From: Dehalococcoidia bacterium | Lineage (GTDB): Bacteria > Chloroflexota > Dehalococcoidia > UBA6926 | Reading direction: 5' to 3' | Length of the DNA: 64,000 bases | Assembly (NCBI GenBank): GCA_965207115.1 | Contig: CBDBLR010000003.1 | Coordinates: forward strand, 2,014-66,013 | Shown here: positions 1-64,000 of the stretch, piece after piece | How the letters are laid out: each line of letters starts with the position of its first letter | Numbering within the stretch: the stretch's first letter is position 1 | Made by a program: the position numbers and the translations under genes | The notes under the pieces: model-generated | The model's input: the letters and a program-made list of their open reading frames with translations, nothing else | Databases searched by the model: none | Told to the model about the DNA's origin: nothing

Positions 1-636
1 ATGCTCGCAACCCACACCATAGAACCCGAAGACTTGTTCACGATTTCGGCGGGCGGCTTCAACGCCACCGCCGACGCCTTTGCCCGCGACGACCGCACCG
101 ACGGCCTCTGGTTCGTCTCGATGGTCGGCTCCCAGACGGCGCTCAAGGCGATCTGGGCCTCCCTCCTCAAGCAGCCCCCGGACACAGCTCACCTCATCAG
201 GGGCGCGGATGGGATGGCTTTGACCGGCGGCTACGAACGCTGCGTCATTCCCTACGAGTCGGTGGGTACCTGGACGACCAAGATAGCCCGGCTCCCTGGC
301 TCAGGCGGCTGGCATGCGCTCGTGTACTCGAAGATGGCTGAGTTCAGCTTTGAGCGGGACTCCTTCCTGCTGCTGGCGCAGTCGGAGGAGGAGGCCCCGG
401 CGCTGCACCACCGCTTCCTGGACCGGCGCAGCCCGCTGCCCCTGCACGGCTCCTGGGCCGACTGGCTCTGGAAGCGGGGCATCGACAACGGCGAGATACT
501 CCCGCTTCAAAGCGTGGGCGTCTCGGCCTACAGGTGCTCTCCCAAGGCCGACAAGCTCAGGGATGATCTCTCCGACGCCGTTGCGTCGGGCTTGCTCACC
601 CTGCCCAGGGAGGATTCCGATGGACAGGACGCTTAG
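1..636 (+). CDS. hypothetical protein (211 aa); window begins at its ATG so the 5' end may or may not be complete
   Basis: Long ORF, no recognisable motifs. 3' end overlaps next ORF by 17 nt (operon-like). First gene of a co-directional cluster. Confidence 0.35.
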   Translation: MLATHTIEPEDLFTISAGGFNATADAFARDDRTDGLWFVSMVGSQTALKAIWASLLKQPPDTAHLIRGADGMALTGGYERCVIPYESVGTWTTKIARLPGSGGWHALVYSKMAEFSFERDSFLLLAQSEEEAPALHHRFLDRRSPLPLHGSWADWLWKRGIDNGEILPLQSVGVSAYRCSPKADKLRDDLSDAVASGLLTLPREDSDGQDA

Positions 637-1030
637 GAGGGCCAAGCGCAACAGCAAGCGGCGCGGCCAGCGCAACGTCGGGGCATGGGAGCGCTTCTGC
701 CCCGACGGGAAGACGTGCAGGTACTGCCCCCACGACGGGAGCCAGCACCTGGTCTCCTCAAGCCAGCCTCACTTCTTCAGGCCCGCAACGGAGACCGAAC
801 GGCGCGACCTCTCGGTCATGCTCTACCGGCACACACCGGCGGAAGGCGGCTCGACGCTGGTGCGGCGCATCACCGTCGCCAACCGAGCCGAGCTGATCAC
901 CGCCTATTGCGTGACCTGCGCGGAGAGCATCGGCACACACCAAGTCCTCTGCTACCAGCGCAACCTTGCCATCGGAGAGGTGGTCGGATTGGTAATCAAC
1001 GGCCACAAGGACATCGGAATCACCGCCTGA
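620..1030 (+). CDS. small Cys/His-rich putative zinc-binding protein (HNH-like arrangement CxxC...HD...N...CxxC), 136 aa
   Basis: ATG at 620 in frame with track ORF 314..1030. Motifs CRYC-PHD ... N ... CVTC. Spacing atypical for canonical HNH, so function uncertain. Confidence 0.3.
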   Translation: MDRTLRRAKRNSKRRGQRNVGAWERFCPDGKTCRYCPHDGSQHLVSSSQPHFFRPATETERRDLSVMLYRHTPAEGGSTLVRRITVANRAELITAYCVTCAESIGTHQVLCYQRNLAIGEVVGLVINGHKDIGITA

Positions 1031-1055
1031 CGCGGCAACGGAAAGGAGAGACGAC

Positions 1056-2093
1056 ATGAGACTTGCAGCACAGTCCAAGGGGGGCTACTACCCCACGCCC
1101 GACCGGGTGGTGGACCTGATCGCGGGGCTGATCGACGCGCCCTACGGCTACCACCACCGCAACCAGGAGACGCTGCGCATCCTCGACCCCTGCTGCGGGG
1201 CCGGGGACGCGCTGGCGCAACTGGCGGGGGAGTTCCGCTACCGGGCCTCCCTCCCCGTGGAGACCTACGGCGTGGAGCTTCACCGGGACAGGGCGGAGGA
1301 GGCGCGGAAGAGGCTGGACCACACCTTGGCCGCAGACCTGTTCGCCACCTCCATCGCCAACGGGGTCTTTGGCCTCGCCCTAGTGAATCCTCCCTACGAT
1401 CACGACTCGGAGGACAAGCGCGTCGAACATGCCTTTTTGACCCACTGCACGCGCTACTTGGCCGAGGGTGGGCTGCTGGTGTTCATTGTGCCCCGGCAGA
1501 GGCTATCGGTCTCGGCCCGCTACCTATCCACCCACTATCGGAACCTCAACTGCTGGGCCTTCCCCGTCCCCGAGCGTGAGGTCTTCGACCAGGTGGTCTT
1601 GCTGGGCTACCGCAAGGCAGACCCTGTGCCCGACGCCCACGCCGAGGAGCAGGTGAGGGCGTGGGCCGAGGGAGAGCCGGAGCCTTTGGGCCGGGTGCGC
1701 TACCCCGCCTTCAGGGCGACGGCGACCCCGGCGGGGGACATCCTCTTCACCACCCGCACCGTGGACCCCGTCGCTGCGGCGACCGAGGCCAGGCGGTCGG
1801 GACTGTGGACCAGCACGGCGATCACGGACACCTTGTGGCCCGCACAGGACAACCGCACCCGGCCGCTGATGCCCCTGCGACGCGGCCACATGGCGATGCT
1901 GGTGGCGGCGGGCTTCCTCGACAACCTCGTCCTCGAATCCGAGGGACAGCGCATCCTAGTCAAGGGCAAGACTTCCAAGGAGATGGTGATGGTCGAGGAC
2001 ACCCCGGAGAAGGAGGTCTACCGCGAGCGGCTCAAGACCACCGTCGTCTCCCTGGACCTGGGCGACGGCGAGATCGTCGAGATAGCCGCGTAG
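1056..2093 (+). CDS. gamma-class N6-adenine (amino) DNA methyltransferase, 345 aa
   Basis: Motif X GGYYPTP, motif I DPCCGAGDAL, motif IV LVNPPYD in order X-I-IV with C-terminal TRD. RBS AAAGGAGAG upstream of ATG. Confidence 0.8.
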   Translation: MRLAAQSKGGYYPTPDRVVDLIAGLIDAPYGYHHRNQETLRILDPCCGAGDALAQLAGEFRYRASLPVETYGVELHRDRAEEARKRLDHTLAADLFATSIANGVFGLALVNPPYDHDSEDKRVEHAFLTHCTRYLAEGGLLVFIVPRQRLSVSARYLSTHYRNLNCWAFPVPEREVFDQVVLLGYRKADPVPDAHAEEQVRAWAEGEPEPLGRVRYPAFRATATPAGDILFTTRTVDPVAAATEARRSGLWTSTAITDTLWPAQDNRTRPLMPLRRGHMAMLVAAGFLDNLVLESEGQRILVKGKTSKEMVMVEDTPEKEVYRERLKTTVVSLDLGDGEIVEIAA

Positions 2094-2217
2094 ACGGCTG
2101 CACCCGCAGCCGCGGCAACGAGGCCCCGCTCTGTCCCGCGATGGGACGGCGGGGCCTCGCCTCGTTTCGGAAGCAACGCAACATACCTCTATATATAAGG
2201 AAAGGAATGAGAGAACC

Positions 2218-2427
2218 ATGCAAGCAACCATGACGCTAAAAGCCTGCTGCCGGTGCGGGCAGCCCATCGCCCCCGGCGAACCGGCCATGCAGACCGCCTC
2301 GGTGGACATCGACGATTACGGACGAGTGGTCTCCTCGCCGGTGAAGTCCTACCACCTGAGCGGGCGCTGCTACGAGGACGCCAGGGCCGCCGAAGCCGCC
2401 CGCAGAAAGGCGTTGCTCGCCGCTTAG
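2218..2427 (+). CDS. small zinc-ribbon protein (69 aa)
   Basis: Strong RBS AAGGAAAGGA before ATG. CCRCG...SGRCY Cys pairs. Sits between MTase and helicase. Confidence 0.45.
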   Translation: MQATMTLKACCRCGQPIAPGEPAMQTASVDIDDYGRVVSSPVKSYHLSGRCYEDARAAEAARRKALLAA

Positions 2428-2543
2428 ACGGCTCGCCATCGAGCCGCACATCCAACGAGGCCCCTGCGCCTCGCCAAGCCTGCCCCGTACTCGATACGGG
2501 GTCATCGGACACGCCCACAACCTACATAAGGAAGGAGAACGAC

Positions 2544-4916
2544 ATGAACCTCGGAGAGTTCATCGACACGTACAAGGAGGCCATCGCCCAGCGGGTGGTG
2601 GAGTCCTACCCGCCGCTCTACCGGCCCTCGGAGAACGGCGGCACGCTCCCTCGCCTGCTCCGCTCCCCCCTGGGGGCGCAGGGGGACGCCATAAGGGGCG
2701 CGGCCCTCTCCCTCGAAGCCCACCGGGGAACGACGGTGGTGGGCGAAATGGGCACGGGCAAGACCTTTATCGGCGCGGCGGCGGCGCACATGGCGGGTTT
2801 CCAGCGCATCCTGGTGCTCTGCCCGCCCCACCTGGTTCCTAAGTGGAAGCGGGAGGTGGAGAAGACGGTGCCCGGCGCCCGCGCCGCCATCGTCACCTCC
2901 ATCACCGACCTGGAGCAGCTCCGCTTCTCCATCGGCTCAGGCCCCCTGTTCGCCGTGATGTCGAGAGAACGGGCGAAATTGTCCTACCGCTGGCAGGCCG
3001 CCGTCACCTACCGGTGGGCCACGTCGAGGGGAAGGCTCATCAGGGACGAGGAGACGGGAGAGCCCTTCCGGGTCCCCTGCTGCCCCGACTGCACGGCGCA
3101 GATCACGGACAAGGATGGCGTGCCGCTGACGGATGCCGACCTGAATCGCCGCAAGCACACCTGCCCCGACTGCGGCATTCCCCTGTGGCAGGCCGACAAC
3201 TCCGGCCCCAAGCGCTACCCGCTTGCGGACTACGTGAAGCACCACATGGGGGGCTTCTTCGACCTGCTGGTAACTGATGAGGTCCACGAGTACAAGGGGC
3301 GCGGCTCGGCCCAGGGCATCGCTGCCGGTGTCCTTGCAGACGCCTGCGGGAAGTCCCTCTCCCTGAGCGGCACCCTCATGGGCGGGTACAGCTCCACGCT
3401 GTTCCATCTCCTCTACAGGTTCAGCCCGGAGATTCGGTCGGAGTTCGGGCGCTCCGAGGAGGGGCGCTGGATCGAGCGGTACGGCTTCGTCGAGCACTCA
3501 ATCGGCAAGCCCGACGACGAGTCGATGGAGGACGGGCGCAACAGCAGGCGCAAGAAGTTCCGTAAGGTGGTCCGGGAGAGGCCGGGGCTTGCCCCATCAG
3601 CCCTCTTCCACCTCATCGGCAACACCGTCTTCCTCCGTCTCACCGACGTGGCGTCGGGGCTGCCGGACTACACCGAGCAGATACTCCTGTCCTCGATGGA
3701 CTCGGAGAAGGACCACACGGGCTACTCCCAGCGCAGCGCCTACGACACCGTGTTCGAGGAACTGCGCAAGGAGCTGGCGGAGGCCCTCAAGAGCGGCTCC
3801 AAGAGGCTGCTGGCTACGTACTTGCAGACGTTGTTGGCCTACCCGGACGGGTGCACCAAAGGGGAGACGGTCTTCGACCCCAGGTCGGGCGACGTCATCG
3901 TGCAGGTGCCGCCCCTGTCCGAGGAGAAGCTCTACCCGAAGGAGCAGGCGCTCATCGATCTGGTGGCCGCCGAGCGGATGGAGGGACGCAGGGTGCTGGT
4001 CTACGTCACCCACACGGGGACCCGGGACATCACCGGGCGCATGGACGACATCCTCACCCGGCACGGCTTCCGGGTGGCGGTGATGAAGGCCGACGCCGTG
4101 GCCCCCGACAAGAGGGAGAAGTGGGTCGCCGACAGGGTGAAGCAGGGCATCGACGTCCTCATCTGCCACCCCAGGCTGGTACAAACCGGACTCGACCTCA
4201 TCGACTTCCCGACAATAGTTTGGGATGAGATAGATTACAGCGTGTACGTGATGAGGCAGGCATCACGTCGGTCGTGGCGCATCGGGCAGACCCGCCCGGT
4301 GAAGGTGGTGTACATGAGCTACCGCAACACCCTACAGGCCGACGCCCTCAAGCTGGTGGCGAAGAAGCTGCAAAGCTCGCTAGCGGTGGAAGGCGAGCTG
4401 CCGGAGGACGGGCTGGCCGCCTTTGGGGACGACGGGGACGACATGATGATGGCCCTGGCCCGCAAGATCGTCAGTGGAGACGAGGAAGAGAACGAGGCCG
4501 AGACGGTGGAGGAGGTCTTCGCCCAGGCGCGGAACGCCGAGGCCACCGCCGAGGAGCTGCTGGTGGACGACGGCTGGAAGGTCGTCGAAGTGGAGCCGGA
4601 GACCGTCGCGGTCAACGGCAACGGCCACCATGTCAACGGCAATGGTCACGACGACCTGTTCGGCATCGGGCCGACGGTGGAGCTGGTTCCGGCCAACGGG
4701 CACGCGCCCGCCAACGGGGCCAACCGGAACGGTCACCACGACGAGGCCGAGGAGCCGCAGGAGACGCTGTTCTCCTGGGCGGAGTTCATGGCCGAGGAGC
4801 CGGTGAAGCCGAAGCGCCGAGGTCGCAAGCCTCAGACCGCAACCATGTCCATGTTCGAGTGGGCACTCAGCCTTGAGCAGGAGCGAGAGGGGGAGCTGGT
4901 CGGCGCGGGACGTTAG
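2544..4916 (+). CDS. SNF2-family (SF2) helicase with inserted zinc ribbon and low-complexity Asn/Gly/His acidic tail, 790 aa
   Basis: Walker A GEMGTGKT, motif II LLVTDEVHEYKG, motif III SGTLMGG, motif VI QASRRSWRIGQTRP. CCPDC...CPDCG Zn ribbon between motifs I and II. ATG 2544 preceded by AAGGAAGGAG; the track's GTG-2253 extension lacks RBS support. Confidence 0.85.
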   Translation: MNLGEFIDTYKEAIAQRVVESYPPLYRPSENGGTLPRLLRSPLGAQGDAIRGAALSLEAHRGTTVVGEMGTGKTFIGAAAAHMAGFQRILVLCPPHLVPKWKREVEKTVPGARAAIVTSITDLEQLRFSIGSGPLFAVMSRERAKLSYRWQAAVTYRWATSRGRLIRDEETGEPFRVPCCPDCTAQITDKDGVPLTDADLNRRKHTCPDCGIPLWQADNSGPKRYPLADYVKHHMGGFFDLLVTDEVHEYKGRGSAQGIAAGVLADACGKSLSLSGTLMGGYSSTLFHLLYRFSPEIRSEFGRSEEGRWIERYGFVEHSIGKPDDESMEDGRNSRRKKFRKVVRERPGLAPSALFHLIGNTVFLRLTDVASGLPDYTEQILLSSMDSEKDHTGYSQRSAYDTVFEELRKELAEALKSGSKRLLATYLQTLLAYPDGCTKGETVFDPRSGDVIVQVPPLSEEKLYPKEQALIDLVAAERMEGRRVLVYVTHTGTRDITGRMDDILTRHGFRVAVMKADAVAPDKREKWVADRVKQGIDVLICHPRLVQTGLDLIDFPTIVWDEIDYSVYVMRQASRRSWRIGQTRPVKVVYMSYRNTLQADALKLVAKKLQSSLAVEGELPEDGLAAFGDDGDDMMMALARKIVSGDEEENEAETVEEVFAQARNAEATAEELLVDDGWKVVEVEPETVAVNGNGHHVNGNGHDDLFGIGPTVELVPANGHAPANGANRNGHHDEAEEPQETLFSWAEFMAEEPVKPKRRGRKPQTATMSMFEWALSLEQEREGELVGAGR

Positions 4917-5046
4917 GCCGCAAGGCACAGGGGGAGGACGACGCCGCATCGTGGCGTCCTCCCCCTGCTCGCCGATGTGTGTGGACTTTTTGTGTTTCTG
5001 AGGAAGCGCTTCCCTCGTTCACGGCCATGTGTGTTGGCCTTTTTGT

Positions 5047-5076
5047 TTGTCTCGAAGCCGCCGGTAATCGTATAAT
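5047..5076 (+). promoter_or_regulatory. near-consensus sigma70-type promoter (TTGTCT-18 nt-TATAAT)
   Basis: -35-like TTGTCT 5047-5052, 18-nt spacer, perfect TATAAT 5071-5076, about 40 nt upstream of ATG 5116. Confidence 0.5.
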
Positions 5077-5115
5077 GTCAGATAGTGTGCGTTCCTAGTA
5101 CGCAAAGAGGTGAGC

Positions 5116-5379
5116 ATGACAACACGCCCCCGCGACGAGACGGCCCGCATCGGGAAAGAGATATATGAGAGGGACATTCGCCATCTTGTCGAGGCGGACC
5201 ACCATGGGGATGTCGTCGCCATCGACATCGGCAGCGGATGCTATGCCCTCGGCAAGAATGCCATTGACGCGTCCGAAGGACTGCGGGACCAACACCCGGG
5301 CGCCCAAGTCTGGCTGATGCGGGTCGGACACCGGACGCTGTATCGCTTCGGAGGCAACTCTCTTCGGGGAGCCGGGTGA
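5116..5379 (+). CDS. small hypothetical protein (87 aa), upstream partner of retropepsin-like protease
   Basis: SD GAGGTGA before ATG 5116. Stop TGA overlaps the next start (ATGA coupling). Confidence 0.5.
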   Translation: MTTRPRDETARIGKEIYERDIRHLVEADHHGDVVAIDIGSGCYALGKNAIDASEGLRDQHPGAQVWLMRVGHRTLYRFGGNSLRGAG

Positions 5380-5750
5380 TGGAGGGTGTCGTCAACGGCC
5401 GTCTCGAAGCCATCATAACAGTTTTCCTGCTAGGCTCTGCGGGGCATGCGAGAGAAATCGACGCCGTGGTTGACACCGGCTTCAACGGCTTTCTGACCCT
5501 GCCACCGATGCTGGTAGCTGACTTGGCGCTGCCTGTCGTAGGTGAGGGCGAAGCGGTCCTCGCCGATGGCAGCGAGGCTGTCTTTGACGTGCATAGCGTC
5601 ACGGTGCTCTGGGATGGTCAACCGAGAGCCGTAGAGACTGGGGCGGTTGGCGGGGACCCGTTGGTGGGAATGGCTCTCATGGAAGACCACGACTTGAGAA
5701 TTCGAGTGTGCAACGGCGGGCGAGTGCTTATAGAGGCTACGTCACAGTAA
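5379..5750 (+). CDS. retropepsin-like (clan AA) aspartic protease, standalone about 120-aa type
   Basis: Catalytic motif VVDTGFNGFLTLP (D-T/S-G) and size match bacterial/archaeal single-domain retropepsin-like proteases. Start overlaps upstream stop. Confidence 0.7.
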   Translation: MEGVVNGRLEAIITVFLLGSAGHAREIDAVVDTGFNGFLTLPPMLVADLALPVVGEGEAVLADGSEAVFDVHSVTVLWDGQPRAVETGAVGGDPLVGMALMEDHDLRIRVCNGGRVLIEATSQ

Positions 5751-6032
5751 GACTGCCGCACATGGGTCGCTTCGAACGCCCCCAAGTCCACTTCTCATAG
5801 ACTGACATTTTCATTGAACAGGTAGACCCTGACAGAATCATTGAACAACAACAACTAGCCTCCGTTCATCTTGACATCTCCGTCCAGATTGGCGGATACT
5901 CTACGCTGGTTTCATGTGACTTGCGTTGATTACAGCTAGAAAATATAGCGATCCAGCGCCCGCACCGCGTCGTGGCATAGGCCGGGCGACCAGGGAGGTT
6001 TGACGACATGACTAACCTGCTGAGGAGCTCTA

Positions 6033-6045
6033 CCCCCCCCCCCCC
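6033..6045 (+). repeat. homopolymeric C13 tract in 5' leader of giant surface-protein gene
   Basis: 13 consecutive C read directly; ends 14 nt before ATG 6060. Confidence 0.85.
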
Positions 6046-6059
6046 GATTTTCGTGGGGA

Positions 6060-9000
6060 ATGCCTGTCGTGAGACGCCCGGCAAGGACCTTCCTCGCCTT
6101 GATGCTGGCTGTGGCGGCGTTGTTTGCGCTGCTGGTCGGCGGGACTGAGAACGCCTCCGCCCAACAACAGTCGCAGGCGCTGGTCAGCAACATTGGTCAG
6201 TCCGACAGCGGGCGGGGCGCATGGGGCAACGACTATGCCCAGGCGTTTACCACAGGCAGCGAGAGCACGGGCTACACGCTGAACAGCGTCGATATCGAGA
6301 TCGCGGGGATCAACGATTTCTCTGCTCTTTCTTCGAAACTAACGGTCACCATCCGCAGCGGTTCCGGCATTACTCCGGGTGCGGTGGTCGGCACCCTGAC
6401 GAATCCCTCCAACCGGATCTTCACCTCGGACCAAACGCTCAACTTCGCTGCGCCCGGGGCGGGCATTGACCTGGCGGCGGACACCAAGTACTGGGTCATG
6501 GTCGACGTGACCGGGAACATTTCGGGCCAGACCAATAGCGACGGCCTGCGCAACACGGCATCGGACGCCGAAGACTCCGGCGCCGCGGCCAGCTGGAGCA
6601 TTGCCGACGACAGCCGGCACCGGACCCGGACCTCAACCGGCGCCTGGACCACCTCTACCGAATCCATGAAAATCCGGATCGTCGGCGGCGTGAAGCCGCC
6701 GCTCATCAGCAACCTCGGTCAGGCGGACACCGGCGGCACGGGGTTGAATATCGACCAGGCCCAAGCGTTCACCACAGGTGGCAACGGCGGGGGTTACACG
6801 CTAACCAGCGCCGATTTGGTAATCGGCCTGAACAACGATTCTGCTCTCTCATCGAAACTGACGGCCACCATCCAGAGCCCGCTGGGCACGGTCATCGGCA
6901 CTCTGACGACTCCCGCCATCCCAACGACGAACTCGAATCAAACGGTCAACTTCGCCGCGCCCGGGGATGGCATCGACCTGGCGGCGAACACCACATACTG
7001 GTTGGTGTTCGACAGTACAGGAGTCTCAACGGGTGATGCTAGTACCGGAGCTACCCCATCGTCCGCCGAGGACTCCGGCGGCGCGGACGGCTTCAGCATC
7101 GCCAACGACAGATGGTACCGGTTCCAGAGCGATACTTCTTGGACTCAGATCGGCGGCAGCGCGCTGAAAATCCGCATCATCGGCGGCGTGAAGCTGCTTA
7201 CAGTGAACGCCGACGGCAGCTACACGGTGCCCGAGGACTGGGCGCTGCTCCCGGCGGGCTTCGGGCCTGGGGACCGGTTCCGGCTGATGTTCATGACGCA
7301 GGGTATGGAAAGTGCGCTTCGAAGCGACATCGGGTTCTACGACACGTATGTGCAAGGCGAGGCGGAGAGCGGGCACGGCGCCATCCGGCCGTATGCGGAG
7401 CTGTTCAAGGTGGTGGGCTCGACCTCGGCGGTGGACGCCCGTGACCACCTGGACATGAACCCGAGCAGCGACGGCGCGGGCCATCCCGTCTACTGGCTGC
7501 GCGGCCCCCGCATCGCGGATGACACCGCCGAGTTCTGGTCGGACAACTGGCAGAACTGGACGATTGCCAACCGCCGCAACGCGAACGGGAACGAGATGAC
7601 CGGCAGTGCGAGAGGCGACTGGCACTGGACCGGCACGCGAGCGGACGGGAGGGGGCACGCCTCCTTGCATCTGGGGAGCAACGACCGGGTTATGCGGGGC
7701 CGGTTCCTGAACTTCACCTCCGACCGGAACCCGCTCGACCACACCGGAACGCCCCGGGGCCAGGACCACTCCTTCTACGCCATGTCGCCGGTGTTCGTCG
7801 TGGATGGCCTCACCTATCTGGACCCTGGCAGCAACCCCCAGACTGGGAAACTCGTCGAAATCGACAAGACCCGCTTCAAGGTGGACGAGCCCGCCAGCTG
7901 CGGGGTGAACGAGGGCCGCAAGCAGAACGAGCGTGATAGTGATAGAGAGGGTAAGTGGGAGTCAACCATCGCGGACGACACGACGTACTCGTACAACGTG
8001 CGGCTGTTGCGGGACCCGGCGCTCGACCCGAAGATCGACACGGTGAAGGTTGAAGTGGTGGGCGGCAGCCCGCCCGACTGGTGGACGGCGCACCGGGCAG
8101 GGTTTGTGACGGTGGAGGACAAGGCTCCGGATATTGAGCCCAAGCAGGTCCTGCATTTCGATTCGTCCAACTGGGACCAGTGGCAGAACGTCCAGCTGCG
8201 GATTCACTGCGCGGACCACTTCCACTTCGGCGATGTCACCTGGCGGCAGTTCCGGCACGTCAGCTACACAAACAACAAGAGAAGGGATGGTAGGACTTTC
8301 CTGCAGAACGAAGAGCCGGTGGTGAAGGTGAAGGTGTTCGACAACCGGATACCGGCGTTGATGGACAGCTACAGCCACGAACTGAGCATGCAGGCGGAGA
8401 CCAACGAGTACGGCCGCCGTGGGGTTGAGACCGAGGTCATCAACTACGTGTACTGGCAGTGGAAGTTGCCCGGCGTCACGGGCAACGTGGACAGCGATGC
8501 GGACAAGCACTTCTCCCACTGGCATCTGCGGCTGCTCGCGGACAATAGTGTTGGTGGCAATGCACCGGACTGGGTCAAGAACGTCTCGACCGACGAGGGG
8601 TACTCCTTCAATCCGGACGGCAGATACAAGGCTGGGATGCGGATGCGGGGTCTGCCGACCAAGACGCCGTTCACCGCGCCTCCGAACAAGCAGTACCGGC
8701 TCGACATCACTCCGGTGACCCTGCGGGAAGAGATGGCGGAGGGCGCGAAGCTGACCGTCTGCATAGAGATGCGGGACGTGCGTCCAGACTGGGACACCCC
8801 CAACTGGCGGGCGTACTACATCCCCTGCACGCCGGCGCTGAATGCCCTGAGCCCCCAGCAGATGGCCCCGCCGGTGACCCCGACAGTGTTCATCGCGGGG
8901 GCCGGGGGCGGAGATGAAGGGCAGGGCTCCGTCTTCTTCATCAACACGAACCCCAAGCCCAGGTCCCCGCTGAAGGTGAATGTGGAGGTCACGGCCACGG

Positions 9001-12000
9001 GCGACTACGGGGTGACGACGGGGACGCGGACCATCACGATCCCGACCACGGGCCTCTACGACCTGAACATCGCCACCGTGGACGACGAGGTGGACGAGGA
9101 CGACGGCACGGTGACCCTCACCCTGCGGGATGGCGACGGCTACATCGTCGGCCCGGGGAACACGGAGACCACCGACGTCTTCGACAACGACCTGCCGCTG
9201 GCGCCGGCCATAGTCACGCCCGCGGTGAACGTCACGGGGGCCTCCGGCGGGAACGAGGGCGAGGACGCCGTCTTCACCCTGGAGGCGAGCCCCAAGACGG
9301 ACGCCGCCCTGGACGTGAACATAGAAGTCACGGCCACGGGCAGCTACGGGGTGAAGCCGGGCAAGCGGACGGTGACGATACCGGCCTCGGGCAGCCTGAG
9401 GCTGACCATCCCCACCAGGAATGATGGCACGGACGAACCCGACGGCACGGTGACCGTGACCCTGCAGGCCGGGGACGGCTACGAGATCGGGGCGCAGGCC
9501 TCGCAGAGCGCGGACATATTGGACAACGACCTGCCACCGGTGCAGGTCACAGTCGCCGACGCCATAGCGCAGGAGGGCGACGACCTGGAGTTCGTGATCA
9601 GCCTGGACCGCGCGGCGGACCACCAGGTCATCGTGCACTACGTCACGCTGGACTGGGATGCCTGGCATCCGGACGACTACGCCCAGGCCCTCGGCCACGT
9701 GACGTTCGCGCCGGGCGAGACGCAGCAGACGGTGCGCGTCCCGACAGTGGTTGACAACCGGGACGAATGGGGCCATGAGGAGGGGCAGGAGCGAATGCTC
9801 TTCCAGGTGACGGGCGTCGAAGGCGGCGAGGACGGCGACGATGATACCATCGGGATCATCAGCGACGACCCGGTGGACACCACGCCGAAGCCGGAGCTGA
9901 GCATCAGCGGAGGCAGCGGGATCACCGAGGGCGGCACGGCCACCTTCACCATCACCGCGAGCTTTGCGCCGGAAGACCCCATCACCGTCAAGGTGGGGGT
10001 GTCCCAGGGCGGGGACTTCGGCGTCTCGACCGGCACCAAGACGGTGACGGTGAGCGGCACGTCGACGACCTACACCGTCACGACTACAGACGACAGCGCC
10101 GACGAGCCGGACGGCTCGGTGACGGCGACGCTGCAAAGCGGCAGCGGCTACACCGTGTCTTCCTCGAATGGAGCGGCGTCGGTGTCCGTGGCCGACGACG
10201 ACCTGCCGCCGCCGGTGGCGAGCATCACCGGAGGCAATGGGATCACCGAGGGCGGCACTGCCAGCTTCACCATCACGGTCAACCCGGCCCCAACCAGTCC
10301 AATCACGGTCAAGGTGGGGGTCTCCCAGAGCGGGAACTTCGGCGTCAGCACCGGGACCAAGACGGTGACGGTGAGCGGCGGGACGGCGACCTACACCGTG
10401 ACTACCATCAATGACAACGCCGACGAGCCCGACGGCTCGGTGACGGCGACGCTGCAAAGCGGCAGCGGCTACACCGTGTCCTCCTCTAATGGAGCGGCCA
10501 CGGTGGCCGTGGCCGACGACGACGTCACGCCTGAGGTGAACGTCACCAGCGCGGCCAGCGGACCGGAGGGTCAGGACGTCACCTTCACGCTGACGGCCAA
10601 CCCGGCCCCGGGGGCCAACCTGCCGGTGAGCGTCACGGTGACCGGCAGCGGCGACTACGGCGTCTCCACGGGAACCTGGGTCGAGACCATCCCGACCGGC
10701 GGGAGCGTCGTCGTGACGCTCACCACCACGGACGACTCGACCGACGAGCCCAACGGGTCGGTGACGCTGACGGTGAACGGCGGCCAGGGCTACACCGTGG
10801 GGTCCCTGTCCAGTGAGACGGTGACGGTGACCGACAACGACGAACCACGGCAGCCACTACTGCTGCCGGACCCCGAGGTGAGCATCACCGCAGGGAGCGG
10901 GATCATCGAGGGCGGCACTGCGACCTTCACCATCACCGCCAACCCGGCGCCAAGCAGCCCCATCACGGTCAACGTGGGGGTCAGCGAGAACGGCGACTTC
11001 GGTGCCAGCGGCGCGGCCACGGTCACGGTGAGCGGCGCGAGCACGACCTACACCGTGACAACGACCAACGACAACGCCGACGAGGCCGACGGGTCGGTGA
11101 CGGCGACGCTGCAAACGGGCAGCGGCTACACCGTGTCCTCATCGCAGGGGGCGGCCTCCGTGGCCGTGTCCGACGACGACGTGCCCGAGGTGAGCATCAC
11201 CGCAGGCAGCGGGATCACCGAGGGCGGCACGGCCAGCTTCACCATCACGGCCAGCCCGGCCCCGGCCAGCCCCATCACGGTCAAGGTGGGGGTCAGCGAG
11301 AACGGAGACTTCGGGGCCAGCGGGTCGGCCACGGTGACGGTGAGCGGCGCGAGCACGACCTATACCGTGACCACCATCAATGACAACGCCGACGAGGCCG
11401 ACGGGTCGGTGACGGCGACGCTGCAATCGGGCAGCGGCTACACCGTGTCCTCATCGCAGGGGGCGGCGACGGTTGCCGTGTCGGACGACGACGTGCCCGA
11501 GGTGAGCATCGCCGCAGGGAGTGGGATCACCGAGGGAGGCACGGCCAGCTTCACCATCACGGCCAACCCTGCCCCGGCCAGCCCCATCACGGTCAAGGTC
11601 GCAGTAAGCGAGAACGGCGACTTCGGGGCCAGCGGGTCGGCCACGGTGACGGTGAGCGGCGCGAGCACGACCTACACCGTGACCACCACCAATGACAACG
11701 CCGACGAGGCCGACGGCTCGGTGACGGCGACGCTGCAATCGGGCAGCGGCTACACGGTGTCCTCCTCACAGGGGGAGGCTACCGTTGCGGTGTCGGACGA
11801 CGACGTGCCGACCGACGGCAACAGCGACACCCTGACGGTGTCCGTCGCGGATTCGGAGAGCGCAGGTCCGGGAGAGTTCCTCAAGTTCACGGTCTCGGCC
11901 AGCGAGACCGCCCAGCAGGATGTCACCGTCACGTTCACCGTGAGCAACATCGGCGGCTTGATTCAAGGCTTGGACTACTGCATCCTGCCCTCGGATGAGG

Positions 12001-12224
12001 AGCCCGACGCCAACTTCCGGTGCATGTTCCTCCCCTATGAGCATGACAACGAGGGAGGCCAGGTGACCATCGCCGCGGGCGAGGACAGCGCGACGGTCTA
12101 CATCTGGATCGACCGGGACGCCCGGGTGCCCTCCGGCCAGCCGCGGATCTTCGTCGATCTCACCGAGGTGGAGGGAGCGAAGGAGATTACCGATGGACTT
12201 GGAGAGGGCCGGGTCGAAAGATAA
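6060..12224 (+). CDS. giant secreted surface protein (2054 aa): signal peptide, two N-terminal ~175-aa repeat domains, central globular region, ~10 Calx-beta-like tandem domains
   Basis: N-terminus MPVVRRPARTFLALMLAVAALFALLVGGTENASA-QQQ (signal peptide, AxA cleavage). Repeats of ~100 aa ending ...TVTIxDNDxP / ...VAVSDDDVPEV, typical of Calx-beta. High DNA identity between repeats. Confidence 0.85.
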   Translation: MPVVRRPARTFLALMLAVAALFALLVGGTENASAQQQSQALVSNIGQSDSGRGAWGNDYAQAFTTGSESTGYTLNSVDIEIAGINDFSALSSKLTVTIRSGSGITPGAVVGTLTNPSNRIFTSDQTLNFAAPGAGIDLAADTKYWVMVDVTGNISGQTNSDGLRNTASDAEDSGAAASWSIADDSRHRTRTSTGAWTTSTESMKIRIVGGVKPPLISNLGQADTGGTGLNIDQAQAFTTGGNGGGYTLTSADLVIGLNNDSALSSKLTATIQSPLGTVIGTLTTPAIPTTNSNQTVNFAAPGDGIDLAANTTYWLVFDSTGVSTGDASTGATPSSAEDSGGADGFSIANDRWYRFQSDTSWTQIGGSALKIRIIGGVKLLTVNADGSYTVPEDWALLPAGFGPGDRFRLMFMTQGMESALRSDIGFYDTYVQGEAESGHGAIRPYAELFKVVGSTSAVDARDHLDMNPSSDGAGHPVYWLRGPRIADDTAEFWSDNWQNWTIANRRNANGNEMTGSARGDWHWTGTRADGRGHASLHLGSNDRVMRGRFLNFTSDRNPLDHTGTPRGQDHSFYAMSPVFVVDGLTYLDPGSNPQTGKLVEIDKTRFKVDEPASCGVNEGRKQNERDSDREGKWESTIADDTTYSYNVRLLRDPALDPKIDTVKVEVVGGSPPDWWTAHRAGFVTVEDKAPDIEPKQVLHFDSSNWDQWQNVQLRIHCADHFHFGDVTWRQFRHVSYTNNKRRDGRTFLQNEEPVVKVKVFDNRIPALMDSYSHELSMQAETNEYGRRGVETEVINYVYWQWKLPGVTGNVDSDADKHFSHWHLRLLADNSVGGNAPDWVKNVSTDEGYSFNPDGRYKAGMRMRGLPTKTPFTAPPNKQYRLDITPVTLREEMAEGAKLTVCIEMRDVRPDWDTPNWRAYYIPCTPALNALSPQQMAPPVTPTVFIAGAGGGDEGQGSVFFINTNPKPRSPLKVNVEVTATGDYGVTTGTRTITIPTTGLYDLNIATVDDEVDEDDGTVTLTLRDGDGYIVGPGNTETTDVFDNDLPLAPAIVTPAVNVTGASGGNEGEDAVFTLEASPKTDAALDVNIEVTATGSYGVKPGKRTVTIPASGSLRLTIPTRNDGTDEPDGTVTVTLQAGDGYEIGAQASQSADILDNDLPPVQVTVADAIAQEGDDLEFVISLDRAADHQVIVHYVTLDWDAWHPDDYAQALGHVTFAPGETQQTVRVPTVVDNRDEWGHEEGQERMLFQVTGVEGGEDGDDDTIGIISDDPVDTTPKPELSISGGSGITEGGTATFTITASFAPEDPITVKVGVSQGGDFGVSTGTKTVTVSGTSTTYTVTTTDDSADEPDGSVTATLQSGSGYTVSSSNGAASVSVADDDLPPPVASITGGNGITEGGTASFTITVNPAPTSPITVKVGVSQSGNFGVSTGTKTVTVSGGTATYTVTTINDNADEPDGSVTATLQSGSGYTVSSSNGAATVAVADDDVTPEVNVTSAASGPEGQDVTFTLTANPAPGANLPVSVTVTGSGDYGVSTGTWVETIPTGGSVVVTLTTTDDSTDEPNGSVTLTVNGGQGYTVGSLSSETVTVTDNDEPRQPLLLPDPEVSITAGSGIIEGGTATFTITANPAPSSPITVNVGVSENGDFGASGAATVTVSGASTTYTVTTTNDNADEADGSVTATLQTGSGYTVSSSQGAASVAVSDDDVPEVSITAGSGITEGGTASFTITASPAPASPITVKVGVSENGDFGASGSATVTVSGASTTYTVTTINDNADEADGSVTATLQSGSGYTVSSSQGAATVAVSDDDVPEVSIAAGSGITEGGTASFTITANPAPASPITVKVAVSENGDFGASGSATVTVSGASTTYTVTTTNDNADEADGSVTATLQSGSGYTVSSSQGEATVAVSDDDVPTDGNSDTLTVSVADSESAGPGEFLKFTVSASETAQQDVTVTFTVSNIGGLIQGLDYCILPSDEEPDANFRCMFLPYEHDNEGGQVTIAAGEDSATVYIWIDRDARVPSGQPRIFVDLTEVEGAKEITDGLGEGRVER
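10872..11807 (+). repeat. three near-identical 312-bp (104-aa) in-frame tandem repeats inside giant gene
   Basis: Unit begins CCCGAGGTGAGCATCACCGCAGG at 10872, 11184 and 11496. Minus-strand shadow ORFs also recur with a 312-nt offset. Confidence 0.9.
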
Positions 12225-12305
12225 GTCGGTCCGACGCAGGGCCATCGTTTGACGGTGGTTGACGCTGAAGCCGGGAAGGCGGCGAGTCGATAAGTGACGC
12301 GTAAC

Positions 12306-12347
12306 AAGGCCACCCCTGGGTACGACCCGGGGGTGGCCTTCATTCTT
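12306..12347. terminator. bidirectional intrinsic-terminator-like hairpin between convergent giant gene and HK gene
   Basis: Perfect 11-bp stem AAGGCCACCCC / GGGGTGGCCTT with 13-nt loop, followed by CATTCTT. Confidence 0.5.
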
Positions 12348-12576
12348 GGGCGCGGTACGCAATGCCCACGCCTCATGCTACCGGGTTCCCAGAGCAACGA
12401 AGCGCCCGCGAGCCAGCCAAGAATCAGCGCCGGTTGGGGCTGTCCGGCAGCCTTCCTAAATCGCCACCTCCCACCGGAAAGTTCGCAATTCGGTCTTACA
12501 CAGCCCACCACCATGAATTCGTTACTCCACGTCCAAGAGACACTCGGCGTCACCATTCTCCAGGACGAAACACCAC

Positions 12577-13986
12577 TCACTCACTTACCGGAAGGCGAAT
12601 GGTCACCGTCACGCCCTGCCCGGGACCGTCGCTCGCGACATCAACCGTGCCTCCATGCGCCTCGATAATCGCTCGGGTAATGGCCAACCCCAGCCCCGTC
12701 CCGCCGACCCCTCGATTACGAGACTGGTCGGTTCGGTAGAAGCGATCAAAGATATGGGGAATGTCCGCGGCGTCGATGCCGATTCCGTCATCGGTGATTG
12801 AGACCACCAGCGCCTCGTCGCCGTCTTGTCTGGCCTTCAGCAGAATACTTCCTCCGGCCTCGGTGCAATGAATAGCGTTGTTGATAACGTTTCCCAGCGC
12901 CTGGCTCATGCGCATGCGATCAACGTCCACGTCTGGGAGGTCAGGGGCCAGATCCACCGACAGCGCAACGTTCCCGGCCTCACACTGGGGCTGCCACCGG
13001 TTCACTTCTGCTGTGAACAGCTCGGAAAGCGATGTTGCTTCCCGCGCAAGCCGAAGCTCTCCATGGTCGGTCTCCGCAAGCCAGTCCAGGTCAGTCACTA
13101 TGCCGCCCAGCCTGTCCACCTCCTGGATGATGTGATCCGAGGCGCTCTCAGGGGACTGAAGTCCATCCCGCAGCCCCTTCGCCTCCAGCTTGATAACACT
13201 CAGTGGGGTGTTCAGCTCGTGCGAGACGTCGTTTATCAGACGCCTGCGAAGCTCGCGCTGGGTCTCCAGGGCGGAGGTCATCCGGTTGAACGCCGCGCTC
13301 ATACGGCCCAACTCGTCTGAGGATGTGACCGGAAGCCGCGTCGCGTCCCCCTGGGCAATCGACTGGGTCGCCTCGGTCAATGCCTTCACGGGCGCCGTGA
13401 TCCGCCTGGACAACCAGAAAGCCACCAGGATGGCAATGCCAACCGTCAGCGCCCCGCCAATCGCAGTGATGTAAAGGAGTGTATTGAGGAACCCATGTGT
13501 CTCGGTGGACAAGTATTCCTGGTTCACGTCCACGTAGACGTAACCCACCGGCTGGTCATTAGCCAGGTCGAACACCGTCTCCTGCCGCCCCTCCAGCTCG
13601 GACGTGATGTCTTCCGGAGAGAGCACGGACAGGTTGTCCATCACAACACGCCCATCGAGCCCGGTGATAACAACTCGCACCTGGTCTTGATGGAATAGTT
13701 CCGAAGAGCCTTCCTCCCCCTCCCGGTGATTTTCCCCTTCCCGAGGACCGTCGTAAATGTATCCGGCCTCGGACAGTGCCCGGTCCACTGTTTCCCAGCC
13801 ATCTGCGGCGGTATACTCCCGGCTTATGTCTCTGGCCAGCTGAGCAGCCTCCTCACTGCCGATCCGGTCCACGAACACACCAAGGCGGGCCTGCGTCGCG
13901 TAGTAGCCAACGGCGACGCTTGCCAGGACAGTAAGAAGGACGACCAGAACGGTCACGCCCATGATTCGCCAGTGAAGAGACATCAC
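12577..13986 (-). CDS. sensor histidine kinase (2 TM, periplasmic sensor, HAMP, HisKA, HATPase_c)
   Basis: H-box VSHELNTPL; G-boxes GGTGLGL; two hydrophobic segments flanking an ~150-aa extracytoplasmic domain; overlaps RR gene by 4 nt. Confidence 0.85.
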   Translation of the reverse strand: MMSLHWRIMGVTVLVVLLTVLASVAVGYYATQARLGVFVDRIGSEEAAQLARDISREYTAADGWETVDRALSEAGYIYDGPREGENHREGEEGSSELFHQDQVRVVITGLDGRVVMDNLSVLSPEDITSELEGRQETVFDLANDQPVGYVYVDVNQEYLSTETHGFLNTLLYITAIGGALTVGIAILVAFWLSRRITAPVKALTEATQSIAQGDATRLPVTSSDELGRMSAAFNRMTSALETQRELRRRLINDVSHELNTPLSVIKLEAKGLRDGLQSPESASDHIIQEVDRLGGIVTDLDWLAETDHGELRLAREATSLSELFTAEVNRWQPQCEAGNVALSVDLAPDLPDVDVDRMRMSQALGNVINNAIHCTEAGGSILLKARQDGDEALVVSITDDGIGIDAADIPHIFDRFYRTDQSRNRGVGGTGLGLAITRAIIEAHGGTVDVASDGPGQGVTVTIRLPVSE

Positions 13987-14660
13987 TCGTCCTCTACCAC
14001 GAACCTGTAGCCCGCCCCGTACACGGTCTGAATCGGCGTATTGCCATCCTGGTTGATCTGCCTTCGCAGAGGGGCAACCTGGCTGTCGATGGCACGGTCA
14101 AACCCTTCAAATTCATCGTTGAAGGCCAGGGCGATTAGCCGGTCGCGCGAAAGCACCTGGTTGGGATGACGCATAAACGTCGAGAGCAGGGCTATCTGCG
14201 CCTGGCTCAGCGTCACGGGTTCTTCGTTAACCGTCACGACACTCGTGGTCTCGTTCAGCATGATGTTGCCGCGGGTCAGAACCTGCTGGACTTTGTCCTT
14301 CACGCGGCGTAGCACGGCTGTGGCTCGGGCAATGACCTCATCCGGATCGAATGGCTTGACGATGTAGTCGTCGGCTCCAATATCGAGTCCCATGATGCGC
14401 TCGGCGGGCGCTTCTCTGGCCGTCAGCATGATGATTGCAACGTCCGATTCCCGGCGCAGGATCTTGCACAACTCCACTCCGTCGAGGCGGGGAAGCATCA
14501 GATCAAGAATGATTAGGTCGGGAGCCAGTTCGCGGGCCAGTGCCAGACCGGCCTCGCCGTCGTGGGCAACCTCAGCGGAAAATCCGGCACGTTCGAAATA
14601 CACCCTGACCCAGTTCGCGATCCGGGTATCGTCTTCGACTATTAGTACCGTGTCGCTCAT
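13983..14660 (-). CDS. OmpR-family response regulator
   Basis: Receiver LIVEDD...ILDLMLP...D; winged-helix C-terminus GYRFV. Confidence 0.9.
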   Translation of the reverse strand: MSDTVLIVEDDTRIANWVRVYFERAGFSAEVAHDGEAGLALARELAPDLIILDLMLPRLDGVELCKILRRESDVAIIMLTAREAPAERIMGLDIGADDYIVKPFDPDEVIARATAVLRRVKDKVQQVLTRGNIMLNETTSVVTVNEEPVTLSQAQIALLSTFMRHPNQVLSRDRLIALAFNDEFEGFDRAIDSQVAPLRRQINQDGNTPIQTVYGAGYRFVVEDE

Positions 14661-14794
14661 CGTCGACCCCTGGGGAATGTCTCAGGGAGTGGTGCCTCAG
14701 CTGAGGCACCACTCCCACTTTCGCATGCGCTAGAGTCCATCATCTTACTTGAAGCGGCGCTGTGATAGGTCACTCTCACCGATTCTGATTGGCC

Positions 14795-16375
14795 CTAGCC
14801 TCGTCCGCGTTCACCACCGGAGCCGTGCTCACCGCCCGACTCGCCGCCGGAGCCATGCTCGCCACCACCTTCACTGCCGCTGCCGTGCTCGCCGCCGGAC
14901 TCGCCGCCGCCGACTTCGGCATGGGCGACCCATCCGGTGAACGGCGCCTGCGTGGATGGCATGTTGACTCTGGCCACCCAGCCCGGGCCCAGGTTGACGG
15001 GATTCGTCGGCCCGAGTTCGGTTCCGTTCGACAGGTGCACCTCGATTCTGACTCGATTCAAGATGCTCCTCGTCGTATTCTCCACGGTGCCCTTGAACGA
15101 ATTGCTCGGGGCGTCAAAGGCCAGGATCAGCCGCGCGCCGCTGCGGATCTCATCGTAGGTCTGGTCAGGCGCCAGCTGATTGGCCCCGCTGCCCTCTTCG
15201 CTGCCGGACTCTCCACTGCGTTCACTGCCGGACTCGGCGCCGCTGCCTTCAGCACTGTTGCTTCCGGAGCCTTCGCTGCCGCCTTCACCACCGGGCCCGT
15301 GGCCCTCGCCACCGGAACCCTCGCCGCCACCGCCTTCTCCTGAGCCTTCACCGCCGCCACTGCCCTCAGTGCTCTGTCCCGGCATGTGAGGCACAGGTCC
15401 GGTGCCGCCGCAGTCGAACACTTCCAGGTGAACGACGTACCCGTCAAAGGAAACCCCTGCGAGGCTCGGCTCGCTGGCCAGCGGCACGCTCGTCGCGGCC
15501 GATTGTCCAGGACTCAGGTGTCCCAGTACATCGGGGCCAAGCTCGCCAACAGTCGTCGTGCCCGACTTCAGGTGCGGTTCGGCCTGCACGTAGCAGAGCA
15601 CCTGCGAGAGCGTGTTTGTGACCAGTGACTGGACCGATTGAGTTGCCGGATCGAACCGCGCAACGACGTCCAGCCCGCCAAGGTTGCCCGCCCAGGTATC
15701 ACTGAGTGGGATGATGGGGCTGGACATCTCGGCTTCACCGGCCTCAGCGCCCATGCCGCCGCTCTCAGTGCCCTCGGGCCCCTCATTACCGCCCTCGCTG
15801 CCGGTGCCTTCGCCGCCGGACTCGCCACCGCCTTCACCGCTGCCAACCTCGGCATGAGGTGTCCATCCGGTGAACGGTTCCACGGTTGAGGGCAGGTTGA
15901 CCGGCAACACCTGACCCGGTGCCAGGTCGACGGGCGTCGTCGGCCCGAGTTCTGTGCCGTTGTCGAGATGCACTTCGATCCTGACCCGTGTCAGGGTGTT
16001 ATTGGTTGTGTTCTCTACCGTGCCTGTGAAGGCATTGCTCCCGGCGTCGTAGTTCAGGATCAAGCGAGCGCCGCTGCGAACCGTGTCGAAGGTCTCGTCA
16101 GGCGCCAACTGATTTGCGCCGCTCCCCTCTTCACTGCCGGACCCGGAGCCTTCACCGCCGGATTCTCCACCGGATTCGCTGCCGCTTTCACCGCCGGAGC
16201 TGTGCTCGCCGCCGCTCTCTCCGCCGGAACTCTCCTGGCTCGTGCCCTCGCTTCCGGACTCTGGACCTTCGCTGGATTCGTTGTTGCTTGTGCAGCCGCT
16301 GAGGATCACCACCAGGAATAGCGCCCCCACCGCAACTACCAGGAACATACTTCTCATCAGCTTCTTGATAATCAT
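14795..16375 (-). CDS. acidic Gly/Ser/Glu/His-rich lipoprotein with two repeated ~95-aa domains; putative divalent-cation-binding
   Basis: Signal peptide + lipobox LSGC. Repeated GGEHGSG / GGESGGE linkers. Internally duplicated domain (…SGARLIL.YDA.SN.F.GTVENTT…RVRIEVHL.NGTELGPT…). Excellent RBS AAGGAG 6 nt before ATG 16375. Co-directional upstream of the TCS. Confidence 0.6.
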   Translation of the reverse strand: MIIKKLMRSMFLVVAVGALFLVVILSGCTSNNESSEGPESGSEGTSQESSGGESGGEHSSGGESGSESGGESGGEGSGSGSEEGSGANQLAPDETFDTVRSGARLILNYDAGSNAFTGTVENTTNNTLTRVRIEVHLDNGTELGPTTPVDLAPGQVLPVNLPSTVEPFTGWTPHAEVGSGEGGGESGGEGTGSEGGNEGPEGTESGGMGAEAGEAEMSSPIIPLSDTWAGNLGGLDVVARFDPATQSVQSLVTNTLSQVLCYVQAEPHLKSGTTTVGELGPDVLGHLSPGQSAATSVPLASEPSLAGVSFDGYVVHLEVFDCGGTGPVPHMPGQSTEGSGGGEGSGEGGGGEGSGGEGHGPGGEGGSEGSGSNSAEGSGAESGSERSGESGSEEGSGANQLAPDQTYDEIRSGARLILAFDAPSNSFKGTVENTTRSILNRVRIEVHLSNGTELGPTNPVNLGPGWVARVNMPSTQAPFTGWVAHAEVGGGESGGEHGSGSEGGGEHGSGGESGGEHGSGGERGRG

Positions 16376-16466
16376 CGCCCACTCCTTTCATGTGGTCTTC
16401 GCGACGTCACCACGATAGGAGCGAAATGTCGCAGAAATATGTCGCCTGCCGACACTGTGCAAAACC

Positions 16467-16498
16467 GGACGGGGGAGTGGCGAAACCGCCACTCCCCC
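16467..16498 (-). terminator. Rho-independent terminator of the proX-proW-proV operon
   Basis: Perfect 12-bp stem GGGGGAGTGGCG / CGCCACTCCCCC with 4-nt loop; on the minus strand followed by GTCCGGTTTTGCAC. Confidence 0.6.
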
Positions 16499-16561
16499 GT
16501 CTTCACACTATCTCTCCGGTTGAGGCCCTAAAGCCGAAACGGAGGGTGCAATCTTGTCCCT

Positions 16562-17560
16562 TTATGGAATCCAGGCTCTCCACACAGACTCGTTGGCATC
16601 AACCCACTCTTGTGCGGCCAGGCGCACCGTGAGGTCGTTCGCAGTCAGGTTGAGCACAATTTCGTTCTGCTGTGCGTTGGTCATCTGGAAGTTGTTGAGG
16701 AATTCGAATGCCTCCGGAAACTCCTCCTCAAGACCGGGCCACATCAGCTTGGTGACAGGATCGGTTGGGTAGCCGCAGTCAAATCGCTCGCCATCCGGAT
16801 AGCAATCTGAAGTCCATTCCGGCATCTCAATCGGGATAAGGTCGTACTTGGCGTGTGCCCAGTGGGGTTCCCACAGGTACGTGATAATCGGGTCGCCTCG
16901 CTGGAAAGCAGCATCCAGCTCAGCCAGGGCCGCGCCCTCATACCCGGCGAATACCACTTGGAAGTCGATACCAAACGCTTCGAGGCGTTCCTCTGGCCTC
17001 GTGTCCCACGCAGGCGTGAACTCAAGCAGCCTGCCGCTCGTGCCGGTGTCGCTCGTGGCAAAGACGGACTTGTACTGGTCCATGTCTGCAACACTGCGGA
17101 GGTTGGGGGCGGCGGCCTCTATGCCTCGCTCAGGATCTCCGTTGACGACGTAGGAAGGCACATACCAACCTGTCTCTCCCGATATTCCTACCGGACCCAT
17201 CCGCTCCACTGTGGCCTCTTCGCCGTCTACGTATTCATTGAGGAGTTCGGCGCTGTATGACGGCCAGTTGCAGCAAACGAAGTGAAAGTCGCCATTTTCG
17301 AGCCCGAGGAAGAGCGGTGCCGAATCGGCGGGCGCGAACTTGGTCGCGACCGTGTGGCCCATCTCTTGCTCCAACAGGATCTGCGCCACAGCTGTTGTGA
17401 CGAGCTGCCCGTTCCAGTCCTGGTCGACGAGATAGAGTGTGCCTCTCTCGTCTGACTCCATTTCCTCGTCGGCTTGTTCACAGGCCATCCCAACTGCAAG
17501 GCCAAGGGCCAGCAGGGCTGCCAATAGAATTCCGATCCACTTGTTTTTCACTATGCTCAT
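16562..17560 (-). CDS. proX: glycine betaine/proline ABC transporter substrate-binding lipoprotein (ProX/OpuAC family)
   Basis: Lipoprotein signal (…LAVGMAC); OpuAC-fold sequence; adjacent to fused ProW permease and ProV ATPase with CBS domains. Confidence 0.7.
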   Translation of the reverse strand: MSIVKNKWIGILLAALLALGLAVGMACEQADEEMESDERGTLYLVDQDWNGQLVTTAVAQILLEQEMGHTVATKFAPADSAPLFLGLENGDFHFVCCNWPSYSAELLNEYVDGEEATVERMGPVGISGETGWYVPSYVVNGDPERGIEAAAPNLRSVADMDQYKSVFATSDTGTSGRLLEFTPAWDTRPEERLEAFGIDFQVVFAGYEGAALAELDAAFQRGDPIITYLWEPHWAHAKYDLIPIEMPEWTSDCYPDGERFDCGYPTDPVTKLMWPGLEEEFPEAFEFLNNFQMTNAQQNEIVLNLTANDLTVRLAAQEWVDANESVWRAWIP

Positions 17561-17681
17561 AACTCTCCCCTCTCTGGACTAGTTGCGCAAAAGGCAAACC
17601 GTGGTCGTTTGCCTCATTGTGCGTCGTCACATAAGCATTCCTCCTTACAGGGTTGGCGGGCTCTTATCCTGATTAGCCCCA

Positions 17682-19667
17682 TCACAATGCTCCGGCTGAC
17701 ATCGCAGCCGTCTGTTTTCTTTGAGTCATTCGATCAAACACCATCGCCATGAAAACGATGGTCATCCCCGCAACCAGGCCATGGCCCATCTCAAGCCGGA
17801 TGGAGTTGATAAATACTTCCTGCCCCAGGCCCGCGCCGCCCACCAGGCCTGCGATGATCACCATGGCCAACACCATGATGATGGTCTGGTTGAGGCCCAT
17901 CATGATCCTTGGCAGGGCCAGCGGTATCTTGACCTGGAGCATTGTCTGGAAGCCTGTGGAGCCATGGGACTGCGCTGTCTCGATCGCCTCGTTCGGAACT
18001 TCCTTTAACCCCAGTGAGGTCATGCGGATCACTGGAGGCAGCGCGTACACCGCTGTGGCAATGATGCCGACCAGCGGCCCAATGCCCCAGAGCATGATCA
18101 CCGGTATCAAGTAGACGAAGATTGGCATCGTCTGCATGGTGTCCAGGATGGGACGCAGGATCGACTCGAACGTCCTGCTCTGCGAAGCCAGGGCGCCGAG
18201 CGTGACACCAACGACTACCGTGAACATTCCCGCAGTCAGCACCTGGCTCAGTGTGACAACGGTCACGTCCCAAAGCCCGCCGATGCCCGCGAACAAGAGC
18301 CCCATAACTGCAAGTAAGGCCACGCGCCATCCCGCGGCAAGATACGCGGCAACGGCCGCAATCACCATCAGCGCCGGCCAGGGAAGCCAGAGCAGGAACG
18401 TATTAATGGGTGAATACCCTAGCTCACGGAACAAGGTATCGCGTATCCAGCTTGTCACACCGTAGAAATTGATAGCCATCCAGTCGAAGACGCTATTGAT
18501 CTGGTCCGACATCGTAAAGGTCAACTCGTCTGGGAAATCCCTCAGTGGAGAGATGAATGCGCCGAGGAGTGCAAGGACCCCCATCAGTACGATGCCAGCA
18601 ACAAGAAACGGGTTCTGAGAAGCCATGTTGCGGATGGTCTTGCCGGCTGTCCTCTCGCCGGAGGGCTTGGCCGATGAGGCGGCCGTATTGGCTCGCGGAC
18701 CGGACTGAGCAAGGGCGTAACTGAACCTGTCCAGGATGATGGCCAACAGCACGATGGCGATGCCGCTCTGCAGCCCATCCCCGGCGTCCACCTCCCTCAG
18801 CGAGAGCCAGACATCCCGGCCGAGGCCCTCCACGCCGACCAGCGCGGTAATGATCACCATGGCAACCGCCATCATGATGGTCTGGTTAACGCCCATCATG
18901 ATTGAGCTCTTGGCCAACGGAATCTGAACGTGAAATAGCGTCTGGGTGGGTGTTGATCCATGAGATTGGGCGGTTTCGACAACTTCCTGTGGAACCTGGC
19001 GAATCCCAAGGTTGGTCAGTCTGATGACGGGCGCAATGGAATAAACGACAGTCAGGAAAACGCCCTGCGCCCCGGCCACCCCAAACAAGACCAGCGCCGG
19101 AATGAGGTACACAAAGGCGGGCAGCACCTGCATCGTGTCAAGAACTGGGCGGACCATCGCCTCGAATCGATTGCTGAATGCCGCCAATATGCCAATGGGC
19201 ACACCGATTCCGACGGCGATAAGCACGGAAAGTCCGACCATGCTTAGAGTGACCATCGCGGAGTCCCAGAAACCAATTAACCCCGTGAACAGAGCAGCCA
19301 CGCCGCTAAACACTCCCAGCCATTTGCCGCCTAGCCGGAAACCCACAAGTGAAACCCCTGCCACCACAAGCGGCCAGGGGAGCCACAGCAGAAGGGCGTC
19401 AATTCCGGCTATGCCTGCGTCTAGCACGTCGGCGATAGGATTGAAGAACCAGGCGAACGTATCGCCGACCCACTCAAAACTCGTGTCGATGACCCCTTGG
19501 ATGGGCAGTTCCCAACTGCGCGGCCAGTTGCCAAAATCGGTGTTTGCCTGATTCGTCGCCAGTGTATAGGCCAAGAGATAGGTAAAGGCAACAATTACCG
19601 CCCACAGGAGCCACCGGAATCGTGACTCTCGGAGAAACTGGAGCTGCAGTGTATCCGTACGGATCAC
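17682..19667 (-). CDS. proW: ABC transporter permease, tandem-duplicated (two ProW-like TMDs fused), 661 aa
   Basis: Two copies of the EAA-loop-containing permease core (…SHGSTP/SHGSTG…QVKIPLA…). Confidence 0.8.
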
Positions 19668-20983
19668 GCTACACCCTCGTCACTCACCAGGGCGGCCATC
19701 GCCTCTACCCGGGTTATTGTGCCGATGCATCGGCCGTCGTCCAGGACGGCGATGGGTGCGTCATTGTCGATGACGAGGGGAATGAGCCGTTCTAGACGGG
19801 TGTCTGCTTCTGTAACAGGGCATGAGTCCTGCATCGTGGATGCCACGCTGGTGTGCGCTGCCGCGCCATTCCTTGGTACATCGTCCAGGTGCACGGTTCC
19901 GATGAATAAACCTTCCCCGTCCACCACCACCGCGCATTCGCATTCCTGCGCGGCCATTGCGCTCATCACGTCAGCCACTGACTGATCCGCCGTCACATAG
20001 ACGGAGGGCTCTGTCATCACAGAACGGGCGGTGAGGACCTTTGAACGCGGCACGTCCCGTGTGAAGTCCCGCACGTAGTCGTCAATGGGATTGGAGACCA
20101 ACTCTTCGGGTGTGCCGACCTGGACGAACTCTCCGTCCTTCATGATGGCCACACGGTCTCCCACCTTGATGGCCTCCAAGAAATCGTGTGTGATGAAGAC
20201 CATCGTCTTCTTGACCATCTGCTGGAGCCCGATCAACTGATCCTGCATATCCCGACGGATGAGAGGATCAAGAGCGCTGAACGGCTCATCGAAGAGAAGA
20301 ATCTCGGGGTCGACGGCCAGGGCGCGCGCCAACCCGATACGCTGCTGCATCCCCCCGCTCAGCTCATGAGGATATCGCTGCTCCCAACCTGACAAGCCCA
20401 CCAGGTCAATGACTTCCTCCGCGCGATGAAGCTGCGTGGCCTTATCGATGCCCTGGACCTGGAGACCGTACACGACGTTATCAAGGACCCGCTTGTGGGG
20501 GAAGTTGCCGAAGTGCTGGAAGACCATGCCCATCTTGTGACGACGGACATCCCTCAGCTGCTGCTTGCTCATAGCGAGCAAGTCCTCACCGTCTACGTGG
20601 ACATGTCCGAGGGTCGGCTCGATGAGTCTGCTCAAACAGCGGACAAGCGTGGACTTGCCGCTGCCGGAAAGACCCATGATGACAAAGGTCTCTCCGTCAG
20701 ATACATCGAACGAGACGTCCCGCACGGCGAGAACGCTCCCGGTCTCGGCCAGAACATCTTCCCGGGTCTGGCCGGGCTCTACAGAATCGGCAAGCTCCTC
20801 GGCTCCGTCTCCAAAGACCTTCCAGAGGTTCTCGCAGACAAGTCGGGTCTCGACCTCTAAGCCGGGTTCGTCGGCAGGTCGCGAATGATCGGCAGCATTG
20901 AGCGCTGCGGCATGATTATCGATATGGCACACCCCCCCACGGTGTTTCTCCACTCGGGTATGAGCAGGGCTGACAGGAGGCAT
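19664..20983 (-). CDS. proV: glycine betaine ABC transporter ATP-binding protein with C-terminal CBS pair (ProV/OpuAA); start at internal ATG 20983
   Basis: Walker [10 protein letters not shown], signature LSGGMQQR, Walker [13 protein letters not shown]-loop ITHD, CBS pair. The track ORF extends to 21886, but that N-terminal ~300 aa is antisense to the nitroreductase gene. Confidence 0.75.
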
Positions 20984-21259
20984 CGTCTCCGGCGCCACCC
21001 ACCGCCTTAGTGGTACAGCGGTGAGATTTAGACGCTTCGGCCAATCTGGACGCGTGTCGTCCAGCCCGCCCCCTGGTATTCCTTGGTCTAGCCCCCCCAA
21101 ATTTGAGATTCGTCGCAGTGTACAGGAAATCGGCGCGTTGAGTAAACTTTTGGTTAAAATCGTAAAATTTCCCGTCGACACGTGGCATCTGGTGCAGCGA
21201 CCGGCCTCATGCGCACGTACGCTAACAGAGTCCGCCAACCCGATGCCGCAGGAAGAAAT

Positions 21260-21883
21260 ATGAGCACAAAAATGAAACTGGACAGTGACGGTGTGGAGAT
21301 TCCCTCCACGCCGGTCAGTGTCTACGAGGCAATCTATCGGCGGCGACACGTGAAGGATTTCACGTCCGACGCCGTTACCCGCGAAACGCTGGAACGGCTC
21401 TTCTCCGCAGCTGTCTGGGCGCCCAATCATCGCCTTACTGAACCAACTCGCTTCTTCGCCGTCCAAAAAGACAGCCCCATCAGGACGAAGATCGCCGATA
21501 TCGCCTGGCAGGCGGCATATGACGGCGTGACCAATCCCAACCCTGAGCAGAAGCAGCGCTCCGCAGATGATCTGCAGGACCGGGTCCTGACCGCCCCCGC
21601 CATGGTCTACATCTATAGCGTCAGAGGTCTGATCGAGGAGATCAGCCGCGAAAACTACGCCGCATCCTGCATCGCCGTCCACAACATGGCCCTCGCCGCC
21701 GTAGCGGAAGGCCTCAGCCTTGGGTGGAGCACAGGGCGACTCACCAAGCTCCCCGGCTTGGCGGACATCCTGGGGGCGAACGAGGAATGGATGATGGTCG
21801 GAGTCGTGTTCATCGGCAAAGCCGCAGAAGACCCCGCAACACAGCGCACACCGCACTCTGAACACGTCACGTGGCTTGAGTGA
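21260..21883 (+). CDS. nitroreductase-family protein (207 aa)
   Basis: RBS AGGAAG before ATG 21260; nitroreductase-like sequence (…[10 protein letters not shown]…[13 protein letters not shown]…). Confidence 0.65.
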
Positions 21884-21960
21884 CAAACCCCAATTGCGGT
21901 GCGTTGACTTTCCCCGCTGTCGCTGGCAAGTTCGACTCTGAGATTCCTGAACCGGAGTGA

Positions 21961-22446
21961 ATGGGAATGGTCGACAAAACGACAGGGCCGTCTCGCAGAG
22001 CAGCGAGGCCTGCGAAAGAGTCCGCCCTAAAGCCCGCCGCCAACGGCATCGTCTACCTCTCCGGAGGCAACCCGCAGATCGCCAAGGGCGATGGTGATGC
22101 GCCCGTGCAGGCCTACATCGACGCCATGCCGGAATGGAAGAGCGATATTGGCCGACGCCTGGACGAACTCATCGTCCGCGCCGTCCCCAACGTCCGCAAG
22201 GCCGTCCGCTGGAACTCCCCCTTCTACGGCACGGAAGAGCACGGCTGGTTCGTCAGCTACCACGTCTTCGCCAAGTACATCAAGCTGACGTTCATGAACG
22301 GCGCAGGGCTGGACCCCATCCCCCCCGGCGGCGGCAAGGACCCGGACGCCCGCTGGATCGACCTCTACGAAAACGATTTCGACGAATCCCAACTAACAAA
22401 CTGGATCCAACAATCCGCCACCCTCCCAGCCTGGAAAGGCTTCTAA
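21961..22446 (+). CDS. DUF1801 (YdhG-like) domain protein
   Basis: Conserved …[26 protein letters not shown]…WNSPFYG…[15 protein letters not shown] pattern. Confidence 0.6.
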
Positions 22447-22460
22447 ACAACCACTACCGC

Positions 22461-22590
22461 CCTCGTTCACCCTGAGCCTGTCGAAGGGCCCCCACCCGTC
22501 ATTCCCGGCCTTACTCCCTAATTCCGGCGAGAGCCGGCATCCATGGATTCAGTCATTCAGAGCGCAGCAAGAGAACCCAAAGACGTGCCA
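22461..22590. repeat. composite REP-like element (modules B-A-A'-C)
   Basis: GTTCACCCTGAGCCTGTCGAAGGG + CGTCATTCCCGGCC + ATTCCGGCGAGAGCCGGCAT + GTCATTCAGAGCGCAGC; the same modules recur at about 11 other loci. Confidence 0.75.
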
Positions 22591-22712
22591 GATATCGGCA
22601 CGCTCTTCAGTATTTCCCAACGCAAACAAGGGATATTCACCGAGAAGAGACTTGGAACCAGACGAAAGGCTCAGTACAAGTCGTCGCCGGAGTACCGAAT
22701 AAGGCTTGGCGC

Positions 22713-24377
22713 TTATTGAGAGAGTCCTCCACCTAGCTCGCGGTGCATTCTGCGCAGAAAATCTACAATCTCGCGCAATCCTGACTCTGCTTCATCGACA
22801 CTGAGACGACTTGCCATTTCCTCGGCAAGTTCAGGCTTCCATGAATTCTTCGCGGCCTTTCGGCCAACGAGTTTCCTGATGGTCGATTCCACGCTAGAGT
22901 TCGACACAAGGTCATCTGAATTAAGCTCGACATCGTAAAGAGTTTCCACAGCCTTCTGCAAGGTATCCACCGGATAATGGTCTTCCAACGTCCCCCTGGC
23001 TAGTATCTGACAGTTTTCTGGCACGACATGACCCTTGTCAATTGCCTCCTGTGCCTCGACTTCGGCATCTTTATCTAGAATGAGGAACAAAGGTAGACCT
23101 GCTTCCCGACCTACTTCGGCCCAGAACTCAATCTTCCTTCTTCCTCGCGGGTATCCATTTGCTGAAATCACCTTGACGTGGCGCTCAGCAAGCGAGGCTC
23201 CAATCAGATCACTTATTCTACTGTAAAACAAGTTGTCTGAGAGGCCTTCAACCAGCAAAATGGCGTCACAGAATAGAATGTCGCTAGGCCTCATACCAAT
23301 GCCAAACAGTGTGTGCTGGAGGCCCGCGATATCGTCTAGCCGCTTAACTTTTGTTTCAGTTGACGGCTTGCTGACGGAATACAAACCCTTGAGTGGCGAG
23401 TATTCTACCAAGAATGGAGAGTGAGTAGCTATGAATAGCTGCTTGCCACTTTCGGCGATTTCTGTCAGATATTGCCCGACTTGCTTAATGAGACCAGGGT
23501 GCAAGTGTGTCTCCGGCTCCTCAATGACAATTAGCGGGCCACTGCTCTCAATTTGATCAACTAATTTGAGGGTATTCTGTGTGCCTTCGCCCGTCATGCC
23601 CAGCGAAACCGTTACGTCCCCTTCCTCCACCTGAATTGAGGAGTCTACTCCCACCAGTCTGTGGCCATTGGGAGTGAACCTTTCAAATTGTTGGCCCAAC
23701 TTCGTCCAGGGGCGGCGTTTCAGTCCCTTAGATTGGGACGAGATCCAGAGCTCCTGTGCCTGTTCGTCGTCGACTATGGTCGGACGTTCCCTAAATCGGT
23801 CAGACCAATCCGGGCGAGATTCGGAAGTCTGAACGACTGTTAGGCTGTACCTAAGGAGGTCTGAGAGTCGCTGAACCAGGTCAGCAATCGTGACTGAGAC
23901 CGAAATGTTGGATTCCACCAACAAAGCAGAGTCGATTTGACTATAGACCTCCTCTCCATTCCGTATGTAGTCGATGCCGTCAAATCTCAGACTATCTATC
24001 ACCCAAGTAATTGATGTACCCGCCAGATGGAAGCCCTTTTCTATGTAGACTTCCGGGCTGTAATCGAGTTGGAAAAGCTCGTCGTTGCCAAAGAGTTGCC
24101 CCCATTCATCCTCTGTTAGTGAAAGTGTGGCAGAAATGGTGGAAGGTGCGTCGACATAAGCATCATGTGCAGGGAAGAGGTGCTGGAACTCGTCGATTGC
24201 TCCCAATTCCCTTTCCATATCGGGGCCGAATTCAAGGAAGAGAAGAGACATGGCGTCAATAATATTTGACTTGCCCGAGCTATTCTTGCCAATGAAAACC
24301 GCGAGACCCGGTAACTCACGCAACTCAACGTCAATAAGGCTTGTGAAGTTGCGCACATGAAGAGTCTTGATTTTCAA
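22713..24377 (-). CDS. OLD-family (overcoming lysogenization defect) ABC-ATPase + TOPRIM nuclease, standalone (P2 Old / GajA-like); probable TTG start 24377 (alt GTG 24401)
   Basis: N-term KIKTLHVRNF…FIGKNSSGKSN (Walker A); LIVIEEPETHLHP (Walker B/D-loop); ATHSPFL (H-loop); TOPRIM LLVEGLSD … LILDKDAE. Gene GC ~48% vs ~64% flanks. SD AAGGAG before TTG. No adjacent UvrD-like helicase. Confidence 0.8.
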   Translation of the reverse strand: MKIKTLHVRNFTSLIDVELRELPGLAVFIGKNSSGKSNIIDAMSLLFLEFGPDMERELGAIDEFQHLFPAHDAYVDAPSTISATLSLTEDEWGQLFGNDELFQLDYSPEVYIEKGFHLAGTSITWVIDSLRFDGIDYIRNGEEVYSQIDSALLVESNISVSVTIADLVQRLSDLLRYSLTVVQTSESRPDWSDRFRERPTIVDDEQAQELWISSQSKGLKRRPWTKLGQQFERFTPNGHRLVGVDSSIQVEEGDVTVSLGMTGEGTQNTLKLVDQIESSGPLIVIEEPETHLHPGLIKQVGQYLTEIAESGKQLFIATHSPFLVEYSPLKGLYSVSKPSTETKVKRLDDIAGLQHTLFGIGMRPSDILFCDAILLVEGLSDNLFYSRISDLIGASLAERHVKVISANGYPRGRRKIEFWAEVGREAGLPLFLILDKDAEVEAQEAIDKGHVVPENCQILARGTLEDHYPVDTLQKAVETLYDVELNSDDLVSNSSVESTIRKLVGRKAAKNSWKPELAEEMASRLSVDEAESGLREIVDFLRRMHRELGGGLSQ

Positions 24378-24596
24378 CTTGGACAGTCTCCTTGCTCCCA
24401 CCCGCCTCTCATCTTACGATTGCCAGCATGCCTGATGACCATATCTTGTGTATTTTAGCTTATGTGTACGTATGTAGCAATCTAGAATCGCCCTTCTGCG
24501 TTGACAGGCATGGGGCAAGAATCACTTAGCTGGAATAGCGTACATTGGCAAGTTAGTCGTGAGTGAATTCAACAATCGACGGCCGCGCACTCCCCC

Positions 24597-25280
24597 TCAA
24601 ACCCTCTCTACTTGCCCAACCTCCACCCCTAACACCACGTCCAACACCTCTAGAATCAACTGCGTCGGCACACGGTCCCCGATATCCACCCCGACGTAAC
24701 CCCAGATCACACCGCCGTCCGGTTGGATGACGAACGTCGCGGGCGCGGCCACACCGTCCCCCAGCAGATTGAACACCCCGTAACTCTTCGACACGTCCTC
24801 GCTCGTGTCCGCCAGGATCGGAAACTCCGCCCCCGCCATCACCTCCATCCGCTCGGCATCGACCAATAAGTCCGTGCTGATCGCCGCGAGGCCGACGTTC
24901 CGGCTCTCAAACTCGTCGTAGAAACTCTGCAACTCGACCAGTTGCTGCTGGCAGATGCCTCAACCGTAGCTGCGATAGAAGACCACCACGAGCGCGTCGC
25001 GCCCCGCCAACAGATCATCCAGCGTATGCCTCTCGCCCGTGCCCGTCGAAAGCGAGAAATCCGGCGCTTGTGGCGCTTCGGGCTCCGGAATCTCTGTTGG
25101 AACCACGGTGGGCGAAGGCAGAGGCGTGTCCGTCGGGAACGGCGTCACAGTGGGTGAGGGCGCAAGAGTTGGAGCGGGTGTTGGAGTTTCCTCCGAGCAA
25201 CCCGCGACGAGGATGGCAATTGCCGCCAACATGGCTGTCAACAACAACAATTGGATGGGCACGAATCTACGGGTAATCAC
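24597..25280 (-). CDS. lipoprotein thioredoxin-fold redoxin (AhpC/TSA-TlpA-like) with in-frame TGA at catalytic Cys position: candidate selenoprotein (UxxC), alternatively pseudogene
   Basis: Track ORFs 24960..25280 and 24597..24932 are in frame (30 nt apart), separated only by TGA 24960-24962. Context …VVVFYRSYG-[TGA]-GICQQQLVEL… places the TGA exactly where redoxins carry the first Cys of CxxC. Stem-loop GCAAC-UGGUCGA-GUUGC begins 17 nt downstream. Confidence 0.5.
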
Positions 25281-25302
25281 CCCTCCATACTAATCGGCCT
25301 CC

Positions 25303-25440
25303 GCTCACCCTGAGCTTGTCGAAGGGCGACCAATATTGTCATTCCGAGCGCAGCCGAGGAATCTAAAGCCGTAATTGGGAAGCCCTCCCGCTCACCCTGA
25401 GCTTGTCGAAGGGTTCCCCGCTCCGGGATTCAGACGCCTA
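25303..25440. repeat. composite REP-like element (B-C-B-A')
   Basis: Two copies of GCTCACCCTGAGCTTGTCGAAGGG flanking GTCATTCCGAGCGCAGCCGAGGAATCTAAAGCC. Confidence 0.75.
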
Positions 25441-25496
25441 CTTGTTCCCTCAGCGATACTTAAGCGATATGAAAGATAGGAGGATTTGGTAATCGA

Positions 25497-26294
25497 ATGG
25501 ACTTTACGCGAACTCTAAACCCACTCCTTGTTTTCCTGGTTGCCGCACTGACCGCGTTTGCGCTCGCCTGCGGCACGGCGGCAGAGCCGACGGCAACAGC
25601 CACGCCCGTGCCTCCCGCGCCAACGGCCACACCTGCTCCCCCCACCCCAACACCCACACCGGAGCCAACAGCGACCGCTGAGTCAATGTCCGACTCCATG
25701 CCCACGCTGGGCGCAAATTCTACGTGGCAGGACGTGGTTGGCGCTCTCTTTACCGACGAAGAATCCGCCTGCGTGCGTGACACCGTTGGTGAAGAGATAT
25801 ATGCCGCCATGCTGAATCAGCCATTCCTGGATCAATCCCTTGAAAGCAATGCAAGCGCAGTGGCTCACTGCCTATCACAGGAATCTCAGGTGGATCTGTA
25901 CTTGGCGGCCATGTCCGGCGCAGCCGGCGGGGGCATCAGCACTGAGAGTCTGGCGTGTCTGAAGGCAGGCCTAATCGACACCGGTGAGGACTTCTTCGCA
26001 GATGAGACCCAACCGGCGGTCGCGGTGGTGTTCTTGAACTGCCTGTCCGAAGATGAATTGGCAGCGTTGGCGGCCTCGTCTGCGTTGGAACCGGCCGGGG
26101 AGACATCCGAAACGACCCCGCTGGAGTTGCTGCGCGCTCAAGCCGGACTTGATCCGAACGTCCAGGCCCTGTTTGATTGCCTTGATCAGAACGCCACCCA
26201 ACGTGAGTTGGAGGCGTACTTCAATGAGAACTCCCAGACACTCCCCTCAGCGGCAATGGAGTGCTTCGTACTGCACCCGTTGGCCGGTGGATAG
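25497..26294 (+). CDS. secreted lipoprotein of unknown function (Pro/Thr-rich linker)
   Basis: RBS AGGAGG; signal peptide + lipobox LAC; PT-rich linker. Confidence 0.5.
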   Translation: MDFTRTLNPLLVFLVAALTAFALACGTAAEPTATATPVPPAPTATPAPPTPTPTPEPTATAESMSDSMPTLGANSTWQDVVGALFTDEESACVRDTVGEEIYAAMLNQPFLDQSLESNASAVAHCLSQESQVDLYLAAMSGAAGGGISTESLACLKAGLIDTGEDFFADETQPAVAVVFLNCLSEDELAALAASSALEPAGETSETTPLELLRAQAGLDPNVQALFDCLDQNATQRELEAYFNENSQTLPSAAMECFVLHPLAGG

Positions 26295-26358
26295 TCGTTC
26301 CCATGCTGCCCTGGCGAGCGAACCCACCCCATAGCCCGTAGAAAATCCTCGCCCAGTC

Positions 26359-26390
26359 AAAAAAATCCCTCCCCCCTGTGTGGGGGAGGG
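26359..26390 (-). terminator. Rho-independent terminator downstream of rplT
   Basis: 9-bp stem CCCTCCCCC / GGGGGAGGG with 6-nt loop CTGTGT; on the minus strand followed by a T7 tract. Confidence 0.65.
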
Positions 26391-26416
26391 TGGTGGCGGG
26401 GGGATTGAGCTAAGGC

Positions 26417-26791
26417 CTACGCCGCAGCCTTCTCCGCTTCTAGGGCTTCCTTCGCCGCCTCGGCAATCCGCGCAAACGCTTGCGGGTCCCGCACGGCCAG
26501 GTCGGCCAGCATCTTGCGATCGACAGCCACGTTCGCCAGCTTCAGGCCGTGAATAAGATTCCCGTACGTGATGTCATTCATCCGCGCCGCGGCGTTGATC
26601 CGCGTGATCCACAGTCGACGGAAGTCGCCCTTGCGCTCACGCCGGTGCTCATAGGCGTACTGCCACGAGTGCAGAAGGGACTCCTGCGCCCGGCGAAACA
26701 GCTTGTGCCGGGAGCCCCATTGCCCCTTCATCAGGTTGATGACTTCCTTGTGGCGGCGACGCGTTCGAGGCCCGCCCTTGATTCGGGTCAT
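26417..26791 (-). CDS. rplT: 50S ribosomal protein L20
   Basis: MTRIKGGPRTRRRHKEV… full-length L20. Confidence 0.95.
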   Translation of the reverse strand: MTRIKGGPRTRRRHKEVINLMKGQWGSRHKLFRRAQESLLHSWQYAYEHRRERKGDFRRLWITRINAAARMNDITYGNLIHGLKLANVAVDRKMLADLAVRDPQAFARIAEAAKEALEAEKAAA

Positions 26792-26835
26792 AGCTTTTAT
26801 TCCTCTCCGTAGTGTCCGAAAGGAGAAATGTGCCC

Positions 26836-27042
26836 TTACGGGCCGTACGGCAGCAGTCGCTGCACGCGACGCCTGTCCGCCGGGCTCAGGGGATGCTCAT
26901 CGCCGTACAGACGCTTCACGTCCTTCGGCTTGCGGCGGCGCAGGTGGCTCTGATGCCCCTTGCGCTTGGTCAGCTTGCCGGAGCCGGTCATGCCGATCCG
27001 CTTCTGAGTGCCCTTATGCGTCTTTAGTTTGTACTTTGCCAT
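26836..27042 (-). CDS. rpmI: 50S ribosomal protein L35
   Basis: MAKYKLKTHKGTQKR… L35. Confidence 0.95.
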   Translation of the reverse strand: MAKYKLKTHKGTQKRIGMTGSGKLTKRKGHQSHLRRRKPKDVKRLYGDEHPLSPADRRRVQRLLPYGP

Positions 27043-27079
27043 GGTGATTCCTGTCCCCGCGCTTGCTGACTATCTAATT

Positions 27080-27679
27080 CTACGCCTGATCGGTTGAAGC
27101 CGCGACGACAGGTGTCTCTTCAGCCTGCTCATCCGGAACTGCAGCCGGCTCTTCCAAAGAAGCCTCTAATGGGGCCTCAACCTGCTTCGCCGGCGCGGCA
27201 TGCTTGCGCTTCAGGGGGGCCAGGATCATGCTCATGCCCCGTCCCTCCAGCTGCGGCGCAACATCAATGCCCGCTATGTCCTCCACCTGTTCAGATACCT
27301 TCTTAAGCAGATTGATCGCCAACTCGGGATGCGTCGCCTCTCGACCTCTGAAAATCACCGAGACCTTGACCTTGTCCCCGCCGTCAATCAGCTTGCGTAC
27401 CGTCCTCGTCTTGAAGTCGATATCGTGCTGACCGATCTTGGGGCGGAGCCGCACCTCGCCGAGTTCCTGCGTGTGCTGTCCCTTGCGGAGCTCGCGCTCC
27501 TTCTTGGACTGCTCGTAGCGATACCGACCATAATCCAGGATACGGCACACAGGGGGCTGGGCGCCCGGGGCAACCTCAACCAGGTCAAGGCCCCGATCCT
27601 GCGCCAGCTGAATGGCGTCTGCCGTATGCATCACCCCAACTCGTTCCCCCGTGTCGGTCACCACAAGGACTTCCTGCAC
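27080..27679 (-). CDS. infC: translation initiation factor IF-3 (GTG start as in the ORF track; non-canonical start possible)
   Basis: PPVCRILDYGRYRYEQ … FRGREATHPE motifs; conserved infC-rpmI-rplT order. Confidence 0.9.
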   Translation of the reverse strand: MQEVLVVTDTGERVGVMHTADAIQLAQDRGLDLVEVAPGAQPPVCRILDYGRYRYEQSKKERELRKGQHTQELGEVRLRPKIGQHDIDFKTRTVRKLIDGGDKVKVSVIFRGREATHPELAINLLKKVSEQVEDIAGIDVAPQLEGRGMSMILAPLKRKHAAPAKQVEAPLEASLEEPAAVPDEQAEETPVVAASTDQA

Positions 27680-27953
27680 GGTTATGCGTTGGTTGACGCG
27701 GTAATCTCTCGGTATGTCTACTCCCTCGCTTTGAATCTGTCAGCCGTATCGCTCAAGCACGTACTCTACAATCCGCCCATTTACCCCGTCAAGAACGAAT
27801 ACATCACACCCAACCCGATTATTCTTTCCACTCCCTGTCATTCTGACCGCAATGTTGTATCCAAATTCCTGAAAGGCAGCCACAGCCGGAACGCGGCGAA
27901 ACAACTTCACACACTATTCAGCCCTGCTCACGAACTATGGCTGTAGGCACTGC

Positions 27954-30356
27954 CTACCTCAGCACTCCACTCTCTGTGCCCTCTTTGATCTCCTCGTCGG
28001 ACAAGCCGAGCACGCTCGTGAACACATACTCATTATCCTCACCAATCCATGGCGCGCGGTTTGCCGCAGTTGCCTTGGATAGCGAGGGAACGGCCGGTAG
28101 TCCGTGATGGGACAGCGTCCCCCACGTCGTGTGTGTCGACCGCACGATGTGTCCGCGCTCTCGCAGATGCGGATCGTTGTACAAGTCCTCGCTGTTCATC
28201 GCCACGCCCGCCGGCACCCCGACCTTCTGCAGCATGTGCAGAACCTGGTGAGACGTGAACGCCTTTGCCCACTCACTGATCTCGTGGTCGATTTCGTCGC
28301 GATTCGCCCGTCGCCCATCCCTGTCTGCGAATCGCGGGTCGTCCGCCCAGTGCGGCGCGCCCATCGCCTGTGCGAGAGCCCGCCACTGCTCGTCCGTCTC
28401 GCATGCAATGACGATCCATGTGTCCGGGTACCGGCACGCATACGCGCCGTAGGGGGCGTAATGGGCGGCAAGAGGCTCGTCATAGCCCACGCTGCCCCAA
28501 ATGTTCCCGTTGATCGTGTAGTCCAGGATGGCCGGGCCCATCATCGATCCCTGGCCGTCCACCTGCGCAATCTCGATGAACTGCCCCCGCCCGGTCACGT
28601 CGCGGTACTCAAGCGCGGCCGCCGTCGAAAGCGCAACGAACGCTGCTCCCACATAGTCCGGTATCACGCCCTTCGCGTGGTTCTGCATCGGCGAGTCCGG
28701 GTGCCCCCATAGCAGCGACAGCCCCGTCACCGCCTGCAGGTTGTTGCCATATGTCACCCAGTTGTTCAGTGGCCCGTCGGATCCCATCCCCGGCATCCCG
28801 ATCTGGATGATGCCCGGGTTGATCTTCGTCAGATCGTCGTAGCCCAGACCAAGCCGCTTCATGACCGTGGCGCTGAAGTTATCGACGACAACGTCACTGT
28901 CTTTAGCGAGCCGACGGAACAACTCCTTACCCTCATCCGAGCGCAGATCGACCGTGCAACTCAGCTTGTTGCGGTTCATGTCAGGGAACAGCGGGCGCGT
29001 CGGCTCACGGTTCGCCTCAAGGCTTGCAGACTCCACCTTGATGACCTCCGCGCCGTAGAATCCCAGGAACATCGTCCCGATGGGCCCCGCAAACGCCCGG
29101 GTGATGTCTGCCACGCGAATGCCGTCCAACAGGGCCGCATCCGGCGCCTTGCCGTTCGTCGGGGCAGGGTACGTCTCCCGCCTCGGTGAAACGGTCTCAA
29201 TCTCGGCAAGCACCTCGTCCCGATGCTGGTCCAGAAGAGGCGCAGGGCGAGTCTGGTTCCACGGCGTCGCCGACATGATGAACGGCTGCCCCGGCGTCTC
29301 GTACTCGCCGACGACAGGATGCGTTACCTTCTGGAACCACCCGCGCTGCCTCATATGGTCATCTGTTACAAAATCCTCGAACGTGTTGACCGGGCAGCAC
29401 GCGAGGCCACGCTTCTGCGCCTCCTCCACGAACTCATCGCGGTCGAACTGCTCGACAAACGACTGAATCAGTATCTGCGCGAGGTCCTCGTTGTCCGTTC
29501 GGTACTGGGACGAATCCCAGTCATCGTCGGACAGCACCGCGTCCTCCATCCACTGCCGGGACAGAACCCGCCAATGGCCGGTCATAAAGATCGCAATCTG
29601 GACGTACTTGTCATCCTTTGTTCGATAGATATTCGCAGGACCGCCGCGCGGCCCCTGCCGCGTCACGATCTCGCTCCGTTGGCTGTACCGCGCAATCGTG
29701 CCGACCGTTGCGAATGTCAGCGCCTCCTGCAGCGAAAGGTCGATGCGCTGCCCGCGCCCCGTCGCCCGCCGGTGCCGCACGGCGTTGATCGCCAGGTACG
29801 CTCCGTGCACAGCCGCAAGCTGCGATCCGATCTGGCACGGCAGCACGACTGGTGAGCGCTCATCGTCACCCTGGCTCATCATCACGCCGGACATGGCGGA
29901 GATGATTGCCTCATTGGCAGCAAAGTGGCTGAACGGCCCAGTCTGGCCGAACGGTGTCAGCGAGACCGTCACAAGCCCCGGATTAAGTGCCTCCAGCCGA
30001 TCGTCATCGATCCCCAGCGATGCCAACTGCCCGGGAGTTGTGCACTCCACAAAGACATCCGCGCGCTCGATGAGCTTCTCCAACGTCTCTCGACTGCCTG
30101 AGTCATCAATATCCAGCACGATGCTGCGACGATTCAGATTGGCGTTCAGGAACTTGATGCCGCGCTCCGGGTCTGCGATGTCCCCCGCGAAGGGCCCATG
30201 CATCCGATTCGGATCGCCCCCTGGCGGCTCAACCTTGATGACATCCGCGCCGAGCCCCGCGAGGAACCCCGCGCAATACGCCGCCGGAATCTCCCCAATC
30301 TCAACAACCCGCAAATGCCCCAGCGCCGAATCCCTATTCCCGTTAGTCATAGCCAT
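27954..30356 (-). CDS. fused double family-III CoA-transferase (two CaiB/BaiF domains), ~800 aa
   Basis: Two CaiB-like domains (…EIPAAYCAGFLAGLGADVIKVEPPGGD… and …DITRAFAGPIGTMFLGFYGAEVIKVES…). ATG 30356 follows GGGGAGA; the track's GTG 30365 is less likely. Confidence 0.7.
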   Translation of the reverse strand: MAMTNGNRDSALGHLRVVEIGEIPAAYCAGFLAGLGADVIKVEPPGGDPNRMHGPFAGDIADPERGIKFLNANLNRRSIVLDIDDSGSRETLEKLIERADVFVECTTPGQLASLGIDDDRLEALNPGLVTVSLTPFGQTGPFSHFAANEAIISAMSGVMMSQGDDERSPVVLPCQIGSQLAAVHGAYLAINAVRHRRATGRGQRIDLSLQEALTFATVGTIARYSQRSEIVTRQGPRGGPANIYRTKDDKYVQIAIFMTGHWRVLSRQWMEDAVLSDDDWDSSQYRTDNEDLAQILIQSFVEQFDRDEFVEEAQKRGLACCPVNTFEDFVTDDHMRQRGWFQKVTHPVVGEYETPGQPFIMSATPWNQTRPAPLLDQHRDEVLAEIETVSPRRETYPAPTNGKAPDAALLDGIRVADITRAFAGPIGTMFLGFYGAEVIKVESASLEANREPTRPLFPDMNRNKLSCTVDLRSDEGKELFRRLAKDSDVVVDNFSATVMKRLGLGYDDLTKINPGIIQIGMPGMGSDGPLNNWVTYGNNLQAVTGLSLLWGHPDSPMQNHAKGVIPDYVGAAFVALSTAAALEYRDVTGRGQFIEIAQVDGQGSMMGPAILDYTINGNIWGSVGYDEPLAAHYAPYGAYACRYPDTWIVIACETDEQWRALAQAMGAPHWADDPRFADRDGRRANRDEIDHEISEWAKAFTSHQVLHMLQKVGVPAGVAMNSEDLYNDPHLRERGHIVRSTHTTWGTLSHHGLPAVPSLSKATAANRAPWIGEDNEYVFTSVLGLSDEEIKEGTESGVLR

Positions 30357-30379
30357 TCTCCCCACCGATTAGGCGCATT

Positions 30380-30590
30380 CGTCATTCCCCCGAAAGCATG
30401 CCCCGTACTCCGATACGGGGCGGGAATCCAGAACACCCTCTCCCAATCTGCGAGTACGATAGGCGTCCCACCCTTGAAGGGTCAAGAACAAAACACCCCC
30501 GTTCGCCCTGAGCCTGTCGAAGGGCCACCACGCCCGTCATTCCCGGCCCCCCCCGTCATTCCCGCGCAGGCGAGAACCTGAATCACAATG
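30380..30590. repeat. composite REP-like element (A with nested 20-nt palindrome, B, A')
   Basis: CGTCATTCCC…CCCCGTACTCCGATACGGGG…CGGGAATCCAG; GTTCGCCCTGAGCCTGTCGAAGGG; CGTCATTCCCGGCC…GTCATTCCCGCGCAGGCG. Confidence 0.75.
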
Positions 30591-30688
30591 CCGCAAGCCA
30601 ACCCCGTAACGCCGCTCAACCCCTTGCCCCCACCTCTCACAATTAGTAGGGTAGACACAAAACAACACGTCTACCCTGAGGAACGACA

Positions 30689-30955
30689 ATGAGCCTGAAC
30701 ATCAAGAACGAAGAAACCTGCCGACTCGCCGAAGAACTGGCGGCCCTAACCAAAGAAAACAAGACGCAGGCCATCACCATCGCCCTGCAAGAACGCCTTG
30801 AGCGGGTGACGGGCGAGCGCGAAAAGAGAATCGAGTGGGAAAAGAAGGCAATGCGAGCCGCTGCGGAGCGTATTGCGCCGCACTTGAAACCGGGGCCCTC
30901 CTCTACAGAGATCGGTGACTTTCTCTACGGTGGCGAATTTGGCGAACCGAAATGA
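30689..30955 (+). CDS. vapB: type II antitoxin (VapB/FitA-like)
   Basis: 88 aa, SD GAGGAA; 4-nt overlap (ATGA) with downstream PIN gene. Confidence 0.6.
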   Translation: MSLNIKNEETCRLAEELAALTKENKTQAITIALQERLERVTGEREKRIEWEKKAMRAAAERIAPHLKPGPSSTEIGDFLYGGEFGEPK

Positions 30956-31338
30956 TCATCGATTCATCTGCGATCTGTGCCATCCTCCTAAACGAATCTG
31001 ACGCCGACCACTACGAAGATGCAGTAATAGACGCTGATGTCCGCCGCATGTCTGCGGGGAGTCTTCTGGAAACTTCAATGGTCATCGAAGGCCGGGCCGG
31101 ACTGTCGGGCGGAGATGAGCTTGATGCGTTCATCGAGCGCCACACAATCGAAATCGTCCCCGTAACGCCTGAGCACGTCGCCGCCGCTCGACGCGCCTGG
31201 CGAGAATTCGGCAAAGGCAACCACCCCGCCGCCCTCAACCTCGGCGACTGCCTCGCCTACGCCCTCTCAGAAATGACCCAAGAACCCCTCCTCTACAAAG
31301 GCCAGGACTTCGGCCAGACGGATGTTCAGCCGGCCTAA
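30952..31338 (+). CDS. vapC: PIN-domain toxin VapC
   Basis: MIIDSSAI… (Asp4), …D…LLYKGQDF…; 128 aa. Confidence 0.8.
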   Translation: MIIDSSAICAILLNESDADHYEDAVIDADVRRMSAGSLLETSMVIEGRAGLSGGDELDAFIERHTIEIVPVTPEHVAAARRAWREFGKGNHPAALNLGDCLAYALSEMTQEPLLYKGQDFGQTDVQPA

Positions 31339-33227
31339 GCCGCATCAGTCTCCTCTTCACTCTCACCCACTTCGTCAAACTCCTGCCCATCATCGACGAA
31401 CTGCTCTATAACACCTACGCCACCGACGTCAAGGGCATCTGAAAAAATCCGACGCCCGTCACCCAAGTCTCGACCCATGGCAGCACCAATAAGCGTGAGC
31501 ATTTCTTGGCCGCGTTCCATAAACGAGGCGCGAAAGTCATCAGTGTGCAAATGGTCGGGTTTGAGCCAATGAGACTCTAGGAGGGCATCAAGTTTGCCCG
31601 CGGGTACCTTGGACTGCAACGCATTCAAGTAAACCGAGGGTGCACGGCCGCCCATGGACCTATTTGTCCCTGGATCCATAGGTGTCTTGTTGATGATTGA
31701 GTCGTGCAACCACCTATCGATCCTGTTCGAAATGCACCACGCAACAGGGAATATGTGATGAATGTCGATACCCCTGTCGTCATAAGTAGTAAAAGAAAGC
31801 GACTCTGCCGTCATCCAGTCTTGGGCGCCATTCTTCAATTGTAGTGCATAGACGCCCTTGTACGCGGCGCTATTTCTGGTGCGGAGTGAAATGAGTCGCT
31901 CAGGAACGAAGTTTGCTTCGCGCAAGAAGGGTGGCTCTACGCCTGTTCGCACGTATTCAGCAACGTCGACAAGATCGCGCGCGAACTGTGTTTCGACGGC
32001 ACCCCCGTAAATTTCGCCAAAGACGCCAGACCAGTACCATCGTTCCAAGCGTTCCAATGCAATGGCCGTATGTGCCTCATGTCCCAATTCGACATATAGC
32101 ACCGCAAGCGGCACGAGTTGTGTGTTGTAAGGCACATTCCATCTGCCAAAGACATATTGGCTGCGCAGAAAATTAGCGGCCTTTATGAAGCCGTCTTCAA
32201 GTGCTTCTGCCCAACGGAGATAGTCCCTTTGCCGCAAGTCAAGGATATCCCTCTTCCTGCACCCAACTGCCCGCGCCCGGTTGTGTAGGGTGCCATCTTT
32301 GATGTCTGACCGATTGTCCTCCTGCGTTTTTAGCAAGGCAACCGCCTGCAAGAATTGATCGCCTGAAAGACCGTGCAGAACGCTGCGTTTGGAGTGCAGA
32401 CGAGTTCTCCGTTCATCCCAGTCATCGCGCAGAGAAAAACTCCCATCGACGGCAAAGGTTGCCGTAGCAAGCTCAAAGACGTTCAGGCTTACGCCGCCCG
32501 TGTTAACCTTTTCGAATACGGTGCAGACGGCTTCCTTTGGTGTTTCCTTGCCAAGTTCAATAACCGGAAGTTGATAGTTGGTGAAGTTATTGAGGACAGA
32601 TTCCTGGAATTCCTTGAAGAACTCTGGAGCCGTTCCACCCGGATGCTGACTTTCAGGGCTCGCCCAATACGCCACATACCCAAGTAGCCAATTCGTCGAG
32701 CCAAGCAGTGCCTCGGTGGGCATCATGTGCTTTTCAAACTCCCTCTCGGGAGTTGAAAGGTTCAGTACTTCTTTCCGGCCAAAATCTTCTGTGATGATTC
32801 GATTTTCTGGAAGGCTTCTTATCGCATCCTCACGATCAACTCTTGGATCCAGCGCCGCTTGCATGTCGACGTAGTACCACCGCTTGATCTTGCGTCTGCG
32901 GCTGTCGCTTGTGTCGACTGCGCCCGGATGTCGCAAAGCCTGGTAGAGGGAAGTGAGCCGCTGCTGGCCATCGAGAAGATATGATTCTGGAGAAATCGCC
33001 CCTTCACTCGTAGCACCCTCAATTAGCCGAGACTTGAGGCTTATATCCCCCCCCGCCTCCAGCGTCATCACGGCGCCTATTGGGAAGCCTCTTGAGATGC
33101 TGGCGAGAAGAGCGCGGATTCGGTCGTCGTCCCAAATCCAACCTCGTTGAAAGTCCGGCAATTTGATCTTTCCGGACTCAACGGAGTCGAGGACCTGCGA
33201 CAGCAGCCTAGGATTGGTGTCAAACAT
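31335..33227 (-). CDS. GmrSD-family type IV (modification-dependent) restriction endonuclease-like protein (DUF262 + DUF1524/HNH)
   Basis: N-terminal DUF262 motifs FQRGWIWDD and LLDGQQRLTSL; C-terminal His-Me finger …IDIHHIFPVAW…N. Gene GC ~52% vs ~65% flanks. Confidence 0.8.
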   Translation of the reverse strand: MFDTNPRLLSQVLDSVESGKIKLPDFQRGWIWDDDRIRALLASISRGFPIGAVMTLEAGGDISLKSRLIEGATSEGAISPESYLLDGQQRLTSLYQALRHPGAVDTSDSRRRKIKRWYYVDMQAALDPRVDREDAIRSLPENRIITEDFGRKEVLNLSTPEREFEKHMMPTEALLGSTNWLLGYVAYWASPESQHPGGTAPEFFKEFQESVLNNFTNYQLPVIELGKETPKEAVCTVFEKVNTGGVSLNVFELATATFAVDGSFSLRDDWDERRTRLHSKRSVLHGLSGDQFLQAVALLKTQEDNRSDIKDGTLHNRARAVGCRKRDILDLRQRDYLRWAEALEDGFIKAANFLRSQYVFGRWNVPYNTQLVPLAVLYVELGHEAHTAIALERLERWYWSGVFGEIYGGAVETQFARDLVDVAEYVRTGVEPPFLREANFVPERLISLRTRNSAAYKGVYALQLKNGAQDWMTAESLSFTTYDDRGIDIHHIFPVAWCISNRIDRWLHDSIINKTPMDPGTNRSMGGRAPSVYLNALQSKVPAGKLDALLESHWLKPDHLHTDDFRASFMERGQEMLTLIGAAMGRDLGDGRRIFSDALDVGGVGVIEQFVDDGQEFDEVGESEEETDAA

Positions 33228-33313
33228 CGAACCTCCTACCGAGTCCCATGGAATGTAGTGGATCGTAGTCTAAACGATCAAAGGGTGATTGGTTGACCCA
33301 GTCTGCCCCCCCC

Positions 33314-35098
33314 TCACCCCCTCCCCTTTCCCACCTCCCCCAACACCCGCTCCACAAACTCCGATATCGCCACCGCCCCCAAGTTCTCGCTGTTCTCCCG
33401 CCGCCGCACCGCCACCGCGCCCGACTCCGCCTCGCGGTCGCCGACAACCAGCATGTACGGCACGTGCCGCGTCTGCGCCTCCCGGATCTTCGCGTTCATA
33501 CGCTCGTTGCGATCATCGATCTCACACCGCAGCCCCGCCGCATGCAACTGCTCCTGCACCTGCTGAGCGTAGGGGATATGCCGGTCCGCGATGGGGATGA
33601 CCGTCGCCTGCACCGGCGCCAACCACACCGGGAACGCCCCCGCGTTGTGCTCCAGTAGCACCCCGAAGAACCGCTCCAACGACCCAAGAATCGCGCGATG
33701 AATCATCACCGGCCTCTCGCGCGTGTTTTCCTCCGTCACGTATTCCAGATCGAACCGCTCCGGCAGGTTGAAATCCAGCTGGAACGTGCTCAACTGCCAC
33801 TCGCGGCGTAGAGCGTCCTGTGAGAACAGATCGATCTTCGGCCCGTAGAACGCCCCCTCATTGGGAATCTCCTCGAAGTCCGCCCCCGCCAGCGTCAGCG
33901 CCTCCCGCAGAGCCTCCTCCGCGCGATCCCACGTCTCGTCACTTCCCACACGCTTCTCAGGCCGCAGCGATAGGGTGTACCGAGGCTCATTCAACCCGAA
34001 CGCCTCGTACACGTCGCGCATCATCCGGATCAGCGACGAGAACTCATCCTGCACCTGGTCCAAACGACAAAAAATATGCGCGTCGTCCTGCGAAAAACTC
34101 CGAACCCGCGTCAGCCCGTGCGTAACTCCTGACCGCTCATTCCGATGCAGCCGCCCAAAGTCCGCCAATCGCAGCGGCAGCGCGCGATACGAATGCAGCT
34201 GCGACTGATAAACAACGCAGTGCCCGGGGCAGTTCATCGGCTTGACCCCGTACTCGATTTCATCCGACTGCGTCAGGTACATGTTCTCCAGGTAATTGTC
34301 GTAATGCCCCGACTGCTTCCACAGGTCGGTCAAAAAGATCTGAGGCGTGATCACCTCCTGGTAGCCGTACTTGTCATACAGCTCGCGGATGAAATCAACC
34401 ATCAGGTTGTAGACCGTCGCCCCCTTCGGCAGGAAGAACGGGCTGGCCGGCGCGATCGGATCGAAGAAAAACAGGTCCAAATCGCGCCCCAGCCGCCGAT
34501 GATCCCGCCGCTCCGCCTCCGCCAACCGCTCCAGGTGCGCGTCCAGCTCCTCCTGCGTCTCGAACAACGCCCCGTAGATGCGCTGCAACTGCGGATTGCT
34601 CTCATTGCCGCGCCAATACGCCCCCGCCACGCGCGTCAGTGTGAACGCCCCCGTCTTGTCCGTCGACTCCGCATGCGGCCCCTGGCACAGGTCCGTGAAG
34701 TCTCCGTGCGTGTACGTCGAGACCGTCTCATCCGTCAGGCTCTCGATAATCTCCACCTTGAACGGCTGGTCCGCGAACCGGGTCAGCCCCTCCTCGCGCG
34801 CCATCTCATCCGCGACGAACGGCGCAGCGGCCGCCGCGCTCTCCCGCATCCGTTTCTCGATCTCCGGCAGATCGTCAGTAGACAGCGTGCGTGGCAGCAG
34901 GAAGTCGTAATAGAACCCGTCCTCGATGGGCGGCCCGATACCAAGCTTCGCCTCGGGGAACATGGACAGCACCGCCTCCGCCATCATGTGCGCCGCGGAA
35001 TGCCGCATCCGGATGAGCGTGTCGTCCTCACCCGCATAGCGCCCTTCAAGCGCGCCGTCATGCCCGGTGTCTGATGCGTGACCTTCTTGATGGGACAT
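33314..35098 (-). CDS. thrS: threonyl-tRNA synthetase (no N-terminal TGS domain), 594 aa
   Basis: Class II aaRS motifs; …RHSAAHMMAEAV…FYYDF…; HRRLGRDLDLFFF; C-terminal anticodon-binding domain. Confidence 0.9.
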   Translation of the reverse strand: MSHQEGHASDTGHDGALEGRYAGEDDTLIRMRHSAAHMMAEAVLSMFPEAKLGIGPPIEDGFYYDFLLPRTLSTDDLPEIEKRMRESAAAAAPFVADEMAREEGLTRFADQPFKVEIIESLTDETVSTYTHGDFTDLCQGPHAESTDKTGAFTLTRVAGAYWRGNESNPQLQRIYGALFETQEELDAHLERLAEAERRDHRRLGRDLDLFFFDPIAPASPFFLPKGATVYNLMVDFIRELYDKYGYQEVITPQIFLTDLWKQSGHYDNYLENMYLTQSDEIEYGVKPMNCPGHCVVYQSQLHSYRALPLRLADFGRLHRNERSGVTHGLTRVRSFSQDDAHIFCRLDQVQDEFSSLIRMMRDVYEAFGLNEPRYTLSLRPEKRVGSDETWDRAEEALREALTLAGADFEEIPNEGAFYGPKIDLFSQDALRREWQLSTFQLDFNLPERFDLEYVTEENTRERPVMIHRAILGSLERFFGVLLEHNAGAFPVWLAPVQATVIPIADRHIPYAQQVQEQLHAAGLRCEIDDRNERMNAKIREAQTRHVPYMLVVGDREAESGAVAVRRRENSENLGAVAISEFVERVLGEVGKGRG

Positions 35099-35134
35099 CG
35101 TCGTTCAATTCTCCTTGCGCTAGTCCTATCTATA

Positions 35135-36292
35135 ATGACGAATGAAACGCAAAGCGTGAAAGAGGCTGAACAAGTGCCCGATTCGACATCACCCCAAACA
35201 CACTCCCGCCAGCGCCAACTCCTCGAAGAGCTGTCCAACGCCTTCGGCCCCACCGGCCACGAGGGCCCCGTCCGCGCCATCGTCCGGCGTGAGATGGATT
35301 CCCTTGCAGACTTTGTAGAAACCGACGGCATCGGCTCTCTCATCGCTCGCATCGGAGAGGAATCAGATGACGTTCCCCGCATCATGCTCTCCGGCCATAT
35401 GGATGAAGTGGGCCTCATGGTCCGCCAGATCACAGCCGAGGGCTACCTCACCATTCAGACCCTCGGCGGCTGGCTTGACCAGGCCCTGATAAACCAGCGA
35501 TGGGTCGTCATGACCCGCAACGGCCCCATCCCCGGCCTGACCGGCATCAAGACGCCGCACGTCATGCAGCCGGACGCCCGCAACCTGGTATTCAAGAAAG
35601 AGAGCATGTTTATCGATGTCGGCGCGGCAAACAAGGAGGACGCGGAAAAGCGACTCGGCATCCGCCCAGGCGACCCCATCGCACCCGACAGCCGCTTCCA
35701 GGAGATGGCGGGTGGCGAGCTCTACATCGGCAAGGCGTGGGATGACAGGGCAGGGGTGGCCGGACTCATTGAAGTTGCCCGAGCCCTGCGTGAATCAACA
35801 GATCCTCTCCCCGCAACCGTCTACCTTGTCGCCACTGTTCAGGAAGAAGTCGGCCTGCGCGGCGCACACACAAGCAGCTTCCACGTCATGCCGGACATCG
35901 GCATCAACCTTGAGTCCGGCGTCGCGGGAGACTACCCCGGCATCACCAAAGACGAGGCGCAGGAGGAGCTCGGTAAAGGCCCGACGGTCTTCCTCCATGA
36001 CAGCTCCATGCTGCCTAACCTGCGACTGCGTGATTTCTTTGTCGATACGGCCGCCGAACTCGAGATGCCGCTCCAATTCAACGTCCTCAGTGGCTACGGA
36101 GAAGACGGGGCGGAGATGCAGAAAGCAGGCTCCGGCGCCCCCTCCATCAACATCGCCGTCCCCACTCGCTACCTGCACAGCCACAACGGCGTTATCCACC
36201 GCGACGATTTTGCCAACGCCGTCCGCCTCGTTACAGAAGTCGTCCGCCGCCTCACCCCGGAAACCGTCTCGGCCCTGACCACCTTCGACTAA
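35135..36292 (+). CDS. M42-family (TET/FrvX-type) aminopeptidase; start ATG 35135 or GTG 35174
   Basis: …FGPTGHEGPVRAIV…SGHMDEVG…ATVQEEVGLRGA… M42 signature. The track start 35078 would overlap the divergent thrS start, so it is disfavoured. Confidence 0.8.
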   Translation: MTNETQSVKEAEQVPDSTSPQTHSRQRQLLEELSNAFGPTGHEGPVRAIVRREMDSLADFVETDGIGSLIARIGEESDDVPRIMLSGHMDEVGLMVRQITAEGYLTIQTLGGWLDQALINQRWVVMTRNGPIPGLTGIKTPHVMQPDARNLVFKKESMFIDVGAANKEDAEKRLGIRPGDPIAPDSRFQEMAGGELYIGKAWDDRAGVAGLIEVARALRESTDPLPATVYLVATVQEEVGLRGAHTSSFHVMPDIGINLESGVAGDYPGITKDEAQEELGKGPTVFLHDSSMLPNLRLRDFFVDTAAELEMPLQFNVLSGYGEDGAEMQKAGSGAPSINIAVPTRYLHSHNGVIHRDDFANAVRLVTEVVRRLTPETVSALTTFD

Positions 36293-36380
36293 TCCCTTTC
36301 CCAACCTCCCACGTAGACGTGGGGAGGCAAGCGCGTCGCGGACGTACCATTTATGATGAACGCAACTTGGCTACAGGAGT

Positions 36381-37856
36381 TTGGCAGTGCCTCTCATTCC
36401 CAAGGTGATGAGCACCCAGCACCCGGACAACGCTGCGGCACCTTCCTACGCCGTTGATGGAGTAATCAAGGGCGACGGCGAGATCATCGAGGCCGTCGAC
36501 GCCTTCAGTCTCGGCTGCGATGAGCAGATGTGGGACTCGGAAGGCAAGGACACCGATACTCACGTCGTTCAGAAACTTCTTAGCAATTACTCCGACTACT
36601 TCCGCGAAGAGCGCCGGTTGGGTCGCGACACCGTCATCACCCTGCGCGTCCCCAACCCCGCCATCGAGGTTGAGATGCGGAAACTGATGGTTGAGGCGCT
36701 GCAGGGCATCCCTACCGCCTTCGATGTGGCCCGTGAGTTCTATGGCGGTGACCTGGAGCCGCCCATTCAGGAGATCATTCTCCCCTTCACCACCTCCGCC
36801 GACGAACTCTCTCGCATTGCGGCTTACTACGAGAACTTCATAGTCGGACAAGAATCACGCACCCTCCTGGGCGACGTATCCGTTCGCGATTGGATAGGCG
36901 AGTTTCTCCCGAAACGCATTCGCGTTATCCCGCTCGTGGAATCGCGCGATCAGATGCTCCACGTCGATGACATCGTCCGCGAGTACCTGCGGGAGCGTGA
37001 GGAACCCTACCAGCGTGTCTTCCTGGCCCGCAGCGACCCCGCCCTGAACTACGGCATGGTTGGCGCGGAAATCCTGCTCAAGACCGCCCTCTACCGCGTT
37101 GATCGGCTCGCGCAGGAGACCGGCATTCCGATGTACCCAATTATTGGCGCCGGCTCCGTCCCGTTCCGTGGACACTTGAAACCCACCAACACCGCGCGAG
37201 CCTTCCGTGAGTACCCCAGCGTCCACACGCTCACCGTTCAGTCGGCATTCAAATTTGACTACCCCCGTGATGACGTGATGTCGGGCATCGCCCAGATCCA
37301 GACTCACGAGCAGACCCCTGCGCCGCCGATTGATGAACAACGCGCCATCGCCATCCTGGATAAGGCCGCCGCGGAGTACCAGAAGCAGGTGCGCAACCTT
37401 GCTCCGACAATCGCCACAGTCTCCGCGCTCTCCCCGCGGAGGCGAGAGCGCAAACTGCACGTAGGACTATTTGGCTACGGACGCTCACTCTCCGGCTCAG
37501 ACGACGTTACGCTGCCCCGCGCTATCGCTTTCGCCACTGCCCTCTATTCCATAGGCGTTCCGCCGGAATTGCTCGGACTCGCCGCCCTTGACCAGGAGGA
37601 TTTCGCCTACCTGCGAGAGATATACCCGAGCTTTGTAGAGGATCTGGCCACAGCGCTCCGCTACGCGAACGAGACACGCGTAAACCAATTGCTCGGCGAC
37701 AACTACCGGCGACTGCTCGTTCGATTCACGGAAGAGATCGACCGCATTCACGAAGGACTCACCACGGCGGTGTGGGCGAGCATTGAGCAGGGCGCAACAA
37801 CGCAAGTGTCGCACTACATCGCGGAAGCGGGAAAACTCCGGCGCTTCTTGGGTTAA
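36381..37856 (+). CDS. ppcA: archaeal-type phosphoenolpyruvate carboxylase (PpcA family)
   Basis: Hallmark N-terminal motif …IPKVMSTQHPDN…; ~490 aa as for PpcA, not the ~900-aa bacterial Ppc. Confidence 0.85.
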   Translation: MAVPLIPKVMSTQHPDNAAAPSYAVDGVIKGDGEIIEAVDAFSLGCDEQMWDSEGKDTDTHVVQKLLSNYSDYFREERRLGRDTVITLRVPNPAIEVEMRKLMVEALQGIPTAFDVAREFYGGDLEPPIQEIILPFTTSADELSRIAAYYENFIVGQESRTLLGDVSVRDWIGEFLPKRIRVIPLVESRDQMLHVDDIVREYLREREEPYQRVFLARSDPALNYGMVGAEILLKTALYRVDRLAQETGIPMYPIIGAGSVPFRGHLKPTNTARAFREYPSVHTLTVQSAFKFDYPRDDVMSGIAQIQTHEQTPAPPIDEQRAIAILDKAAAEYQKQVRNLAPTIATVSALSPRRRERKLHVGLFGYGRSLSGSDDVTLPRAIAFATALYSIGVPPELLGLAALDQEDFAYLREIYPSFVEDLATALRYANETRVNQLLGDNYRRLLVRFTEEIDRIHEGLTTAVWASIEQGATTQVSHYIAEAGKLRRFLG

Positions 37857-37879
37857 AGGCATGAAGTACAATCTCCATT

Positions 37880-37915
37880 CCGTCATTCCGAGCGCAGTCG
37901 AGGAATCTGTGACCC
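37880..37915. repeat. REP-like element type C directly after PEPC stop
   Basis: CCGTCATTCCGAGCGCAGTCGAGGAATCTGTGACCC. Confidence 0.7.
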
Positions 37916-38200
37916 TGATTGACTAACGGCGCCGGAACGCGGCCCCGCAACCTCACAGGGCGCCCAACGATAGTCGCGAACCGAGAAAAAACTTGACACT
38001 TTGCCCTATTCGGCGCATAGTGAGATTCGGTATCCGGTTCGGTGATTTTATCCCTGAACCATGCTGTACCAGACGTTCCCCATAGACCCGTTGCGACACT
38101 CCTTTAAGGGTGTGTGTATGCGTGGAATGACGGATGGAGAACGAAGCAGGCGTGAATCGCCCCCCGAGATGATCCGGCGGGGCAGGCCATATGGGGATGC

Positions 38201-39961
38201 ATGGCAAAGTACGTCTTCGTGACCGGCGGGGTCGTTAGTTCAATCGGCAAGGGCATCACCGCCGCCGCAATCGGCCGTCTCTTTACGAGCCGTGGCATAA
38301 GGGTCGCAGTTCAAAAACTCGATCCCTACCTCAACGTCGACCCCGGCACCATGTCCCCCTATCAGCACGGCGAGGTCTTCGTCACGCGCGACGGTGCTGA
38401 AACAGACCTCGACCTCGGCCACTATGAGAGATTCGTCGATACAGAAATGACACGCTCATCCAGCGTCACCGCAGGACAGGTCTACTCCTCCGTCCTCTCA
38501 CGAGAGCGGCGCGGCGACTTCCTGGGCGGCACCATCCAGGTCGTTCCACACGTGACAAACTCCATCAAGAACCGCATGAGGCAGATTGCGGACGAGACCA
38601 ACGCGGAGGTCATCATCATTGAAGTCGGCGGCACCGTCGGCGACATTGAGGGCCAACCCTTCCTTGAAGCCATCCGCCAGGTCCGCAACGAGGTTGGCCG
38701 TGCCGATGCCATCTTTGTTCACGTCACCTATCTTCCGTACCTACACGCCACCGGAGAACTCAAGACCAAGCCCACGCAGCACTCCGTTCGTGAGCTGGGC
38801 AGGAGCGCAGGCATCGCGCCTGACGTCATCATCGCCCGCAGTGAAGTTGAGGCCACGCAGGAGACCATCGAGAAGATAGCCCTGTTCTGTGACGTTGAGC
38901 CGCAGGCCGTCATCCCCCTCTCCACCGTGGACACCATCTACCGCGTTCCGCTCCTCCTTGAAGAGCGCGGCCTTGGCGACTACCTCCTTAATAGGATGCA
39001 GTTTGCGGAGTATGCCGAGAAAGAGCCGCAGCTCGATGACTGGCGCGATCTCGTCCGACGATTCGACGAACCCAAGCCGCCTCTCACCGTCGCCATCGTC
39101 GGCAAGTACGTCGAACTGCGTGACGCCTACCTTTCCGTTAAGGAAGCCCTCACGCACTCCGGCCTTGAGATCGGTGTCGACATTGACATCGACTGGGTCT
39201 CCGCCGAGGAGCTGGAAGAAGACGGCTGGGAGGCCCTGTTGCAACGCGCGCACGGCATCGTCGTCCCCGGCGGCTTTGGCGAGCGCGGCATCGAGGGCAT
39301 GATCCGCGCCGCCTCGTACGCCCGTGAGCAGCGCGTCCCCTATCTTGGCCTCTGCCTTGGTATGCAGATCATGGTCATTGAATTCGCGCGAAATGTTGCC
39401 GGCCTTGCAAACGCCAACTCCACTGAGTTCGATGTCTCCACTCGCCACCCCGTCATCCACATCATGGAAGACCAGGAGCGGGTCCGTGCCATGGGCGGCA
39501 CCATGCGTCTTGGCTCCTACCTCTGCCATCTCACCCCCGGCACTAACGCCGCCCGCGCCTATGGCAACCCGGAAACCATTGTTGAGCGCCACCGCCACCG
39601 ATTTGAATTCAACAATGCCTACCGTTCCTCCTTTAACGAATCCGGCTTAATCGTCAGCGGTGCCTATCGTGAACTCGATCTCGTTGAGATCTCTGAATTA
39701 CGTGATCACCCCTTCATGGTTGGAACGCAATTCCACCCGGAATTCAGGTCACGCCCCACGCGCGCCCACCCTCTATTTCGTGAATTCGTCTCCGTAGCTG
39801 CCGGCATCCTGCGGGAAGGGGAGCAGCCGCCGCTCATCGTTGCTCAGGATGGGCTTGCGCATCCCGCCCAGCGACTCGAACCATCCCCCTACGGCGCAGC
39901 GCCCGTCCGGCGTGACCAAACAGCCGAACAGTCCTCCCGCAGCGCAGGCGCAGGATACTGA
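38201..39961 (+). CDS. pyrG: CTP synthase
   Basis: MAKYVFVTGGVVSSIGKGI… N-terminus; GATase domain with LGLCLGMQ. Confidence 0.95.
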   Translation: MAKYVFVTGGVVSSIGKGITAAAIGRLFTSRGIRVAVQKLDPYLNVDPGTMSPYQHGEVFVTRDGAETDLDLGHYERFVDTEMTRSSSVTAGQVYSSVLSRERRGDFLGGTIQVVPHVTNSIKNRMRQIADETNAEVIIIEVGGTVGDIEGQPFLEAIRQVRNEVGRADAIFVHVTYLPYLHATGELKTKPTQHSVRELGRSAGIAPDVIIARSEVEATQETIEKIALFCDVEPQAVIPLSTVDTIYRVPLLLEERGLGDYLLNRMQFAEYAEKEPQLDDWRDLVRRFDEPKPPLTVAIVGKYVELRDAYLSVKEALTHSGLEIGVDIDIDWVSAEELEEDGWEALLQRAHGIVVPGGFGERGIEGMIRAASYAREQRVPYLGLCLGMQIMVIEFARNVAGLANANSTEFDVSTRHPVIHIMEDQERVRAMGGTMRLGSYLCHLTPGTNAARAYGNPETIVERHRHRFEFNNAYRSSFNESGLIVSGAYRELDLVEISELRDHPFMVGTQFHPEFRSRPTRAHPLFREFVSVAAGILREGEQPPLIVAQDGLAHPAQRLEPSPYGAAPVRRDQTAEQSSRSAGAGY

Positions 39962-40042
39962 CACACACGAACAGCCCCTTCCTTTTAAGCAAGTGAAGCA
40001 AATCACAATCCACAACCAAAACGGCGAGCAAACATAGCGAAT

Positions 40043-40165
40043 AAGGCGTCGATAACCAGCACTAACGAGCAGACACAGAGAAAAAGGCGTCGATAACCAA
40101 CGCTAACGAGCAAACAGAGAGAAAAAGGCGTCGACGACCAATACTGACGAGCAAACAAAGTAACA
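40043..40165 (+). repeat. 3 x 41-nt tandem direct repeats in the rho 5' leader
   Basis: AAGGCGTCGATAACCAGCACTAACGAGCAGACACAGAGAAA / …CCAACGCTAACGAGCAAACAGAGAGAAA / …GACGACCAATACTGACGAGCAAACAAAGTAACAAAA; period 41 nt; A/C-rich. Confidence 0.85.
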
Positions 40166-40209
40166 AAAGCCCGGGCATCGTCACATCGCCCGCAGCAAAG
40201 GAGACTTAC

Positions 40210-42090
40210 GTGGACACCACAGACACCCCCAACCCCGACGAGCCGCAGCGCCCCGTCACACGGCGCGGCATCGCCCGACCGCCGCGCACCCGCCGCGCCT
40301 CAGCCGCCGCAACGACGGAAGCACCCCCGGAGGAAAACTCCGCCGAGGAAGCCGTGACCGAAAACGGCGCGACCCCCGCCGCTCACCCTGAACCTGTCGA
40401 AGGGACCACCGAAAACGGCGCAACTCCGGTCGAAACTGCGGACAACGGCACGACCCCCGCCGAAGCGCCCACGGAAAACGGCGCAGCCGCTCCGGATGCC
40501 CCCTCCCCATCACCGAGGAGGAGTCGAAGTGCGAGTGAAGCCTCCTCCATCACGGACGGCCTTCCACCCGCCACCATGACTACCACCACCGCGGAACCCA
40601 TTGAAGACATCGAAGAAGAAGCGCCACCCCGACGCGCGCCACGCCCACGTCCCTCCAACGGTGCAGGGCAGCGGCGACGCGAGCGACCGGACCGCGGTGA
40701 CCGCCCTAACCGGGCGCCCCGCGATGGCGGCGGCCCACGCCCACCTGCCAACGCTGACGACGGTGATTCTGACTCCCAACAGCGTGAGCCGCGTGTTTCT
40801 GACCTGCCGGAGCCGCTTCAGCAGGTCACCATCCCGCAGCTTGAGGCCCTTGATCGTGACGAGGCCGGCCGCCTCGCTGAATTCCTCAACATGCCCCCCG
40901 GCGCCGCCGTCCGACGTGATGAGATGGTCCATCGCGCCATCCAGACCCTCGGCGAGCGCGGCGGAACAATCACCGCCAGCGGCATCCTTGAGATCACCAA
41001 CGACGGCTACGGCTTCATCCGACACCGCACCCTCCGCCACAACATCAACGATGTCTACGTCGCGCAGTCGCAGATCCGCCGATTCAGCCTTCGCACCGGT
41101 GATTGGGTAACAGGGCAGGTCCGCTCACCCAAGAGCGGGGAGAAATACTACGGCCTCCTCCGCGTTGACACCGTCACCGGCCAGGAGCCGGAGATCTCTC
41201 GCCGCCGCCCCGTCTTTGACCAACTCACAGCACTCTTCCCGGATCGACTCTATGACCTGGAGACGAATCAAAAGGCCATCGCCGCCCGCCTGCTCAACCT
41301 CGTCGCCCCCATCGGCTTCGGACAGCGAGCCTTGATCGTCTCCCCCCCCAAGGCCGGCAAGACCATCCTTCTCCACCAGATCGCAGACGCCATCACCTCC
41401 CAGTACCCCTCCACCCACATCATGGCCGCCCTCATCGGTGAGCGACCGGAAGAAGTCACGGACTGGGAGCGCACCGTTAAAGGTGCAGAAGTCATGGCCT
41501 CCACCTTTGACGAGCCCGTTGAAGAACACACCCGCGTTGCAGAGCTCGTCCTCGCCCGCGCCAAGAGACTCGTTGAAGCCGGGCAAGACGTCGTCATCCT
41601 CCTTGACTCCATCACTCGACTCGCCCGCGCCTACAACATCGCCGCCCCTTCCAGTGGGCGCACACTCTCCGGCGGCATGGATCCCGTCGCCCTCTACCCC
41701 CCCAAGCACTTCTTCGGCGCAGCGCGCAACACAGAAGAGTCCGGCACCCTCACCATCGTCGCCACCTGCCTTGTCGACACCGGCTCCCGGCTTGACGATG
41801 TCATCTACGAAGAATTCAAAGGCACCGGCAACATGGAGGTCCACCTCGATCGCAAACTCGCCGAGCGCCGCATCTACCCCGCCATTGACGTCCTCAAGTC
41901 CGGCACACGACGTGACGAGCGACTCTACGACGAAAAGTCCTACCGCGGCATCGTCACCCTCCGCCGCATGATGGCCATGCTCTCCAACTCCAACCTTGAC
42001 GCATCCGATGCCACAGAGCGCATCCTTGACCGCATCTCAAAGACCAAGACCAACGCCGACTTTATCGCCACACTCTCCCGTGAAATCTAA
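40210..42090 (+). CDS. rho: transcription termination factor Rho with ~200-aa disordered N-terminal extension (GTG start)
   Basis: RNA-binding (…GDWVTGQVR…) and ATPase motifs (…PKAGKTILL…, Q- and R-loops); SD AAAGGAG 6 nt before GTG. Confidence 0.9.
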
Positions 42091-42095
42091 ACACC

Positions 42096-42206
42096 CGTTC
42101 ACCCTGAGCCTGTCGAAGGGCCCGCGTCATTCCCTATTCCCCTCCGTCATTCCCGCGAAAGCGGGAATCCAGAATCCCCCCCGTTCACCCTGAGCCTGTC
42201 GAAGGG
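42096..42206. repeat. composite REP-like element (B-A-B) immediately after rho stop
   Basis: CGTTCACCCTGAGCCTGTCGAAGGG x2 flanking CCGTCATTCCCGCGAAAGCGGGAATCCAG (8-bp stem, GAAA loop). Confidence 0.8.
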
Positions 42207-42331
42207 TGAACACCCCATTTCGTCCCTCCACAAAAGAAACCCCTACATATGCCCATCACCAACTCACCATAAATCGAAACAAGTCTCAAACCGGATTCGA
42301 TAATTTCAACCTGAACATGCCTAATCGACTA

Positions 42332-42361
42332 TTGACAACACTTGTGAAGCCCCCCCATAAT
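42332..42361 (+). promoter_or_regulatory. sigma70-like promoter (TTGACA-18-CATAAT) with ~370-nt leader for large surface-protein gene
   Basis: Perfect -35 TTGACA 42332-42337, 18-nt spacer, CATAAT 42356-42361. Confidence 0.45.
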
Positions 42362-42733
42362 CACGTTCAAGTGACTACGCCTAGCGTTAGGCGTGGGGCT
42401 TTCCGTGTACTGCATGCACACGCGCGGGAAACCCCTGCATAGCGTGGCGCAGTCGGGATAAAGAGACAGGGAACAGGAGAGCGCGGGGCTCTCTAAGACT
42501 ATGGAGACTGACCGGACAAAGCAGGAAGCGCGGGAAAGTCAGCGCCTCCGGCCGCAACAAGCGGCTAACGGGAGGCTCTCCTGACACCCACGGATGGGGA
42601 GGAGCACATGCACTCACAAGAACCCTGGCAATCGCGAAGCCCAACGGGCAGCGTGAATAAACCGTTGATTTCCTCTACACTTATGAAGACGGGCCGCAGA
42701 GGCCCAAATCACAGTTACGGAAGGGGGCTTCCT

Positions 42734-45700
42734 GTGAAGCGCAAAGCACTCATTATCCTGTCGATCGCGATCCTCGCGTTCGCCATGATCCCGGCCCTTG
42801 GGGCGGGCGCAGCCGCAGGCGACGTTAAGATCGTTACGCCTGATCAGTTGGCCGATCCCGATGAAACGACCGGCGCGGCCTTCACAAGGCTGACTGGCGC
42901 CGCTTACGTCTCGGATCAGACGGGCTCGACCGAGAACCTGGAGGATGCCGGCGGCACCCTCTACGTTGTCATTGATGACAATGACTCCCAGGCCAATAGT
43001 CTGACCGGGTATAACGCATTCTTCCTCAACATTCCGGGTGCGGCCGACGGCGGTAGTCTTTTCAGGATTAATCCCGCTGATGCCGGTACGGATGGTGCGT
43101 CGCCATATGCTGCAGACGTTACCAATCCTCTTAATTCCGACGGTGAGGGTACTCTGGTTGGTGACTTCCTTTCGCTTGGTGACGACTCAGCCCGTGATCT
43201 GGATACAGAGGCTGAGGCTGATCGGGACGATATTACAGCTGAACTCCAGGTTCTTGATTCCCTGGTCGTCGGTGACGAGGATCGGTCGGGTACGGTCGAC
43301 GGCGCGGACATTGCACTTGAGCTCGGTTGGTACCGTGCTCCTGTGCGAGGTAATCCTGATGCTGTTCCCCCCACCGCGGATGTTCCGGCGCATTTCGTGG
43401 GCACAAGGTTGCTGCGGAACGTAAACGCATTTGCTGGAATCAGCAGGGCCGGTGACGGCCTCTACCTCGACAGGTCGTTCATTCCTGCGCTTGACGACAC
43501 GACTTCAATACCCACTGACGATCAACCTCAACTTCCTGATGGTGGTGGCGCGGATACTGCCTACTCGCCAGCATTGCGGATTGGCTTCAGTTCGGCCGGT
43601 GAGAACACCCTGGCATACCCGGACGATTTCAGGGTAGAGGCCCTTCAGGGCCTGAGCCGCGTCCAGGTTTCAAGCACCTCTGACGATGAGGGCATCCGGA
43701 TTGCGGCGAGTGAGAAGAGCCTCGCCACATACCGTGAGGAGATTGGCGGCGTTAGTGCGGCTGCCTTTGGCGGCAACGACATATCCAGCTTCGAGCCGGC
43801 AAATGCCGACTCGAGAGACTCCGGTACCTTCGTTGGACGCTTCGGTGTCATCCGCAACGCATTCAAGACCGCAATCGCGACGTGGAGCCCGAGCCCCACA
43901 GACACTGTTTACGCGGACGATGATGCCGATACGGACAATAACGCGGCAGAGTTCGAAGTCGGTGGTGTCGGTGGCCCGACTGCTGCGACTGCAGACGGTA
44001 CGACCAATCTCGCTACCACCACGCTCACAATCTCAGGCTTCGATGCGGACAACGTACTGAAGGCGGATTCAGTCGGTGTAGTCGTGGTGACTGACCGAAC
44101 AACACAGGGTACACCGGACGATCCACAGGAAATTCAGGTGGAGAGTTTCACGGTGGGAGATGCGAACGCTAGCGGCGAAATTGAAATAACTGTGATTACA
44201 GAAGCTACTGGCGCAACCGCCACAAACGGTTCTACTCAGGCCCCTGATACTTTCAGTGTTTCCTACACAGTCACGGCGCTAAACAACAACATCAGCGACA
44301 TGCTGATTGATCTCCGCGCCACAGAGGCGGGCGTGGTGTACGACGAAGATGATGGTCAATACGCCTTCAGGCTGCTGTGCGACACAAGCAAGCCGCTTGA
44401 TGACCAGTGTGAAGACAGGGATGCTCTGGAAGTTGCGATTTCCGGTGACACGAATACCAACGGTCACATGGCAAACCTGAGCCTTACGGGTGATGACGAC
44501 GCGACGGCACTTTCTGACCTTCTCGTCGGCGTCCAGCACGGTGACCGGCTCACGGTCTCCTACGATGACGAGAGCGCGGGCTCTCGCAGTACTAGTACTG
44601 AGGTCGACCTGGTCGCGCCGTCAGTCGGCAGCATAACGCCGGGCAACAACTCCTACATTGACGACGATTCGTTCAGCGTGCTGTTCGACGTCACCGATAA
44701 CGACTCCGGCATCCTTGAGGACTCGCACGACACGCGCAGCGCTGAGATTAAGTCGGGCCTGGCGTACGTGAGCTCCAGGGTCTTCGCCGAGGTTGGCCAG
44801 GATCCCACAACATCCAGCCCACAGGTCGATGACGACAATGACAGGGACAAGATCCTTGATCAGGACGACACGCTTTCCAACGGCGAGCGCTACGAGCTCG
44901 AAATTGATGTCGGAGACGAAGCTCAGACGACCGCCGCGAAGGGCTCAGCCAATCAGGCTCCCAAGACGGTTAGGGTCCTGGTTGAGATAACGGCCTACGA
45001 TGCTGCGCGTAACAAGTACGTCAGGTCGCTGCGCTACATCGTTGATGACATTGATCCGGTGCTGACCAAGGCCTTTACCGGCTACACCATCAAGGCTGAT
45101 GCGACCGCTGATACCGGTGAGGGAGGCTTCGTCCTCTCCGCCAACAACCAGAACGGCATCGTGCTGGTGTTTGATGATGCGGTCGCGGGCGACGTGATTC
45201 GCACGCAGGACGTCAACATCCTCGGCTCCAGTGCGCTAGCGGTGACCTGGCTGAATAACTCCGGCAACAACGCCATCAATACGACAGGTTTGGACGCGTC
45301 GCTGTTGAATGACCTGGGCCTTTCCTCAGGTACGAAGGTTGACTCGCGCCACCTCCTGTTCGTGGAGCTTTCCGACGACATCGGGACGGGTGACCGCCCG
45401 ACCGTCGAGATCGATGGCGATGACCTGACAGACCTTGCAGGCAACACGAACCGATCCGACCATCAGGCCACTCCGACGGATCGCATTGAGCCGACCTTTA
45501 CGGTGACCGTTGAGAATGCCCTCAGCAACGATTCCTTGAACATCATCATTGAGTCGTCTGAGGACCTCGAAAGGACACCGTCGGCATTCATTGAGCGGCC
45601 TCAGAGCACTGACCCGCCTGAGTCGCGACTGAATCGCCCGCTCACACCGCGTTCCGGTGCGGCCAACACGTGGACTGTTGCGGCTGATCGTTCCGGACTG

Positions 45701-46813
45701 AACCTCAACTCGCGCGCCGGTACTGAGAAGGGAATCTACACGATTACCGTCTCCGGTGTTGACGAGGCGGGTAACCAGGGCACAAACGCGATGTCGAAGT
45801 GGGAGTTGGACACCAAGGCCAACGCCCCGACCCGTGAGGGCGGCAACGAAAATGCGAACGTGGTTCAGAGTCTTGAGACCAATGAGGTCATCTTCCTGAC
45901 GATGAACTTCGACGCTGAGGCGGGTGAGTACGCCGGTGACTCCACGAATAAGAGTGTGAGTATTGACGGCCTCTCCCTGGAGAGCCTGGCAAGCGATGCC
46001 TTCACAGGCACCCCGCCAAGCATCAAGGCCGACGCAACTGTTGAGTCGACCACAGACCTGGATGCCGGCTCGGCCCAGACCTCGAACGGTGTGCGGCACG
46101 TCGTCGCCCTGTCCGAGCTCGGGCTCGGCAACTACCGCCTGAACGTGGACTTCTCGGACCAGGCTGGCAACGCCGGCAAGTTCGGGTACGTGTTCAGGGT
46201 CGTTGCCCCGGCCCCTGCTGAGGTCAACGTGGTCCCAGGGTGGTCCCTCGTGTCCATCCCAGGCACACCGCAGGATGTCAGCATCGGTGGCGTGCTTGAA
46301 GGATCGGCTGTAACGGATGTCTGGAGCCTCAACAATGAGACCAAGGTTTGGGAGTTCGCTCGCATCGATGAGAACGGCGAGTGGATGGGGACGCTGTCCC
46401 AGATCGTGGATGGCCGCGGCTACTTCGTCCGCAGCACCACATTCGACCCGATCTCGGTCCTCATAGAGCGCTTCAGCCCGCAGCGCACCCCGCCGCAGTA
46501 CCTCGTAACCTCCGGGTGGAATAGCATTGGCTACACCCCCGCAGGCGGTGAGAAGGCGATTAGCGCTGATGCCTACCTGAGCGCCCTCGGCGCAAGCGGA
46601 TGGGGCATGATCCGGACCTGGAACGCGAACGCCACGCAGTACGAGACGTACTTCTCCAGCGGCGTGATGACCGCAGGCTTCCCGGTCGGTGACGGCCAGG
46701 ATGCCGGTGCCACAGGCGCTGATGCAGACGACGTGGGTCTCGACATTGCGAAGGTCGAAGTGGGCAAGGGCTACCTGCTCTTCGCCACCCGCAACGGACA
46801 GATCGGCGGCTAA
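42734..46813 (+). CDS. large secreted cell-surface protein (possible S-layer/adhesin-like), ~1359 aa; GTG start 42734
   Basis: SD GGAAGGGGG 6 nt before GTG; signal peptide KRKALIILSIAILAFAMIPALGAGAAAG; Asp/Thr/Gly-rich beta-type sequence throughout. Function not assignable. Confidence 0.65.
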   Translation: MKRKALIILSIAILAFAMIPALGAGAAAGDVKIVTPDQLADPDETTGAAFTRLTGAAYVSDQTGSTENLEDAGGTLYVVIDDNDSQANSLTGYNAFFLNIPGAADGGSLFRINPADAGTDGASPYAADVTNPLNSDGEGTLVGDFLSLGDDSARDLDTEAEADRDDITAELQVLDSLVVGDEDRSGTVDGADIALELGWYRAPVRGNPDAVPPTADVPAHFVGTRLLRNVNAFAGISRAGDGLYLDRSFIPALDDTTSIPTDDQPQLPDGGGADTAYSPALRIGFSSAGENTLAYPDDFRVEALQGLSRVQVSSTSDDEGIRIAASEKSLATYREEIGGVSAAAFGGNDISSFEPANADSRDSGTFVGRFGVIRNAFKTAIATWSPSPTDTVYADDDADTDNNAAEFEVGGVGGPTAATADGTTNLATTTLTISGFDADNVLKADSVGVVVVTDRTTQGTPDDPQEIQVESFTVGDANASGEIEITVITEATGATATNGSTQAPDTFSVSYTVTALNNNISDMLIDLRATEAGVVYDEDDGQYAFRLLCDTSKPLDDQCEDRDALEVAISGDTNTNGHMANLSLTGDDDATALSDLLVGVQHGDRLTVSYDDESAGSRSTSTEVDLVAPSVGSITPGNNSYIDDDSFSVLFDVTDNDSGILEDSHDTRSAEIKSGLAYVSSRVFAEVGQDPTTSSPQVDDDNDRDKILDQDDTLSNGERYELEIDVGDEAQTTAAKGSANQAPKTVRVLVEITAYDAARNKYVRSLRYIVDDIDPVLTKAFTGYTIKADATADTGEGGFVLSANNQNGIVLVFDDAVAGDVIRTQDVNILGSSALAVTWLNNSGNNAINTTGLDASLLNDLGLSSGTKVDSRHLLFVELSDDIGTGDRPTVEIDGDDLTDLAGNTNRSDHQATPTDRIEPTFTVTVENALSNDSLNIIIESSEDLERTPSAFIERPQSTDPPESRLNRPLTPRSGAANTWTVAADRSGLNLNSRAGTEKGIYTITVSGVDEAGNQGTNAMSKWELDTKANAPTREGGNENANVVQSLETNEVIFLTMNFDAEAGEYAGDSTNKSVSIDGLSLESLASDAFTGTPPSIKADATVESTTDLDAGSAQTSNGVRHVVALSELGLGNYRLNVDFSDQAGNAGKFGYVFRVVAPAPAEVNVVPGWSLVSIPGTPQDVSIGGVLEGSAVTDVWSLNNETKVWEFARIDENGEWMGTLSQIVDGRGYFVRSTTFDPISVLIERFSPQRTPPQYLVTSGWNSIGYTPAGGEKAISADAYLSALGASGWGMIRTWNANATQYETYFSSGVMTAGFPVGDGQDAGATGADADDVGLDIAKVEVGKGYLLFATRNGQIGG

Positions 46814-46871
46814 AACCCCGATACCATGGAGGGGCCTGCCAACCGGCAGCCCCTCCCTAGCGGAAACAAAA

Positions 46872-46907
46872 GAGGCCCCGGGCAAACCGCCCGGGGCCTC
46901 TCCCGTT
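46872..46907 (+). terminator. terminator-like hairpin after surface-protein gene
   Basis: GAGGCCCCGGG-CAAACCG-CCCGGGGCCTC perfect 11-bp stem; weak T-tract (CTCCCGTT). Confidence 0.45.
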
Positions 46908-46920
46908 AAGGGCGAGTGGG

Positions 46921-46975
46921 CATCGTCATTCCCGCCCCCCTTCCGTCATTCCCGTGAAAACGGGAATCCAGTACG
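46921..46975. repeat. REP-like element type A (left flank of GIY-YIG gene)
   Basis: CGTCATTCCCGCCCCCCTTCCGTCATTCCCGTGAAAACGGGAATCCAG. Confidence 0.8.
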
Positions 46976-47017
46976 GCGCGGCAGCGCCGTCCCCGTTCCG
47001 TCTACAATCAAAGAGCA

Positions 47018-47332
47018 ATGACCAACCCCCGTCCCCGCAAAAGGCCCCTGGATCCGTGCGTCTACATCATGGCGAGTGACCGAAATGGGACCATCTACAC
47101 CGGCGTCACATCCAACCTTGTGCAGCGCGTCTGGCAGCACAAGACAAACCGGAATCAGGCCTTCACAAAGAAATATGAAATCCACCACCTCGTCTGGTAC
47201 GAGCAGCATGCAACCATGCTCTCCGCTATCGCGCGCGAGAAGGCGATCAAGAAATGGAACCGCCGCTGGAAACTGGAACTCATTGAGAGCCTCAACCCGG
47301 ACTGGCAAGACCTATACAAAGACATCGCCTAA
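47018..47332 (+). CDS. GIY-YIG nuclease-family small protein (104 aa)
   Basis: …CVYIMASDRNGTIYTGVTSNLVQRVWQHK… GIY-YIG core. Confidence 0.8.
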   Translation: MTNPRPRKRPLDPCVYIMASDRNGTIYTGVTSNLVQRVWQHKTNRNQAFTKKYEIHHLVWYEQHATMLSAIAREKAIKKWNRRWKLELIESLNPDWQDLYKDIA

Positions 47333-47350
47333 CCTCCCCCACAACCCCCC

Positions 47351-47400
47351 CCCGTCATTCCCGCCCCCCTCCGTCATTCCCGTGAAAACGGGAATCCAGT
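47351..47400. repeat. REP-like element type A (right flank of GIY-YIG gene), near-identical to 46921-46975
   Basis: CCGTCATTCCCGCCCCCCTCCGTCATTCCCGTGAAAACGGGAATCCAG, followed by a GCCGCCC-GCA-GGGCGGC hairpin. Confidence 0.8.
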
Positions 47401-47444
47401 GCCGCCCGCAGGGCGGCCTCTCCCCCCTCTGCTACCCTTAACCC

Positions 47445-48434
47445 ATGGAAGACCTCGTCACCCGCCTACTCGACGGCAACCTCAATGCCGCCCCACGCAT
47501 CCTCACGCTCCTCGAGAAGGGCGACCCCCAGGCCGATGACATCATGCAGCGCATTGCCGCCCACCTAAATTCCCCTCATTCCGGCGAAAGCCGGAATCCA
47601 TCGGGCCGTCCCCCCGCCCACCGCATCGGCATCACAGGCCCCCCCGGCGCGGGCAAAAGCACCCTCGTCGAGGCCATGACTGCCGAGCTCCGCAAGCAGG
47701 ACCTCACCGTCGGCGTCCTCGTCGTCGATCCCTCAAGCCCCTTCACCGGCGGCGCGATCCTCGGCGACCGCGTCCGCATGAGAGACCACTTCCTGGACCC
47801 CGGCGTCTTCATCCGCAGCATGGCCACACGCGGCGCGTCCGGCGGCCTCTCCGCCATCGCCCCCTCCGCAATGCGCGTCCTGGACGCCGCGGGCCTGGAC
47901 GTCATCATCGTGGAGACCGCGGGCGTCGGCCAGACGGAACTGGACATCATGCACACCGTCGATAGCGTCGTGGTCGTCGTGGTGCCGGAGGCGGGCGACG
48001 CAATTCAGACCATGAAGGCCGGACTGCTGGAGATCGCCGATGTCTTCGTCGTCAACAAAGCCGACCGCCCCGGCGCCAAGCGCATGGCCAACGACCTCGA
48101 GACCACCGTTCACCTGGGCAGCCGTGACATGGACTGGTGGACGATTCCCGTCCTCCAGACCGAGGGGATCCGCAACAAGGGCGTCACGGAGCTCGTGGAG
48201 GCCGTAGGACGGCATCACGAGACGCTGCGCGACGCAGGACGCCTCGAAGCCCGCCGAGCCGAGCAGAGACGCTCAGAATTTCACGCAGCCCTCAGAGAGC
48301 GCCTCCTGGACCGCCTGACCCGCGCCGAACACTCGGACGCCCTCGCGGAGATCCTCCACCAGGTAGAAACGGGCCAACTCCCCCCAATAACCGCCGCCAC
48401 CCACGTCCTGGCCAACCCGGACCTACTCCGCTAA
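47445..48434 (+). CDS. meaB: MeaB/ArgK-family G3E GTPase (methylmalonyl-CoA mutase-associated), carrying an in-frame REP-like insertion
   Basis: GITGPPGAGKST (P-loop), VLVVDPSSPFTGGAILGDRVRM, VVNKADR. A repeat at 47573-47604 encodes the extra loop …HSGESRNPSG… just before the P-loop. Confidence 0.85.
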   Translation: MEDLVTRLLDGNLNAAPRILTLLEKGDPQADDIMQRIAAHLNSPHSGESRNPSGRPPAHRIGITGPPGAGKSTLVEAMTAELRKQDLTVGVLVVDPSSPFTGGAILGDRVRMRDHFLDPGVFIRSMATRGASGGLSAIAPSAMRVLDAAGLDVIIVETAGVGQTELDIMHTVDSVVVVVVPEAGDAIQTMKAGLLEIADVFVVNKADRPGAKRMANDLETTVHLGSRDMDWWTIPVLQTEGIRNKGVTELVEAVGRHHETLRDAGRLEARRAEQRRSEFHAALRERLLDRLTRAEHSDALAEILHQVETGQLPPITAATHVLANPDLLR

Positions 48435-48447
48435 AGGGCGGGCGGGC

Positions 48448-48497
48448 ACCGTCATTCCGGCGCAGGCCGGAATCCATCGCCTGGCCCGCAGGCCAGA
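48448..48497. repeat. REP-like element type A after meaB stop
   Basis: CCGTCATTCCGGCGCAGGCCGGAATCCATCGCCTGGCCCGCAGGCCAG. Confidence 0.75.
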
Positions 48498-48504
48498 ACT
48501 CGGG

Positions 48505-49740
48505 TCATTGCGCCCTTAGCGCGGCCCCCACCCCCAAGAACCGCCCAATATCCCCAACCTCACCCCGCACCTCATCCCAAATAGACCCCAGCGCCCCCTC
48601 CATCCCCGGAAACGCCTCAACCGAGATCTCAAGCCGTTCGTCATTCCCGCGCCCCTGTCCGTCATTCCCGCGAAGGCGTGAACCTCTCACCCATCTCCAC
48701 GACCACGTCGCCACCGCAAGCCCATCGATAGTCACAACAGGCCGGATCATCCCCCCGCCCGCATTCACCCGGGACATATACTCCGGCGCAACCGCCAACC
48801 CCCGCCCCCGATACCCCAGCAAATAAGTATCAAAAAACCCCAACAACCTCACCAGCCCACCGTCATTCCCGCGCCCCTCTCTGTCATTCTGAGCGGAGCG
48901 CAGCGCAGTCGAAGAATCTAAAGCCTCATTGACCCAACCAACCCCCGTAACGCCGTCCACCACCCACATCCGCTCCCCCTCAACCCCAACCTCCACCAAC
49001 TCACCCGAGATCGCCCCAAACCCCGCCCGTGCGTCCCGCAGCGGCAGCCCCGACCACACAGCGAAGTCTCGCTCCGTCGAGGGCCCAAACGCCCTGATAT
49101 ACCGCCCCGCCAGCCGAGCGAGCCCCTCATCGCGCGAGAGCTCCGGCCGCTCGATCCCCGCCAGCCATGAATCCGCCGCCACAAAAGTCTCCGTCTTGCC
49201 GTCCAGCAGCGGCCCGTGCGCGATGACCCCCAAAAACCCCCCGGCCCGCACAACATGATGCAGAGCCTGGTTTGCAACAGGGATATCGTAAGTAGCCAGA
49301 CGCTCCGCTAACTGCTGTCGTGTCAGCGGCCCCTCATTACTTAGGACATCGACCGAGTGCTTAAGCGCCTCGTCCAATGTCGCGTCATCAAGACCGAGTT
49401 GGTGTCGCCTTCCGCGTCCGGCTGAAAAGGAGGATGCTCCTAGCAGAGCAGTCATCCATCTGTGATCTTCTGCAGGAATCAGATGAAGAGTCCCCCTCAT
49501 CGCCCACGTGCGAACGATGGAACGATCCTGTGAGAGTGCCTGTATGACGTCAGTGGATGTAAGCCCGGAGCTTCTTACGCGAACCTGCAAAGGCGCAGTA
49601 TTCATATCCTGCGCTTGTATACCGCCTGTGCCCCGCACAGTTTCCAATACCGCGCCCGCGCCGCCAATGGGAACATCAAGCCCCTGCGAAGATACGCGGA
49701 GACGCCGAGTGTTATCGGCAGAGAGTGCAATAGTGGACAT
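48505..49740 (-). CDS. winged-helix YcaQ/AlkZ-like protein (putative DNA glycosylase family) with two in-frame REP-like insertions
   Basis: ~400-aa family size and N-terminal pattern. Repeats at 48635-48693 and 48858-48925 are translated in-frame as …GRGNDGG… / …RLRGNDGQGRGNDER…. Confidence 0.5.
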   Translation of the reverse strand: MSTIALSADNTRRLRVSSQGLDVPIGGAGAVLETVRGTGGIQAQDMNTAPLQVRVRSSGLTSTDVIQALSQDRSIVRTWAMRGTLHLIPAEDHRWMTALLGASSFSAGRGRRHQLGLDDATLDEALKHSVDVLSNEGPLTRQQLAERLATYDIPVANQALHHVVRAGGFLGVIAHGPLLDGKTETFVAADSWLAGIERPELSRDEGLARLAGRYIRAFGPSTERDFAVWSGLPLRDARAGFGAISGELVEVGVEGERMWVVDGVTGVGWVNEALDSSTALRSAQNDREGRGNDGGLVRLLGFFDTYLLGYRGRGLAVAPEYMSRVNAGGGMIRPVVTIDGLAVATWSWRWVRGSRLRGNDGQGRGNDERLEISVEAFPGMEGALGSIWDEVRGEVGDIGRFLGVGAALRAQ

Positions 49741-49808
49741 AGGAGAAACGTAGGCGCGCTTAGCGGTTCGAAGTCGACCCGGGTATCTGAAACTGTCCCG
49801 ACTTCAAC

Positions 49809-50384
49809 TCACGTTCCTTCACTAGCGTGGGAAGCTAACTCAAACAGCTTCTGAACAGTGCGCCAGTTTCGTGTGGTAGTCACTGTCGAAAGCCTGGAAT
49901 CGAAGTAGCTATTCGTGAGCTTGGTATTCGCAAACCCATTCGGACAGTGAAGATAGATTTCACGACCCAACACCGCAAACTCGTCGCCCGGAGATCGATC
50001 TTGGTCAAGTGACTCAACTTGGTCACCAGTCGGTAGTTCCTCCAGGAAAACAACATGCAGCTTGTCGGCTTCCGCACCGGCTTGCATGAAAGGGTTCGCT
50101 CGTACGATGTTTTTGAACTCTTCGGCAGTCCGGGTCAATACGGGGATTTGATAGCCGAATCTATCCAGAATCAAGGCGCTAATGAGAGAAGGAATGTCTG
50201 GTCTCACCGTGTGCGCCGCCTCAAAGAGCACGTTCCCACTCTGAATATAGGTTCGAACATCACTGCAACCGGCCTCCACGAACATTGCCGTGAGTTCCTT
50301 CATGGGCAGCCTGTTCTTGCCACCCACGTTTATACCGCGAAGCAAAGCCACATTAGTGCTGGACGCCACGTTAGCCTTGTCCAT
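49809..50384 (-). CDS. DUF1697 domain protein
   Basis: …VALLRGINVGGKNRLPMKELTAMF… conserved N-terminus; locally lower GC (~50%). Confidence 0.65.
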   Translation of the reverse strand: MDKANVASSTNVALLRGINVGGKNRLPMKELTAMFVEAGCSDVRTYIQSGNVLFEAAHTVRPDIPSLISALILDRFGYQIPVLTRTAEEFKNIVRANPFMQAGAEADKLHVVFLEELPTGDQVESLDQDRSPGDEFAVLGREIYLHCPNGFANTKLTNSYFDSRLSTVTTTRNWRTVQKLFELASHASEGT

Positions 50385-50459
50385 TCATCAGGCCAACTCC
50401 GATGTCGCCGACAGAAGCGGCTTGCGCTGGACTCAACAGACCAGATCGCCTACGAGCTC

Positions 50460-51893
50460 TTACCCCGCAGCCAGCTCCCCTTGGGTGACATAGTAATCTC
50501 GTAGCCGCCGGATAGCGCGCGCTGCGTCTTGGAACGAGGGGAATACCGCGATCCCGCGGTCAGCCACCTTGCCCCGGAAGTCCGCAAGCGCCGCCTCGTC
50601 CTGGTTCCACGTCGCAATGACGCCGAACGGCTTGTCCGTCGTCTCCTGGAAATCCTTGAACATGTCGATCAGGTCGTCCATGCCCTTGCCCTGCCGTTCC
50701 AGGCGCCGCGCGATAAAGCCGATACTCGCCTCAATGACGACGATGTCCGTATTCGGATCCGCCGCCAACGTGTCCAACATTTCCCGCCCGCGCTCAATGC
50801 TCGTCAGCGAGCCTGAAACGTCCAGCGGGTTCTTGTAGCTACCGCCAACGACGGTGACGATGGGTTCAAGTATGTCGTAGCTCTCCTGCGTCAGGTCCGG
50901 CACCGTCAGCCCCTCACGCCCGAACGCGTCGGATACCAGCACTGACTGCCCACCCGTCTGCGCCACAATCCCCATCCTGCTGCCAGTGAACGGCTTCATG
51001 AAGTGAAGAGCCTTGAAGGCGTCCATCAGCTCGTCTTGCGTGTCAACGCGGATTGCACCCGTCTGGCGGATCATTGCATCCCATAGCGCCATGTCGGAGG
51101 CCAAGTGTCCTGTGTGAGACGCGGCGGCCCGAGCTCCCTCAGTCGTCTGTCCGCCCTTCCAGATAACCACCGGCTTGCGCGCCGCAACGTCCCGCAGCGC
51201 TTCGAAGAACTTGCGGCCGTCCCGCGTTCCCTCGACGTACATGCCGATCGACTTGACCTCCGGATCCTCGCCCAGGTACTCAAGCCAATCGCCCTGATCG
51301 ACGGCGATGCTGTTGCCCATGCTGATGGACTTCAGCGGATACAAGCCGTTGATGCGCGCTCTCATTACGAAGCTTGTGGCGTGCGTGCCGGAGTTGGACA
51401 TAAATCCGATGTCCCCCTCTTCGCCGATCCACTGATCCGCTGAGTTCCGAATGCCCGCCTTGGAGTGATACAGGCACATGCAGTTCGGCCCGACGAGGTT
51501 GAAATTTGCCTCCCGCGTCATGTTTGTCAACGCTTCCTGCAGCTGGACGCCCTGCTCCTCGCCGGTCTCCGCAAAGCCGGACGTGAACAACGCCGCCGCC
51601 CCCGCGCCCGACTTGATCGCGTCCGCCACTATGCGTGGCGCCACAGGGCGGGGCACTGCGACAATCACGTAGTCAACCTGCCCTGGCACGGCCTCAAGGC
51701 TCGGGTAATTCTCAAAGCCCATCTCAAGAATGCCCGGGATCTCGTTTTCATCAATCTGCACAGATACAACCTTGGCCTTCGCGTCACGAACGCTCTTCAG
51801 CCACATATAGTCCGTGATCTTCTTGTCGCCGACAACGGCGATCAGCTCAGGGTTGAATGCCCTGTCCAGGTTGGCCTTGCGTGTTGCGTCCAT
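50460..51893 (-). CDS. ADP-forming acyl-CoA synthetase alpha-type subunit (CoA-binding + CoA-ligase domains)
   Basis: …IAVVG…; GPNCMC; succinyl-CoA-synthetase-like flavodoxin domain; 477 aa. Confidence 0.7.
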   Translation of the reverse strand: MDATRKANLDRAFNPELIAVVGDKKITDYMWLKSVRDAKAKVVSVQIDENEIPGILEMGFENYPSLEAVPGQVDYVIVAVPRPVAPRIVADAIKSGAGAAALFTSGFAETGEEQGVQLQEALTNMTREANFNLVGPNCMCLYHSKAGIRNSADQWIGEEGDIGFMSNSGTHATSFVMRARINGLYPLKSISMGNSIAVDQGDWLEYLGEDPEVKSIGMYVEGTRDGRKFFEALRDVAARKPVVIWKGGQTTEGARAAASHTGHLASDMALWDAMIRQTGAIRVDTQDELMDAFKALHFMKPFTGSRMGIVAQTGGQSVLVSDAFGREGLTVPDLTQESYDILEPIVTVVGGSYKNPLDVSGSLTSIERGREMLDTLAADPNTDIVVIEASIGFIARRLERQGKGMDDLIDMFKDFQETTDKPFGVIATWNQDEAALADFRGKVADRGIAVFPSFQDAARAIRRLRDYYVTQGELAAG

Positions 51894-51941
51894 GGAGAAT
51901 GCTCCTCAGTTTCTCTGCTCTCCGCTCCGTCTATCGAAGCG

Positions 51942-52748
51942 TTAGCCGTCGTCCTCTGCGGTCAGCACGATGCGCGCATCAACTGCGATTGACCCGTCTG
52001 CATACGCCAGCACCGGATTGAGGTCCATCTCGGCAATGTCCGGCGTCTTGCTCACGAATGAGGACACCGCCTCGATCACTCCCTCCAGCGCGTTCAGATC
52101 AACGGCACGGGTGGCCCGATAGCCCGTCAGCAGGGGATACCCCTTGATGTCGCGGATGATGCCACTGGCGTCACGTTTCGTAAGGGGCGCGATGCGGAAA
52201 GCCACGTCCTGCAGCACCTCAACCGCGATGCCGCCCAGCCCGAACATGATGACAGGACCGAATTGGTGGTCTCGTGTCATTCCGACGATAACTTCGACTC
52301 CGCCGCCCGGCGCTTGCGACTGCACTGTCACGCCGTCTATTGCCGCGTTCGGTTCCGCCGCCTTCGCGTTCGCCACGATCTCCTCGAACGCGGCCCGCGC
52401 GGCGGCCGCATCAGCAATGCCAAGACGTACGCCGCCAACGTCGCTTTTGTGCGTGATCTCACGCGACGAGACCTTCATGACGACTGGAAAACCAACACTT
52501 TCCGCAGCTGAGGCAGCCTCGTCAGCGGACGAAGCAAGGGTCGGCATCGTTACGCCGATGCCCTGCTCTTGGAGAATCGCCTTCGATTCCTCCTCCGTCA
52601 GGATGAGCCGACCCTCGGCCCGCGCGCGAGCCGCCGTCTCACCAAAAAGTGCGGACGCTGACACTGTCACAAACACACCCCCACCAGGTACTCCCCTATT
52701 GCGCTTTAATGCGCCAAACGCCCCACGGCCATACAGGCCGCAACGCAC
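51942..52748 (-). CDS. ATP-grasp subunit (beta) of ADP-forming acyl-CoA synthetase
   Basis: ATP-grasp fold motifs (…GFPVVMKV…DVGGV…); adjacent upstream of the alpha subunit; true start may be internal. Confidence 0.6.
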   Translation of the reverse strand: MRCGLYGRGAFGALKRNRGVPGGGVFVTVSASALFGETAARARAEGRLILTEEESKAILQEQGIGVTMPTLASSADEAASAAESVGFPVVMKVSSREITHKSDVGGVRLGIADAAAARAAFEEIVANAKAAEPNAAIDGVTVQSQAPGGGVEVIVGMTRDHQFGPVIMFGLGGIAVEVLQDVAFRIAPLTKRDASGIIRDIKGYPLLTGYRATRAVDLNALEGVIEAVSSFVSKTPDIAEMDLNPVLAYADGSIAVDARIVLTAEDDG

Positions 52749-52804
52749 TTGCTAGTGTATACGAATCGACGCCTAAACGCGCCAATTTCCGTGTCACAGG
52801 GGCC

Positions 52805-53755
52805 CTACAACCGCGACACACCTACCAGCGTCGCGTTCACAATGAAACGGTGTGAATACGTCGTTGCCGGCGCGCACGTCACCAACGACAATGTTGGCTT
52901 GTCCGAGTAATCGAATACATCTACGTCCTCTGGCAAAACGACCGTCGTATCCGTGGCACGGTACAGGAATACGTCCCCCCCCGCCGTGACATAAATGTCC
53001 ACAATCTCGCCGCGCCGCAGAAGGGGCGCAATTTCATCCAAGCGCGCGAAGATTGATCCCTCACCCGCGAATGGTGAATTCACGTGACCGGACATGACCG
53101 AATTGCCGATCTCGCCAGGTGTTGCGGAACCGACGTGGAAACCCACAGCATGGTCGGCCGTCTCCCACGCAGTTGTCTCACCGTCCCAAACGATGCTGAG
53201 GTCCACAACATTCGATTCCAATTCGATAGCGGGAATGCGGATGTGCGCCGGCCGTGGCTGCTCGCCATACGTCTGAACGAGATCGTCTTCCGTGACTAAC
53301 TTGTAATTGTCCCTAATTGGTCCCACGTACGCGCCATTGTCTGCCCGGGACACATAGTGGCTGAAATCGCGGAGGATACCGTACTCGTCATAGAGTCCAC
53401 TTTCGTCCGCCTCGCTTGTCAGGGGATTATCGCTGTCGGCACGTGACTCCGGTGTTTCCGTCGCCGGCGCACTGCCGGGCCCGGAGACGGTTGCCGCCAC
53501 CGTTGGAGTTGACGTGGGTAGAGGAGCAACAGTGGGCTTCGGCGTTGGCAGACCACGAGACAGATCCTCCTGCGTGAGGCCAGTCTCGGCCTGCGTCACC
53601 CTCAAATCATCGAGGTCTGCCTCTGAATACGCCCCAAGAGAGAAATATCCGACCGAAAACAACACCAACAAGACTCCAATGGCTGCCACCAGGACACCCA
53701 GCACTAATAGGGGGCGAACGAAGATAAGCGCCCAGAGTCCGATGAAACGATCCAT
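52805..53755 (-). CDS. sortase-family transpeptidase (membrane-anchored)
   Basis: N-terminal TM helix; catalytic His (…SGHVNSPF…), TLSLVTC (TLxTC) Cys motif, downstream Arg. Confidence 0.7.
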   Translation of the reverse strand: MDRFIGLWALIFVRPLLVLGVLVAAIGVLLVLFSVGYFSLGAYSEADLDDLRVTQAETGLTQEDLSRGLPTPKPTVAPLPTSTPTVAATVSGPGSAPATETPESRADSDNPLTSEADESGLYDEYGILRDFSHYVSRADNGAYVGPIRDNYKLVTEDDLVQTYGEQPRPAHIRIPAIELESNVVDLSIVWDGETTAWETADHAVGFHVGSATPGEIGNSVMSGHVNSPFAGEGSIFARLDEIAPLLRRGEIVDIYVTAGGDVFLYRATDTTVVLPEDVDVFDYSDKPTLSLVTCAPATTYSHRFIVNATLVGVSRL

Positions 53756-53771
53756 TGTGTGCTCTCTGCCT

Positions 53772-54431
53772 CTAGCTGAGTATTTCCGCAATCCTCTCAT
53801 CGAGGACCGCGCCGTTCACCACGCCCGCCCATCGTGTATGCACCGTGCCGTCCTCCTGGATGAAGAACGTCACCGGCAGCCCGCCCACGCCATAGTCGAT
53901 CGTTGCTTGCCCGTCCGGATCCGTCACCATGACGTAGCCATCGTCGACGGGCACGTTGAATTCCTCGATGAAAGCGAGCGCATCTTCATTCGTATCCTGT
54001 ATCGCCACACCGATGAAGACGACTCCATCGTCCGTGTACTGCTCATGGGCCTCCACAAGATGTGGCATCTCAACGCGACACGGTGCGCACCATGACGCCC
54101 AGAAATTTACGACAATCGGCGACCCCTCAAAATCGGACAGGCTCACATCACCTGCGCCGTTCAGCTGCGAAAGCGTGAACGATGGCGCCGCAATGCTCGT
54201 TCGCGTCGTCGTATCCATCGGCATCGTCTCGCGCGTCAGCAGGCTGTACGCCAAAAGCCCGATGAACGCCGCCATTACGACCACCGCCACGCTGACAACT
54301 ACAATTCCTGGCCGCCGTTGCTCGAGCGCGGCGGGGTCGAATCCTTGGGCAGATGCCGCAGCATCACCCTCGCCGTCGGCTATAGAATCAGCGTCGTCTC
54401 GTGAGTCAAGATCATCATCGACCATATGCAA
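53772..54431 (-). CDS. TlpA/ResA-like membrane-anchored thiol:disulfide oxidoreductase
   Basis: TM anchor; WASWCAPCRVE thioredoxin motif. Confidence 0.75.
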   Translation of the reverse strand: MHMVDDDLDSRDDADSIADGEGDAAASAQGFDPAALEQRRPGIVVVSVAVVVMAAFIGLLAYSLLTRETMPMDTTTRTSIAAPSFTLSQLNGAGDVSLSDFEGSPIVVNFWASWCAPCRVEMPHLVEAHEQYTDDGVVFIGVAIQDTNEDALAFIEEFNVPVDDGYVMVTDPDGQATIDYGVGGLPVTFFIQEDGTVHTRWAGVVNGAVLDERIAEILS

Positions 54432-54719
54432 TCCCCGCTCCTACAAGTATAACCTGCCCAAGCTAGGCGGCTTCGTTATCACTCCTAACACCCAAGCTGG
54501 AACGCGGAATACTAACCAGAATCACAGCCCAAGGTGATTGAGAGTCTAGAGATTCGTACAACCCAGGCCGGAACGCGGAACGCCAACCATAATTACATCT
54601 CAAGGTGATCGCGAACCTCAAAATCCTTTACCCCACTCCTGCGTGGTGCCACAATATGGCATCAATCGGGACAGTTAGGTTCTTCGCCTTACGCCCGACA
54701 AGGGAGGGGGCCGTTAGAG

Positions 54720-55937
54720 ATGTTCATGCCGCTTGAGGGTGTCCGCGTCATTGACCTGACGCATTACACCGCCGGGCCGTACGGCACGCGCATACTTGCC
54801 GATTACGGAGCAGACGTCATCAAGATCGAAAGGCCGGGGGGTGGCGATCCTGCGCGCCGAATCGGTCCCTTCTACCACGATGAGCCGGACCTCGAAAAGA
54901 GCGGTTTATTCCTGTTCCTCAACACTAACAAGCGTTCAATTACTCTCGACTTCAAGACTGAGAAGGGCAAGCGGATCGTCAAGGAACTGGTCAAGGACGC
55001 CGATATCCTCATTGAGAACTTCCCGCCGGACGTTATGCCCTCTGCCGGCCTTGGCTACGAAGAGCTTAGCCAGATCAATCCCCGCCTTGTCATGACCTCC
55101 ATCAGCAACTTCGGCAAGACCGGCCCCTACAAGGACTGGGTCGGGCTTGATCTCACCCTTTACGCCATGGGCGGCAACATGTGGGGTTCCGGCGACCCTG
55201 AACTGGAGCCGCTCAAGACCGCCGGCCGCATGGCCAGCTTCCACGTCGGCTATGCCGCCGCCCTCGCCACTGCCCTCGGCCTCACCAACGCCGAGCTGCG
55301 AGGGCAGGGCGAGAACATTGACGTTAGCTATTTCGAGGTTACGCTCCAGTCCATCGATGGCCGCATGCAGAAACTGCTCGGCTACCAGTACAACAACCAA
55401 GTGCCGATGCGTGTTTCTCCGGGCGCAAGTCTTGGGCTCGGCAGCGGCATCTACCCCTGTCTGGACGGAATGTTCATGACGACCGCCGGCGCCGCCCAGT
55501 TTCCCAACATGGCGCGCATGGTCGGCGCGGAGGACATCCTGACCCAGCCCGGCTGGGACACCGTCGCCGGCCGCTCCCGCCCGGAGGCCGCCGAGGAGTG
55601 GGAAGCAACCCTCATCCCGTGGATGCTGGAGCGCACTACCAAGGAAGTGCAGCGCGCCTGCATGGAGTACGGAGTGCTCGGCGGCCCAGTCAATACAATT
55701 GAAAACCTCATGAACGACGAAGACTTTGACGCGCGCGGCTTCTGGCAGACCATCGACCACCCCGCCACCGGCCCGCTCACGTACCCTGGCTTCAACTCAC
55801 GAATTCACTTCGAGGATGGTGAGCGGCCCGCCCGCCGCCACGCCCCGCTGCTTGGCGAACACACCGTCGAGATTCTCAAGGAAATCGGCATCGAGGGCGA
55901 GGAGGTATCCCTCCTCCGCTCCGAAGGCGTCATCTAG
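54720..55937 (+). CDS. family-III CoA-transferase (CaiB/BaiF)
   Basis: …GVRVIDLTHYTAGPYGTRILADYGADVIKIERPGGGD… signature. Confidence 0.8.
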   Translation: MFMPLEGVRVIDLTHYTAGPYGTRILADYGADVIKIERPGGGDPARRIGPFYHDEPDLEKSGLFLFLNTNKRSITLDFKTEKGKRIVKELVKDADILIENFPPDVMPSAGLGYEELSQINPRLVMTSISNFGKTGPYKDWVGLDLTLYAMGGNMWGSGDPELEPLKTAGRMASFHVGYAAALATALGLTNAELRGQGENIDVSYFEVTLQSIDGRMQKLLGYQYNNQVPMRVSPGASLGLGSGIYPCLDGMFMTTAGAAQFPNMARMVGAEDILTQPGWDTVAGRSRPEAAEEWEATLIPWMLERTTKEVQRACMEYGVLGGPVNTIENLMNDEDFDARGFWQTIDHPATGPLTYPGFNSRIHFEDGERPARRHAPLLGEHTVEILKEIGIEGEEVSLLRSEGVI

Positions 55938-55981
55938 GCACATCACCAAATAATGACGCCGAAGGCTAAAGGAGCATCGCA

Positions 55982-57328
55982 ATGACGACGACAGACCGCC
56001 GAGACATGACCGGTACGCCCGTCCCCGGCACGGGCAAGCTGCCCCTTGAGGGTCTGCGCATCCTTGACATCACCGTCGTGTGGGCCGGGCCCTATGGAAC
56101 CATGCACCTGGCCGACTGGGGCGCGGAGGTCATCCGCATCGAGTCCATCAAGCACTTCGCCACCAGCACCCGCGGCCAGATGGCCCGGCCGCCCCTGGAA
56201 TTCGTGCGTCTCCGCAACACCGGCATGGGTTATGTCGATGATGATCCGGGCGAACGCCCCTGGAACCGCCAGGCCATCTTCAACACGCACTCCCGTAACA
56301 AGCTCTCTGTCACCATGGATCTCTCGAGCCCGGAAGGGCAGGAAGCACTGGAGCGACTCGTTGCGCAGGCGGATGGCTTCCTGGAGAACAACGTCGCTAT
56401 CTCCATGGAGCGATTTGGCATCACGTGGGAGCGCCTCTCCGCCATCAACCCGCGTCTCATCATGGTGCGGATGCCCGCCTTTGGCATCGAAGGGCCGTAC
56501 AAGAATTACCGCACGTGGGGCAACCATATGGAGGCCCTCGCAGGTCATCCACTCCTCCGCTCCTACCCGGATGAAGATCCGTCCCGCGGCCCCAGCGGCG
56601 TCCCCAGCGACGCGGCGGGGGGAGTTGGCGGCGCGCTCGCTTTCATCATGGGCCTGCGGCATCGCAACAAGACCGGCAAAGGTATCCTCATCGAGGCCCC
56701 CACCGCAGAGAACTTCGTCCCCTTCCTCGGCGATTTCGTCATGGACTACTCGATGAATGGCCGCGTCTATACACAGCTCGGCAACGGCCACCTCTTCCTC
56801 GCACCCCACAACGTGTACAAATGCGCCGGTGACGAGCGATGGCTGACCATCGCCTGCCGCTCTGATGCCGAGTTTCGAACGCTTTGTCAGATCATGGGCG
56901 AGCCCGGCCTTGCCGATGATCCACGCTTTGCCGATTCCCTCAGCCGCTACCAGAATCGCCGTGCACTAGATGAGGCGATCTCCCGGTGGACGGCGGAGCA
57001 GGACGCCCGCGAGACCATGCATCGGCTCCAGGCGGCCGGCGTCCCTGCCGGAATGGTCATGGACGAGAGCGATGTCCACGCGGACCCCCAGGTCGCTGAG
57101 CGCGACTTCTTCCAGGAGGTTACGCATCCCGAGGCGGGCACCCACAAGAACCCGACCACAGGCTTCAAGCTCCAGAACACACCCTATGAGATTCGCCGCC
57201 ATGCCGTCATGCTCGGCCAGGACAACGAATACGTCTACAAGAACGTCATGGGCTACTCAGAAGAGGAATACCAGAAGTTCATCGACATGGGCCACGTCGG
57301 AATGGACTACGACCCGGACGTGCAGTAG
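55982..57328 (+). CDS. family-III CoA-transferase (CaiB/BaiF), paralogue adjacent to previous
   Basis: …GLRILDITVVWAGPYGTMHLADWGAEVIRIES…. Confidence 0.8.
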   Translation: MTTTDRRDMTGTPVPGTGKLPLEGLRILDITVVWAGPYGTMHLADWGAEVIRIESIKHFATSTRGQMARPPLEFVRLRNTGMGYVDDDPGERPWNRQAIFNTHSRNKLSVTMDLSSPEGQEALERLVAQADGFLENNVAISMERFGITWERLSAINPRLIMVRMPAFGIEGPYKNYRTWGNHMEALAGHPLLRSYPDEDPSRGPSGVPSDAAGGVGGALAFIMGLRHRNKTGKGILIEAPTAENFVPFLGDFVMDYSMNGRVYTQLGNGHLFLAPHNVYKCAGDERWLTIACRSDAEFRTLCQIMGEPGLADDPRFADSLSRYQNRRALDEAISRWTAEQDARETMHRLQAAGVPAGMVMDESDVHADPQVAERDFFQEVTHPEAGTHKNPTTGFKLQNTPYEIRRHAVMLGQDNEYVYKNVMGYSEEEYQKFIDMGHVGMDYDPDVQ

Positions 57329-57332
57329 GGCA

Positions 57333-57368
57333 CCCTCCGTCATTTCCGCGAAAGCGGGAATCCAGAAG
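57333..57368. repeat. REP-like element type A after CoA-transferase stop
   Basis: CCGTCATTTCCGCGAAAGCGGGAATCCAGAAGC. Confidence 0.75.
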
Positions 57369-57401
57369 CTGAAGAGCGGCTTATAGGCTACCCACGCCCC
57401 C

Positions 57402-58082
57402 CTACAGCTTGCTCGCCAGTTCCTCCATGTGGCCGGTGACGAGGAAAACGACGCGCTCTGCGATGTTGGTCGTCCGGTCGGCAATCCGTTCGAGGTTGTG
57501 CGTTGCCCACAGTAGGTATGTTGCCTCCTGGATGCGAGACGGATTCTCCAGCATGGTTTGGAGCAGTGAATGGTAGGACAAGTCCTGCATCGCATCCACC
57601 TCGTCGTCTTCCTCGCAGATCTTCCGTGCCGTGTCCGCGTCATGATCCACCAAGGCTGAAAGCACGCGCCGCAACATGTCGCGGCATTTATCCGCCATCC
57701 GCGGCAGGGTGCCCAGTGGCCGGATAGTGCTGTCCGCCCCAATCATCTGCGCGATGCGCCCGTTCCCCTCCGCGTGATCCGCCATCCGCTCAAGATCGAC
57801 GATGACGTTGAGAACCGAAACCAATACGCGCAGGTCGCTGGCCATGGGCTGTTGTGTCGCAATTAGCCGGATGGCCTTCTCTTCAATCTCGAACCGCGTC
57901 GAGTCGATGCGCTCGTCCTCTGCGACCACCTGCTGCGCAAGATTGGCGTCTCGGTTGAGAAGCGCCTCCGTTGAACGCTCGATGGCCCTATCCACCATCG
58001 AGCCCATCGCTATCACGTCATCCTGCACTTCCTGCAGAAGCCGATCGAAGTCTTGCCTGGTCGGGTGCCGTTCCATTGCCAT
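57402..58082 (-). CDS. phoU: phosphate transport system regulator PhoU
   Basis: Two PhoU repeats; SD AAGAGGGA 6 nt before ATG 58082. The track's longer Arg-rich N-terminus overlaps pstB and lacks RBS support. Confidence 0.85.
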   Translation of the reverse strand: MAMERHPTRQDFDRLLQEVQDDVIAMGSMVDRAIERSTEALLNRDANLAQQVVAEDERIDSTRFEIEEKAIRLIATQQPMASDLRVLVSVLNVIVDLERMADHAEGNGRIAQMIGADSTIRPLGTLPRMADKCRDMLRRVLSALVDHDADTARKICEEDDEVDAMQDLSYHSLLQTMLENPSRIQEATYLLWATHNLERIADRTTNIAERVVFLVTGHMEELASKL

Positions 58083-58134
58083 TGTCGTTCCCTCTTTTCG
58101 TTCTGGGCTACAGCCGCCTCCGTGCACCGCCCGA

Positions 58135-59064
58135 CTAACTGAAACGGCCCGTGATGTAGTCCTCCGTCGTCTTCTCCTTCGGCGTCGTGAAAATCTCCGT
58201 TGTCGGACCGAACTCAACGAGTAGGCCAGCCCGGTCCTCCTCCATATGCATGAATGCAGTCATCTCGGACACGCGCGCGGCCTGCTGCATGTTGTGGGTA
58301 ACGACAAGGATCGTATACTCATGTCCCAACTCCTGCATGAGCTCCTCGATGCGCAGTGTCGACGCCGGATCCAGCGCTGAACAGGGCTCATCCATCAAGA
58401 TAACGTCCGGCTCCACCGCCAGCGTCCGCGCGATGCACAACCGTTGCTGCTGGCCTCCGGAAAGCTCATTTCCTTCCTGGTTAAGCTTGTCCTTCACCTC
58501 GTCCCACAGCGCCGCTTGTGTCAGGCACCGCTCGACAATCTCGTCCAACTCAGCCCGATTCCGAACCCCGCGCCGCCTGGGGCCGTAGGTGATGTTCTCG
58601 TAGATGGACATCGGCAGCGGATTCGGCCGCTGGAATACCATCCCCACGACGCGCCGCAGTTCGGTCACGTCCACGCGCCGATCATAGATGGGCACACCGG
58701 CCATCTCCACCGATCCCTCCACACGCACTCCGGGAATCAGATCGTTCATCCGATTGAAGCTGCGCAGGAAGGAACTCTTGCCGCAGCCCGACGCGCCGAT
58801 GATTGCCGTCACCGTTCGTTCCGGGATCTCTACCGTGATGTCCTTCAGCGCTCTGAACTCGCCGTAATACAGCGACATATTCTGCGTGCTGAGCGAGACA
58901 GGCCGTTCCGCCACGGGCACGCGGTCAGAAACCTGCTCAGGTAATGCCAACCTGCCAGGTGACCTTTCTCTATCTCGAGATCCCTCTAGGCTCACCACGG
59001 TGGTCATGATAGACGCACGGCGCGTCTCACCGCCACCGGGATTTTCCGTAACGCCGTTCGTCAT
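58135..59064 (-). CDS. pstB: phosphate ABC transporter ATP-binding protein PstB (copy 1)
   Basis: [37 protein letters not shown]. Confidence 0.9.
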
Positions 59065-59088
59065 GTCAGCTCTCGTTTCCGTCTCCCC

Positions 59089-59877
59089 TTACCCGAATCT
59101 CCCCGTGATGTAGTCCTCCGTCGCCTTCCGCTTCGGCATCGAGAAGATCTCTCCCGTTTCCCCAAACTCAACCACATATCCGCTGCGCTCATCGTCGACA
59201 GTCATGAACGTTGTGTAATCGGAGACGCGCGCCGCCTGCTGCATATTGTGAGTTACCAAGGCGATGGTGTAATTCGGAGCCAACTCTCGCATCAACTCTT
59301 CGATGGCCAGCGTCGCGATGGGATCGAGCGCCGAACACGGCTCATCCATCAAGATGATCTCCGGGTCCAGCGCCAGCGTCCGTGCGATGCACAGCCTCTG
59401 CTGCTGGCCGCCCGAAAGCTGGTAGGCCGACTGCTTTAGCCTGTCCTTCACCTCGTCCCACAGGGCCGCCTGTCGCAGGCACCGCTCCACCAGCGCGCCC
59501 ATATCGCCCCTGTATCCGGCGAGTTGTGGTCCAAACGCGACGTTGTCATAGATTGATTTCGGGAACGGGTTGGGCTTCTGGAATACCATCCCGATGCGGA
59601 ACCGAATCTCTGTCGGGTCCGCATCCTCCGCGTACACGTTCTCTCCATCGAACATAATCTGACCCTCCACACGAGCGGTGCGGATCAAGTCATTCATCCG
59701 ATTCATGCAGCGCAGGAGTGAACTCTTGCCGCAGCCGGAAGGCCCGATGAATGCCGTGATCTTCCGCGGCGGAATGTCCAGGTTCACGTCCTTCAGCGCC
59801 TGAAATCCACCGTAGAAGAGATTCAACCCGCGCACTGAAAGGGCAGGTGGCGCGGAAATCGTTGTCGCAGTTGCCAT
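59089..59877 (-). CDS. pstB: phosphate ABC transporter ATP-binding protein PstB (copy 2)
   Basis: [33 protein letters not shown]. Confidence 0.9.
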
Positions 59878-59902
59878 ATATGTAACTCTCTCCCTGCCTG
59901 CC

Positions 59903-60811
59903 TTATTCTTCCGACCGGCGCTGGAACCTGTCCCGCAACAGGATCGCCGTCGCGTTCATGGTCAGCAGCACAAGCAGCAGGATGATGATTGCCGCCGCTG
60001 TCACGTGCTGCCAGTCCAGCTGCGGGCGTGACACCCAGTTGAAGATCTGAATCGGAAGCACTGTGAATCGCTCGAACGGATGCCCGGGCGTGAACGTAAC
60101 GAAGACGAGTCCGGAGATGGCGAGCAGCGGCGCCGCCTCACCGATTGCGCGTGACATCGCAAGAATCGTTCCAGTCAAAATCCCTGGCAGAGCGGACGGC
60201 AGAATCACGTGCCTCACCGTCTGCCAGCGCGTTGCTCCCAGCGCCAGCGAACCCTGTCGATAGCTGTCAGGTACTGCCCGGATGGCCTCGCGTCCCGCCA
60301 CGATCAAGAGCGGCAGTACTAGGAGTGTCAGCGTCAGCGCGCCAGCCAGAATGACCCGGTCAAGGTTCAGTAGGAAAACAAAGACGGCCAAACCCAGCAG
60401 CCCGTACACGATGGACGGCACGCCTGCCAGGTTTGAGATATTCAACTCGATAAACTGCGTCAGCCGGTTGCGGGGCGCGTATTCCTCAAGATAGATCGCC
60501 GTCGCCGTTCCGATGGGGAACGTGAACAGCGCCGTCAGGCCTCCGACCCACAGCGTCCCGAATAAGGCGGAGCGCAATCCGGCGTCCGGCGGTCGGCGTG
60601 AAGGATACGTCGACAGGAAATCCCAGTCGATCCATGCAAGCCCGTCAATGAGAACATCGATGATGAGCGCCGCTAACGTCGCAAGGCCCACGAGCGTCGA
60701 CCCAAGGAACAGCATGACCGCCGCATTACCAATAAGGCGGCGTCCGCGCAGGCTTCGGTGAAATTGCTCAGCACTGACGCTGCGAACACCGTTGGGAGTC
60801 GTTGATTCCAT
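59903..60811 (-). CDS. pstA: phosphate ABC transporter permease PstA
   Basis: 6-TM permease with EAA-like loop; operon position. Confidence 0.85.
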
Positions 60812-60823
60812 GATCCTGCGCCC

Positions 60824-61819
60824 CTAATACGCCTGCCGCCAGCGCCGAACCACCAAGTGGCCAAGGACGTTCATGGCGAGCGTCATCACGAATAGCAGCA
60901 GCGCCACCGCGAATATCGTGTAGTAGATCGTCGTCCCCTGAGGGGTCTCGCCGAATCCCACCTGCACGATGTAGGCCGTCATCGTTTGGATGCTCTCTCG
61001 CGGATCAATCGTGAGACGAGGAGTCGCGCCCGCTGCTATGGTCACCAGCATCGTCTCGCCGATGGCCCGTGAAAGCCCGAGGATTATTGCGGCCACGATG
61101 CCGGATAGCGCCGCCGGCGTTACCACCCGCGTCGCCACCTCAAACCGTGTTGCCCCCAGCGCATACGCCGCCTCACGCAGTGAGCGAGGGACGGCCAGCA
61201 TCGCATCCTCCGACAAGGAAGACACTATTGGGATAATCATCACGCCCATCACCAGCCCCGCGCTCAACGCGTTGAAGATGATCATGTCCGGGAACAGAAA
61301 CGTCTGTAGAAGGGGAGTCACGAAAGTCAACGCGAAATAGCCGTAAACGACCGTCGGAATGCCTGCCAGGATCTCGAGCATCGGCTTCACGACGCGCCGA
61401 AGCCGGTTCGGCGCATACTCACTCAGGAAGATAGCCGTGAACAGTCCCACTGGCGCCGCTACCAGGATTGCAATTGCCGCCACAAGAACCGTTCCTGCGA
61501 CAAGTGGCAGCACGCCGAACAGCGAGGGCTGGAATCGCGGAGTCCACACGGTACCCGTAAGGAATTCGATAACCGAGACGTCCTGGAAGAACCGGAAGCT
61601 CTCATTTACCAGGACGAAGACAATTCCTAGGGTCGTGGCGATCGAGACAACCGTGGCCGCGAGAAGCAACATGTGGATCAGGGTCTCGGTACCGCGCTCA
61701 GCCCGTTTGCCGGACAGTAGGCGTTTCTCCAGGTTCTCCTTTGAAACGCGAGACGCGGAAAATGACGCTTCAGCCAAAAATGTGATCCTTCCCCAATTGC
61801 CCCTAAAGCCCCCGCACAC
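60824..61819 (-). CDS. pstC: phosphate ABC transporter permease PstC
   Basis: Permease core; operon position. Confidence 0.85.
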
Positions 61820-61975
61820 AAGAATGCCCGATGTAGATTAAGTGAGGGTTAAGAAGCCTCGTCATTCCCGCTAAGGATGGTATCCATCGCGTACCCCCTC
61901 TTTCTGCGGGAAAAGGTTAGTGCTTGCCCAGTACTTGCTTCGGGGGTGGGGGCAGCTCGTCAAAGGCTACTCCGG

Positions 61976-62425
61976 CTAGACCGCTGCCCCCTCGGACACC
62001 GGTATCCCCAACTCTTCCAACAGTGCAAGCACCCGTGTCCGTATCGTGTCACGGATTTCACGAACCTCATGCGCCGGCCGTCCCTCGGGATCAGGCAGCC
62101 CCCAATCCTCCGCGTCGAATATCGCGGCAGGGCAGGCGTCATCAACGTTGCATCCCATGGTGATGACACGGTCGGCCCCCTCCAGCATCTCCTCAGTCAC
62201 GACTTGCGGAGTGGCGTCTCCCAGGTCCAGTCCAATCTCTCGCATCGCATCTACCACTTCCGGATGCACGTGCTCCGCGGGCATTGTCCCGGCCGACATA
62301 GCGATGGCCTTCCCGTCGGAGAGGGTATTCAGCAGGGATGCCGCTATCTGGCTGCGGCCGGCATTGTGAACACATACAAATAGGATCTCTGGCCTCTCGA
62401 CGCTGTTGCTGTTCGATTCAGTCAT
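61976..62425 (-). CDS. arsC: LMW-PTP-fold arsenate reductase (ArsC, thioredoxin-coupled type) / low-molecular-weight phosphotyrosine phosphatase
   Basis: P-loop ILFVCVHNAGRSQIAA (CX5R) plus downstream Cys residues; SD GGAAGGA before ATG 62425; located between pstS and pstC. Confidence 0.65.
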   Translation of the reverse strand: MTESNSNSVERPEILFVCVHNAGRSQIAASLLNTLSDGKAIAMSAGTMPAEHVHPEVVDAMREIGLDLGDATPQVVTEEMLEGADRVITMGCNVDDACPAAIFDAEDWGLPDPEGRPAHEVREIRDTIRTRVLALLEELGIPVSEGAAV

Positions 62426-62533
62426 CTTGTCTGTCCTTCCGCACTCCCGCGCCCTACCCCTCATACTCCGCTGTTGTGGGAGGAGCAGTCACTGCTCCTC
62501 CCACAACAAGAGCGTTGTTTGTTCAATGCCTTG

Positions 62534-64000
62534 CTACGCCCCGGTGTATGCCTTGGCCAGCTTGCCCTTCTCCTCATCGTAGTTGGGCAGAGCCGTGTAG
62601 CCGACCTCCGGAACGAGACGCGGCAGGTTGTCGAGGTAGTAGTCGACAAACAGCTTCAGCTCAGGCCGCAGGCGCAGCTTGTTCACGTCCACGTAGATGA
62701 AGATCGGGCGGGCCAGAGGCGCATAGCTACCGTCCGCGACCGTCTCATCGCTTGGCTCGACACAACCGTTGCCGCCGTCGACCGCCACCAGCTTCAACTG
62801 GCTCGCGTTCTCAGCGTAGTAGGCGTACCCGAAGTAACCCAGGGAATTCCGGTCTCCTGCGATACCGCGCACCAGCACGTTGTCGTCAGAGGACGCGACG
62901 TAATTGGAACGAGAAACCCCCTCATCCCCGTTCACCACGTCCGTGAAGTAATCGAACGTGCCGGACTCCGTGTCCGGACCGTATAGGTTGATTGGCTCAT
63001 TCGGGAATCCGGCGCGGACATCGTCCCATGAATCCACAGTGCTGTCCGGCTTCCAGATTTCATTGAGCTCAGCCACCGTCAGGCAGTTTACGAAGTCGTT
63101 CTGCGTGCTGACCATCACCGCCAGGCCGTCCAGCGCGACCGTCAACTCTACCCACTGGATGCCGTTCTCCGCTGCCGCAACCGCCTCCGTGTCCTTGATT
63201 GGGCGTGACGCATCGGAAATCTCGGTCTCACCAACCGTGAAGCGCTTGAAACCACCTCCGGTGCCGGACACGCCGACATTTACGCGGATGTCGTTGTAGT
63301 CGATGCCAAAGTCCTCGGCAACCGCCTCGGAGATCGGCGCAACAGTGCTGGACCCATCAATCTCAATCGTGCCAGACAGGCCCATCAGGTCTACTGGGGT
63401 GGACATGGTCTGCAGCGCAATCGCCACCTTCTGCTTCTCAAACTCGTAGTTGGGAAGCGCCGTGTAACCCACCTCCGGCACCAGTATTGGCGCCTGATCT
63501 AGGTAGAAGTTCACGAACGCCTGCAACTCCGGCCGAGCCGCCAGCTTGTCCGCGTCTACGTAGATGAAGATGGGACGGGCCAGAGGCGCATAGCTACCGT
63601 CCGCGACCGTCTCATCGCTTGGCTCGACACAACCGTTGCCGCCGTCAACCGCCACCAGCTTCAACTGGCCTGCATTTTCCGCGTAGTACGCGTATCCGAA
63701 GTAGCCCATTGAATTGCGGTCGCCTGCGATGCCGCGCACCAGCACGTTGTCATCTGACGAAGCGACGTAATTGGAGCGTGACACACCCTCGTCTCCATTC
63801 ACCACGTCCGTGAAGTAGTCAAACGTGCCGGACTCCGTATCGGGTCCGTACAGGTTGATCGGCTCATTAGGGAAACTGGAGCGAACGTCGTCCCATGAAT
63901 CCACAGTGCTGTCCGGCTTCCAGATCTCATTGAGCTCGGCCACTGTCAGGCAGTTCACGAAGTCGTTCTGCGTGCTGACCATCACCGCCAGCCCGTCCAA
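62534..64000 (-). CDS. pstS: phosphate-binding protein PstS, 5'-partial at window edge, containing an in-frame ~867-bp (289-aa) tandem duplication
   Basis: PstS fold motifs (…GSSTVAPISEA…GTGGGF…DISDASRPIK…). Block DGLAVMVSTQNDFVNCLTVAELNEIWKPD… occurs twice. Plus-strand shadow ORFs also repeat with an 867-nt offset. Confidence 0.75.
   Translation of the reverse strand: MDGLAVMVSTQNDFVNCLTVAELNEIWKPDSTVDSWDDVRSSFPNEPINLYGPDTESGTFDYFTDVVNGDEGVSRSNYVASSDDNVLVRGIAGDRNSMGYFGYAYYAENAGQLKLVAVDGGNGCVEPSDETVADGSYAPLARPIFIYVDADKLAARPELQAFVNFYLDQAPILVPEVGYTALPNYEFEKQKVAIALQTMSTPVDLMGLSGTIEIDGSSTVAPISEAVAEDFGIDYNDIRVNVGVSGTGGGFKRFTVGETEISDASRPIKDTEAVAAAENGIQWVELTVALDGLAVMVSTQNDFVNCLTVAELNEIWKPDSTVDSWDDVRAGFPNEPINLYGPDTESGTFDYFTDVVNGDEGVSRSNYVASSDDNVLVRGIAGDRNSLGYFGYAYYAENASQLKLVAVDGGNGCVEPSDETVADGSYAPLARPIFIYVDVNKLRLRPELKLFVDYYLDNLPRLVPEVGYTALPNYDEEKGKLAKAYTGA

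Follow-up and report, generated by a model that had tools for sequence, protein, structure and literature searches.

The system closest to the repeats analysed here is NTS/SsnA of Neisseria (Chenal et al. 2025, PMC11893778), in which an ssnA gene lies between two NTS hairpins. Enzymes of the Ssn type have been tested biochemically in Neisseria and Wolbachia only. A related group of repeats, the CGTC-1 REPs, is equated in the literature with dRS3 of Neisseria and RPE-6 of Rickettsia; head-to-head dimers predominate among them, no associated enzyme gene was found, and the Chloroflexi are not listed among the CGTC hosts (Di Nocera et al. 2013, PMC3733652). Here we describe three repeat modules (A, B and C) in the window, a stretch of 64,000 nt of DNA. 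The modules are, in our judgement, quite likely to be ssDNA hairpins recognised by cognate GIY-YIG nucleases, small enzymes of a single domain whose cassettes are mobile.

Hairpin modules in the window

An initial annotation had reported a genome-specific family of REP/RPE-like palindromic repeats at 13 loci. All 13 were found to hold modules (Table 1), and the gene names given there (archaeal-type PEP carboxylase, pyrG, rho, MeaB, AlkZ-like and CoA-transferase family III) were correct. The repeats are real: module A, with up to three mismatches allowed, matched at four positions (exactly at 42145; also 46944, 47372 and 57338; none expected, 100 shuffles), and module B at seven (22465, 25303, 25390, 30501, 40381, 42097 and 42183; none expected by chance). 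Module C, a variant of the module A motif, occurred as two exact copies (25338 and 37882) and as a long-loop variant at 48883. A repeat search without prior motif recovered the same families (D9, D10, D13 and D20), and in an Rfam scan of the window no family reached its gathering score.

Module A was observed to be identical with the NTS consensus CGTCATTCCCGCGMAVGCGGGAATCYRG, exactly so at 42145-42172 and with one or two differing bases in the other three copies. It also has the exact architecture of a CGTC-1 REP (CGTC tag-ATTCCCGC-GAAA-GCGGGAAT-CCAG, with an 8-bp stem starting with AT, a 4-nt loop and a CCA tail), which bears out the comparison with REP and RPE elements. Because of the match to Neisseria, and because A, B and C each turn up in other phyla as well, the family cannot be called genome-specific. 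The description of the loops as GNRA held in part: GCAG, which had been included, is not of this form.

The published degenerate SRM pattern matched the window eight times on the + strand and never on the - strand (0.71 expected on both strands, dinucleotide shuffles). Six of these matches are repeats and two are probably due to chance; modules B and C and the CTC-tagged copy did not match the pattern. Copies of the three modules lay on the + strand throughout, the + to - counts being 7:0 for module B and 3:0 for module C, and GTCATTCC occurred 19 times on the + and once on the - strand. A replication-strand cause of the uniform orientation was tried and failed the tests. When folded as ssDNA, module A (-9 kcal/mol, z = -3.7) and the full form of module B (z = -3.8) gave stable hairpins; for module C the nearest-neighbour rules gave no stable fold (z = +0.27).

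Table 1. Repeat loci, in-frame insertions and the nuclease gene of the window
Feature	Position	Strand	Details
Mosaic between convergent DUF1801/OLD-like genes	22461-22590	+	B, half-site, variant SRM, decayed C
B - C - B mosaic, divergent intergenic region	25303-25413	+	
Mosaic upstream of - strand CoA-transferase start	30380-30590	+	SRM split by nested 24-nt hairpin (30380-30432), B 30501, half-site 30536, decayed SRM 30554
Solo module C after PEP carboxylase gene stop codon	37880-37915	+	
Module B in frame, disordered rho N-terminus	40381-40404	+	AAHPEPVEG
Mosaic after rho stop codon	42096-42211	+	B, half-site, exact NTS 42145-42172, full B hairpin 42183-42211
Upstream ssnA bracket	46921-46995	+	5' half-site 46925, canonical SRM hairpin 46944-46971, second GC hairpin 46973-46990
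ssnA homologue, 104-aa single-domain GIY-YIG nuclease	47018-47332	+	Pfam GIY-YIG, E 1.4e-15
Downstream ssnA bracket, direct orientation	47351-47420	+	half-site 47354, SRM 47372-47399, second GC hairpin
meaB in-frame 42-nt insertion	47565-47606	+	encodes LNSPHSGESRNPSG; CTC-tagged SRM 47574-47601; directly before P-loop
SRM and GC hairpin between convergent meaB/alkZ	48448-48497	+	SRM = CGTC-ATTCCGGC-GCAG-GCCGGAAT-CCAT
alkZ-like in-frame insertion 1	48635-48693	+ (gene on -)	half-site and decayed SRM; encodes RGNDGQGRGNDER
alkZ-like in-frame insertion 2	48858-48925	+	half-site and long-loop module C
Solo SRM, convergent CoA-transferase gene/PhoU gene gap	57333-57368	+	
Decayed SRM upstream of - strand pst permease gene	61855-61895	+	antisense to gene

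A GIY-YIG nuclease gene bracketed by module A

The window contains a single GIY-YIG gene (47018-47332). Its product was 58% identical (E 4e-29; tblastn threshold E < 1e-10) to that of a 94-aa NTS-flanked ORF of N. gonorrhoeae. Two copies of the repeat in direct orientation flank the gene, with an SRM 47 nt before its start and another 40 nt beyond its end. The initial annotation had overlooked this ssnA homologue, whose presence means that the repeats are to be read as ssDNA sites recognised by a protein and no longer as RNA elements.

The association of gene and hairpin was also observed elsewhere. Altogether 2174 ssnA homologues were found, with about 60-70% identity across phyla. At 63 homologue loci from many phyla a full hairpin was present within 150 nt in 58 cases and on both sides of the gene in 41, and the stems of these hairpins co-vary between genomes. 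At one locus (L045) a C-type hairpin stands on both sides of the ssnA homologue. Judged from the sequences, the product of 47018-47332 is the putative cognate protein of both module A and module C.

The small size, the hairpin shape, the mosaic arrays and the intragenic copies are features that also characterize GTAG REPs, and the repeats might be classical REP or REPIN elements moved by a RAYT tyrosine transposase. This is extremely improbable, since the tag is CGTC instead of GTAG, no RAYT adjoining CGTC REPs is reported in the literature, and the gene bracketed by the repeats codes for a GIY-YIG nuclease.

Position of the repeats relative to genes

The repeats had been described as standing immediately after stop codons, and a role as terminators or in mRNA stability had been suggested. 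The positional statement is true for part of the set. Of ten intergenic loci, seven follow the stop codon of one or more genes, as would be expected if the hairpins acted at the RNA level, as intrinsic terminators or as stabilisers of mRNA 3' ends, and were kept for ending or protecting transcripts; the stable stems of modules A and B would also suit such a function, and enterobacterial REPs are reported to be able to stabilise mRNA. However, the statement does not apply to 25303-25440, 30380-30590 and 61855-61895, all three located 5' of genes (the first two in divergent regions, ahead of the start codons of genes on the - strand), and four further loci are inside genes. None of the copies is followed by a T-tract, the tails being CCAG or CCAT. 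A terminator scan of 36000-50000 reported none of the repeats and found 10 terminators, compared with 11.5 expected from shuffles. All copies occupy one DNA strand whatever the direction of the genes, and their presence or absence differs among near-identical relatives. One relative (L132) has next to the SRM a GC hairpin of the classical kind, followed by a T-run, to which termination would fall. The terminator role was not upheld by these results, and maintenance of the hairpins as RNA-level elements of either kind is distinctly unlikely.

In-frame insertions and empty sites

Comparison with relatives revealed insertion polymorphism within genes. The MeaB orthologue of L002, which is 90% identical, lacks exactly the 14 residues LNSPHSGESRNPSG, and the insertion falls in a stretch of variable length when compared with solved MeaB structures. 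The first alkZ-like insertion (48635-48693) is missing in L002, and in the same position L001 has a CTC-type SRM that is intact. At the second site (48858-48925) L002 has module C only and L001 a half-site plus a CTC-type SRM. The in-frame copy of module B in rho, which had escaped the initial annotation, corresponds to a 7-aa gap in the L001 protein. The in-frame copies noted earlier in meaB and the alkZ-like gene were confirmed in that close relatives have empty sites, the alkZ sites being either empty or filled differently. The orthologue check proposed at that time, asking whether the residues of MeaB and the AlkZ-like protein are ancestral or inserted, was run and favours insertion.

Two intergenic loci were also found empty: both the whole mosaic 42096-42211 and module C of 37880-37915 are missing at the same places in L001.

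The nuclease gene itself varies in position. Both the window and L001 have the ssnA homologue between a large gene, coding for 1401 amino acids, and meaB; in L002 it is upstream of the large gene, and it is missing from L132 and L133. Where the window has SRM-ssnA-SRM, L132 has one SRM and no ssnA, which constitutes a filled/empty pair. In L132, the meaB/alkZ intergenic site (window 48448-48497) is occupied by a cassette with a GIY-YIG gene of a second type (type-2). In relatives the nuclease cassettes occupy different intergenic sites, which suggests that they move, and the filled/empty pair shows gain or loss at a hairpin. The filled and empty sites could also have arisen by recombination between hairpins instead of nuclease-driven transposition.

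Module B and the type-2 GIY-YIG gene

The core of module B (GAGCYYGTCGAAGG) was found within 250 nt of the type-2 gene at all five independent loci of a small sample (n = 5), consisting of the close relative L132 and of four unrelated genomes, L134 (Qipengyuania), L137 (Syntrophaceae), L140 and L142. Its density was 5.0 per kb at these loci versus 0.0022 per kb around ssnA genes (one match in 452 kb), and there was no match in 840 kb of gonococcal DNA. The type-2 protein matched the UPF0213 structures 1zg2 (E 7e-18) and 1ywl (E 1e-14). The 11-nt loop of module B is kept across phyla and the stems vary, which suggests sequence-specific recognition. In the searchable literature no function of UPF0213/YhbQ-type proteins and no link to hairpin repeats was found. 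Module B and the UPF0213-type gene apparently form a putative second nuclease-hairpin pair, of which we found no earlier description.

Module B is widespread; many spurious ORFs contain it in translated form, as PFDKLRxNG or LRQAQGE.

Module B might have no nuclease partner and be a passive spacer repeat gathering in repeat-rich intergenic DNA, as the RS elements of Neisseria, whose arrays hold many unrelated RS families. In the window, module B invariably alternates with A or C, and a scan of the window for a type-2 (UPF0213-type) gene found none. We consider such a passive origin unlikely because the core stands beside the type-2 gene in all five loci, which come from unrelated taxa and mostly have no A or C nearby, because it is rare around ssnA genes, and because the loop is constant across phyla and the stems are not.

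Proposed mechanism

With modules A, B and C taken as nuclease sites, homology with the Neisseria enzyme predicts that the SsnA-type nuclease of the window would bind the folded hairpin as ssDNA only, that sequence, tag and tail (GTC ... C) would all matter for binding, and that the enzyme would nick one strand only, at a distance of a few bases on the 5' side of the hairpin. Module B would serve as the site of another GIY-YIG family, the UPF0213-type, whose gene is carried by a close relative between meaB and alkZ. A nuclease gene and its flanking hairpins would make up an IS-like cassette gained or lost at existing hairpins, while solo hairpins and hairpin mosaics would build up in intergenic DNA. 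Since module A is free of stop codons in five of its six frames, in-frame insertions may also accumulate in tolerant loops or disordered segments, as in rho, meaB and the alkZ-like gene. The comparisons show directly the identity of the motifs, their association with the genes, the filled and empty sites and the polymorphism of the insertions; that these particular proteins cleave ssDNA, that there is a mechanism of copying and that the host may benefit are what we infer.

The uniform strand orientation and the one-sided arrays of tandem 5' half-sites go beyond the predictions of the nuclease-hairpin explanation. In a joint reading, module B would be the site of a UPF0213/YhbQ-type ssDNA nuclease, both cassettes would be active and hopping, solo hairpins would repeatedly be written into genes in frame, and the half-sites and the orientation would be footprints of directional ssDNA copying. 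We offer this combination tentatively, as a real possibility short of an even chance. If true, site-specific ssDNA nucleases would include, as a second family that is still uncharacterised, the UPF0213/YhbQ-type proteins.

Comparison with known systems

The NTS/SsnA system (Chenal et al. 2025, PMC11893778) is matched in the consensus of module A, in the homologous gene, in the NTS-ssnA-NTS layout and in the enrichment and orientation of the hairpins. It differs in that the host here is a Dehalococcoidia-like Chloroflexota genome, that the flanking copies in the window are direct whereas inverted copies are usual in other genomes, and that all window copies lie on one strand. Inverted hairpin pairs, the rule in other genomes, were found neither in the window nor in L001. 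About 4 of 14 loci are intragenic here, compared with 2% reported for N. meningitidis (PMC11893778), and 14 full hairpins occur in 20 kb of L001 as against 32 NTS in 840 kb of gonococcal DNA.

The repeats share with the CGTC-1 REPs (Di Nocera et al. 2013, PMC3733652) the tag, stem, loop and tail, the CCTC and TGTC tag variants and the intragenic units, but here the copies are co-oriented and an enzyme gene is adjacent. Module A corresponds to RPE-6 according to the literature statement on CGTC-1. As with the RPEs of Rickettsia, insertion into protein-coding genes is in frame, adds a peptide, leaves the ORF intact and is missing from orthologues (meaB, alkZ-like and rho here); classical RPE-1, however, is about 100-150 bp long whereas the present units measure 27-45 nt, singly or combined into mosaics, and the host here is not intracellular. 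REP/BIME elements with RAYT (REPtrons, REPINs) offer the parallel of one nuclease or transposase gene bracketed by ssDNA-recognised hairpins, with many solo copies elsewhere; the fold here is GIY-YIG instead of HUH-Y1, the tag CGTC instead of GTAG, and Ssn is without demonstrated transposition chemistry. The type-2 protein adjoining module B belongs by sequence to the UPF0213/YhbQ-type GIY-YIG proteins (PDB 1zg2, 1ywl). Taken as a whole, the repeats represent a mostly known system in a Dehalococcoidia-like genome, plus one probably new variant.

Repeat modules in the window

Modules A, B and C, the three short palindromic repeat types of the window, gave 4, 7 and 2 matches, respectively, whereas none was expected in dinucleotide shuffles, and the same families were recovered by an unbiased repeat search. 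The initial annotation had listed 13 loci. Modules were present in all of them, and an additional copy of module B, overlooked at that stage, was found within rho (see the table). The gene names used in the annotation were correct. Its statement that the repeats lie directly 3' of stop codons applied to part of the loci, but three loci are located upstream of - strand genes. The suggested terminator role was not supported, a terminator scan of positions 36000-50000 having reported none of the repeats, nor was the RNA-level interpretation as a whole. Rfam and tRNA scans of the window yielded no matches.

No recognisable repeat copy was seen between positions 1 and 22000. GC content is raised (0.62-0.69) in the first 16 kb, GC skew stays close to zero or positive over approximately the first 12 kb, and a 2054-aa ORF with tandem domain repeats is located here. 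The 1-22000 segment may be an acquired island. Next to repeat loci are an OLD-like AAA/TOPRIM gene and a gene for a PIN toxin. Two adjacent ORFs resemble the parts of a single gene for a lipoprotein-type AhpC/TSA thioredoxin-fold protein, interrupted by a frameshift or a stop codon; the gene is a pseudogene, or else the sequence is in error. The 803-aa CoA-transferase consists of two fused family III domains; the CoA-transferase paralogues are only 27-30% identical.

Positions of the features discussed in the text (window coordinates unless another locus is named)
Feature	Position	Strand	Remarks
ssnA homologue	47018-47332	+	104-aa GIY-YIG protein; partner gene of modules A and C
Half-sites	42126, 46925, 47354, 30536, 48640, 48862, 22498		upstream of full hairpins
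Half-site arrays in other genomes	L003, L010, L015, L024, L034, L035, L037, L054, L057		other loci with the arrays
Module B copy in rho	40381-40404
SRM split by a nested hairpin	30380-30432		24-nt GC-rich hairpin (CCCCGTAC...GTACGGGG type) between loop and 3' arm
Small GC-rich hairpins	46973-46990, 47400-47417, 48480-48497		GCA or GGCA loop; directly 3' of SRMs
Full hairpins inside genes	47574-47601; L001: 3546, 10730, 11997, 12234
GTCATTCC match	38124-38131	-	leader upstream of pyrG
2054-aa ORF	6060-12224		domain repeats of ~312-339 nt
OLD-like AAA/TOPRIM gene	22713-24401	-
AhpC/TSA-like ORF pair	24597-24932 and 24960-25280	-
CoA-transferase	27954-30365	-
PIN toxin gene	30952-31338	+

Modules A and C and the ssnA nuclease

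Module A (CGTC-ATTCCCGC-GAAA-GCGGGAAT-CCAG) matches the Neisseria Transformation Sequence (NTS) exactly. The Neisseria nuclease SsnA (94 aa, a single GIY-YIG domain) binds the NTS solely as ssDNA and cleaves a single strand, a few bases 5' of the hairpin; its gene typically has the motif on both flanks (Chenal et al. 2025, PMC11893778). The published degenerate pattern of the Ssn-related motif (SRM) matched the window eight times on the + strand and never on the - strand, the chance expectation being 0.71 for both strands together. The only GIY-YIG gene found in the window, ssnA, codes for a protein that is 58% identical (E 4e-29) to a gonococcal 94-aa ORF, itself surrounded by NTS copies. No solved structure of an Ssn protein turned up, the hits being limited to weak UPF0213 and spurious WD40 ones. 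The association of gene and hairpin was also derived independently, from 63 ssnA homologue loci (Dehalococcoidia, Beta- and Gammaproteobacteria, Thermodesulfobacteriota, Planctomycetes and other groups). A full hairpin was present within 150 nt of the gene in 58 of them and on both sides in 41, with stems co-varying between genomes. The nearest ssnA loci and pyrG homologues come from organisms named Chloroflexota or Dehalococcoidia.

Module C did not match the published SRM pattern and its folding was weak. It nevertheless resembles the SRM in its tag, its outer stem and the C that follows the stem, and in one homologue locus (L045) a C-type hairpin is present on both sides of the ssnA homologue. 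For these reasons we read module C, from its sequence, as an SRM variant.

Module B and UPF0213-type proteins

Locus L132, a close relative whose pyrG is 96% identical to that of the window, has the syntenic block without ssnA. Between meaB and alkZ it contains a different GIY-YIG gene (98 aa, here called type-2), preceded by three tandem B hairpins and followed by more B copies. The encoded protein is of the UPF0213 type (match to PDB 1zg2, E 7e-18) and only distantly related to SsnA-type proteins. The type-2 family (2914 hits) shows approximately 60% identity across phyla, and many of its members are on very short contigs, a signature shared with the ssnA family. The B core was found beside the type-2 gene also in all four further independent loci (L134 from Qipengyuania, L137 from Syntrophaceae, L140 and L142). 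In type-2 flanks its density was 5.0 per kb. Across 452 kb of ssnA loci the figure was 0.0022 per kb, and 840 kb of gonococcal DNA contained none. No link between UPF0213/YhbQ and a repeat was found in the open-access papers searched. Judged from these sequence associations, module B and a UPF0213-type nuclease form a pair that is probably a new extension of the system.

In a comparison of L140 (1459-1491) with L141, both strains encode an identical type-2 protein. Immediately 5' of the gene, at exactly the same position, each has a B hairpin, its orientation being opposite in the two strains. A scan of viral contigs for type-2 genes detected two distant homologues (L143 and L144). These genes, more distant members of the UPF0213 type, have other repeat families on their flanks, of the well-known CTCACCATGAGG / LTMR type, which suggests that many nuclease-hairpin pairs exist.

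Half-sites and composite hairpins

Some full hairpins were preceded by half-sites, i.e. the tag and 5' arm (GTCATTCCCGC followed by a spacer of 8-10 nt), in one to four tandem copies with a period of approximately 19-27 nt. Such arrays were present at 65 of 328 hairpins, each of the three control arrangements giving only 16-18. They were seen in many phyla and resemble a trace left by a directional process.

Two kinds of composite structure were also seen. One SRM is interrupted by a nested hairpin, and several others are followed by a small GC-rich hairpin whose stem varies between copies while complementarity is kept. The pairing of an SRM with a second GC-rich hairpin recurs in the close relatives L001 and L002.

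Insertions in genes and mobility of the cassettes

In-frame insertions were confirmed by comparison with relatives. The meaB gene carries 42 nt (14 aa) that are missing from L002, in a stretch before the P-loop whose length is variable among solved structures. The alkZ-like gene has two insertion sites whose filling differs among the window, L001 and L002, and the L002 protein has a B-derived LRQAQGD insertion at another place. The site of module B in rho is empty in L001, where an SRM-encoded SPHSGESRNPS segment is present nearby. All full hairpins inside genes had a CTC tag, a ATTCCGGC stem and a CCAT tail, and the intergenic ones were mostly GTC-tagged. Since cleavage in Neisseria is governed by the three bases before the stem (Chenal et al. 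2025, PMC11893778), the intragenic copies may, by analogy, be non-cleavable.

Intergenic copies and the nuclease gene itself also differed between relatives. A 111-nt mosaic 3' of rho and module C 3' of ppcA are missing in L001. The ssnA gene is situated between a 1401-aa gene and meaB in the window and in L001, upstream of the large gene in L002, and is absent from L132 and from a further relative, L133. The order half-site, SRM, ssnA, half-site, SRM of the window corresponds in L132 to one SRM, after which the downstream flank is the same; the two loci form a filled/empty pair.

Strand orientation

The most striking property of the repeats, not mentioned in the initial annotation, is that every copy of the window is on the + strand, whichever way the genes run (GTCATTCC, 19 on + and 1 on -; module B, 7:0; module C, 3:0). 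With 14 loci, placement on a single strand throughout has a p of approximately 1e-4. The sole - strand GTCATTCC match is conserved base for base in L001 and is probably not a repeat copy. Full hairpins were oriented 6:0 in the window, 14:0 in L001, 6:0 in L132 and 1:0 in L133, and L002 had two forward and four genuine reverse copies.

A rule that would prevent the cleavable strand from serving as lagging-strand template fits the window, where genes of either direction have a C-rich + strand (-0.087 and -0.103). It failed, however, in syntenic L002, where four copies are reversed and the sign of the skew is unchanged. It failed also when the remaining loci showing a net orientation were counted (17 consistent, 24 inconsistent), and in Neisseria gonorrhoeae, where orientation was unrelated to skew (15:10 vs 4:3) in 840 kb sampled around the chromosome. 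(The latter sequences, L115-L131, are from NZ_CP119140.1, a 2.17-Mb "plasmid" record in PLSDB that is evidently the chromosome.) The replication-strand rule was therefore rejected. When metagenomes were scanned for a tail motif supposed to be specific to the lineage, another organism was found, whose hairpins were inverted dimers.

Discussion

Most likely, the nucleases would recognise their own hairpins while the DNA is single-stranded, cassettes of gene plus hairpin would come and go at hairpin sites, and solo hairpins would spread and be tolerated in frame. The filled and empty sites provide evidence, previously lacking, for gain and loss of the nuclease cassettes at hairpins. Recognition of the hairpins also accounts for odd peptide insertions and N- or C-terminal extensions in Dehalococcoidia proteins, and allows spurious ORF calls to be avoided. 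If the link with module B holds, a second ubiquitous repeat is explained, the UPF0213-type proteins, a very large uncharacterised family, gain a concrete testable function, and enzymes of new specificity could join the ssDNA-cutting toolbox opened by the Ssn work.

What was found in the window is the Ssn/SRM system, real and for the most part explained already, in a new host. To what is known, this lineage adds the re-use of intragenic insertion sites by different modules in different relatives and the strong strand asymmetry of the copies. The architecture of module A is exactly that of the CGTC-1 REP, which has been equated with Neisseria dRS3 and Rickettsia RPE-6 (Di Nocera et al. 2013, PMC3733652).

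Follow-up and report, generated by a model that had tools for sequence, protein, structure and literature searches.

The window, by which we mean the whole 64-kb stretch of DNA analyzed here, lists two open reading frames on its minus strand, 24960–25280 and 24597–24932, that share one frame. Translation of this strand from 25280 to 24597 yields 228 codons including the stop, and the sole internal stop is a TGA at 24962–24960. The original prediction had taken the two frames as a single one broken by this TGA alone; the translation agrees, and an AhpC-TSA domain spans both halves. Read through the TGA, the locus (24597–25280, minus strand) presents a complete candidate selenoprotein gene of 227 codons plus stop in a single frame, with a GTG start codon at 25280, the putative selenocysteine (Sec) codon UGA as codon 107 and a terminal TGA at 24599–24597. 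Its orthologues have the same lone in-frame TGA. An exact-sequence look-up of the 111-residue product of the C-terminal open reading frame returned no match.

The translation has the layout of an anchored redoxin. Residues 1–28 (25197–25280, minus strand) read as a lipoprotein signal peptide, in which an n-region that contains RR is followed by a hydrophobic core and then by the lipobox L-V-A-G-C28, and the precursor would be cleaved and lipidated at Cys28. An N-terminal hydrophobic segment is found in 122 of 126 distinct family members, with a lipobox cysteine directly after it in at least 70. A twin-arginine (Tat) signal, TRRF, was also considered and was rejected because the RR pair varies among the orthologues. 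A Pro/Thr-rich tether of ~42 residues (SEETPTPAPTLAPSPTVTPFPTDTPLPSPTVVPTEIPEPEAP; 25071–25196, minus strand), like in kind to linkers in the orthologues, joins the predicted lipid anchor to the catalytic domain. This thioredoxin-fold AhpC/TSA (redoxin) domain, residues 71–191 (24708–25070, minus strand), was identified with Pfam AhpC-TSA (PF00578; E 5.5e-25, 88.2 bits against a cut-off of 26) across the TGA and with Redoxin (PF08534; E 6.3e-19), both with Cys substituted for the stop, as well as by a sequence search of the PDB. The redox motif U107-G-I-C110 (24951–24962, minus strand) comprises the UGA at 24962–24960 and the Cys110 codon at 24953–24951, in the context FYRSYG-U-GIC-QQQLVELQ. 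The earlier description of the product as a thioredoxin-fold lipoprotein agrees with the AhpC-TSA domain and with the predicted lipobox Cys28, the membrane topology being likewise predicted.

We retrieved related loci from genome and metagenome collections by peptide patterns that excluded the TGA codon. The aligned codon is TGA in 160 of 160 loci, which come mostly from Dehalococcoidia/SAR202 and also from other Chloroflexota; the flanking frames are open and conserved, and most of the loci have the UGxC motif. Six further loci (L001–L005 and L012) also have the TGA. Eighteen distinct close orthologues (70–97% identity) each contain exactly one in-frame stop with conserved sequence beyond it, and the sequence 3′ of the TGA is, on this comparative evidence, under purifying selection. 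Cys forms are rare and more distant, with TGT and CxxC at the Sec position. TGT occupies the Sec site in P0006/L013 and P0032/L179, and within the surrounding 60 nt the sole difference between L013 and its Sec twin L162 is TGT versus TGA. When the best 150 representatives at 50% identity were considered, 48 were full-length, mostly with CxxC, two having W and five lacking Cys at the site, and ~100 were fragments that begin just past the TGA. The original prediction had placed the TGA at the first Cys of the CxxC motif of AhpC/TSA/TlpA-like redoxins. This holds for the CxxC-type relatives but not for true peroxiredoxins such as AhpC and AhpE, in which the position is that of the Thr of TxxC; in an alignment to the sequences of solved structures, it is Cys110 that aligns with the peroxidatic Cys of these proteins.

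A hairpin lies 3′ of the UGA at 24929–24945 (minus strand), as had been predicted. It is best drawn as a 6-bp stem, GCAACU (24945–24940) with AGUUGC (24934–24929), and a 5-nt loop, GGUCG (24939–24935), and is encoded by the Q-Q-L-V-E-L-Q codons. Its first base is the 18th nucleotide when the U of UGA is counted as 1, which puts its start 17 nt after that U, and 14 nt separate the UGA from the stem. The published model of the bacterial Sec insertion element (bSECIS) has an upper stem of 4–16 bp with an apical loop of 3–9 nt, a G as the first or second nucleotide of this loop (usually G[G|U]), a spacing of 16–37 nt from the UGA to the loop, and a minimum free energy (MFE) of −7.5 kcal/mol or lower (PMC13188914 Fig. 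2A). The window hairpin agrees with all four, with its 6-bp stem and 5-nt loop, a loop that begins GG, 20 nt between UGA and loop, and −8.0 kcal/mol. Members of the family form either a 7-bp stem with a 3-nt loop, which then lies 21 nt from the UGA, or 6 bp with 5 nt; 81% of 140 sequences reach −7.5 kcal/mol or lower, with a family mean of −9.1. Hairpins bound by SelB are located ~20 nt from the UGA (PMC4605307). What the family conserves is the beginning of the small loop, a G and then either U or G: the loop G (position 25) is present in 138 of 140 sequences, and the next nucleotide (position 26) is a U in 105 of them and a G in another 28 (133/140). In its consensus form, the family hairpin has a stem of 7 bp and, closed by a C-G pair, a GUN loop of 3 nt; the window copy opens that pair, which gives GGUCG. 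As in the E. coli fdhF-type SECIS and the bSECIS consensus, the hairpin sits inside the coding region after the UGA, with an upper stem of 6–7 bp and a small G[G/U] loop. The fdhF SECIS carries a bulged U, and the GGUC of the window loop bears what we take to be a fair resemblance to the fdhF loop.

The significance of the hairpin comes from the comparison of the family, not from the folding of a single sequence. Taken alone, the 76-nt stretch after the UGA has a different MFE fold (z −0.49), an equally good fold arises in 9% of cases when the peptide is recoded synonymously, and the lone hairpin is not statistically separable from what the peptide QQLVELQ would yield. The covariation test is our own addition and stands outside the published bSECIS model. 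Across 134 distinct sequences, 93.5% of the cells paired versus 81.5% in shuffles, none of the 500 shuffles reaching the observed value; 111 cells were compensatory double changes, and double changes occurred in four of the seven pairs. Slid controls paired in 13–39%, and the synonymous recoding control in 67%. RNAalifold independently recovered the core of the hairpin. One covarying pair is synonymous on both sides (Gln CAR with Leu YUG) and is GC in 70 sequences, AU in 51, GU in 10 and AC in 3. Synonymous diversity is 0.077 across the hairpin versus 0.33 elsewhere, with the minimum at codons +5 to +11. Rfam gave no match at gathering thresholds over the whole window, and a permissive scan of 24800–25050 gave only chance-level ones. 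The element also appears to shape the protein, in that coupled Leu/Glu to Ile/Asp replacements preserve a base pair. The two closest Cys forms, P0006 and P0032, retain the hairpin, so that a hairpin alone is no proof of current Sec decoding; both look like recent TGA→TGT derivatives.

The selenoprotein reading put forward originally is borne out by the TGA in 160 of 160 loci, the Cys homologues at the site, the covariation of the hairpin and the fit to the bSECIS model. To judge from this comparative evidence, the "stop" codon at 24962–24960 is almost certainly the codon of an active-site selenocysteine, and we consider it highly probable that the locus is one gene for a Sec-containing, membrane-anchored, extracytoplasmic thioredoxin-fold oxidoreductase.

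By domain and motif, the protein is of an already described class, the Prx-like thiol:disulfide oxidoreductase selenoproteins: it has the pfam00578 domain and, as predicted, Sec in UxxC, and the assignment follows this published definition rather than an alignment with the reference WP_010940744.1. The family (pfam00578, UxxC/UxxU) is attributed to Kryukov & Gladyshev 2004 (PMC9312934, PMC13188914); the GOS survey named it "Prx-like 1" and counted 225 GOS sequences, and it is abundant in marine metagenomes (PMC2398784). The window protein shares with it the AhpC-TSA domain, Sec as the first residue of UxxC, a bSECIS just downstream and Cys homologues with CxxC. Unlike the family at large, the clade to which it belongs is centered on Chloroflexota, uniformly membrane-anchored by prediction and almost entirely Sec-containing (160/160 in the DNA searches). 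We see here no new mechanism and no new kind of system, but a real selenoprotein of a kind already known. Gene callers routinely cut selenoproteins of the Prx-like kind in two.

Among characterized proteins, several families offer partial likenesses. The protein resembles ResA/TlpA/CcmG (PDB 1st9, 1su9) in its predicted architecture, a membrane-anchored extracytoplasmic thioredoxin fold with the dyad at the N-terminus of helix 1, and in that family members adjoin cytochrome c and copper assembly genes. It differs from ResA in that Sec replaces the first Cys and in its motif, FYRxxxUGxC as against WCxxC, and it scores 38.4 bits with the NCBIfam ResA model, whose cut-off is 170. AhpE and PrxQ (BCP) are the best matches in sequence and fold among solved structures: the PDB sequence search gave E 1.4e-9 for AhpE and 5e-7 for ResA. 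An AF2 model, built on the natural Cys-form relative P0006 and not on the window protein, had a domain pLDDT above 90 and matched Bcp4, AhpE and ResA at TM 0.85–0.90 (ResA 0.85–0.89; AhpE with an rmsd of 1.4–1.6 Å), although these fold matches are biased toward peroxiredoxins because the underlying alignment consisted largely of AhpE-like sequences. Unlike AhpE/PrxQ and the TxxU protein PrxU, the window protein has its Sec at the Thr position, which is not the peroxidatic one. The best NCBIfam match was to the SelL-related redox protein NF040769, related to eukaryotic selenoprotein L, which has a Prx-like fold and the dyad at the same place (E 5.1e-14, residues 71–168); at 52.3 bits against a cut-off of 120, the window protein is no member by the NCBI criterion. 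All NCBIfam matches were far below their cut-offs, including PrxU (28.8/270), AhpC (37/272) and BCP (31/140).

These likenesses bear on what the selenoprotein does. It might serve chiefly as a surface peroxidase, reducing hydroperoxides or sulfenates in the manner of a peroxiredoxin, and not as a protein-disulfide reductase, and we regard this as rather unlikely, yet the most serious of the competing explanations. Sec is a good peroxide-reducing residue, as in the glutathione peroxidases; AhpC-TSA is the best Pfam family; among solved structures, AhpE, Bcp/PrxQ and other peroxiredoxins come closest in both sequence and fold; and Cys110 aligns with the peroxidatic Cys. However, the catalytic residues of peroxiredoxins are replaced. 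Relative to AhpE, Thr has become Sec, Pro has become Arg and Arg116 has become Pro, so that the peroxiredoxin tetrad is lost and the Pro...Thr-x-x-Cys(Sec)...Arg pattern of a peroxiredoxin proper is absent. The motif is the thioredoxin-type UxxC, the Cys forms have CxxC or WCPxC, and ResA-type oxidoreductases match almost equally well. The recurrent neighbors, too, have to do with copper and cytochrome assembly and not with oxidative stress: downstream of family members (n = 77) there are 13 cases of CopC-CopD-cytochrome c and three of CtaG, upstream Cytochrom_C_asm in 3 of 76, and CcsA and a redoxin–cytochrome c fusion are likewise found next to family members in other genomes. In the window's own clade, the flanking genes, rplT on the upstream side and a variable nuclease on the downstream side, are uninformative.

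We also looked for the machinery of Sec insertion. None of selA, selB, selD and tRNA-Sec was found within the 64-kb window or its flanks: Pfam scans of 30 long window open reading frames yielded no SelA, SelB or SelD, tblastn with an E. coli SelD query found no match in the window and the retrieved loci, and ARAGORN detected no tRNA-Sec in the window or in 173 loci. The tRNA-Sec of Chloroflexi has an unusual 8/4 structure (PMC5389517), on account of which it may escape ARAGORN. In the A. aerophoba sponge metagenome, every SAR202 bin and every other Chloroflexi bin has SelA, SelB and SelD (PMC5649159 Table S4), and this metagenome carries a 94% orthologue of the window gene. Dehalococcoidia are among the selenoprotein-richest bacteria, with metagenome-assembled genomes that have 46–49 selenoprotein genes (PMC13326102). 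In the literature we found no paper joining "selenoprotein" and "SAR202", and when the window was scanned for further selenoprotein candidates with an in-frame TGA, none was convincing.

That no Sec machinery was seen within the window, together with the two database proteins that have W at the site, could be taken to mean that the UGA is read as Trp, Gly or Cys, by a reassigned code or near-cognate read-through, with the hairpin as a mere stimulator. This is very improbable. TGA terminates 8 of the 34 long open reading frames in the window, which argues against a genome-wide reassignment and led us to reject an alternative genetic code; the W calls are accounted for by gene callers that used a table with TGA as Trp. 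The codon specifies the residue that acts as nucleophile in catalysis, for which Cys and Sec are the only chemically sensible choices, and the Cys forms use TGT. Moreover, the geometry of the hairpin and its loop G fit a SelB-type SECIS, and the related Chloroflexi bins have SelA, SelB and SelD.

We give hardly any credence to the idea that the locus is a pseudogene, or the TGA a sequencing error, such that the two open reading frames would be mere leftovers that yield no full-length protein. Gene callers do split the gene everywhere, L004 is frameshifted, and L003 and L012 have indels nearby. The original prediction had named TGC or TGT in close strains, or additional disabling mutations, as signs of such a case. 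The close strains have TGA, and L004, with three 1-nt insertions within the domain, is the only relative with any disabling mutations; the indels of L003 and L012, both error-prone long-read contigs, are attributed to assembly errors because adjacent housekeeping genes are frameshifted as well. Against an error or decay speak also the recurrence of TGA at the same codon in all 160 loci, across many assemblies, technologies and phyla, the strong amino-acid conservation 3′ of it and the compensatory substitutions in the hairpin. Equally negligible is the arrangement that automated annotation suggests, with one gene for a secreted, Pro/Thr-rich lipoprotein that is short because it stops at the TGA and another for a 111-residue cytoplasmic protein starting from the TTG at 24932, since it would cut one thioredoxin fold through its active-site motif, where Pfam and PDB alignments cross the TGA, where the 27 nt from TGA to TTG are the gene's most conserved coding stretch and in frame, and for which full-length Cys forms exist.

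For the single-gene, Sec-containing oxidoreductase, we propose the following course of events. The UGA at 24962–24960 is almost certainly decoded as Sec, as the comparative evidence indicates, and the hairpin at 24945–24929, 14 nt downstream, offers a G-rich small loop ~20 nt from the UGA and, as the putative bacterial SECIS, would bring SelB·GTP·Sec-tRNA(Sec) to the ribosome. The 227-residue precursor is predicted to be exported and then cleaved and lipidated at Cys28 (LVAG|C), and the ~42-residue Pro/Thr tether would hold the domain at the outside of the cytoplasmic membrane. By analogy with thioredoxin-fold proteins that have CxxC, the attacking nucleophile of U-G-I-C would be Sec107, which lies at the N-terminal end of the first helix; a Sec107–Cys110 selenenylsulfide would form while disulfides or sulfenic acids on envelope proteins are reduced, and the electrons for its re-reduction would probably come from a CcdA/DsbD-type shuttle in the membrane. 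Because of the neighbors of family members in other genomes, we suggest, with the least assurance of all these steps, that Cys-containing copper or cytochrome assembly proteins might be among its clients.

On a wider and tentative reading, the gene may stand for a coherent clade of surface redoxins that extends through the Chloroflexota, with a lipid or TM anchor and with Sec as good as obligatory, and that would serve copper and cytochrome oxidase assembly as the reductant in the envelope. The clade could then perhaps be regarded as a selenium-dependent analogue of TlpA/ResA whose SECIS is built from the codons of a conserved helix motif, Q-L-x-E-L. The gene is a clear example of an RNA element within a coding region that steers the choice of codons and even of amino acids. 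The public annotations of every relative examined give two meaningless open reading frames or a W at the site, where there should be one selenoprotein. With the correction, a known selenoprotein class gains a large, surface-exposed and almost exclusively Sec-using branch, in Dehalococcoidia/SAR202 and sponge symbionts, whose richness in selenoproteins has been recognized only recently. If the wider reading is true, the supply of selenium would be tied to the biogenesis of the respiratory chain in the abundant Dehalococcoidia/SAR202 of the ocean and of sponges.

The candidate selenoprotein gene translates as 227 sense codons in one minus-strand frame, 25280 to 24597, whose sole interruption is TGA 24962-24960 (codon 107), ahead of the terminal TGA at 24599-24597. 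The two mechanically listed ORFs (24960..25280 and 24597..24932) share this frame, confirming the single reading proposed in the original prediction. With Cys written for the internal stop, Pfam AhpC-TSA matched residues 71-191, across the TGA (E 5.5e-25), and Redoxin matched with E 6.3e-19; the local peptide is FYRSYG-U-GIC-QQQLVELQ. Reassignment of TGA in this genome was rejected, since TGA terminates 8 of the 34 long ORFs of the window. It is the rarest stop among them (TAG 14, TAA 12) despite 61% G+C. Just upstream of the gene lie two exact copies (25301-25323 and 25388-25410) of a 23-nt intergenic repeat, TTCGACAAGCTCAGGGTGAGCGG, which at up to 3 mismatches occurs 7 times in the window, always on the minus strand (also at 22463, 30499, 40379, 42095 and 42181; 0 expected by chance); its translation gives rise to spurious N-terminal extensions in orthologue database ORFs.

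Sequencing error or gene decay was addressed by looking in relatives for TGC or TGT at the site, or for further disabling mutations. The protein search returned N-terminal fragments stopping exactly at ...FYRSYG/L/R (P0003-5), C-terminal fragments starting just past the Sec site (P0001, P0007), and one full-length Cys form, P0006 (FGCGVCQQQLVELQ). In the DNA behind the fragments the matching codon is TGA, in the same infC-rpmI-rplT neighbourhood, and a paralogue with a fused cytochrome c domain keeps the TGA too. We searched genome and metagenome contigs with the peptide patterns [YF]GV[FY]NLLGD and G[ILV]C[QR][QG]QL[VG]EL, both of which leave out the Sec site; among the best 80 loci from each search, the site-aligned codon was TGA in 160/160. 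The hosts were mainly Dehalococcoidia/SAR202 MAGs, with Anaerolineae, Caldilineaceae, one Latescibacterota and two Spirochaetia. Exactly one in-frame stop occurs in every one of 18 distinct close orthologues (70-97% identity), and their protein sequence 3′ of it is well conserved. Thus, sequencing error and pseudogene are excluded for the window gene. Two loci with extra indels (L003, L012) come from error-prone long-read assemblies in which housekeeping neighbours are broken too. Only L004, a 79%-identical orthologue on a 334-kb TARA scaffold, appears truly damaged, with three 1-nt insertions within the domain (9906, 9933 and 10244); it retains the TGA and the hairpin, and the damage reflects either decay of this copy or faulty assembly.

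HMMER, run over the full library with the 120-residue sequence past the TGA as query, gave 551 relatives. The best 150 cluster representatives include about 100 fragments, each about 100 residues long and starting just past the site, and 48 full-length proteins. Most of the latter are CxxC forms (FYRGxWCPxC, FYRGFFCGIC and similar); five lack Cys at the site and two carry Trp. Trp at the Sec position, as in the database proteins P0040 and P0069, presumably stems from gene prediction under a TGA=Trp code. Closest to the Sec clade among the Cys forms are L013 (GCA_037442985.1) and L179, which have TGT at the site and still a complete hairpin (in L179, -9.1 kcal/mol); over the surrounding 60 nt, L013 matches its Sec twin, L162, except for TGT versus TGA. 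Both Cys forms appear to be recent Sec-to-Cys (TGA to TGT) conversions with a fossil SECIS. Given these TGT and CxxC relatives at the aligned position, the UGA occupies the first-Cys position of CxxC, as predicted; the placement holds for CxxC relatives but not for true peroxiredoxins, where Sec aligns with Thr. The redox motif around this TGA is shifted in part of the family: RCG-U-GPD, a CxU motif without downstream Cys (loci L082, L149, L165 and L172), SIC-U-GPT (L171), U-THS (L133) and, in Spirochaetia, FW-U-TYC (L091/L093/L159).

The hairpin described after the TGA is present at 24945-24929 on the minus strand, GCAACU[GGUCG]AGUUGC (loop in brackets), at -8.0 kcal/mol; its GGUC presumably resembles the E. 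coli fdhF loop, a reasonable likeness. On the single sequence it is unimpressive: the 76-nt fold favours other pairings (z -0.49), and 9% of synonymous QQLVELQ recodings fold as well. The family comparison decides. In an alignment of 134 distinct 60-nt segments, 93.5% of the cells of the 7-bp helix are paired, against 81.5% in column shuffles (observed value reached by 0/500) and 13-39% with slid partners; both-side changes number 111 cells versus 38.9 expected and occur in 4/7 helix pairs. The most telling covariation is between two synonymous positions, base 3 of Gln CAR and base 1 of Leu YUG (GC 70, AU 51, GU 10, AC 3), and another pair (CG 119, AU 14) is maintained through coupled Leu/Glu to Ile/Asp replacements. 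RNAalifold recovers the helix core unprompted. When the peptides were recoded with family codon usage, pairing was 67.4 ± 1.3% and mean MFE -3.3 versus -9.1 kcal/mol observed. Synonymous diversity in close orthologues falls to 0.077 at codons +5..+11, the lowest of any 7-codon stretch in the domain, versus 0.33 elsewhere. The window hairpin lies within all four published bSECIS model constraints (PMC13188914): a loop of 3-9 nt (here 5), an upper stem of 4-16 bp (6), a loop-start G within the first two positions (GG; in the family G 138/140, then U or G 133/140) and a UGA-to-loop distance of 16-37 nt (20), with an MFE no higher than -7.5 kcal/mol (-8.0). It likewise agrees with the 6-8 bp stem and the conserved G of the loop, about 20 nt downstream, described for hairpins bound by SelB (PMC4605307). 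Conservation of the TGA, Cys at the site in relatives and hairpin covariation together support the predicted selenoprotein; comparatively, the window UGA is evidently decoded as Sec.

We found no tRNA in the 64-kb window, no SelA, SelB or SelD among 30 of its long ORFs, and no Sec machinery in the flanking DNA of the retrieved loci. Indirect support for the machinery in this lineage is good. The Aplysina aerophoba sponge metagenome (MKWU assembly) carries an orthologue of 94% identity (L095), and Table S4 of that study lists SelA, SelB and SelD for each of the five SAR202 bins and likewise for the other Chloroflexi bins (PMC5649159); two Dehalococcoidia MAGs rank among the ten bacteria richest in selenoproteins, having 49 and 46 genes (PMC13326102). 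By rplT look-up, close relatives of the window are sponge-derived contigs and the 1.99-Mb Dehalococcoidia chromosome OY762213.1.

Neighbours in the window's own clade are uninformative, with rplT upstream and a variable nuclease downstream. Here the latter is an OLD-family AAA_21 + TOPRIM nuclease (22713-24413, minus); orthologous genomes have an HNH_2 endonuclease instead, so the slot is variable. Other defence-type genes flanking the locus encode a GmrSD restriction enzyme (31335-33269, minus) and a DUF6094/N6 methyltransferase (996-2093, plus). Three very long plus-strand ORFs, 6024-12224 (2066 residues), 42569-46813 (1414) and 2211-4916 (901), have a single Pfam match, one Calx-beta domain in the first; given a sortase gene at 52805-53815, they may be surface proteins. 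Across the family, a same-strand CopC-CopD-cytochrome c fusion lies immediately downstream at 13/77 genome loci and CtaG at 3/77; upstream are CcsA-type Cytochrom_C_asm (3/76) and YscW-like lipoproteins (4/76). The cytochrome c domain of the paralogue is C-terminal (L005-L011, 4728-5654), and a 773-residue CopC-CopD-cytochrome c protein follows directly (5709-8030).

The N-terminus has a lipoprotein signal (RR n-region, hydrophobic core, lipobox LVAG|C28) and a Pro/Thr-rich tether of about 42 residues before the redoxin domain. Among 126 distinct family members, an N-terminal hydrophobic segment is present in 122 and the lipobox Cys in at least 70, so the family is consistently predicted to be extracytoplasmic; in some members, a TM helix and about 400 more residues take the place of the lipobox. 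From this prediction, the fold and the gene neighbours, we infer the export, chemistry and clients of the window protein, and we propose a surface-tethered selenol/thiol-disulfide oxidoreductase acting in a ResA/TlpA-like mode, in which Sec107 would be the nucleophile and form a selenenylsulfide with Cys110. A peroxidase role is a less likely but serious alternative. The Cys form P0006, modelled with AF2 (pLDDT 85, domain >90), matches the peroxiredoxins Bcp4 and AhpE, as well as ResA, at TM 0.85-0.90, from an input alignment rich in AhpE-like sequences that favours peroxiredoxin matches, and M. tuberculosis AhpE is the best PDB sequence match (E 1.4e-9). However, in the alignment with AhpE, Sec lies opposite Thr of TxxC, Cys110 opposite the peroxidatic Cys, and Arg and Pro stand in for the catalytic Pro and Arg; with these residues not kept, we rejected a peroxiredoxin proper.

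Selenoprotein families are defined in the field by domain and Sec motif, and the window gene has those of Prx-like 1 (pfam00578, UxxC), a family to which the GOS survey assigned 225 members (PMC2398784). Among curated NCBIfam selenoprotein/redoxin models it belongs to none, the best being SelL_rel_redox (52 bits versus a cut-off of 120). The window gene thus joins a known selenoprotein class, with a large, under-annotated clade behind it. That this clade represents a reductant located in the envelope, obligately Sec and linked to copper and cytochrome oxidase assembly, in abundant marine Chloroflexota is a tentative suggestion, possible rather than probable.
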